Source: Perkinsus olseni (lineage: Eukaryota). Taken from it: a stretch of 34,352 nucleotides of DNA. Positions 1 through 34,352 of the stretch are shown here, piece after piece (the stretch's first letter is position 1; every line of letters starts with the position of its first letter). The translations under genes and the position numbers were made by a program. Location: positions 1 through 34,352 of the forward strand of contig JABANN010000375.1 in assembly GCA_013115125.1 (NCBI GenBank), in the 5' to 3' direction. The notes beneath the pieces are model-generated. The model was not told the origin of the DNA. It was given only the letters and a program-made list of their open reading frames with translations, and ran no database searches.

Positions 1-8
1 GACGGGAG

Positions 9-671
9 ATGATTCTCGTTAACACGTACCCCAGAAAGAAAACTGGGGACTATGCGATGCGGTTCAGATGCCCGTTCTCTCGTGCGACAGGCTATGTCGC
101 GCAATGTCCTTACACTGGTTACATATATTGCAGCGAGGATGATGTTTTCACCCTCGGTCTACCACCATCCCCTCATCCACCACATGAACCGCTGGACCCG
201 TCCAAGGCACGAGAGGAGGAGCGGAAGGCTAAAATGGACGATGTCATCTTGGACTGTCTCAGAAAGGACGCGAACGTCGACACCACTCTGAGAGAGCTTG
301 AACGGAATGGGCTTATCGCCGCTGGGGTCGACTCAAGAACCATCAAATACATCTACAATCGGAGGTACGTTCTGAAGAAGGCCCTAGACCCGGGGGTCCC
401 CAGATGTGTTGGCGACTCGACGGTAGAGCTCGAAGAGTTCTGTCTGAATAATAGTGCTATCCCTCCTCCGGAAGAACCCCACAAGATATTTTGCATCACC
501 CATAAGTCAACCGCCGCCTCATACTATTCATACTTCACGACACGTCACCTATTAGAGAAGGGAGTAGGTGAGGTCCATAGCGACGGTTTAGCCGTCGCTG
601 AGGATATTGGGGTCCGCTGGGCTTGCCTTCGGCAAGCATATTCCCCGACGCCCCAGGATTTGAAGTCCTGA
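9..671 (+). mobile_element. Truncated transposase-like ORF (Mutator/MULE-type or related DDE superfamily), N-terminal part only
   Basis: Intronless 220-aa ORF. It has a C..C..H..H zinc-finger-like segment (FRCPFSRATGYVAQCPYTG...PHPPHEP), a helical segment (TIKYIYNRRYVLKK...ELEEFC...IP) and then YFTTRHLLE...VHSDG, which resembles the strand leading to the first catalytic Asp of MULE transposases. The ORF then runs through hairpins into an antisense tRNA fragment and stops. Assignment by motif recall only. Confidence 0.5.
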
Positions 672-698
672 CCGAGCACCAGCCCGGGTCACCAGTGC
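644..698 (-). pseudogene. 5' fragment (nt 1-55 of 87) of tRNA-Sec(UCA), broken in the variable-arm loop
   Basis: The reverse complement reads GCACTGGTGACCCGGGCTGGTGCTCGGTCAGGACTTCAAATCCTGGGGCGTCGGG, identical to the first 55 nt of the copies at 6527 and 27283. It then diverges abruptly to GAATATGCTTGCC; the T-arm and 3' acceptor strand are absent. Confidence 0.93.
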
Positions 699-1426
699 AA
701 CTTAAAAATATTGGACCATTTTTCTGCGTGGCCGATGTTCGTCTCAGTACAACCAAACAATATTCCACCTCGTGTCGATCAGAAACGTTTTCTACGACGA
801 TTCTTTCTAGTCCCGTCACGGGACTCCCGTGTGAGGAGCTGCTGAGGCCCACAGTCACGAAACAAGCACGTGTGTTGCGAGATGTCGCCAAAAGCGATTT
901 TTTCTCGCGAGTAAAGGAGAGATGAATCATATACCCATTCCGAACAACTGGATACCACGCCAACTCGTCATCGAATCCTGTCATGCACTTCTTGCAAACA
1001 TGGGACTCATTGAGTCCGACTCAACACTTCGACCATTACAGCAGACGTTCGACAAATTTTCACGTTCGAGTGTGAGACTGGATACACTCTTAGTCCCTGC
1101 GGTAAGTTACTAAGGGCTTGTGAACGTCCGTCCAGCTCAAAGCACTCTACACTACCCTCTTGCTCAACCGGATGTTTTTCTGGCGCGCGACCCGGTATTT
1201 ACGGTGGGGCCCTGTTCCTAAGTACCCACCAATACCAATTTTCCCACAACGCCAACTACTACCACCCACTAGGTCCTCGCCCATCTATTCCTCCAATAAC
1301 TTAACAACTCAAGTAGTACTCACGAGTAGGAGTGAAGGAAGACTTCACCGACGAAAACGGTGATAGTTATGACTACAGGGGTAACCGAGCGGCAGCAGCA
1401 GCGGTAGCAGCAGAGTGACTTGGAAA

Positions 1427-4689
<3,263 letters not shown>

Positions 4690-5315
4690 GAAACGAATAC
4701 AACTAAAATAAGAACAACAATGGCAATACGCTCCCAACCGTTCAGGGCGAGAATCTTGAGCATGTAAGCTCACTTGTTAAAGGCAAGCAGCAACCTTGGA
4801 TACTCGGCCCGGATCAAAATACGCAGTTTTAACTTTAAAATTCCACGAAAAACGGAACAAATAATTTTACAATCGAGTAAACTCACGAAGGCAAGGGATG
4901 GGTGTATGAGAGAACCTCCGCCGCGAGGGGCCTCCTCCAGCCACCCGTGAGATCCCCTCGGCTGCTCGACATGAAATCGCACAAGAATTGTTACTTCGCT
5001 CCGCTAGCACGAATCTCGCCCGCCAAGTAGATCGATTACCCTTGGAATCGCTGCCGATCTACCTCCATCAACCCCTTCGGAGACTTCCTGCCAAGGTAAT
5101 GCTCGGGGCCGATCTAATCGACTTCATTCACGGCTGACTGTGGGCGTGGTAGTGATTGTGAGACTTGTCTGAAGCGTGCGAACTTAACGTGGTGACTCTT
5201 GACGTCGTCTAGTGCTGTGATGAGTCGTTGTACTCGTACCACTGAACTGGATGGGGAATATTCACGAAGGCAGTGATGGTTGGGTGGTGATGATCAGCGA
5301 CGTTATTCTTATCAG

Positions 5316-5887
5316 ATGGTACGTGTGTCTGTGCTGCGTGACTGCCTCAACTCAATCTTGAACGCCGAGAAGGCCGGTAAGAGGCAGGTCCTCATCCGAC
5401 CTTGCTCCAAGGTTATCGTCAAGTTCTTGCAGGTCATGCAAAAGAACGGTAATAATATTGACCTATCGGGCTCGAATAGTGCTTCGCTCCACGGCGTTCC
5501 TTGCTAAGGGGTGTGTGTTCATGTTGTCTTGTCGTTCAGGTTACATTGGTGACTTCGAGATCGTCGACGATCACCGTGCTGGCAAGGTCATCGTCAACCT
5601 CAACGGTCGCATCAACAAGTGCGGCGTCATCTCTCCCCGTTTCGATATCGAGACCGGTGATATTGAGCAGGTACTACTGGCGATGGGTTAGTCTTACTCG
5701 ATGGATGTGTGCGTCGCTAGAGTGCTCGGTAGCTTCATTAATGGTGTTCTCATTTCAGTTGGCCTCTGACCTCCTGCCCTCTCGCCAGTTCGGTCACGTC
5801 GTGCTCACTACCCCTTACGGCATCATGGACCACGAGGAGGCCCGTCGTAAGCACACTGGTGGCAAGGTCGTCGGCTTCTTCTTCTAA
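5316..5887 (+). CDS. RPS15A: 40S ribosomal protein S15a (uS8)
   Basis: Exons 5316-5448, 5540-5670 and 5759-5887 joined by GT-AG introns give 130 aa: [29 protein letters not shown]...[16 protein letters not shown]...[38 protein letters not shown]. Probable 5'-UTR intron at 5096-5315. Confidence 0.97.
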
Positions 5888-6526
5888 GTCAACAACAATA
5901 ACTCCAGCCACTTGAAGAGAGGCAACATGCGGCAGCCGCTACTAAGCCACTGCAACAGCCACTGACTCTCTGGGGGGTCGAAGGAGGTTTCTCCAGGAAG
6001 GCAGCGATAGCCGTGTTGTGTTCCCATAGTGTTCATACAGGAGACCTTGTCGGGATGGTATCGGAAAAACTCGAGTACCTCAAACCCGTGAAATGAGGGA
6101 GATTGTCTCGCAGGAAGGGGAAGGTCGTCAGCTTTAACGGTTGGGTATAGCTGGGCCTTCGCGGATAACGGTTGTGAGAGGATGAGCGCTTCAACACCTC
6201 TGAAGGGCGAGTGGGGGAGTCTGCCAGGAATAGTTTCCTGTAGTCACCGTGGGAGTGACATGAACACATAACCACAGCTGCTGCCACGAACTCTCTCTTG
6301 GAATTGCCGCGCGCTGGCGTATTCGACCGAATGGTACCTTCGAGGTGGACGTGCTAGTTGCCGTGGCTGGTCCGCTGTACGCATAAACCTGAGAGCCCAG
6401 GGATCCGAGATGAAGTTCGATCTGCCGGCGGTGAATTCTAGACAGCTACAGGCGAACTTCCTGTTCATTGCGGTTTAGCTATATCTGATTCGGTCTCTCA
6501 CAGAGTGTGCGAGGTCTTCATGTGGT

Positions 6527-6613
6527 GCACTGGTGACCCGGGCTGGTGCTCGGTCAGGACTTCAAATCCTGGGGCGTCGGGAGGCGCAGGCGTTCGATTC
6601 GCCCTCCGGTGCG
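6527..6613 (+). tRNA. tRNA-Sec (selenocysteine, anticodon UCA), intact
   Basis: 87 nt with a 9-bp acceptor stem GCACTGGTG/CTCCGGTGC (one T-T), 6-bp D stem CCGGGC/GCTCGG with TGGT loop, 6-bp anticodon stem with CTTCAAA loop, long variable arm GCGTC-GGGA-GGCGC, 4-bp T stem GGCG/CGCC with TTCGATT loop, discriminator G, then TTTTT. This is the eukaryotic 9/4 tRNA-Sec architecture. Confidence 0.93.
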
Positions 6614-6924
6614 TTTTTCGCATTCTAGCGTTCTTGGCTAGTGGTAGTCTGTGAGCGGGCCACGGCGCAATTATAGCAGTAGAATCCAGAGTGTCACGAC
6701 TCTGAATGTCATATAAGTATGACGAACCGTCAAAGATTGTGTGAGAGAAATACGATATCATCTTAGTGAGCGCCTAGGAGGAACTGGATGTTACCAGTGA
6801 GGTGGCAAGTCCCAAAACCAAACTCCAAAAGCAGGATGGGGAGTGCTATTCGACCATGCTGATAGTATCAGCGAGTGATTCCACGTGTAGTCACTCGCTA
6901 GTCTTCCTCCACGCCTGCGGCTCA

Positions 6925-7061
6925 GCGAACGGTTGCTTTAACCCGTGGGCAGGGGGGGGGGTCACTCGAGTCCTTCTTGGCGACCCCGTCGCTGGCGAAC
7001 GGTTGCTTTAACCCGTGGGCAGGGGGGGTCACTCGAGTCCTTCTTGGCGACCCCGTCGCTG
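6925..7061. repeat. Tandem duplication of a ~70-bp GC-rich unit (2 copies)
   Basis: Units 6925-6994 and 6995-7061 are identical except for the G run (10 vs 7 G). Confidence 0.9.
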
Positions 7062-8152
7062 GCCTCTCATTCACGCCACCTCATCGGCCCGAGGAACCCG
7101 CGCTGAGACTTGGGTGGGCGCGAGGACGCTATGAGGTGCTACGACCTTCACCAGCAAGACCAAATACCCATTGCCATCACGCCCACGGACGCGGTAGTTC
7201 TACTGATACACAGAGTCTCTGACGTGAGTCGCGAGCTCTTATCGTCACAAACTTCAGTGGCGGTTTGAAGGCGTCGTCATTAGTAGCTACTCCCTTCCTT
7301 GTGATACTGGTCAATGCTGTAGAGATCTTATCTCGAAAATCTCCCGCGTGCTGGAATTACAAGGAAACGCTACATTGAATTCATTCAGACAAACCAGCGG
7401 TTCATCTAGGTTTAAACCGGTGCATGTTGTGCGCGCAATGGGACGCCTGGTGTCCCAGTTGTGCCTCTGACGCCAGCAGGCTAGTCATCAGAATGCGTCC
7501 GGCGACGGGTCGAGCATATGACTGTCGGCTGTTTGTCGACGCCATAAAGTCATCTACCTGACGCCTTCGGGAAGTGGCTTGCGCCTACAGACCCGCGGCT
7601 GCGATGCGAAGGATCGCCTTCGTCTCCGACATAGTTTTCCTTCGCGTCACCCTCGCAACCTTCGTGTGAGATTGTCGTCCGTTTTGACGGCGCCAGTAAA
7701 TCACCGCGCCTCGTCCCGTCTTAAGGTCCGAGGCTCTGCGCTTCGTTCAGCGGAGCATATGCCCGTTGCGCTCCCGTAGCGTTGGAGGTCGGAGAGGCTC
7801 CGAGCCTTCCGTGTTGGTTGAGATTCCTTCGGTTCGCGCGACGTTTTGTGTTCACCTCTACGTCACATGCGCGACCACTTCGCTCTCTTTCAGCTCGAAC
7901 GCTGCAGTTTTCATCGATAAACTTATCTCTAGAATCATTTGACATCTTCGGCTATTCCGCCATCGATAACAGGGTACCTGTGTATCATTCGCGGGGTTTT
8001 CGGTCGTATTTGGTCGAGGGCGGCTAGGAGTCGGATGTGGACACGTACCAACGTGGAAGCGTACGAATGCCCGATGACGACCAATAGTGTTTATTTGCGG
8101 TCCTCACTGTGAGAACCTCACAGCTTTCTTATCTCTCCACGTACACTTGTCC

Positions 8153-9121
8153 ATGTCCTCGAAGACAGTCGCGGTTATCGGTGCTACGGGTTTGATCGGT
8201 AAAAGTATCAGCTTGGCCCTGTTGAGGTTGGGCCATAAGGTGATCGCTGTTACTCGGAGCATCTCGAGTAAGGAGGTTATCGCCAAGGAGCTCGAGAACG
8301 CCGGGGCTAAGGTGAGTGTACTCGGGCATGCCTAATGCTATTGCCTATCTACTATCAGGTAGTTGAGGTCCCCAATCAAAACGATGAGGCCGCATTGGCT
8401 ACCGTCTTCCGTAAGAACCAAGTCGACACTGTTATTTGCGCTATACACGGCTCAGCTCCGGTCATCAGAGATGTCGAGGGTCACATCATCAACGCTGCCG
8501 TAAAGAGCGGTACCGTTGAGCGCTTCTGCCCCGACGAGTTCGGTGTCCATACAGGAGCCATTCCGTGGGGTTTGGCTGATCTCTTCGATGCCAAAAAGGA
8601 GATGCAGGAGCTCGTCCGCAAGTCTGGGTTAAAGTGGACCGCCGTATTCGTTGGGGGGGGTGTTTTCTTATTTTGCCCCCTCACGGGAGTCAGGTCGCGG
8701 ATTCGTCGTTACCTTCGGCGATCGGGATGCTCTGTTCTTCACCAACAGCCTACAAGATATCGGAATGATGATAGCCCGGGCCTCTACTGATGAGCGCACC
8801 ATCAACAAGTACGTGCAGTTCCAGGTTAACCCGACCACTCAGGCAAAGAATCTGGAGATGGTCAGGAAGATCTGGCCGAAGACGGATTTCCCTGAGAGGC
8901 ACATTGACGAGGCCGAGCTCATCCGCCTTATGCGCGACGAGAGCGATAACGACCTCTGGGTTATCCTGTACGCCATCTTCTGCATGGGCCGTATGGATTG
9001 TCTTGATTTCCCCGAGACCATGTTGGGCGATGGTATCTTCCCTGCCGACTACAAGTTCACCACCATTGAGGAGTGCCTCTCTGATTCTGCCTTCGTCTTC
9101 CCAGACAGCAAGAAGGCGTAG
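8153..9121 (+). CDS. NmrA/isoflavone-reductase-like NAD(P)-binding oxidoreductase (one intron at 8312-8358; apparent frameshift at the G8 run 8653-8660)
   Basis: Rossmann motif VAVIGATGLIG, then VDTVICAI, RFCPDEFG, K...LKWTAV, followed in another frame by GGVFSYF...TFGD...DIG...DERTINK. Confidence 0.85.
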
Positions 9122-10353
9122 TTCCAACAACACTAATTCACTAGATTCGTTGCAGCACTAGTCAATCATGATGCATCCCGAAGGGATTGTTAACACTCGC
9201 CCACTCTCTGCTCCTTTCCACTTCTCTCTTGTCTCGTGCTGAACAACCGGTGAGTGATCAACTCAGCTCACTGGAGTACTACCTGCGGTTACCATATATA
9301 TTTCCCTGTGGAATGCCCCCTTTTAACAGGCCTTGTGGTGGGGTCGCGTTAACCTCGCCACAGTACTCTGTGCGACCTGAGAAGTCGTCTTTCTAACCAC
9401 TGAGCCCCATCGCAATGAACAGCGCCAAAGAGATCTACAGGCGGTGCATTTAGTATCATTAAACCTCTCGGACAAGTCTGAAACGGGGAGATCCCATTAT
9501 CGTTTTACAGTACTTAGCTTGTACTTTCAACTTCATCACTTAGCTGGAGAAATGACAGAGCCATCGGAAGGCACAACCACCAACTTGATTCGATGCGAAA
9601 GAGGAGGTTGGAGATACCTCCAGTGATTCAGCGGTGCAAACGTCGGCCTGCCATCAGCCAGAGCGGTGGCTATGAACAGCGCGTCAGCGAACTGTCCCGG
9701 TGGACAGCAGTCCGAGGACCGAACGTTCGTCTGGGGTATACGCGTCAGCCTCCCGCTCGCGGACAGCTGAGCCTGCACTTACCCTCTGTCCTGGCTATTT
9801 TGCATTTCTCTCATGAGAACTCCCCATGAAACAAAAGCTAATCTGAAAATTGAGCGGGATCGCAGCGGAGCATCGAGTTGACCCCCTACAAACGAGCTCA
9901 TAATTATAACATCATGAGCCTACTGTCCAGCACGAAGCGCAGAACTCAAGAGTGGTTATCGCTGTTGCATTAGGGTATCCGCGGTGGAAAATCTGAATCC
10001 TTCAAGTGGTACTACCCCATCCTCAGTTTTCAGTCTGATTGTCATCGGATTTGATTCCTGTCGAGTGCGACTGAACTTGCATGAGAGTGTTAGTCATGTA
10101 TCTTCGTGTTTATATTTGGAAGCGTAAGACTGGGTGCATGATAAACGTCCGCAACACTCGCTGAAGTATTCATCAGACCGCTGTAATCAACATGATGCTC
10201 GATGAACATCGAGCGACTATGATAGAGTAGCCGCGTAGACGTTTGACGTGTCTCGGGAGATAGCCGGTCGAGCGAAATACTGTAGTTGAGAGTCAGGCAG
10301 ATATTCCTCGCCGGGGGGAGAGTCAAACTTCAAAGTCTCGTTGCCGAACTGAA

Positions 10354-13300
10354 ATGGCGGACTCCTTAGACAGTCTCATCCTGGGCGATAAGGCGGGACC
10401 GTTGACTCGCACGCGTGAAGAGATGGCTGCGGCTGAGGAGAATAGACGATTGGAAGAAGTACGACAGGATAAGGCTGAACTTTGAGTGCTGATGCTAAGC
10501 TGAGTGCTTGCAGGAGATCGCTCAGCTACAGTCAGAGCCTCTGCAGTCCGAGAAGACCACAAAGGGCATTGTAGCACTCCCAAGTAGTCATTATGCCCGC
10601 CGAGCACTGCACGAATCAGACTGACTTTTAGAGCAGCACGCTGAGCCAAACGATAACCACGAGGATGAGGAGCTCGAGGCGCTCTTCAACGAATGGAGCA
10701 CCGAGGGTGGGTTCATCTATATGACACGAGATTGGATACCACTACACTGGCACTCGATTAACTCAATACCCAGCCTGAACGATCAGGCGAGAAGTCTAGA
10801 CCCCAGGGGCCTCATGCTCGTTATACCGTACCGACCCCATCAGCCGACCAGGGAAACGGCAGACTTAACAAGCGACTGAAACGAAAAACTGAGTCCGATG
10901 GTGAAGGAAAAGAGGGAGGAGAGCCTTCACAGTTCAGCACCACAACCGCGGCGGCTGCGCTACCATCACTGAGTGGTCGGTATGGGCCGTGCATTGCTAG
11001 TGCGTCGATTAGTCGGCGGACCGAGTGTGCCCGGCAGCGGAGGTCTCCTCCTCTCCCTCGTTGAGAGGATGTGGCCGTTGGAATACTCTAATACTCAGGT
11101 CTTCTCGGCAATCCACAGCCACACGAGAAGCCCAGCGGGGCATCAGACCAGTAAGGAACAATGTCCTTAAGTCAACGGTTGGAGCCAACTGCATGCAGGA
11201 AGCCAATCAAGCAAACTGCACTGAGGGAGGCAACTAAGGCTTCTGCGGCCCTCCGGTCGAACGAGAAGGAGAATCACGTTGCTTCCGCAGTAGCAGCAGT
11301 AGCGGTGAACCCGCCGCTATTGACAACCACATCCGGTGAGTTTTGAAGACTACCAACGGTCCAGCCAGGGTTCGTCGTAGGTCTGCTCAGTAAACGGCTC
11401 TCAACGGGGCCCACGCAGGGAGCCCCACCGTCAAGCATTGGAGACCGATCCTTCAACGCCTCCTCGGTCGACAAACCGACCCCCGCCGGCGACCTCAACG
11501 AAGGAATCTTCGGTAGTGGGCCACTGCCCTCCGAGGAGGCGCCAGTCTATAAGCCAGATCACCGGATGACTAAACTCTTCTCTCCTTCAACTCACACTCG
11601 TCTAGAAGAGTCTTTTGATCCGAGTAGAAACAACAACAACCTGCAGCCGCTCTCCGAAGAGCTCATCAAGTGAGAACTCATTTTGCGTGTCGCCGTGCGT
11701 GCTAGAGCTTTTGGGTATGGTCAGTTCGCTGGACCTCTCTGGCTTTCAGGGCCAACCTCGGACGCCACGAAGCCGAGAGGGTGGCTAGGAGAACTCAGGA
11801 GAACCTGGAGGTATGCTGCCTCTATAGGAAATAGTTTAACTCCATTCACGCCCGAGATGCCATCGCCTCAGGCCAAGATAGCTGACTTGGAGAAAGCACG
11901 TGCCATGGATGATTTGCGGGCCAGGGATGAGGTTAGCGGTCGAACGTGGCATAATACCCGCTACTCGAGATCGCCCCCTCGACTGTTTTTCACACACCGT
12001 CACAGGTCGAACGGCTGAATTGGAAGGTCGAAAGAGCCAGAGAGGAATTAGAGGATGAACGCGCCCGCTATGAAGGTCGGTCCCGCTGGCAGTTGGCGTA
12101 CTCGGGAATACCGCCTTGACCGAGCTGGTCGGCTCAGAACGTCTACGAAGACTTGAAGAGCAACGCAGTTTGGATAAACAGCGTTCGGAGGAGGAGCTGC
12201 GGCGTGCAGTCTCCGATGAGACGAAAAGGTACGCCGCGTCACTGACATTATCTGAGATGCTCCCAACGAGCAGGCAAGAGCTGGCCACAGAGCGGATAGT
12301 GTATCAACACCGTCGTGAGGTAGAAGCCCTCAAATCCGATCACGAGAGGGAGATCCACATGATGCGGCGGAAACACGGTGAGTCCCTCAAGCCGCCATGG
12401 ATGTTGAATCAATGCCCTGGACGCCTGTTCTCACTGTACTTCAGAAGCCGAGATCGCATCATTAAAGGCATCGTCCGGGGAGAGAGAAAAACTATCCGAA
12501 CTCACAGCGCAGGTGCAACTACGAGGTCGACACCATTGGGCCCGGGGTTGATGTCATTGCTCGTAGATGGTAGCCCACATGGCCCAGTGGGAGGACATGG
12601 CCAATGCTGTGAAGGGCAGTACGGCAATCACGGAGCAGATGAAGTGGGGCGAGGTTCTGGCGGCCCTTTGGACAGCTCCGAACCTCAGAAACGAGCAGCT
12701 CTCAGCGAGGGAGAACTTCGTGAAGTCACTGGAGACCTCGATGAAGGAGCAACAGCGACAGATTGAGGTTCGTCAGCTACCGGTGCCGCGGTCGACGGGT
12801 GGGCTCTGCTAGGTCGAACGATGTAAACTGAGTGAGCTCACCCGAGAGATAGAGGAAGAGCAGAAGTAGGGGATGCATAGGGCTGAGTTCCGACACGGGA
12901 TGCTCTCGCAGGCAACACCGACTGACTCGAGAGACGGAGTCGCAAAGGCTGCAGCTTGAGCATGTACGGCTACAGGAGCTGCAGGAGACGGCACGACAAA
13001 TGCAGCGAGATAGCAAGTGAACTTTCGCCTGGCTGTCGGGCCTCGCCCATAGCGGCACTCGGGCGGTGGGCAGTCGAGCAGAACTAGCTCGGCGTCTCAG
13101 CATCACTGATGAATTGACTTGATGAAGCTGCGTTTGGGAGGTCAGGTCCGCCCTGGTCTCGAGGGAAACCGCAGCGGAAATGGCCGTTCGCGATTTGAAT
13201 GAGCAGAAGCTGGCCTTGGAGTCTCAGAGGAAGGCTTTCGAACTCGACTGTGAAGATCAAGAAAGGAGGCGGGTCCGAGAGGAGCGTTCAATCGGGAAGA

Positions 13301-14358
13301 TGATTCTCAGGTTACGTTCGGAGTGGGAGAAGCTACGATGCGTGCAGAAGTCCACCGACCTCAGCCTGACAGCAACACAGAGGAGAGCCAACGAGACCGA
13401 GGCAGCGGTTGCACGGCATCGAGATCGGGCCGCGGCCGAGATAGAAGCCATCGAGAGGCAGCGTGTGCAGGCAGGGATTGAGTCGTGCCTAGCTCCCACA
13501 GGCTGGACTTTGCTAGGTGGAGGAGGACACGGCAGAACTGAATAGGAAACTCAACCTCCTTCGAGACCAGGAAGCGGACGTTAGAGCCGACATGGCCGGC
13601 GTGGTGATGACGCTCATTACACCACTCGAGCGCAGCCTCTGTCCTAGGTCGAGCTGGCTGCACGACTCAACAGTCGGGCGCAGCAGGTCGCCCAAGCCTA
13701 TGGGGCAGCTGAGCATGTTAGGGCGGAGGTGAGCTCGCCTGTCGCCCCCGCGGCCGGTAGGCGTTCGTCGCTGCAGGCACACAGACTTCATGCTGAGCTG
13801 AATGAGAGGGAGGAGGAACTTACCCAGGGGGCGAGGGAGTTGGAGGAAATGAGGAAGTTGGAGCTGACAAGCGTACCGGTCATCGTTGTGACGCTACTCC
13901 TCCCAGGGAGATCGAAGAGCAGCGGTTGAGAGTGATGGAGGCGGAGGCCGCGGTCAGTGCCCGAAAGCTCGAAGCGATCGAGCAGACTAAGCCGTTCAGC
14001 GTCACCGCTGGGACAGTTGGCTCCTTGCCGAACGTAGCGGAGGGCTCGGGTTGAGCATAACGGCTTATGAAACCTCTACCGAATTATTGCGTGATGAGGG
14101 AAGTTATCTGTGCGTCTATGTGGTAACTTCATTTAGTTGACGGTACCCTCAGGAGGAGCCGGCTTACCACCGGCCTCGCAAACTTACCATGGCCAGGCGA
14201 TAAGCATGTCCCGAGGTGAGTATTAATGGTGAATGTAGGGACTGGCAATTTCTTGGAGGCTTACTAACTCAGTCACCACGAGACCGCAGCTGTTGCCCTC
14301 CGCCGAGACCGACAAGTGGAGGAAGTTGAAGGAGGAGGCCATGCAAGTTGATGAGTGA
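10354..14358 (+). CDS. Large multi-exon coiled-coil protein (possibly FBF1-like); boundaries approximate
   Basis: A series of short E/R/Q-rich exon-like ORF pieces bounded by GT/GC..AG (e.g. SERLRRLEEQRSLDKQRSEEELRR, EQLSARENFVKSLETSMKEQQRQIE, AVRDLNEQKLALESQRKAFELDCEDQERRR). The N-terminal part is low-complexity and the exact exon chain is not resolved. Confidence 0.55.
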
Positions 14359-15915
14359 GCGGCTGACGGCCAGAAGGCGGCGAGCCAGCACGGCAATGCA
14401 CTCGCAGATACATCTTCAAGAACCAACAGGCAACCCTGACTACTGTTCGCACGATGGCAAGCACCACGCGGGTTCTACCGCCACAGTCAATGCCACCACA
14501 GTCGAACGTCGCGGCCTCCAACCATTTCCCAATGTACCTGTGGCTTCATTCCGCCCGTCCACTTGTAACCAGCCCTTGGTAGAGCCAGCACATATCCGCC
14601 TCCACAGCGGGCCGAGATGCCGCAAGGAGCCGTGCTGCTTTCCCCCGGGACATCGGCCAGTCAGCAGACCTTCGTTCCCCTTCAAGGCTCCCCTCAGACG
14701 ACAACGTGAGGCCCTGCTGGCGTTGAGCACCCTTTCTCTCAGTCAAGTTTTGCTCGTAGGTTTTGGCGGCCCAACACCACCGGGTTCGGCAGTCTGAACA
14801 TCCTGTCTCCTAGACCCGCGGAAAGTGAGTTCCTTCCCACACTTGTCAATATCATGCAAACTTCTTTGTTCCCATCTCCTTCCGTATAGGTATGCCGACG
14901 ATAGCAGGACAGGAGGCGCCACCATCACCCGCCCCACTGGAGCCACTCTCCTCCCTGACCTCCTCGGATCAAGAGGGCGTCGCTAGAGGACATACACGTC
15001 CGGCATCCATCCCTCCTCTCAATGTTCCAGCGGTCGCAAGTGACTCATGAGCGAACATGGCTGGACGCATCGTGCCGTGAGCTACGTATCGAGTGGTTTG
15101 CTGCCATCAGTGTCGAGCTGAAGCCGTCGGGAGGGGAGTAGTAGAACATGCGATCACCTTCGCCGGCCACAACACACGTGCGACTCGCACGGTGCAAGGA
15201 GACTCGAAGGGGTGCCTCCCACGAGTGGCAAGCAAAGTCTACAGCCGTGTCTTCTCTTCCTGAGCGCTCCTGCATCAACTAGTTCAATGACTAATACACC
15301 TCGCTAACAAACGATTGACATCCGTGGGGTTCGAACCCGGGTGATACGTATAAGGCGACGATGACTCTACACTGATCATCACCAACACTTTGTTTGCACG
15401 CCACCCCACACAGAGCTCGACTGGGACACCCAGAGGGCTTGATCTATAATGCAACGAACTCATCACAGGCAGACGACGATTTCGAGTTACGTAAATGCCG
15501 ACTGCGCAGTTCATCGTCGCGCTATCCACAGCCGCTGCAGCAATAATCCCCCACTTACCCCTCGCTAGGGCACTCAGCGCCGCGGCCCCTATCGACTCAA
15601 CTGATGTAAGAATCCCGATAGGAGCGGCATCCGATCATGCCTGGTTTGCGTAATGACAGGAATAACTTTTGGTATGTTCGGTTAGCCGGATTCAACTGTA
15701 TTCCAGCTGCCCCTCACTCTCAGGGCTATCCTCCGCCGAGCGGACACTCGCGTTACGAAGTGTATGAGGGCTACGCCGTCTGCTCCTACTGAGACAGCCC
15801 CGAAGCGGGAAGGTGGGAGGAGCGGAAAGCATTGGAGATACTGGTCAATGTCTCAATGAATCACCACTCCTAAGATTGGAGACCTGGAGAATACACGCTG
15901 GTATTTTGCAACTGC

Positions 15916-16236
15916 TTGTTAACCGGGGGAAGCCGGGAATTTGGTTCTACTGTCTACGAAACCAATCCAAGGCCCCGCCGTGAGAGTGACAATATGCTTC
16001 TCGCGAAGACTGAGCTCAAGAATCTATGTGGGGTAGCCTTGGAGGTTGTCAAGGAAAAGTATCCCACTTACGAAGAGTTATGCGCCGAGTCCTACCAGAT
16101 AGCCGAATTCGTGTTCACTACGCGGAGTCCTTGGAAAGAGAAGAAGATGCCGGATGGCTCAACAGTGGTGTTTGATTCGAGTAAGGAATATTACAAATCT
16201 TACGCTGCAGGGCGTTTGTATTTGGAGATCCAATAG
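15916..16236 (+). CDS. Hypothetical protein (possibly the last exon of a longer gene)
   Basis: 106-codon ORF with protein-like composition; no motif recognised. Confidence 0.35.
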   Translation: MLTGGSREFGSTVYETNPRPRRESDNMLLAKTELKNLCGVALEVVKEKYPTYEELCAESYQIAEFVFTTRSPWKEKKMPDGSTVVFDSSKEYYKSYAAGRLYLEIQ

Positions 16237-17087
16237 CTTGTTGGTCTCCCGTGTTGGGCTGAGCAGGCAGAGTTTTCGGTCGGATGTTTGCTTATTTCAT
16301 TTCCCTTTTATTCACCCATTATCTCGAGAACGGAAAAAAAGTTGTCCATACAGATGATTATGATGATTATGTTGTTGTGTGCAAGCCCTGAGGTACTGTC
16401 TTGAGGAGAGTACGAACCAACGAAGCCTCCGATTCAACGGCTCTCATGGAGTCTTCAAAAAGGTGTAGTTCGAAGATAACAATTGCAATACTGAGATGTA
16501 CGTACTGGTAAATTACCAGTGGTAATCCGTATGGAATGGCACGAACACAAGCTTTAAGGGTACAGGTTGTAGAATAAGGTGGATAAGTACGAAGGACAAG
16601 AAAGGCCGGGCAGAGAAGAGCTGAGGCACACTAAGCCTAGCTTTGTGCTACTGCGCAAGATCCCCTGCGCAATAGTCCATGGTCTTGATAGTGTACGTAC
16701 AGACTGAGCGAGTATGTACGCATCCAGGCTTGATGCAGATGATCCAGCGTAGACCCTTGAGTTGGCAGTTCGCTGCTGCTGGTTTGTAGCAATCTATACT
16801 CAAACAGTGTCGAGATCGAGAGAGGAGGCTCCACTCTAGATGGAATCCCATTGGCTCATTACGGGTACTTTATCTTAACGCGCTCGAGGTTCGAGATAAT
16901 CAAGACTCTTGATTCAAGAGAATAAACTTATAACCTCACAAGTTCTCCCGAATGAAAGATGCATATCTTGATGACTGATCAACTCAGGACTACGGATGTC
17001 AGAGGAAATGTGCCGGAGACATGTGGATGGAACACGATCGGTGAGGATGATGGCGTTGTTGTGTCTTACGGTGGCTTGGCAATAACA

Positions 17088-18373
17088 TCAAACAGATCGG
17101 CATGAAGGTAGAGAGAGCCCTCCGCATACTGTGGAGATCAGAGCGTATAGCGCCAGCTGCAAGAGGACGGAGTTCAACCCGAATGTGGTGAACAAGATGT
17201 CCGACCCACACAAGCCGAAGCCACAAAGCATCGAGTCATTGCGGTCAATGCTAATAGCTGCGATCTCTGTGCTGTACGAGGAGCCGTCTGTAGGGAAGCG
17301 CAACTCACCAGAATTATTGCTACAAGAGCGCCATGGACCTTCGCCCTCTGCCACCATATCTTACGAACAACCTGGAAACGCGCAAGTACATGCCTTGAAC
17401 AGGTGAAGAGCTGGCCGTGATAGTGTCACGTAGCCGATCACGACGACCAGCTCGTTACGGTGCTCTGTCACGGTGACGGAGGCTACCGTCCCAGCCTTAC
17501 TTGTTTCGCCCTTGTCCGGAAGACCCGTGCGTCTACCCCAAGATTCGAGGTCTTATCGACAAGAGAAGCGATCGACTCTCCGCGGTTGATGACAGCATCT
17601 ACATGGAATCGCGTCTTCAATGAGCCGACTGAAAACTGTTGAGTATCAACTGATATTCTCGACCATGATGTCGGCAACAGCATCGAGCTCGTCCTCAACT
17701 TGTGCGATCATCGTCATCTTCACGCCGTTGCCCCCATCCTGCCGATCACCAAAACAGCGTGCATGCTCGGATGGGTCCAGTGGGAGAGAACAGAGCAGGA
17801 CGAACATTCGCTGGAGTTTGGCGCATCCCCTACTATGATGGCCTTGAGCTCTCTAGTCATGGCGATAACCGAGGGGAGCTGACGATTCCTGAGGAGGTGG
17901 TAACCCCAGAGAGCAAGGCTCCTGCTGCTGACTTCGGGGTGATCTCAGCAGCCATTCGTTTGAGTACCATGCTCGGCAGCTCGGCACCTCCTTCCTTCTC
18001 CATTGCCACAACTACGTATATGTACGGACGCTCGCGGTACTGAAGGGAGAGTGTGCAACGAAAGAAGTGGTATCAGAAGAAGGCACTACGAAGTTGATCG
18101 TATGGCCACGGTAAACGAGGCTGTGACACACATCGTCCATCCGCGAGAAGTCTCCGATGTTCTTTCTCGCAGTAGCTATCTGAACCCCAACTACGGCGTT
18201 CGACTGGTAAGCAGCGTTACTATATTCTCGTGTTCGCTCCTTGCCCTTGGCGTGGTGATATCTTGCTCGCCGAGAACAGGCTGATACTCACAGATAACGT
18301 AAGTCCCTTTGGATACGCAGGCATAGACGAGAGGCGCCGCCTTCCTCAGGCCCTCCATTCGAGGTAGTGTCAT
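17088..18373 (-). CDS. Longin-domain R-SNARE (VAMP7-like), multi-exon
   Basis: N-terminal longin-like LVYACVSKGTYVICEY. Synaptobrevin coil VEDELDAVADIMVENI|NAVINRGESIASLVDKTSNL...FRTRAKQ across an intron. C-terminal TM segment ending LALYALISTVCGGLSLPSCRSV. Confidence 0.85.
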
Positions 18374-18629
18374 CGTCGTATCAAATGGTTACTCTATCAC
18401 TGGTGTTACGACGGTTGTCTCCATGTCCGGCCAAGGGATCACCATTGACGGCGGCAACAACCAAAGGCCTCAACGCGAAGAAGCTCTTCTGCATCATGCT
18501 GCAATCTCCCAATCAGCTACCAATTACTGTGGCCAAATTGATCAGTATAATAATAAAATGAATTACAGGTTGAATTGTAGTAGACATCAACACTAAGTCG
18601 CAAGTCTCCATTCTCGGGCGTGCATTCGG

Positions 18630-19307
18630 TCACTCTCCGCTAGACACGGAAGCCGAGCTCGGCGCGGTACACGAGCGCTCCGTACACGACGTTCCCGATG
18701 CCGACCCTGCCGAGACCAACTGACTCAGCAGGGATTGTAGTGGGGGGGACTCACGGGCTTTCGTGGGGGTCAACTTCTCGTAGTCGCCGAAGAGGCCTCT
18801 CAGGAACTCCTCCTGCTTCGCTACGGTCGCAGAGTCCTTCGGGGACAGGTCCCCACGATCCGGGAAGGACGGACCTTCCAATGCACGTAAAGAGCATAGC
18901 GACGGAGACGACTCACATGTGGCGCTGTTGTTAATACAAGAAGTCATGAGGGACGCCATAGAAGGGCTAGCGTCCAGAGCTGCCGGGGGCCGAGGGGTCT
19001 CGCTGAGCCTCCTCTTTAAGGTAGCATCGACCTTCCTCAACAGGGCCTTCCTCCCGACCCTGTCCCTCCTAGACAGGACCCGTACGGCGACCACCAACCC
19101 GACTGCTAGGAGCGCCAGGGGTAACCACAAACTCTCGTTGTTGCAATCGAGAGGTGATTCGGTCCTCAGACGCCATATTTCATTCTGGGAGGCCTCGAAC
19201 CTCCCCTTCCAATACTCGGCCTCATCGCGTGCTGATGCACAGAGGCCGAGCATATCAACAAGAGAGGGGGAAGAGAGGGCTGTCATTGTGAGGTAATGGA
19301 GGGACAA
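18630..19307 (-). CDS. Hypothetical protein with a short coiled coil and one TM helix
   Basis: 225-codon ORF with ARDEAEYWKGRFEASQNEIWRL followed by hydrophobic LWLPLALLAVGLVVAV and a basic stretch. Confidence 0.6.
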   Translation of the reverse strand: MSLHYLTMTALSSPSLVDMLGLCASARDEAEYWKGRFEASQNEIWRLRTESPLDCNNESLWLPLALLAVGLVVAVRVLSRRDRVGRKALLRKVDATLKRRLSETPRPPAALDASPSMASLMTSCINNSATCESSPSLCSLRALEGPSFPDRGDLSPKDSATVAKQEEFLRGLFGDYEKLTPTKARESPPLQSLLSQLVSAGSASGTSCTERSCTAPSSASVSSGE

Positions 19308-19864
19308 CTCATCACCGAGGGCGTCGCCAAAGACAAACGAGATTCATCTTCATGCAGGTCGGTTACGAGCCTTATCAATCGGTCAGTACTGCATTTTATG
19401 GTAAGATTCATGTGATATACTTTTCACAATGATTGGCCATCAAGTGGCCCAACCGCCACAGAAGAAGCCTCTTCTTCCACGAGGCCGCTCGTTTGCTACC
19501 TTCCTCTTGCGTTGAGACCGGGCAGCACGGCCCCTCGCGCCTTCAACGCTCCGTTGTTTCTCTGAAATATCTTTCCTCACCACAGTGATTGATGGATGAA
19601 CTCAAGCTGAGATTGCGCAAAGCAATAAGATACATGGAGGGAGGCCGCTGCCACTAAGGGCTGATGACGATCATAATACAGCAGCTTCATTCAACAACAA
19701 CCCCAAAACTGTGGCAGTAAAATATCGACTAATAACGTATGAAAACACATTCTCCATCGTAGGCCGCTCGACGGACCCCTGCGGTTGATAAAAAGAGATT
19801 ATAATAAACAGTCTATACATATGGCCTTAAGCTGGCCTCTATACCGCTCCTTTCCTAACGTATG

Positions 19865-22800
19865 CTAGAAGCGAGTGAAGACCTCCATGCCTGTGGAGTG
19901 TAGGAGCAGTACTCGATCTAGGGACTTGGTGAGGCAGTCGCAGTAGGCCATGTAGGAGGCACAGTCCTTCTCGGTCTCGGTGGACCAAATGTCGGGCATA
20001 TTCATCATCACCAGAGCACTGTCTTTGCTTCGCTCCGCTATTATCGAGTTCATCCTCATGTACGGGCGTGCGCTGTTTGGATGGACCACAGTAGATGGAC
20101 GACGCTGCGACGCTCCTCCTGATGGCACCTTGAGGGAGTTGGCCGACTGAGAATTTGAGCTGAACGCGTTGACCTGTGCCAGACGATCCATGTAGCTCCG
20201 CCTCTCCTCAATCTTTTTGTGGACGTTAGACAAAAGATCTGATTCGACGTTCCACTCGAGGTCCTCATCGAAGGGTTTGGTGTTCGGGACACGACGCTGC
20301 TGTAGTGATGGGTGGTGCGGCAAACTTGAGGGATTCTGCTCTTCCTTAGCCGGGAGAACTCCATTAAAGAGGTCGTCAAGGCTCGTGGGGAGGGTATTTT
20401 GCTGAGAGAAAGGAACATGAGGCTGTCTGCAGAGAGCCGTGCCCGACTCACCCTTTTGAAGCCGATCTCGGTGGCAGCCAGGTCATCTCCTCTATTGTTG
20501 ACCTTCATCGTCCAGTCGTAGGTGTAGGGTTCGATCATGGCATCATCGTGGAGGACCACCACCTCAATAACAACATTGTCCAACAGCCTATGTCCGGTGA
20601 GGAGCTTCCGCAAGTTGCTCTTTGCCGTCTCCGTGGCCTCGTCGTCCGCATGCTCCATCACCAGCAAGACCCGTACTTGGCAGCCTCGCCAGACCTTGTG
20701 CTGTTTGAGGAAGTGGGCGCAGAGAAGGAGAAAGCCGCCATCGTGTATCATCCACCAGACGTCGATCGTGCCATTCATGGGGATCGACCGCTCCCCCACA
20801 GGCATGAAGGACATGTTCTTCACGCACATGATGGCCTTGCCCGTGTTGGTGGCGAACTGCAGCAGACGAACAAACTCGCAAGCTTCATCCGACCGACCCT
20901 GCCAGTTAGACGGCCAGGCCAGTAGGACCGAGTTAGGCCTCAGGCCTCCGATACCAGCGAGTTGGACGGCGTATGAAGCCCCTTCCCCGAAGGAGGGGGC
21001 CACCACTACATCCGCGAAGCCTTGTAACGACTCCTGAGCCATCACTTCAGCGACCCGGCTCCTCTCAGCCGCTACCTGAAATGACGAGGACCGTCGTAGT
21101 ACGGCTGCTGAGCACACCGAGTATAGCTTACCCTCTTGTCGTCACCATCAACTACAATAGCTGATGCAATGCACATGCCGCGGCCCTTCCTCATTTGCCC
21201 GTAGAAGCGCAGCAGATCATGGCAACCCATCTTTGACAGCATCGAATTGGTATCCCCATCCCCCCCAGAGTGGTCAGCACCATTACCAACTTGGTAGAGC
21301 ACAAGTACCTGTAGTAAGGGACTGCGGGACAGAAGGGCTAGTGACTGGCTACCTGTGGCCTCCAGTTAATCCTCTTGTGGACCTTCTCTTGCAACCCCTG
21401 CAGCGCCGTCAACGCGAAGTTGTACCGCAGACCGGCAAAGCCACTACCCCACTCGGCCTCGGCCCCGACCCAGTCCAAGTAGAGGTAGAGCAAGGCAGCC
21501 AGGACAAGCACGCCGATGGTCCAGTAGACCGACACTATTATCATCACCGCCAAGGCAGCCACTACACCCACGAACGAGGACAGGATGTACCACAACCGAA
21601 ACCGCCTTCTGAAGATGCCAGCAGGCCGCCACGTGGGGGTCTTGAGTAGAGTAAGCATCAGGCAGGAGACGTTCATGAAGGCGTAGCAGACGAGGAAGCA
21701 CATCGTGAGTAGGGGAGCGATCAGATCGAGATTTCCGATCATCGACAGGGCGATAGACAGAATTGTGGTTATCAGAACTGCCCGGGCGGGCTCCCTCTTG
21801 CGGTTCACCACACTGAGTGGCTTCAAGATGGGCAGGAGATTGTCGGCTGAAATGGACTGCATGAGTCTAGGGGCTACAGTAAAGCACTGCAGAGCTTGGG
21901 AGACCGAGGAGATGAAGATACCAACGTAAGCTGGTATCCTATGTGGCCACACAATCTGACCAACAATGGTCCTTGCTTCATCGTTATTGACCCCGGCCAG
22001 TCGGCGAAGATGTGCAGCGGCAGCCTCTGTGCCATAAGGGCCATGCTTTAGGTAATCGCTCGTGGCTACAGCACCCCAGAGTAACATGAATGATAGGTAC
22101 CTGTACAGCAGCAGATCTCCCGTGATGAAGGGCTCAAGCAACTGGCCCTCTACGACATTCTACTCTTACGAGAACTTCAACGGTGGAGAACGGAAAAGGA
22201 CAGTCCCAGGAGAATCGCCGTCGGTGGCGCAACGTAAAGGTTGAGCTGAACGACGGGTCGATTACTCATATCACTCCCGAGAATACTGGCGATGAGTTCT
22301 ATGGCTGTACGTCGGAGTATTTCTCCAATCTTGACGGCTACTGCCCTTGCTACTTACATGAAAAGGGATATCGTGATCGCTCCGAAAGTGCCGTTCCTGA
22401 TGCTCTTGGGTGGATCCCTCAGTACATCAGCCCGGTTAGCTCCCGATAGTATACCAGTGAAGCAGGGGAACACTATAGACAATACCGTACCAAACCGAAC
22501 GCCATCATCATAGGAGGGGCCGAGGTTGTCGCTGAAGGTGGAGGCACTGAGCCCGGTGACCCCAGCCATCTCTATGGCATCACTCTGGGGTGACACGAAG
22601 ATACCAACGTAGAACATGAGAATAGTAAGACCGACTACTACGACGAAGAAGACGCCGAGCTTAGTGACAACATGGATGCCGCCCCAGACCACGACGTTGA
22701 GGATGAGGACCAGGGAGCCTCCGAAAATCTGATGGTAGCCCGGTATGTCGGCCAAGGAGGGAGCTGCCATGACCAAAGCGTCAACAGCTCCAACGGACTC

Positions 22801-23211
22801 TAAGACGCCTAGAAGGGCGAAGCCTAGGTAGTAAGTGATACCGACGCTGGCTCCGGCATAGGGCCCAAGGGATCTAGACAGCATATGGTAGGGCCCACCC
22901 TCAGAGACAACACCACCAGAGGAGGCGATAGCACTAAGGCAGGAGGTAGTACAGAAGGCCACAATGAAGGACAAGATGACAGCCAGGCAGGCTTGGCCCA
23001 CACCGGCATTGCCGACGACATAGAAGAACCTCAGGAATATGAGGACCCCCCACATGTTCTCGCAAGTGGGTACTAAAACTCCAGTGAAGGTTCCCTTTAG
23101 CTTCTTCCGGGCAGCCGCCGCCTCTTCATCACTGCTGCCAGTGGCAGTGGACCCGCGCTTGGGCTTGTCACACGACGAGGCAATGCTGCCCCGGAGGGTC
23201 TCCCCAAGCAT
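19865..23211 (-). CDS. Cation-chloride cotransporter, SLC12 (KCC/CCC-like), multi-exon
   Basis: GTFTGVLVPTCENMWGVLIFLR, GGPYHMLSRSLG, FPCFTGILSGANR, APRLMQSI, IAPLLTMCFLVCYAFMN, EWGSG, NWRPQ, GIGGLRPNSVLLAWP, GTIDVWWMIHDGG and C-terminal RVLLLHSTGMEVFT are all SLC12 hallmarks. The start codon is uncertain. Confidence 0.93.
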
Positions 23212-23729
23212 GGTGGCATCAGCACCAAAGATAGTCAAGTCGTTCTGTTGAACCTGCTCACCATCATCACTTCTGCTGGAGGGATGAGTGACCTAAAAAG
23301 AGACCAGAGAATGCCGAGTAGGCCGAGAGCCAATGCCATCGTGCCACATTGCCAGCCCTCTGCGCCTGTGAAGCGGCCCATTTGCGACTCTGGCGACCTT
23401 TTTCGAGGGTTTTCCGCCGTTTCGTCACCAAATCAAGCGCAAGACAGCCCTAGTTTATTGCACCATCGGTTAGATGACGATGAGAGCTTTCGATCGCGGG
23501 CCACTAGAAGCCCAAACTCGTTGGCAACAGGACATTACGAGGAGAGGTCCCTTTTCAACCCTGTAGTACCTTGACGTTAAACAGGTTGTTGAGATTGGTG
23601 ATATTAGTTTCCTTATCAGTTGACGCTGGATTATGGTGTCCCTTATCATCGGGGGCCATTGGTAAAGTTCAAAGTGGCTGGTGTTGCTGCTATCGGAAGT
23701 ATCACCATTAGACGATGTCTCCCTCCCGG

Positions 23730-25240
23730 AGCGGCGTCACTGCTGCTGCTACTGTCCCCAGCTAGGGAGTATCACTAACTACGGGAAGCCCGGGCCAGCC
23801 ACTGAGCGAGAATCATCGTCCGTGCCACTGCGCTAGTCTGCTACAACGAAGGTAGACTTACTCTTTCGAAGGAGGTCGTTGAAGTGTAAAATGTTGATCA
23901 CTCGGCGGCGGAGCGATGCAGCCATCATCCGCGACGGCGCAGGTTGAAAAGGTTGGGCCTTACAGCCGAAATCTCCTATGGCGTCGTCGTCATCCGGTAG
24001 CAACTGGCCTCCTCCTGCCGGTCCTCCTGCTCCCCTTCCCACCTCACCTGTAGAGGACAGCACTATCGAGTATCATCAGGTAAAGATCCTACCAGTATCG
24101 GTATCTTAGAGGTTGTACTGGCAGGTCGTGCAATTCTCGTCTGGTGAAGAAAACCAGATGGAAGCCAGAGAAGATGAAGAAGGCTACCACGAGCCTGATA
24201 GCAGCGATGTCCCCACCGAGGAGGAGGAGGTGGTCACCCTGTAGCCTGCATGGGCGTTCGAACCCCCTCTTAGGACCCAACCCCAGCAGTAGTCACCTCA
24301 CCTACCTCACCCTACATACCATCGCGACGAAGCAGCAGTACCTCGGGTCTGGTCACCAGTGGTGGTAGTGGCTACTACCTCACAGCGGCCACTGGACACA
24401 GCCCTCACCCTCCAGGAGAGTACGAGGACCGATACTAGACTGTCGTTCAACTCGGTGTCATCAGGCAGCTGATGGCTTCGATGTTCCCTGATGTCATTTC
24501 TGCTATCGGAGACGCTCGGCAGTCAGAAGACTCCACTGGCTCTCGTCAGGGTGTCCCGGAGGAGGCCTCGGACGTCGAGTCATGGCGGGTCGGTTGTGGT
24601 TGTTATCATTCAGTGTCCTTCGTAGCTGCTCACCACTCAGGACTACTCTAATGACCTCCTAGCTGGTAAGAGCATCTTCTTCGGCCACAGGACCTCCGTC
24701 AACGTCATGCTTGTTATCGGAGGGGGTGGGTAGGGCAGTGCCATCATCAGGGCTGTTCATCCCTGCTGTAGGTAGCAAGCCCACTACCTTGCACGCCCAC
24801 TGGGAGGTCCTCTGCAGTTCCTTCTCGTACTTCGAGAACATGAAGGATTGCCGCATGAGGGAGTCCGTCGAAGGGGTTGTAAGTCCTCCTGTTATATTGT
24901 CATGGCATGCTGCTCTCTTAGGCCTACTTCCCGACTGATTCACCCCGAGCCTGGCTGACGCAACTCAAGCGTGTGTGAGTGCCCGCAGCAGCAGCATCAG
25001 CAGCAGCAGCACTCGGTAGGCTATCACCTCGCCATACTAGGTACCCTCCCTACCGCCAACTGGACTTTACTGATGCTGTGGAGGTCATATCATTGGTCGA
25101 TCGACTGCAGGCGTCGTGGTTATCGCGGGAACTGCAAGGGGTAAGCTCGGATACTCCTTCGTCGAGCAGCATCTTTGGTGCTAGGTGCTGTCTGATGAAT
25201 CATACGGAGATCAGCGGACCCCGGCTATTGCCGACATGCT
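23730..25240 (-). CDS. Probable multi-exon hypothetical gene; boundaries uncertain
   Basis: Minus-strand ORF pieces (24659-24943, 23833-24063) flanked by splice-like signals; no recognisable domain. Confidence 0.3.
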
Positions 25241-26183
25241 GGCTGCCCACGGCCTTTCTGACGTAAGTGCCTGACGCTTGGCTAAGTTACACCTAGGGTC
25301 AGGTTGTGGCCTCGTGGTTTAATGAGAAGTATTGGCCCGCTCTCAACGCCTGGCGATGTGTCAGCGAGTGCAAGAACGTTCAGGCCCTCCGGTGTGCGGC
25401 ACTGTAAGGGGGCGAGGGAGGATACTGTAGAACGCTACTTGGGGACTCATCATCCGAATGTGACATGTCCACTACCCTTAGCATCCGTCTTCAAGGGGCT
25501 TATAGTGAGGGAGCATCAGGTCGATATTCCCTGCGCCGCCACAGTGCGCGATGGCGCTCCGTGGGTAGACTAGGGGACGCCCCAACCCACAATCTACCGG
25601 CCGTGGACTGGCGTGTCCAAACAAGTGTCTGGTCGCACTTCGCCTTTGTGCTTGGGAAGTTCGTGAGAGAGATCAAGGCACTCGAGTGGAACAGACCTAC
25701 TTTTTATAGTTTTCAATCATAAATCATTCGTTTATACCTAACTTATATATACCTAATTTCGACCTAATCATGATACATTCGTACGTCTCGCCTCTCTCCT
25801 GACAAATTTAACAAGCGGGCTAAAGTAGCTTCGGTCGTAACTTGGCGGCGATTATGCGATAGTGATTGGCACTGTGGCTCAGGGGAGTTTTGCCGGATCC
25901 CTCGTATCAGGTATGTGTGCCATGAGGCCGCCTCAACTAAGTCGCAGGTGGAGCAGTTGAGGAAGACTTTACGAGACGCTAAGATGGAGTCCAGGGGGCG
26001 TCAGAATCGGATATCGCGGATGAAGAGCGCCGGGGAAATATTTTATTCGTAGCATACAAGTCCTGTCACTTTCCAGAGGTCCCAATGTCATCAGGATAAC
26101 TGTGGACTTTCATTCTCACTACTCGGTGTGTTGTTGTCAATTCATCTAAGTGGATGGTGCGGCGGCCGGTAGTGATTATTGTT

Positions 26184-27986
26184 ATGACTTCGGCTATTGC
26201 AAAGCAGCATCTCGTCAGTAACGGTAGGCCCACTACTGCGACAGCGTGACACTATTGCATCAGGCGATGGCTTGCCCACCGGCGCCACGACCGATACTTC
26301 CAACCGTCTGTTCACTCCGAAATTCGTACCTCTGTAGCTCTGGCATCGGGTCTGCCGGTAGTGGTTCAGGTGCTCACCCCTGGCATCAAGACTGAACGTC
26401 GAAGGAAAGCTGTTGAGGACTATATACAACCGGCTGAGGTGGGTGACGAGGAGTGTTGAGGGTTGATCTTGGGAGTGATGTCAGGTCTTCTGTGTCCGCT
26501 TCTCGCCTGATGATACTCTCATGGCTGCTTCTACCAGTAACGGACTCATTAAGATCTACAACTGTCGGGATGGAATGGAAGTCTATACGCTGCACTCGCG
26601 ACATACCGGTATGACTGGGCGAATGCTCTGCGGCGGCTATGGAGCGACGCGTTTCACAGGCGACATCGTCCAACCGATAACGCAAGTCCGCTGGCGTCCT
26701 GGAGGCAGCTCAGCGAAGACTAAGAACGTTTTGGTCAGTGTGAATGCTGAAGGAGTGGTAGGAGGTCATCGACTTCAGCGTTTTGCCGTGGAGGGGAATC
26801 CTACAGGTTTCTCACTGGCATGTTACCACCGGTACGTGCATGCATGAGGATACTGAAGAGGGGAATCAGCTCTTCTGTGTGGACTACTCGACAGATGGAA
26901 GCCAGTTCGCCACAGCGGGGAGGGAGAGGTGGCGTTCAGCATTGCTGAGCATGCTGGTGATTTGGACTTTGCGTCAGGGGCGTGTCTGTCTACGATGAGA
27001 ACACCAAGGCGTTGATCACGACTCTGAAAGGTGGAGATAGCCTGCACACTCCGGGCCATTCCAACAGAGTTTTCAGTCTCAAGTGACGAGCTAGTCGGAT
27101 GGCTGATGATGATGGTGGGTTTTGCTGTTTGCTGCTCAGATATCATCCGAAGGACCCGAATGTGATAATTACAGGCGGCTGGGACAACACTGTACAGTTT
27201 TGGGACGTCAGGAAGGGGTATAGTGTTCGCTCAATATTCGGTGAGTCAGGGTCGCGGAAATTGTTTAAAGTTTTCTCGTGGTGCACTGGTGACCCGGGCT
27301 GGTGCTCGGTCAGGACTTCAAATCCTGGGGCGTCGGGAGGCGCAGGCGTTCGATTCGCCCTCCGGTGCGTTTTCTTGTATTTTTTCTGACGCGTCTTCCT
27401 GTCAAGCCACGCGCAGGTTGCTCCTTAGGTCCGCATATCTGTGGTGACAGCGTAGACATCAGCAATGATGGTAAACGCATCCTAACGGGTAGTTGGAGGA
27501 TTGACAGGCAACTGCAAATTTGGGATTATGCGGAGGGAACTCTTATCGAGGACATACCGTGGAGGACCGGGGTGGGCAATAATCTCCTCCGGGCTGTCGT
27601 GCGGTGGTGATACTGAGGCAGCCAGAGAGTCCTCAGGCCTCCGTCACCCAGCCATGCATGCTCTACGCAGCACAGTTCAACAAGGGCCCTCGCTCTGGAG
27701 AGCTCATCTGTGCTGGTGGTAGCGGCGCCAATGAGGCCAAGGTCATGCACAGCAAAGGTCCAGTAGGACACCCCGATGCCTGGACGACTATCGGGACAGT
27801 GACAGGTTAGCTCGAGCTACCCGCGTCCGACTGAAGGGTCCATCAGGTGTGGATAAGGGCTGCTTTACAGTTGACTTCTCCTCTGGGGACTCCGCTGCGC
27901 CGGAGTTGGTGGCCCTGGGTGGTGGTGACGGTGTCGTTCGTGTGATGGAAATCGGCTATGAAGATGAGGGAGAGGAGGTCTTGTGA
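26184..27986 (+). CDS. WD40-repeat protein, multi-exon (one intron hosts tRNA-Sec)
   Basis: VFCVRFSPDD, LFCVDYSTDGSQFATAG, GHSNRVFSL, YHPKDPNVIITGGWDNTVQFWDVR, SIFG|PHICGDSVDISNDGKRILTGSW, LQIWD, FTVDFS; ends GEEVL-TGA at 27986. The start is tentative. Confidence 0.88.
27283..27369 (+). tRNA. tRNA-Sec (anticodon UCA), intact, intronic
   Basis: Identical to 6527-6613 over all 87 nt and followed by TTTT. Lies in intron 27241-27428 (GTGAGT...CCTTAG) of the WD40 gene. Confidence 0.93.
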
Positions 27987-28797
27987 GACCCATGGCTCCA
28001 TGTGTGATTCGTATCTCGGCTGAGTGATGGTGTTGTGTTGGAAGTAACGTACGTTGTGTCGTGTCCCACTTCCCTCAGGCCACCGTCGACTGCGCCTAGA
28101 CCTGTCAATAGTCTACCCTAGCCTCACGGGGTATGCCGTTGAGAACGCATTCGTATAGTATAATATAGCGGGGCATGCACACTAGCTTAAAGGGGACACT
28201 CCGGGCCTCTGACCTGAGACTTTGCGCGTCGCGCATTCGCGCGCGCCTATATGATCGATTTCTAAAATCTTTGCGGCGGTGGGATGTGGATTGAGAATAT
28301 CAATGTGAACGGGCCTCAGTCATGGCATCCGTTGTGTCTACCTCATCATCAGTCTGAAGAATCCTCCGTGAGTCGATTACACGACGTGGTTTGCGTGACG
28401 ATACCCGTGCACGGGTGAGACTCTCACCGTGAGAGTGGTCAGTTACCGCTGGTAACAGCAAGATCCGTACTGATGTTGGGACATGCCGGAGGACGAGCGG
28501 ATCGACCTCCTACGAGGGGCGCTGCAGACTTTCCGAATGTGGTCTCTTAGACCGCCCAGGCTTCTAGCTTCTCATGTGTGTTCATGTCTGCCGTATCTCC
28601 GTGATTGTAAAGCACTTGTGTTGTTGTTTTTTGCAGAGGCATTCTTCGTACTCATTGGGGGGGCACCTGCCCGACTATCTATCTCCTAGCTTATCATCAC
28701 CGCGATAGTGCTCTCACGTGTATCGTCGTCTTAGCTTGAGTCTTTTATCCGGCCTTTGGGCCTGGAAACAACCGAAACAAAGAAGAAGAACATTCTG

Positions 28798-30341
28798 ATG
28801 GCTGCTACAACACTCGTCCCCGCCCCTACTATGATAACCCGGCGGCCAGGAAGTGAAGCAGGAGGGCTGAGAGAAGGCAGCAGCAGCAGCGAGATCTCAG
28901 CGCAGGGGGAGGAGAGCTCTGCTGAGGAAGGTTTTTGTAGAGGCCACATGAGAGAACTCATAGTGTATGTGGAACCTCGCAAGGACTCGGAGTTATACCG
29001 CAGATTGGCTAGGGCTAGGAAGGAGGTACAACGGGTCAGTGGTCATTGGCAGAGGCGAGGGGAGTGCGCTCACTTGCCCGTAGACGTTAGTGGTTGTTCA
29101 TTTAACCGATGGTTCACGGGCTCTCTATCCTCAGGCGTTGGCCCTGTTCGGACCTGACGAGAGCTACCTCTACGGTTTGCATTCTAGTGTCACTGGCTTC
29201 TTCACAGCATCTACTGAGGAAGCACAAGGTAAGCCGCTAAGGGCCCTCCACGGTAGCTCAGGCGTCTGTTCCCTCTCCTTAGCCGTCTTGTTGGAGCTGC
29301 ATTGGGCATTCTTGCCCTCGTTGGAGTCCTCTCATGGCCGCGGCATGACGCGACTGGACGATGCTGCTGCTGCCTGCACTGCTGGTCTCCCAGCACTGCG
29401 TAGTACTGGCAGCAGTAGCACGGTGTCGTCCCTCTGCAGTGCTTTTGCTGATGAACAATCTCCAAGCAGTCTAGCTAGCATGGTGAGTAGCAGCGACGGA
29501 GCAGCCCTAGCTCGGTATACTCTGCGCTACTATAGTATGCTCGCTGCTAGGGGTTCCCCCGATGACCTTGTAGACTCCTCGCCTCTGTAGGTGACAGCAG
29601 CAAGCTCCGACTATCCTGCCTGTGTCGCCAAGGGTGAGGTAGATGTTGATGATGAGCCTAAGGATGATAACACAGTAGTGGTGGATGATGCGGCTCCTGT
29701 AATAAACTCGGCATGGGTTGGCATCGGCTGCCTAGGAGATTGGTCCTTTTTTCAGCAGTCAGTGGCCGCGGACACCCCTCCTGTGAGGGTGGAAGACCTT
29801 CTTGTATCACCGGACGGGTAGGGACCTTTGGCTGATGGATCCGGACTGAGAGCACTTCTCAGGTGTGTGCTGCTGAGCATTCGATATGACCAGATCTTGG
29901 ACAATGTTCGCTCCGCCGTCACTGGTCTTACCAAAGGTAACGCTGTTCGAGCTAGCTCCGGCTGCAAATTTCATCAGTGTAACAATGGCAGATAAGATTC
30001 GATATAAGAAGCGTTCTCATCTCACGTTGGCCAAAAATCGGCTAGGAGAGGAGGGCGCCGCTGTATTAGACTTCTACAGGAAGCAACTGTAAGGGACAGA
30101 CGATCGGCGATGCTTCTCCTAGGACCTTACTACTGCTGCTATGGCCTCAGTGGTCGTCCAGCCTCCGAGTTCGAACCCACTACTGGGTGGGATCTTGTCG
30201 TCTATGAGCGGACATTCCGAAGTGTTAGCTTGGAGGAGCAGGGCCCGCATGTTTTGAATGTAAGAAGGCGCCTGAGAATCATATCATTAATGCTTTACGA
30301 TGCCCCTTTCACAGGAGCTCGTTCGCTTCCCTCTGCAGTAG
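28798..30341 (+). CDS. 2H-phosphoesterase superfamily protein (UBASH3/Sts 2H-domain-like), multi-exon
   Basis: ELIVYVEP...LFGPDESYLYGLHSSVTGFF (first HxS, near 29180), YKKRSHLTLA (second HxT, near 30018), GWDLVVYER. Order and spacing recall the UBASH3 2H domain. Ends ELVRFPLQ-TAG. Confidence 0.65.
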
Positions 30342-31678
30342 AAGCTGTTCTCGAGGCCAGTCGTTCGACTATCATCGACAAGTTATGGATATACTGCACA
30401 GCATCCTACTTGTTAACAGAGATGACATCGACAACACACAGGTCTCAGGATAGTAGTGGTAGTAGTTCTCACAGCTGTCCCCGCTCCTCGAGGGTGTGGA
30501 TCCCGTCTACTTGCATTGGAATCATTTTCATTCTTTCCTTATTAACGACTCCATGCTGATGATGAGCCCGATACACTTCCTTACTTTTACTATCCATTCA
30601 TGGCTCTTCTTCCTATTCCTGGTATCTATTCTTCTACTGCTGTACTTCCTACTACTAACTGGTGGAACGGTTGATCGATTACTGTTTTGTTCCACCATCC
30701 TACCTCATTACAAGCGTTGCTATAGGCTCGCATTATGATAAACACGTAGCGGTCGGGGAGGCTCGGAAGGACCTTCGATTTTGTATGGATGTTGCGCAGA
30801 TTGTTGGCCGCTTATACTGATGATAAATGGAGCTGCCCATAATAATAGAATATATTGATGTTAGCACCGGTTTTTATTAACGACAAATATTGATGTAGAA
30901 ATCGTCATTCAACTCTGTAGTATTCTAGGCTAATCGGAAGCTTGTAAGTAGCTGCTCTCCTTGCTCGAGATTTCAATATTAGATTTCTCGAGTCAAAGCC
31001 TCATCCGATCGATGCTGGTCGGGGATTACTTCCCTTTACCTGGGCTACTATTTTGCTGTAATGACGTGCTAGTACGAACGGAAGTGTTCAAGTCCGTTGA
31101 GATTAAATATTCATTGACGCGACCGTAAGGTCCGACTTACCGTGATTGCGATCCGCATGTTGCTGCTGACAATAGCGTTTGCTATCGTCGAAAAAGTATT
31201 GATCGAGTATCCCTCACGTGATGCTGGTGAGCGGCTCTCTTGTGGAGTGGTAAACCGGCTGCGTGATATCGATCTTTATGCAAGTTGAGATGAGCTCGAC
31301 CGTCATTGATTGTGCATAAGTATCCGGAATAGCCTCTGGGAGGGATTCTGTTCGGGGGTGCATTAAACGTATCTACGATTGCCACTGTAATACCCCTATG
31401 TATTGACAAACGGGCCTATGTGTAGTGTTATCGTCAGTCACAAATTCATGTCGGTGGGAGAGATCTGAGCTCAGCTCTGACCGTAGGAAGTCGCTTAAAA
31501 AGGGTCGGTAGTCTTCCGCTGGGGAACTTCCGGTGAACTTCACTTATTCCGTTTTCTGGGCATTCATACAGCTCTCTTGTCAGAAGACTTGCTCGGGGTG
31601 GAACCTTTCGAGTTCTGTTAGTGTAAGGTTCATTGCATGCGCCTTACTCAAGTTGAGCTACGGTATCAGTAGCTCTCA

Positions 31679-31751
31679 GCCTTCTTAGCTTAGTTGGTAG
31701 AGCACCCGCTTAGTAAGCGGGAGGTCGTCGGTTCAACTCCGGCAGAAGGCT
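31679..31751 (+). tRNA. tRNA-Thr (anticodon AGT)
   Basis: 73-nt cloverleaf with GCCTTCT/AGAAGGC acceptor stem, TAGCTTAGTTGGTAGAGC D arm, CCCGC-TTAGTAA-GCGGG anticodon arm and GGTTCAACTCC T loop. T7 run at 31758-31764. Confidence 0.96.
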
Positions 31752-31798
31752 TTGTGCTTTTTTTGCACAGCGGGCGGTAGATACACAGTTTTTTGAAG

Positions 31799-33035
31799 AT
31801 GACTCACCCACCGACGGCGTTACTTCATAGCCGCTCCCTGGAGGTCTGGCAGAGTGCGGAGGATGACTACGATTCAGCGCTTGAGGTGGGAATGTCAAGT
31901 TTGGGTCTCGAGTGAGCAACTGACGGAGCACGTCAATCCAAGACAGACACTTGCAGCATGCCAGGTTGTTGGAAAGAGGCGAAAGGCATGGCCTCTGTTG
32001 CGAGATCTAGAGAGGATCAGGAAAGAGGTGTTGATGCAGCTCTGCACTTTTCGGGGATGGTATGTATTATCGACTGTCGCCTTTGGGCTTTACTTTCAGT
32101 TTGGCGAGTCTGACGAGGGATTGACTTTTGAGACCCTGACGCAGATTGTGAAGTGGAAGATAACACGAGGAAAATTTCGCCCGCTGATGAAACTGGTAGA
32201 AGGGACTGAAAGAGTGTTTCAGTTCGTCAGCCATGTCGGACATTTTGGGGTGCCTCGCTTCTTCTCACTGGCTGAGGCGTCGAGGCATTGACTCGGCCTC
32301 CATTGACTTCGCAGGGTATGTCCGTCGCGCAACTTCCACACATTGTGTAGGTTCAAAGTAACTCAGAGGCAGCAGTGGAGGATGCGTGGACGGCCGCCAA
32401 CGCAAAGGTGGGAGGCGGCCGAGTTCGCCAGGAGCTTCTCTTCTAATTCCTCTTACCCAGCTCAGCCGGGGCGACCTCCTTGGCGCAATGTTGGCTCTCA
32501 CCTCTCTCAGAGGTAAGCATTTCCCCAACCTTATCCGATAGCGTTACGATACGAACGGGTTTCATTTTGCTGTTACTCTTCGATCAACGAGGGTTAAGTC
32601 CGCCCTGAGTGAATCGGACCTGCTGCCCTTCTCGCATAGGAGTGGGAGTGGCGACAGCGAGCGCAGTACTGTCGGCGCGGGAACCCAGAATCCCATTTAT
32701 GAGCGACGAAGCCATCTTAGCTTGCGAAGTCCCACGGAAGTAAGTTCAGTGCCTCAGCTTGACTCAGTTCTAGAATGATCCTGTCCCGGTATGATATTTC
32801 GACGTACGAAGAAGTCTTCGTCCGCCTAACAAAAACGGCTAAGGAGCTGCAGGCATTGGAAGGTGGTGATCGATGGTCACCAGAGAGGGTAGGGTAGTCG
32901 TCCGACGGACGACGCCCCTTTTCTGGTTACTCAGCTACTCGGATACAGGTCCAAAGATGCCTTTGGGCGATCAATAATAAACCGAAGGACTCTGGTGGCC
33001 AATGTGAAACTGGCAAGCGGAAACGTGAGAGTTGA
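31799..33035 (+). CDS. Conserved helix-hairpin-helix (DNA-glycosylase-fold-like) protein, multi-exon
   Basis: Exons give W...DYDSALE, LTQIVKWKITRGKFRPLMKLVQSNSE, LTSLRGVGVATASAVLS (HhH-like), PFMSDEA, VQRCLWA, ending KRKRES-TGA. Confidence 0.75.
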
Positions 33036-33214
33036 ATCCACTGTGTCGCGGTGCCGACGCTGCATTACTTTAATTCTAGCCCCGCTACTGTAGCGGCGCT
33101 ACATCGCTTGTTTTGAGTGGACGAGTTGAACACATCGGGCGTCAGAGGGGAGTTTGCAAATGTAGGATTCTGCGTCAGAATTCCTGAAGGCCTTCATAAC
33201 AACTCCTTAGTAAG

Positions 33215-34285
33215 ATGAAACAAAACACTGGTATTCAAAGACAAGCCGAGCACCCCGCTGAGTATCGCCTCTGGGAGGCCAAACAAAATCATCCGCCGAT
33301 TGTAGTAGTTGTAACCTCTCTCCTCCCTAGCAGTCTAATGGCCGTCTTCCAGCTCCCTCATCATTTCGAGGCCCTCCGTTGTATGGCCATCGAAAGGCTA
33401 TGGGACGGTCAACAGGGTAGGGAGCCGATGCATGACCTCATGGGGGATATTATGGAGCACTGTAGGAAGCCGGCATTGACCTTGGATTGCCCTACCGAAG
33501 AGATACTCATTGATAAGTGTCCCATCCATGAATTTGTGTTCATCGACGGCGGAATCGTGTACAAGGTTTGTCGCGATGATGATGAGGGTGGCGGAAAATG
33601 CCTCGAACTTCGTACTGTAGACATCGACGCGGACACTCCTACTAAGCAGTCGACTCTCTGTACTGATGCCTCGAAGGAATACAATTGGAAATGCTACTAC
33701 GATGAGGATACCCGCCAGCTGTATGTACTCTATAATAATGGGAGAAGGCTCTTGAAGCACGTCATGATGAGTGGGATGACGGAACGGCCCATAAGTATTC
33801 CTCATCTAGCCGCACCGAGACACCAGTTGGCTGGTATGATTGTCGTTGGTGACTCTCTATACGTGGCGATGCATCTCTTAGACGAGGAGCACTCAATCCC
33901 CGAGAGGGTCGAAGTCTTCTTCGTGCAACTAACCAGGTGTCAGGAGGTCAGGTTGCTCTACGCCGTGGATGGCGAGGACGGTTACATCATTGCGTCGTTC
34001 GTCGGCTTCCTCCCAGTGCCTTGCCAGCCGCGAGCCGTCGACTTCCGTTACCAGCTAGGAGGGATTTGGCATTCAGTTAGGATCGAGGTGATCCGACCGG
34101 CTAGCCCGATGCTATGCTCCACACGAAAGGATGATGAGACAGAGCCTGTGGAAATTAGCGGCCTTTTAGTCCAGTGCACGCCGGGGCTGGGCTTACTGTT
34201 GATAGAAGAGGAGAACCGCTACGTGATTCGCCATCCCAGAGGGCTCAGGGCAGTGGCGGCGATTGACAACGGTGGGAATGTGTGA
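33215..34285 (+). CDS. Hypothetical protein (beta-rich; likely start at 33338)
   Basis: 356-codon uninterrupted ORF with repeated beta-strand-like segments (YYDEDTRQLYVLY, MIVVGDSLYVAM); no family recognised. Confidence 0.6.
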   Translation: MKQNTGIQRQAEHPAEYRLWEAKQNHPPIVVVVTSLLPSSLMAVFQLPHHFEALRCMAIERLWDGQQGREPMHDLMGDIMEHCRKPALTLDCPTEEILIDKCPIHEFVFIDGGIVYKVCRDDDEGGGKCLELRTVDIDADTPTKQSTLCTDASKEYNWKCYYDEDTRQLYVLYNNGRRLLKHVMMSGMTERPISIPHLAAPRHQLAGMIVVGDSLYVAMHLLDEEHSIPERVEVFFVQLTRCQEVRLLYAVDGEDGYIIASFVGFLPVPCQPRAVDFRYQLGGIWHSVRIEVIRPASPMLCSTRKDDETEPVEISGLLVQCTPGLGLLLIEEENRYVIRHPRGLRAVAAIDNGGNV

Positions 34286-34352
34286 GATTCGCACGCCTCT
34301 CTCTCAGTATCTTTGTATATCGCCCGCCTAAATGTGTAACCGTGAAACCGCC

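Follow-up and report, generated by a model that had tools for sequence, protein, structure and literature searches.

The DNA analysed here (a stretch of 34,352 nt, hereafter 'the window') contains three genes for selenocysteine tRNA (tRNA-Sec), one of which is cut in its variable loop and joined, through a short piece of filler DNA, to the interior of a truncated transposase gene of the Mutator-like element (MULE) type. We consider it probable that this arrangement arose from an end-joining insertion or rearrangement, and not from a target-specific integration catalysed by a transposase. One of three tRNA-Sec genes would thus have been lost through a repair accident involving a decaying MULE, while two remain intact. 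Nothing in the data calls for a transposon that targets tRNA-Sec, as had been proposed in a first-pass annotation made from the sequence.

Intact and split tRNA-Sec genes

Two intact tRNA-Sec genes are located on the forward strand at positions 6527–6613 and 27283–27369 (ARAGORN, Rfam), each scoring 73.4 bits against Rfam family RF01852 (gathering score 47). A repeat search of the window revealed that positions 644–699 (56 nt) are repeated in inverted orientation, with 100% complementarity, at both genes; read on the minus strand, this stretch comprises one upstream base common to the genes followed by tRNA-Sec nt 1–55 (644–698, minus strand; a perfect inverted match to both intact genes). This bears out the earlier description of a minus-strand copy that is identical to the others over nt 1–55 and switches to other sequence at 643/644. 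The base following nt 55 is G in the fragment versus A56 in the intact genes. In a cloverleaf parsed by hand, with a 9-bp acceptor stem, a 6-bp D stem, the anticodon at nt 36–38 and a 4-bp T stem, nt 53–56 form the 4-nt loop of the variable arm, and the cut thus lies in the variable loop, as the first-pass annotation had placed it. The fragment retains the 5' strand of the acceptor stem, the D arm, the anticodon arm and half of the variable arm; the corresponding Rfam match (604–698) reaches 30.7 bits, below the gathering score of RF01852, and judged by its sequence 644–698 is classified as a non-functional tRNA-Sec fragment.

The intact genes are embedded in a 132-nt repeat exhibiting 88% identity between its two copies, and share about 41 nt of upstream sequence (6486–6526 and 27242–27282). 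A weak motif, located about 28–45 nt upstream, is present at all three tRNA-Sec loci (at the third in 700–745, minus strand) and may represent a candidate upstream promoter element; the native upstream flank of the split locus (699–745, minus strand) is single-copy. The window also encodes a tRNA-Thr (ARAGORN/Rfam), and about 310 nt downstream of the tRNA-Sec gene at 6527 a unit of 67–70 nt is present in two perfect tandem copies (6925–7063).

The junction in public sequencing runs

Six public runs deposited under one organism label contain 97–99% of the words sampled from positions 1–1500 of the window, and the assembled Logan contigs (contigs, not reads) of four of these were used: X1, X3, X7 (labelled as RNA) and X8. 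X1 and X3 originate from two studies, and each contains a 117-nt contig (557–673) that crosses the junction, at a depth of 0.98x (X1) and 1.08x (X3) relative to the unique flank contig, which begins at 670, extends over 5882 nt and has 1x depth. The split junction is real, and every copy of the locus carries it. Both runs could derive from the source strain, and they are hence not independent of the assembly. A chimera created by assembly at a repeat was considered, given that the window contig ends at base 1 within a repeat of 2–3 copies; with a 1x contig bridging 643/644 in runs from two studies, we regard the probability of such a chimera as virtually negligible, and the misassembly that the first-pass annotation had named as a possible refutation is not what is seen. 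No inference was drawn from the zero cover of positions 1–643 in the contigs of X7 and X8.

The open reading frame and its family

The DNA to which the tRNA gene is joined contains, at 3–599 on the forward strand, a truncated MULE-type transposase coding sequence that corresponds approximately to residues 83–283 of a 950-residue P. olseni protein (P0002); on the left it extends past base 1 of the window, and no part of the catalytic domain is present. The open reading frame (ORF) at 9–671 (forward strand, 220 residues) is chimeric: 197 residues (9–599) are derived from the transposase, and 24 more are encoded by the junction DNA and the antisense strand of the tRNA, the frame passing through the junction to a stop codon at 669–671. 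It was initially taken for the end of an ORF; what is seen is instead the N-terminal third of the protein, with a frame that reads on. The chimeric ORF is identical (100%) to an existing predicted protein record (P0001).

An exhaustive phmmer search with the ORF yielded nine proteins at E ≤ 0.001 besides the window's own, the best match being P0002 (61% identity, E 3e-73, query residues 1–193 aligned with residues 85–277), while BLASTP comparison with P. olseni protein P0011 gave 58% identity over 210 residues (E 1e-86). The clusters to which five of the nine relatives belong have 16 members, 15 of them named, and all of the named ones are from Perkinsus olseni; their UniRef names designate MULE-transposase-domain or SWIM-domain proteins. 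Word-indexed protein searches returned no longer relatives of the ORF, only the window's own protein when near relatives were sought, and two P. olseni proteins when the family alignment was used. In metagenome scans neither the window ORF nor P0002 retrieved a relative, a profile of the family alignment matched solved structures only by chance (PCNA, E ~0.7), and tblastn of the family proteins within the window matched at the 3–599 locus only.

Pfam models identify the family weakly: the window ORF has a chance-level match only (E 0.15), the MULE model appears in one of 18 scanned relatives (P0005) at 23.1, below its cut-off of 27.6, and the SWIM model in five of the 18, one of which passes (20.1 versus 19.6). 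The layout of the family alignment, D..D..CxxH..W..E, is more telling: (i) the first invariant Asp (D419) is located in the motif D[CFY]TYKLSW, (ii) the second is D485, (iii) the motif CF[VI]HMWRN follows 43 residues past D485 in P0004 (counted by hand), that is, within the MULE spacing of 15–45, (iv) the Trp of TWN[QR]F precedes the catalytic Glu, and (v) this Glu belongs to RHxNxxEAxN. In the available text of PMC5499845, (C/D)xxH and Trp features are listed for both MULEs and hATs. In the ESM Atlas, the core of P0004 is matched by MULE clusters at 0.96 by features, with 174 features in common, and all 10 of its 10 structure rows are MULE clusters (TM by query 0.68–0.83). The neighbours of the ORF itself include a cluster named FAR1 at 0.93, which we treat as a lead only.

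The relatives' catalytic layout, their UniRef names and the Atlas clusters thus identify the ORF as the N-terminal third of a MULE transposase that retains the finger region (C,C,H,H) along with the linker. The features of a MULE-type DDE domain belong to the protein family, the window copy itself being devoid of the domain: its ORF ends about 10 residues ahead of the first catalytic Asp. The putative zinc finger (69–185, forward strand) comprises C21, C33, H56 and H59 of the ORF starting at base 9, and its four columns are invariant in all six aligned sequences and invariant or nearly so in a set of 12. The C2H2-like finger and the VHSDG motif recognized at the outset are thus both present, in a C..C..H..H pattern, and VHSDG is not a catalytic motif. 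What had been called transposase-like sequence next to tRNA-Sec is a truncated gene of a DDE transposase, and the choice between MULE and Dada that had been left to further analysis falls, by relatives, catalytic motifs and Atlas matches, on MULE/Mutator. With MULEs of the FAR1/MuDR type the relatives share the two Asp residues, the CxxH motif about 43 residues past the second of these, the Trp upstream of the Glu, and a SWIM finger; the window copy differs in that it keeps the DNA-binding third only, with neither terminal repeats nor a target duplication visible. MULEs have an N-terminal zinc-finger DNA-binding domain (WRKY/FAR1/FLYWCH type) and long terminal inverted repeats (>100 bp); of the window copy, the left end is situated beyond base 1 and the right end is missing.

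Two further classes of element were considered and rejected: Cryptons, since the protein is of the DDE type, and Helitrons, by eye, since there are no TC/CTRR termini and no A|T host site at the junction.

The break in the element and the filler DNA

Between the coding sequence and the tRNA fragment, the first-pass annotation had noted two perfect hairpins, and both are real: the first occupies 579–599 on the forward strand (arms 579–586 and 592–599, as a DNA fold) and the second 621–637 (arms 621–627 and 631–637). Folding of 570–650 as DNA gives −20.7 kcal/mol (z = −4.1), with none of 200 shuffled sequences as good. Their interpretation is informed by a contig of X1 and X3 that covers 52–586 at 1.9–2.0x depth and splits into two branches at 586. 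Owing to the approximately twofold depth, a second, identical copy of 52–586 is placed in the genome. One branch of the fork is the window; the other is an unbranched 1x contig of 202 nt, the first 30 letters of which read, in the +1 frame and translated by hand, MNFTYKLSW, that is, the motif D[CFY]TYKLSW with Asn in place of Asp. If the second copy is devoid of 587–597, its next two letters match 598–599, and with these 11 nt removed MNFTYKLSW is in frame directly after SDGLAVA, at the spacing observed in P. olseni proteins.

Based on this continuation and spacing, we read the first hairpin as native coding sequence for SDGLAVA and not as the end of a transposon. The second genomic copy would then have apparently lost 11 nt (587–597, forward strand; from the loose end at 586 in X1 and X3) with a resulting frameshift, and, if both the deletion and the Asn reading hold, the two visible copies seem to be dead although they are identical over 52–586. 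The window copy is broken inside the transposase ORF, by our reading at 599/600 and no later, a breakpoint that is derived from one 30-letter loose-end consensus read by hand. Hence, the element does not extend to 643/644, where its end was originally placed; it appears to stop at 599/600 and to be followed by 44 nt of junction, or filler, DNA (600–643) that holds the second hairpin.

In total, 44–57 nt of unique, unplaced DNA separate the element from the tRNA. As 587–643 lies in an unbranched 1x contig, no other copy shares at least 31 nt of it. A search of the rest of the window for the source of 600–643 yielded only matches of 9–11 nt, by our estimate roughly at chance level, and there is no inverted repeat between 600–643 and 1–600. 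Since a graph with k = 31 is blind to shorter shared stretches, an element terminus could have left a remnant of up to 30 nt immediately ahead of 644. The 202-nt contig of the other copy, unbranched at 1x, implies moreover that the part of the transposase to the right of the break occurs once in the genome; the reciprocal right half of the window copy is not kept.

The 3' part of the split tRNA

The node for the 5' part of the tRNA (644–699) has 2.9–3.1x depth in X1 and X3, and the contig linking the intact 3' part to it 2.05–2.09x, from which it follows that the genome has three copies of the 5' part, two of which belong to intact genes, and that the window contains all of them. The length of the contig at the intact junction provides a hint as to the fate of the missing part. 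It is 61 nt (31 + 30) in X1 and X3, whereas a k = 31 de Bruijn simulation with the window's three copies only predicts 66 nt (36 + 30), since both trailers share TTTT; in X8, the counterpart figure is 36 nt, as the simulation predicts. The five missing nucleotides imply an extra branch between the k-mers for tRNA nt 87–57 and nt 86–56, and, with the depth still at 2x, this points to a third sequence that holds nt 57–87 and then departs. An orphan 3' piece (nt 57–87) thus probably survives elsewhere in the genome. Its edge would lie within one base of that of the 5' piece, with A56 lost and no target-site duplication. Both statements are drawn from the lengths of Logan contigs, which can drop variants, and the third path itself was not seen. 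Between nt 86 and nt 26 the contig at the intact junction has no branches, which means that the 3' piece never overlaps the 5' piece, and the contig structure accordingly suggests that no target-site duplication of the 8–10 bp typical of MULEs is present. The first-pass annotation had anticipated the missing 3' half of the tRNA together with a short duplication: the former is likely to exist, but the latter is not supported by pieces that comprise nt 1–55 and nt 57–87. Two such pieces, with one base lost and nothing duplicated, are unlike what a DDE transposase leaves.

Origin of the junction

In the course of events that we favour, a double-strand break would have occurred in the variable loop of one of the three tRNA-Sec genes, between nt 55 and nt 57, with loss of a single base (A56), and the broken gene would have been ligated to foreign DNA by non-homologous, end-joining-type repair. 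The visible end of this foreign DNA would be a dead, truncated MULE of the Perkinsus type, broken at 599/600 just before its catalytic domain and connected to the tRNA through the 44 nt of filler; the foreign DNA as a whole may have been inserted as a segment or may represent the opposite side of a rearrangement. It could still begin with a transposon terminus, given that base 1 of the window already lies within the repeat. Since no template was identified for the filler, the repair pathway is conjectural. Filler DNA is found at end-joining junctions of chromosomal breaks, and maize Mu elements are known to give rise to internally deleted derivatives that contain filler. With such filler junctions and deleted Mu derivatives the case shares the joining of unrelated sequences, the loss of one base with no duplication, and a short unplaced insert with a small palindrome; it differs in that a template for the 44 nt is absent from the window, so that a templated origin is unproven.

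The principal alternative is an ordinary MULE insertion, not site-specific, followed by a deletion (for example, by interrupted gap repair) that removed the element from about codon 197 through its right end together with the duplicated target and left the filler. The ORF is that of a MULE transposase, the identity of two copies over 52–586 implies recent activity or duplication, and an orphan 3' piece seems to exist, all of which such a history would accommodate. It would, however, require the second deletion to end one base past the start of the duplicated 8–10-bp target; no trace of a right terminus in common with the other copy is evident at k = 31; and no duplication of 8–10 bp, the size given for MULEs in the available text of PMC5499845, is seen where one is expected. 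Chiefly because of where the deletion has to end, we consider this alternative rather unlikely, and retain end joining as the preferred explanation.

Target specificity and comparison with Dada elements

The first-pass annotation had compared the junction with transposons of the Dada superfamily and had regarded tRNA-Sec as the target of the element. The sections of PMC3706591 at hand do describe P. marinus Dada families in the genes for tRNA-Ile, -Leu, -Gly and -Tyr, each family having its copies at a single defined position within a multicopy RNA gene; tRNA-Sec is absent from the targets given there, and the terms "selenocysteine" and "tRNA-Sec" have 0 occurrences in that paper. Among the papers listed by literature searches, none dealt with Mutator-like elements of Perkinsus or with transposons that target tRNA-Sec.

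A DNA transposon family specific for the variable loop of tRNA-Sec, analogous to Dada at the tRNA genes of P. marinus, would be consistent with a clean break inside a multicopy small-RNA gene and with the apparent retention of both tRNA pieces, and it is likewise DDE-transposon sequence that here adjoins a cut tRNA gene in a Perkinsus-like genome. The copy numbers argue against it. There are 2–3 copies of the element in the genome (positions 1–81 have 2.7–2.8x depth), and the depths of the 5' and 3' parts of the tRNA are fully accounted for by one split and two intact genes, which places the remaining one or two copies outside tRNA-Sec. Only one of the 2–3 copies thus touches tRNA-Sec, and the clustering at one site that characterizes Dada is not observed; no further copies abutting tRNA-Sec, which the annotation had suggested to look for, are indicated by the depths in X1 and X3, and X8 has intact copies only. 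In addition, there is no duplication, and on the element's side the junction consists of mid-ORF sequence plus unique filler. The proteins differ as well: the family encoded in the window has a C,C,H,H finger, CxxH and a SWIM finger, while Dada transposases are described in PMC3706591 (in the part available) as having an N-terminal CCCC and a C-terminal CCHC finger, DxxH after the second Asp, and duplications of 6–7 bp. None of these (CCCC and CCHC fingers, DxxH) is exhibited by the family, which is set apart from Dada by these described features; here, moreover, no 6–7-bp duplication accompanies the junction, which lies in mid-ORF with filler, at a target occupied by one copy. Site-specific targeting of tRNA-Sec is not supported, and we consider a family dedicated to it very unlikely.

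If the orphan 3' piece were situated at the far end of the element, one would have to consider that a Perkinsus MULE, or a composite element, integrates in the tRNA-Sec variable loop without forming a duplication. That reading is a long shot, and the small weight given to it also covers a milder variant in which the 220-residue chimeric ORF, consisting of the DNA-binding part only, serves as a putative repressor of its family. Were such integration true, tRNA-Sec would be a new target for a DNA transposon, and the ends would have been joined by a chemistry unusual for this class. That a genome is known to harbour Dada elements specific for tRNA genes does not make every tRNA gene cut beside a transposase a case of targeted insertion.

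Polarity of the event and the native locus

Run X8 bears the same organism label as the others, but its pieces of 756–1495 show as much as about 9% divergence from the window. It contains one unbranched 92-nt contig, extending from 36 nt before 644 through 699, which implies that neither break junction is present in X8. It also contains a contig that joins tRNA-Sec 670–704 to a diverged version of the window's flank from 700 onward; ungapped, 20 of 30 positions match the window, including an exact block of 10 nt (counted by hand). Since X8 thus exhibits intact copies only, along with a homologous upstream flank, the split of tRNA-Sec appears to be derived in the lineage of the window, for which we regard the evidence as moderate, contigs being better evidence of presence than of absence. 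The clean break from which the first-pass annotation had argued for a recent event is, in keeping with this, both clean and specific to the lineage.

The same flank bears on the possibility that the tRNA-Sec fragment was captured by the transposon in the manner of a Pack-MULE and travels with it. MULEs do take up fragments of host DNA, as stated in the portion of PMC5499845 consulted. However, the DNA from 700 onward is single-copy for 5.9 kb, and in X8 it forms the flank of a tRNA-Sec gene; the fragment hence sits at its native locus, and we regard capture as extremely improbable.

Genomic context and significance

The case carries little weight for biology at large. What it documents, in Perkinsus-like genomes, is a MULE family of restricted lineage, to which the window copy adds a new member in truncated form. 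The surrounding genes are ordinary nuclear genes of the host, encoding the C-terminal domain of a DEAD-box helicase (2027–3300, minus strand), an NmrA-like protein (8311–8787, forward strand) and an intron-split transporter of the SLC12/amino-acid-permease type (20056–23289, minus strand). Finally, positions 1332–1467 are represented in the RNA-labelled run X7 by a 162-nt contig with a depth of 1364, compared with 3–15 for other X7 pieces; it starts with Illumina adapter letters at 1332, and Rfam has no match for 1332–1467 even at E ≤ 1. A short RNA present in large amounts, or an exon with high expression, could account for this contig.

What the first reader, a model, noticed from the sequence alone, without database searches (positions are those of the whole stretch)
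644..27369. Three identical tRNA-Sec(UCA) copies dispersed within 27 kb
Seen: copies at 644-698 (-, partial), 6527-6613 (+) and 27283-27369 (+). The two intact copies are identical, and identity extends only to GTGGT upstream and TTTT downstream (96 bp), with unrelated flanks, so this is not a segmental duplication. Known: tRNA-Sec is usually a single-copy or low-copy gene in eukaryotes. Inference: there is high demand for UGA decoding (large selenoproteome or UGA readthrough), or the tRNA unit itself is being copied or homogenised, or extra copies compensate for transposon attack.
Basis: partly seen in the sequence, partly recalled or inferred. Interest (0 to 1): 0.78.

Follow-up and report, generated by a model that had tools for sequence, protein, structure and literature searches.

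The report
Locally duplicated selenocysteine tRNA genes, Perkinsus
Two identical, intact selenocysteine tRNA genes and one broken copy lie within 27 kb of a Perkinsus (oyster and clam parasite) chromosome, most likely made by local copying of a small gene cassette in a genome where tRNA genes are generally present in many copies.

Summary
Two identical 87-nt tRNA-Sec(UCA) genes lie at 6527-6613 and 27283-27369 (Rfam RF01852, 73.4 bits against a cut-off of 47). An exact 55-nt 5' fragment lies at 644-698(-).

The flanks are not fully unrelated. The three upstream regions share 16 of 80 positions, against 5.1±2.2 for random triples. The neighbouring tRNA-Thr shares nothing with them.

The window is from Perkinsus, close to P. 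olseni (98% identity).

- **Copy 3** sits in a 188-nt intron of a WD40 gene whose other seven introns are 41-65 nt. Removing the 132-nt block shared with copy 2 leaves 56 nt. This fits a small promoter+tRNA+terminator cassette having been inserted.
- **Copy 1** is fused at its break to a truncated MULE-like transposase gene. That is a rearrangement scar, not a clean transposon end.

Published work reports tens to hundreds of copies for ordinary tRNA genes in Perkinsus marinus. It also reports tRNA-targeting Dada transposons, an expressed TCA "Sec" tRNA, and separate Trp-like UCA tRNAs proposed to read mitochondrial UGA.

Sec is therefore not specially amplified in this genome, and nothing here shows high UGA demand. 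The finding is real but ordinary for this organism, of modest interest.

The parts
6527..6613 (+). Intact tRNA-Sec(UCA) gene, copy 2. It has the 9/4 fold, a 6-bp D stem with a 4-nt loop, a 5-bp variable arm, and G at the discriminator position.
   Evidence: (73.4 bits against 47; alignment shown)
27283..27369 (+). Intact tRNA-Sec(UCA) gene, copy 3, identical to copy 2
644..698 (-). 5' fragment of tRNA-Sec (copy 1). It covers nt 1-55, through the 5' strand and loop of the variable arm. The T arm and the 3' acceptor strand are missing.
   Evidence: 55/55 identical. (30.7 bits, below the cut-off of 47; the acceptor pairs are broken). (no third 3' half in the window).
6486..6526 (+). Upstream region of copy 2 that resembles the upstream regions of the other two copies. 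Candidate gene-external promoter.
   Evidence: (D1 block)
27242..27282 (+). Upstream region of copy 3 with the same similarity. It begins 1 nt after the start of the host intron.
699..778 (-). Upstream region of copy 1, weakly but significantly similar to those of copies 2 and 3
   Evidence: 32/80 and 31/80 pairwise; 16/80 three-way
6614..6618 (+). T5 run directly after the discriminator base of copy 2. It looks like a Pol III terminator.
27370..27385 (+). T4 run directly after copy 3, with a T6 run 10 nt further on. It looks like a Pol III terminator.
27241..27428 (+). Host intron of copy 3: 188 nt, GTGAGT...TTAG, on the same strand as the tRNA
   Evidence: in 4 of 4 Perkinsus homologues, consecutive residues align on either side; 8 GT-AG introns, and the spliced frame is open for 356 codons.
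26370..27986 (+). WD40-repeat gene (one source names the P. marinus homologue 'WD-repeat protein 51A') that hosts copy 3
3..643 (+). Truncated MULE/FAR1-like ORF, corresponding to about residues 83-291 of a 950-aa relative. It ends at the break of tRNA copy 1.

Best explanation
These are genuine eukaryotic-type selenocysteine tRNA genes in the nuclear genome of a Perkinsus species close to P. olseni.

I infer that each intact copy is its own small transcription unit. A Sec-specific upstream element of about 40 nt would act as a gene-external promoter, as in other eukaryotic tRNA-Sec genes. It is followed by the 87-nt tRNA and an oligo-T terminator directly after the discriminator base.

I infer that the copies arose by local, DNA-level duplication of this cassette of about 130 bp or a little more, not by a large segmental duplication. 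One cassette landed in an ordinary short intron of a WD40 gene.

The tRNA body stays identical through purifying selection, possibly helped by gene conversion. This is also inferred.

The third copy was once a full gene, since it keeps the upstream element. It was cut in its variable-arm loop by a rearrangement that also truncated a MULE-like transposase gene. It is now a dead remnant.

Having several copies reflects the general multiplicity of tRNA genes in Perkinsus rather than an unusual need to decode UGA.
For: **Shown here**
- tRNA-Sec identity and structure.
- A 96-bp exact block between copies 2 and 3.
- Sec-specific upstream similarity: 16/80 three-way against 5.08±2.2, with 12 of the 16 positions lying in -40..-1. 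The tRNA-Thr upstream region is at chance, 19/80 to each copy.
- T runs directly after both intact genes.
- No homology further out.
- Copy 3 lies in a 188-nt GT-AG intron on the host gene's strand. The seven other introns are 41-65 nt (mean 51), and 188-132 = 56.
- Copy 1 scores below threshold and lacks its 3' parts.
- The adjoining ORF matches residues 83-291 of a 950-aa relative. The rest of that protein is absent from the window.
- Taxon: 98% identity to P. olseni and 83% to P. chesapeaki.

**From papers**
- P. marinus tRNA genes are present in tens to hundreds of copies (PMC3706591, section 10).
- A TCA 'Sec' species appears in 3'-CCA-selected tRNA libraries: 4 of 2966 and 4 of 2956 entries in P. 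marinus, and 4 of 3684 and 4 of 3495 in P. olseni (PMC9550989, supplement part 64).
- Vertebrate tRNA-Sec needs extragenic promoters (PMC2943599, abstract).
- Multiple tRNA-Sec genes occur in other eukaryotes, and their number does not correlate with selenoproteome size (PMC5330540).
Against: - No expression or polymerase data exist for these particular loci.
- The upstream similarity could be leftover homology rather than a promoter. I recognised no TATA or PSE motif in it.
- The 55-nt dead fragment is still 100% identical. That needs either a very recent truncation or ongoing gene conversion, and neither is shown.
- The shared block in copy 3 starts 1 nt into the intron and overlaps the GTGAGT splice donor. 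A simple 'insertion into an old intron' does not explain this neatly.
- The genome-wide copy number of tRNA-Sec and of other tRNAs in this genome was not measured.
- The published counts are for P. marinus, from an assembly with about 1.5-fold redundancy.
- The LOTTE-seq table counts clustered reads, not genes. For example, it lists anticodon AAG 9-10 times in P. marinus, while 349 tRNA-Leu-CTT genes were counted.
- All three copies point the same way as the nearest protein-coding features I could assign. Co-transcription by Pol II, as in trypanosomes, would predict the same.
Confidence: 0.68

Rival explanations
1. The extra copies exist because the organism has a large selenoproteome or heavy UGA read-through and needs more tRNA-Sec.
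For: Marine protists can have large selenoproteomes. Examples are 26-29 selenoprotein genes reported in Symbiodinium minutum and 96 in Emiliania huxleyi (PMC7539508, passages). A TCA 'Sec' tRNA is present in Perkinsus tRNA libraries.
Against: - The Secmarker survey found no correlation between tRNA-Sec copy number and the number of selenoproteins.
- In the LOTTE-seq table, TCA/Sec is among the rarest anticodons, about 0.11-0.14% of entries.
- No SECIS family was among the 7 Rfam matches at E up to 5 in this window.
- Ordinary tRNAs in P. marinus are far more multiplied.
- I found no paper describing the Perkinsus selenoproteome. The search 'Perkinsus' + 'selenoprotein' gave 6 papers and 'Perkinsus' + 'selenocysteine' gave 10, and none was on this.
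Confidence: 0.1
2. The tRNA is used as a UGA decoder outside selenoprotein synthesis. One possibility is import into the mitochondrion, which in Perkinsus reads UGA as tryptophan and encodes no tRNAs. Another is cytosolic suppression.
For: - Perkinsus mitochondria recode UGA to Trp: 11 of 16 Trp codons are TGA in P. olseni.
- All mitochondrial tRNAs must be imported (PMC9550989, section 8 and supplement).
[quoted passage not shown] TCA 'Sec' was counted in all four libraries.
Against: - The same paper identifies separate Trp-like Sup-TCA tRNA genes of about 72 nt, with a different sequence, as the likely decoders.
- The tRNA here has every tRNA-Sec hallmark and would carry Ser or Sec, not Trp.
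- Nuclear genes in the window show no in-frame stops. Of 56 tblastn HSPs on the SLC12 gene, 54 had none, and the other 2 each held one stop where the alignment ran past the exon end.
Confidence: 0.03
3. The copies are retroposed tRNA transcripts (SINE-like or dead-on-arrival pseudogenes), like the human TRNAU2 pseudogene.
For: Homology is confined to a very short unit. Human TRNAU2 lies in an intron of PARVB and is thought to be a retrocopy.
Against: - Similarity extends about 40 nt or more upstream of the tRNA's first base, which a transcript copy would not carry.
- There is no A-rich tail.
- No k-mer of 7 nt or more is shared between the two flanks of copy 3. Copy 2 has only two such k-mers, placed well away from the edges of the unit.
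- Both copies are structurally perfect, with G at position 73.
Confidence: 0.05
4. Copy 1 is a tRNA-Sec gene split by a site-specific tRNA-targeting DNA transposon (Dada-like or MULE). Its 3' half would lie beyond the element, outside the window.
For: - P. marinus has five Dada families inserted at fixed sites inside tRNA genes. These elements are 4.7-11 kb long, lack terminal inverted repeats, and make 6-7-bp target duplications.
- The sequence beside the break encodes a transposase-like protein.
- Only 643 nt of window remain on that side.
Against: - The DNA within 14 nt of the break corresponds to about residue 291 of a 950-aa protein, which is the middle of the gene and not an element terminus.
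- The ORF reads towards the break.
- Relatives show only sub-threshold SWIM and MULE Pfam matches (19.2 bits against 19.6, and 23.1 against 27.6). I did not compare them directly with Dada transposases.
- No Dada family targeting tRNA-Sec is listed in that paper.
Confidence: 0.1
5. Assembly artefact: collapsed or duplicated haplotypes produce false extra copies.
For: The Secmarker authors found many multi-copy predictions that were identical including 100-bp flanks, and they attributed these to assembly artefacts. Perkinsus assemblies carry redundancy.
Against: Here the flanks differ completely beyond about 40 nt upstream and 4 nt downstream. The copies also sit in different gene contexts: in a WD40 intron, downstream of a ribosomal uS8 gene, and next to a MULE-like fragment.
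Confidence: 0.02

Closest known systems
Two identical tRNA-Sec genes of Trypanosoma brucei (PMC2943599) and of zebrafish (cited in PMC5330540)
   Same: There are two or more sequence-identical tRNA-Sec genes in one genome. In T. brucei they lie close together, between neighbouring protein-coding genes and on the same strand as them.
   Different: The T. brucei genes lack upstream Pol III elements and are transcribed by Pol II within a polycistron. The genes here have a shared upstream element and T-run terminators. Which polymerase transcribes them is untested.
Multi-copy tRNA-Sec in Fragilariopsis cylindrus, lancelet, house spider and others (Secmarker survey, PMC5330540)
   Same: There are several structurally sound, G73-bearing tRNA-Sec genes with differing flanks, and no link to selenoproteome size.
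   Different: Those copies often differ by compensatory mutations, while the copies here are identical. Perkinsus was not found in the 3 supplementary files of that paper held as text.
Intron-located tRNA-Sec: the C. elegans gene and the human TRNAU2 pseudogene in a PARVB intron
   Same: A tRNA-Sec sequence lies inside an intron of a Pol II gene.
   Different: Human TRNAU2 is degenerate, with C at position 73 and broken acceptor pairs. Copy 3 here is intact and identical to copy 2.
Vertebrate tRNA-Sec gene-external (type 3, U6-like) Pol III promoter
   Same: There is a gene-specific conserved upstream sequence that an ordinary tRNA gene in the same window lacks. The principle is stated in the PMC2943599 abstract.
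   Different: I recognised no TATA box or PSE, and function is untested. That the vertebrate elements lie near -30 and -55 is recalled, not taken from a call.
Dada DNA transposons targeting tRNA genes in Perkinsus marinus (Kojima & Jurka 2013, PMC3706591)
   Same: The genus is the same. A tRNA gene is interrupted internally, and transposase-like coding sequence sits next to the break.
   Different: The known targets are tRNA-Ile, Leu, Gly and Tyr. The junction here lies in mid-gene of a truncated MULE/SWIM-like ORF. Only one side is visible, and no target duplication can be assessed.

Membership tests
Eukaryotic tRNA[Ser]Sec (Rfam RF01852) | Covariance-model score above the curated threshold, and better than the general tRNA model | tested here: met
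   73.4 bits against a gathering score of 47 for both intact copies. Among overlapping matches of one clan, only the best is kept. ARAGORN also calls both SeC.
Eukaryotic tRNA[Ser]Sec (Rfam RF01852) | UCA anticodon | tested here: met
   The anticodon is tca at position 36, in the loop CUUCAAA.
Eukaryotic tRNA[Ser]Sec (Rfam RF01852) | 9/4 fold: 9-bp acceptor stem and 4-bp T stem | tested here: met
   The alignment shows 9 acceptor pairs, one of them a non-standard U·U at pair 8, and the T stem GGCG/CGCC of 4 bp.
Eukaryotic tRNA[Ser]Sec (Rfam RF01852) | 6-bp D stem with a 4-nt loop, and a long variable arm | tested here: met
   The D stem is CCGGGC/GCUCGG with loop UGGU. The variable arm is GCGUC-GGGA-GGCGC (alignment).
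Eukaryotic tRNA[Ser]Sec (Rfam RF01852) | G at discriminator position 73 | tested here: met
   Base 87 is G, followed by TTTT. G73 is judged essential in PMC5330540.
Eukaryotic tRNA[Ser]Sec (Rfam RF01852) | Serylation, conversion by PSTK and SepSecS, and delivery by eEFSec to SECIS-dependent UGA codons | not testable with these tools
   No genome or proteome of the organism was on hand. Collections that could hold it were closed or cover prokaryotes only.
Eukaryotic tRNA[Ser]Sec (copy 1, 644-698) | Complete cloverleaf scoring above threshold | tested here: not met
   It scores 30.7 bits, below 47. The T arm is absent and the acceptor pairs are broken. No matching 3' half is in the window.
Pol III gene with a gene-external promoter (type 3-like tRNA-Sec unit) | Conserved upstream element specific to this gene class | tested here: inconclusive
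   The upstream similarity is significant (16/80 against 5.08±2.2) and tRNA-Thr lacks it. No known motif was recognised and no functional test was done.
Pol III gene with a gene-external promoter (type 3-like tRNA-Sec unit) | Oligo-T terminator just after the gene | tested here: met
   T5 follows copy 2, and T4 then T6 follow copy 3.
Dada transposon insertion in a tRNA gene | Element terminus at the break, with a 6-7-bp target-site duplication on both sides | not testable with these tools
   Only one side of the break lies in the window. The other would be left of position 1.
Dada transposon insertion in a tRNA gene | Dada-type DDE transposase (DxxH motif, N-terminal CCCC and C-terminal CCHC zinc fingers) | tested here: inconclusive
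   The adjoining ORF is only an N-terminal piece of about 210 aa. Its 950-aa relative has a sub-threshold SWIM match, and another relative a sub-threshold MULE match. No direct comparison with Dada proteins was made.
Retroposed tRNA pseudogene / tRNA-derived SINE | Homology limited to the transcript, with flanking target duplications and an A-rich or simple tail | tested here: not met
   There is upstream similarity beyond +1. No flanking repeats or tail were found.
Segmental duplication | Homology extending over neighbouring genes or kilobases | tested here: not met
   Sensitive blastn and six-frame blastp over ±3 kb found only the tRNA block.

The most novel reading that the evidence does not exclude
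In Perkinsus the mitochondrion reads UGA as a sense codon and imports all its tRNAs. The Trp-like UCA tRNAs proposed for that task were not seen as full-length reads, whereas a UCA 'Sec' tRNA was counted in every library. The boldest reading not excluded here is that the multiplied tRNA-Sec genes serve a second role in UGA decoding, in the organelle or in read-through, beyond SECIS-dependent selenocysteine insertion.

A milder novel reading is that a tRNA-Sec cassette of about 130 bp is itself mobile at the DNA level and can seed or enlarge introns.
Probability: 0.04. Interest if true: 0.85.

Novelty: new member of a known kind. Interest (0 to 1): 0.3.

Why it matters
tRNA-Sec is usually treated as a single-copy marker gene for selenocysteine use, so a cluster of identical copies stands out. 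Placing the window in Perkinsus changes how it should be read. This is a genus in which ordinary tRNA genes number in the tens to hundreds and in which transposons target tRNA genes.

What remains useful is threefold:
- a candidate Sec-specific upstream promoter element in a perkinsid;
- a clear example of a tRNA cassette of about 132 nt sitting in, and tripling the length of, a short spliceosomal intron;
- a dated 'scar' where a tRNA-Sec gene and a MULE-like gene were truncated together.

These give concrete handles for studying how tRNA genes multiply in this genome. They also matter for annotating the Sec machinery of a commercially important mollusc parasite.

Tried and rejected
1. **Reassigned UGA in nuclear genes.** I ran tblastn of 40 SLC12 homologues against the window. 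Of 56 HSPs, 54 had no stop, and the other 2 each held one stop where the alignment ran past the exon end at 22357. This gives no sign of UGA as a sense codon, although only about 500 codons were covered.
2. **Segmental duplication.** Rejected.
3. **Selenoprotein genes or SECIS elements near the tRNAs.** The Rfam scan at E up to 5 gave 7 matches, none of them a SECIS family.
4. **Retroposition.** No target duplications or tail were found.
5. **A functional variant cloverleaf for copy 1.** cmscan could only force a poor alignment. The fold is no better than shuffles (z 0.32).
6. **Rest of the MULE-like protein elsewhere in the window.** I ran tblastn of 9 relatives. Seven hit only 3-629 and two hit nothing.
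7. **Perkinsus in the Secmarker supplements.** There were 0 occurrences in the 3 files held as text.
8. **Papers on the Perkinsus selenoproteome or its tRNA-Sec genes.** The searches found none. The only trace is the TCA/'Sec' row of a LOTTE-seq table.

**Not done**
- I made no scan of genome contigs, because it holds only bacteria and archaea.
No other Perkinsus locus could therefore be fetched. Genome-wide copy number, synteny in other species and the far side of copy 1 all stayed unchecked.
- No structure or complex prediction was run, since none bears on the question.

Full report
**1. The observation**

ARAGORN reports three tRNA genes in the window. They are tRNA-SeC(tca) at 6527-6613(+) and 27283-27369(+), and tRNA-Thr(agt) at 31678-31752(+). 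Rfam's tRNA-Sec model (RF01852) scores both Sec genes 73.4 bits against a gathering score of 47 (E 2e-13). Because overlapping matches within the tRNA clan are reduced to the best one, the Sec model beat the general tRNA model.

The alignment shows the eukaryotic tRNA-Sec anatomy:
- a 9-bp acceptor stem, with one U·U at pair 8;
- a 6-bp D stem with a 4-nt loop;
- a 6-bp anticodon stem with loop CUUCAAA;
- a 5-bp variable arm;
- a 4-bp T stem;
- G at the discriminator position, followed directly by a T run.

The first 55 nt recur exactly at 644-698(-), which makes 3 matches with 0 mismatches and none in 100 shuffles. The 3' 31 nt occur only twice even at 3 mismatches. The exact block shared by copies 2 and 3 is 96 bp, made of GTGGT, the 87-nt tRNA and TTTT.

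**2. A correction on the flanks**

The upstream regions, anchored at the tRNA's first base and compared without gaps, are more alike than chance.
- Over 60 nt the identities are 30/60 (copies 2-3), 25/60 (1-2) and 24/60 (1-3). The background is 14.9±3.3.
- All three agree at 16 of 80 positions. Random triples from the window give 5.08±2.2, and 0.0001 of 20,000 reach 16. Twelve of the 16 positions lie in -40..-1.
- The upstream region of the neighbouring tRNA-Thr matches each Sec upstream region at 19/80, which is chance.
- Downstream of TTTT there is nothing (8/40, 13/60).
- Nothing further was found within ±3 kb by sensitive blastn or six-frame blastp, apart from two short weak hits that I regard as chance.

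The repeated unit is thus a compact cassette: about 40 nt or more of upstream sequence, the tRNA and a T run.

**3. Whose genome this is**

The window has short GT-AG introns and about 53% G+C. An exon of an SLC12 cation-chloride cotransporter (22354-23292, minus strand; Pfam) first matched dinoflagellate fragments at about 57%. When longer proteins were allowed, it matched two Perkinsus olseni proteins at 98% and a P. chesapeaki protein at 83%. The WD40 gene gives the same picture. The window is from Perkinsus, close to P. olseni, a perkinsid parasite of molluscs and a relative of dinoflagellates.

**4. Context of each copy**

*Copy 3.* It lies inside an intron of a WD40-repeat gene, on the same strand. 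In 4 of 4 Perkinsus homologues used (P0173-P0176; P0177 and P0178 were left out), consecutive residues align up to 27242 and resume at 27425-27428. With eight GT-AG introns removed, the frame stays open for 356 codons. The tRNA-bearing intron is 188 nt. The other seven are 41-65 nt, with a mean of 51. Subtracting the 132-nt block shared with copy 2 (D1) leaves 56 nt. This is what one expects if a cassette of about 132 nt was dropped into an ordinary short intron. One awkward detail remains: the shared block begins 1 nt into the intron and overlaps its GTGAGT donor.

*Copy 2.* It lies about 640 nt downstream of the last exon of a ribosomal protein uS8 gene on the same strand (Pfam Ribosomal_S8, E 4.8e-6). 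I could not say whether it is intergenic or intronic.

*Copy 1.* It is a remnant. It scores 30.7 bits, below the cut-off of 47. It has no T arm and no 3' acceptor strand, and it folds no better than shuffles. Yet it keeps the shared upstream similarity, so it was probably once a complete unit.

Directly at its break (643/644), an ORF on the other strand (3-671) runs into it. That ORF has no Pfam hit. The ESM Atlas places it among FAR1/MULE-like proteins, which is a lead only. An exhaustive HMMER search found 10 relatives. One is an identical 220-aa record. Another is a 950-aa protein that is 59% identical, with its residues 83-287 matching the ORF's residues 1-205. tblastn extends that match to residue 291, at window position 629.

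Relatives carry only sub-threshold SWIM (19.2 bits against 19.6) and MULE (23.1 against 27.6) matches. Two of them show a CFxHMWRN stretch, which I read, from recall, as the C/DxxH transposase motif. The remaining 660 or so residues are nowhere in the window: of 9 relatives, 7 hit only 3-629 and 2 hit nothing.

Two truncated things therefore meet within 14 nt. I read this as a rearrangement breakpoint, not a clean transposon end.

**5. What the literature adds**

- *Secmarker survey* (PMC5330540; passages and section 11 read). tRNA-Sec is generally assumed to be single-copy. Even so, 151 genomes had two or more G73 predictions. Zebrafish has two identical genes, and a diatom had eleven non-identical predictions. 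There was no correlation between copy number and selenoprotein number.
- *Aeby et al.* (PMC2943599; abstract and passages). T. brucei has two identical tRNA-Sec genes in adjacent intergenic regions of a Pol II polycistron, and Pol II transcribes them. The C. elegans tRNA-Sec gene is intronic. Vertebrate tRNA-Sec needs extragenic, U6-like promoters.
- *Kojima and Jurka* (PMC3706591; sections 5, 10 and 13 read). P. marinus has five Dada transposon families inserted at fixed sites inside tRNA-Ile, Leu, Gly and Tyr genes. The authors counted 349 tRNA-Leu-CTT, 116 Gly-GGA, 46 Ile-ATT, 23 Tyr and 9 Ile-ATA genes, with roughly 1.5-fold assembly redundancy.
- *Gornik et al.* (PMC9550989; passages, section 8 and supplement parts 23 and 64). 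Perkinsus mitochondria read UGA as Trp and import all tRNAs. Two Trp-like Sup-TCA tRNA genes, whose sequences differ from the tRNA here, are proposed as the decoders. The LOTTE-seq table lists anticodon TCA, labelled Sec, with 4 entries of 2966 and 2956 (P. marinus) and of 3684 and 3495 (P. olseni). Those entries are clustered reads, not gene counts. They do show a CCA-tailed tRNA typed as Sec in the RNA pool, among the rarest anticodons.

**6. How it most likely works**

*Shown here:* two structurally complete, identical tRNA-Sec genes, each with a shared upstream element and an immediate T run; a dead third copy; and the compactness of the unit.

*Inferred:*
- Each intact unit is transcribed on its own by Pol III from a gene-external promoter, as in other eukaryotes.
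- The units arose by local DNA-level duplication of the cassette. Three Sec-derived loci lie within 27 kb, against one other tRNA gene in 34 kb, and one of the three is inverted.
- The tRNA body is held identical by purifying selection, possibly with gene conversion. Conversion would also explain why the dead 55-nt fragment is still perfect. A very recent truncation is the alternative.
- The multiplicity is one instance of the general tRNA-gene multiplicity of Perkinsus.

I put this at about 0.68.

**7. Rivals**

- *High Sec demand* (0.10). Nothing here supports it, and the survey data argue against a link.
- *A second role in UGA decoding, such as mitochondrial import* (0.03). It is attractive because of the organelle's UGA=Trp code. 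However, dedicated Trp-like UCA tRNAs exist, and this tRNA would carry Ser or Sec. The nuclear SLC12 gene shows no in-frame stops.
- *Retroposition* (0.05). The upstream similarity and the lack of target duplications contradict it.
- *A site-specific transposon splitting copy 1* (0.10). It is possible in this genus, but the junction lies in mid-gene and only one side is visible.
- *Assembly artefact* (0.02). The flanks and gene contexts differ.

**8. Novelty and score**

Multi-copy and intronic tRNA-Sec genes are known elsewhere, and multi-copy tRNA genes are known in Perkinsus. My searches found no paper describing tRNA-Sec loci or the selenoproteome of Perkinsus. This is a new member of a known kind. 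Interest is 0.3. It is a solid and tidy case, with a candidate Sec-specific upstream element and a nice intron-insertion signature, but it is not surprising once the organism is known.

Genome-wide counts, synteny in sister species and the far side of copy 1 could not be checked, because no collection holding eukaryotic contigs was open.

Noticed in passing
window 3-671 (+): This ORF of 220-222 aa corresponds to the N-terminal part (residues 83-291) of a 950-aa MULE/SWIM-like protein family. The family has only 10 detectable members in 1.8 billion representatives. The ORF is truncated exactly where the tRNA-Sec fragment begins, and its last 9 codons read through the antisense tRNA.
   Followed up: yes
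window 560-643 (-): The 84 nt just after the break of copy 1 fold into two perfect hairpins (7 bp and 8 bp). The energy is -29.8 kcal/mol against -16.5±2.7 for shuffles (z -4.96). They lie antisense to the MULE-like coding sequence. Their meaning is unknown.
   Followed up: partly
window 6925-7063 (+): About 310 nt downstream of copy 2 there is a perfect tandem duplication with a period of 67-70 nt. It shows as families D2 and D3 (34- and 42-nt blocks at 100% identity).
   Followed up: no
window 31678-31752 (+): This is the only other tRNA gene, tRNA-Thr(AGU), at 67.2 bits. A T7 run starts 8 nt after it. Its upstream region shares nothing with the Sec genes (19/80). AGT is the most frequent anticodon among the rows of the published Perkinsus LOTTE-seq table that I saw (164 and 163 entries in P. 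marinus, 201 and 196 in P. olseni).
   Followed up: partly
window 19865-23292 (-) and 26370-27986 (+): The SLC12 cotransporter and WD40 genes are neighbours here. Their P. chesapeaki homologues carry consecutive locus tags, FOL47_010039 and FOL47_010038. This suggests conserved gene order between the species.
   Followed up: no
window 12001-14000: This is the stretch with the highest G+C (0.583) and with strong G and A excess on the + strand (GC skew 0.156, AT skew 0.192). It overlaps a 230-aa ORF (12074-12766, +) that has no Pfam match.
   Followed up: no
window 27241-27246 / 6485-6490: The block shared by copies 2 and 3 starts 1 nt inside the host intron of copy 3, so it overlaps that intron's GTGAGT splice donor. 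This leaves open whether the cassette supplied the donor site.
   Followed up: partly
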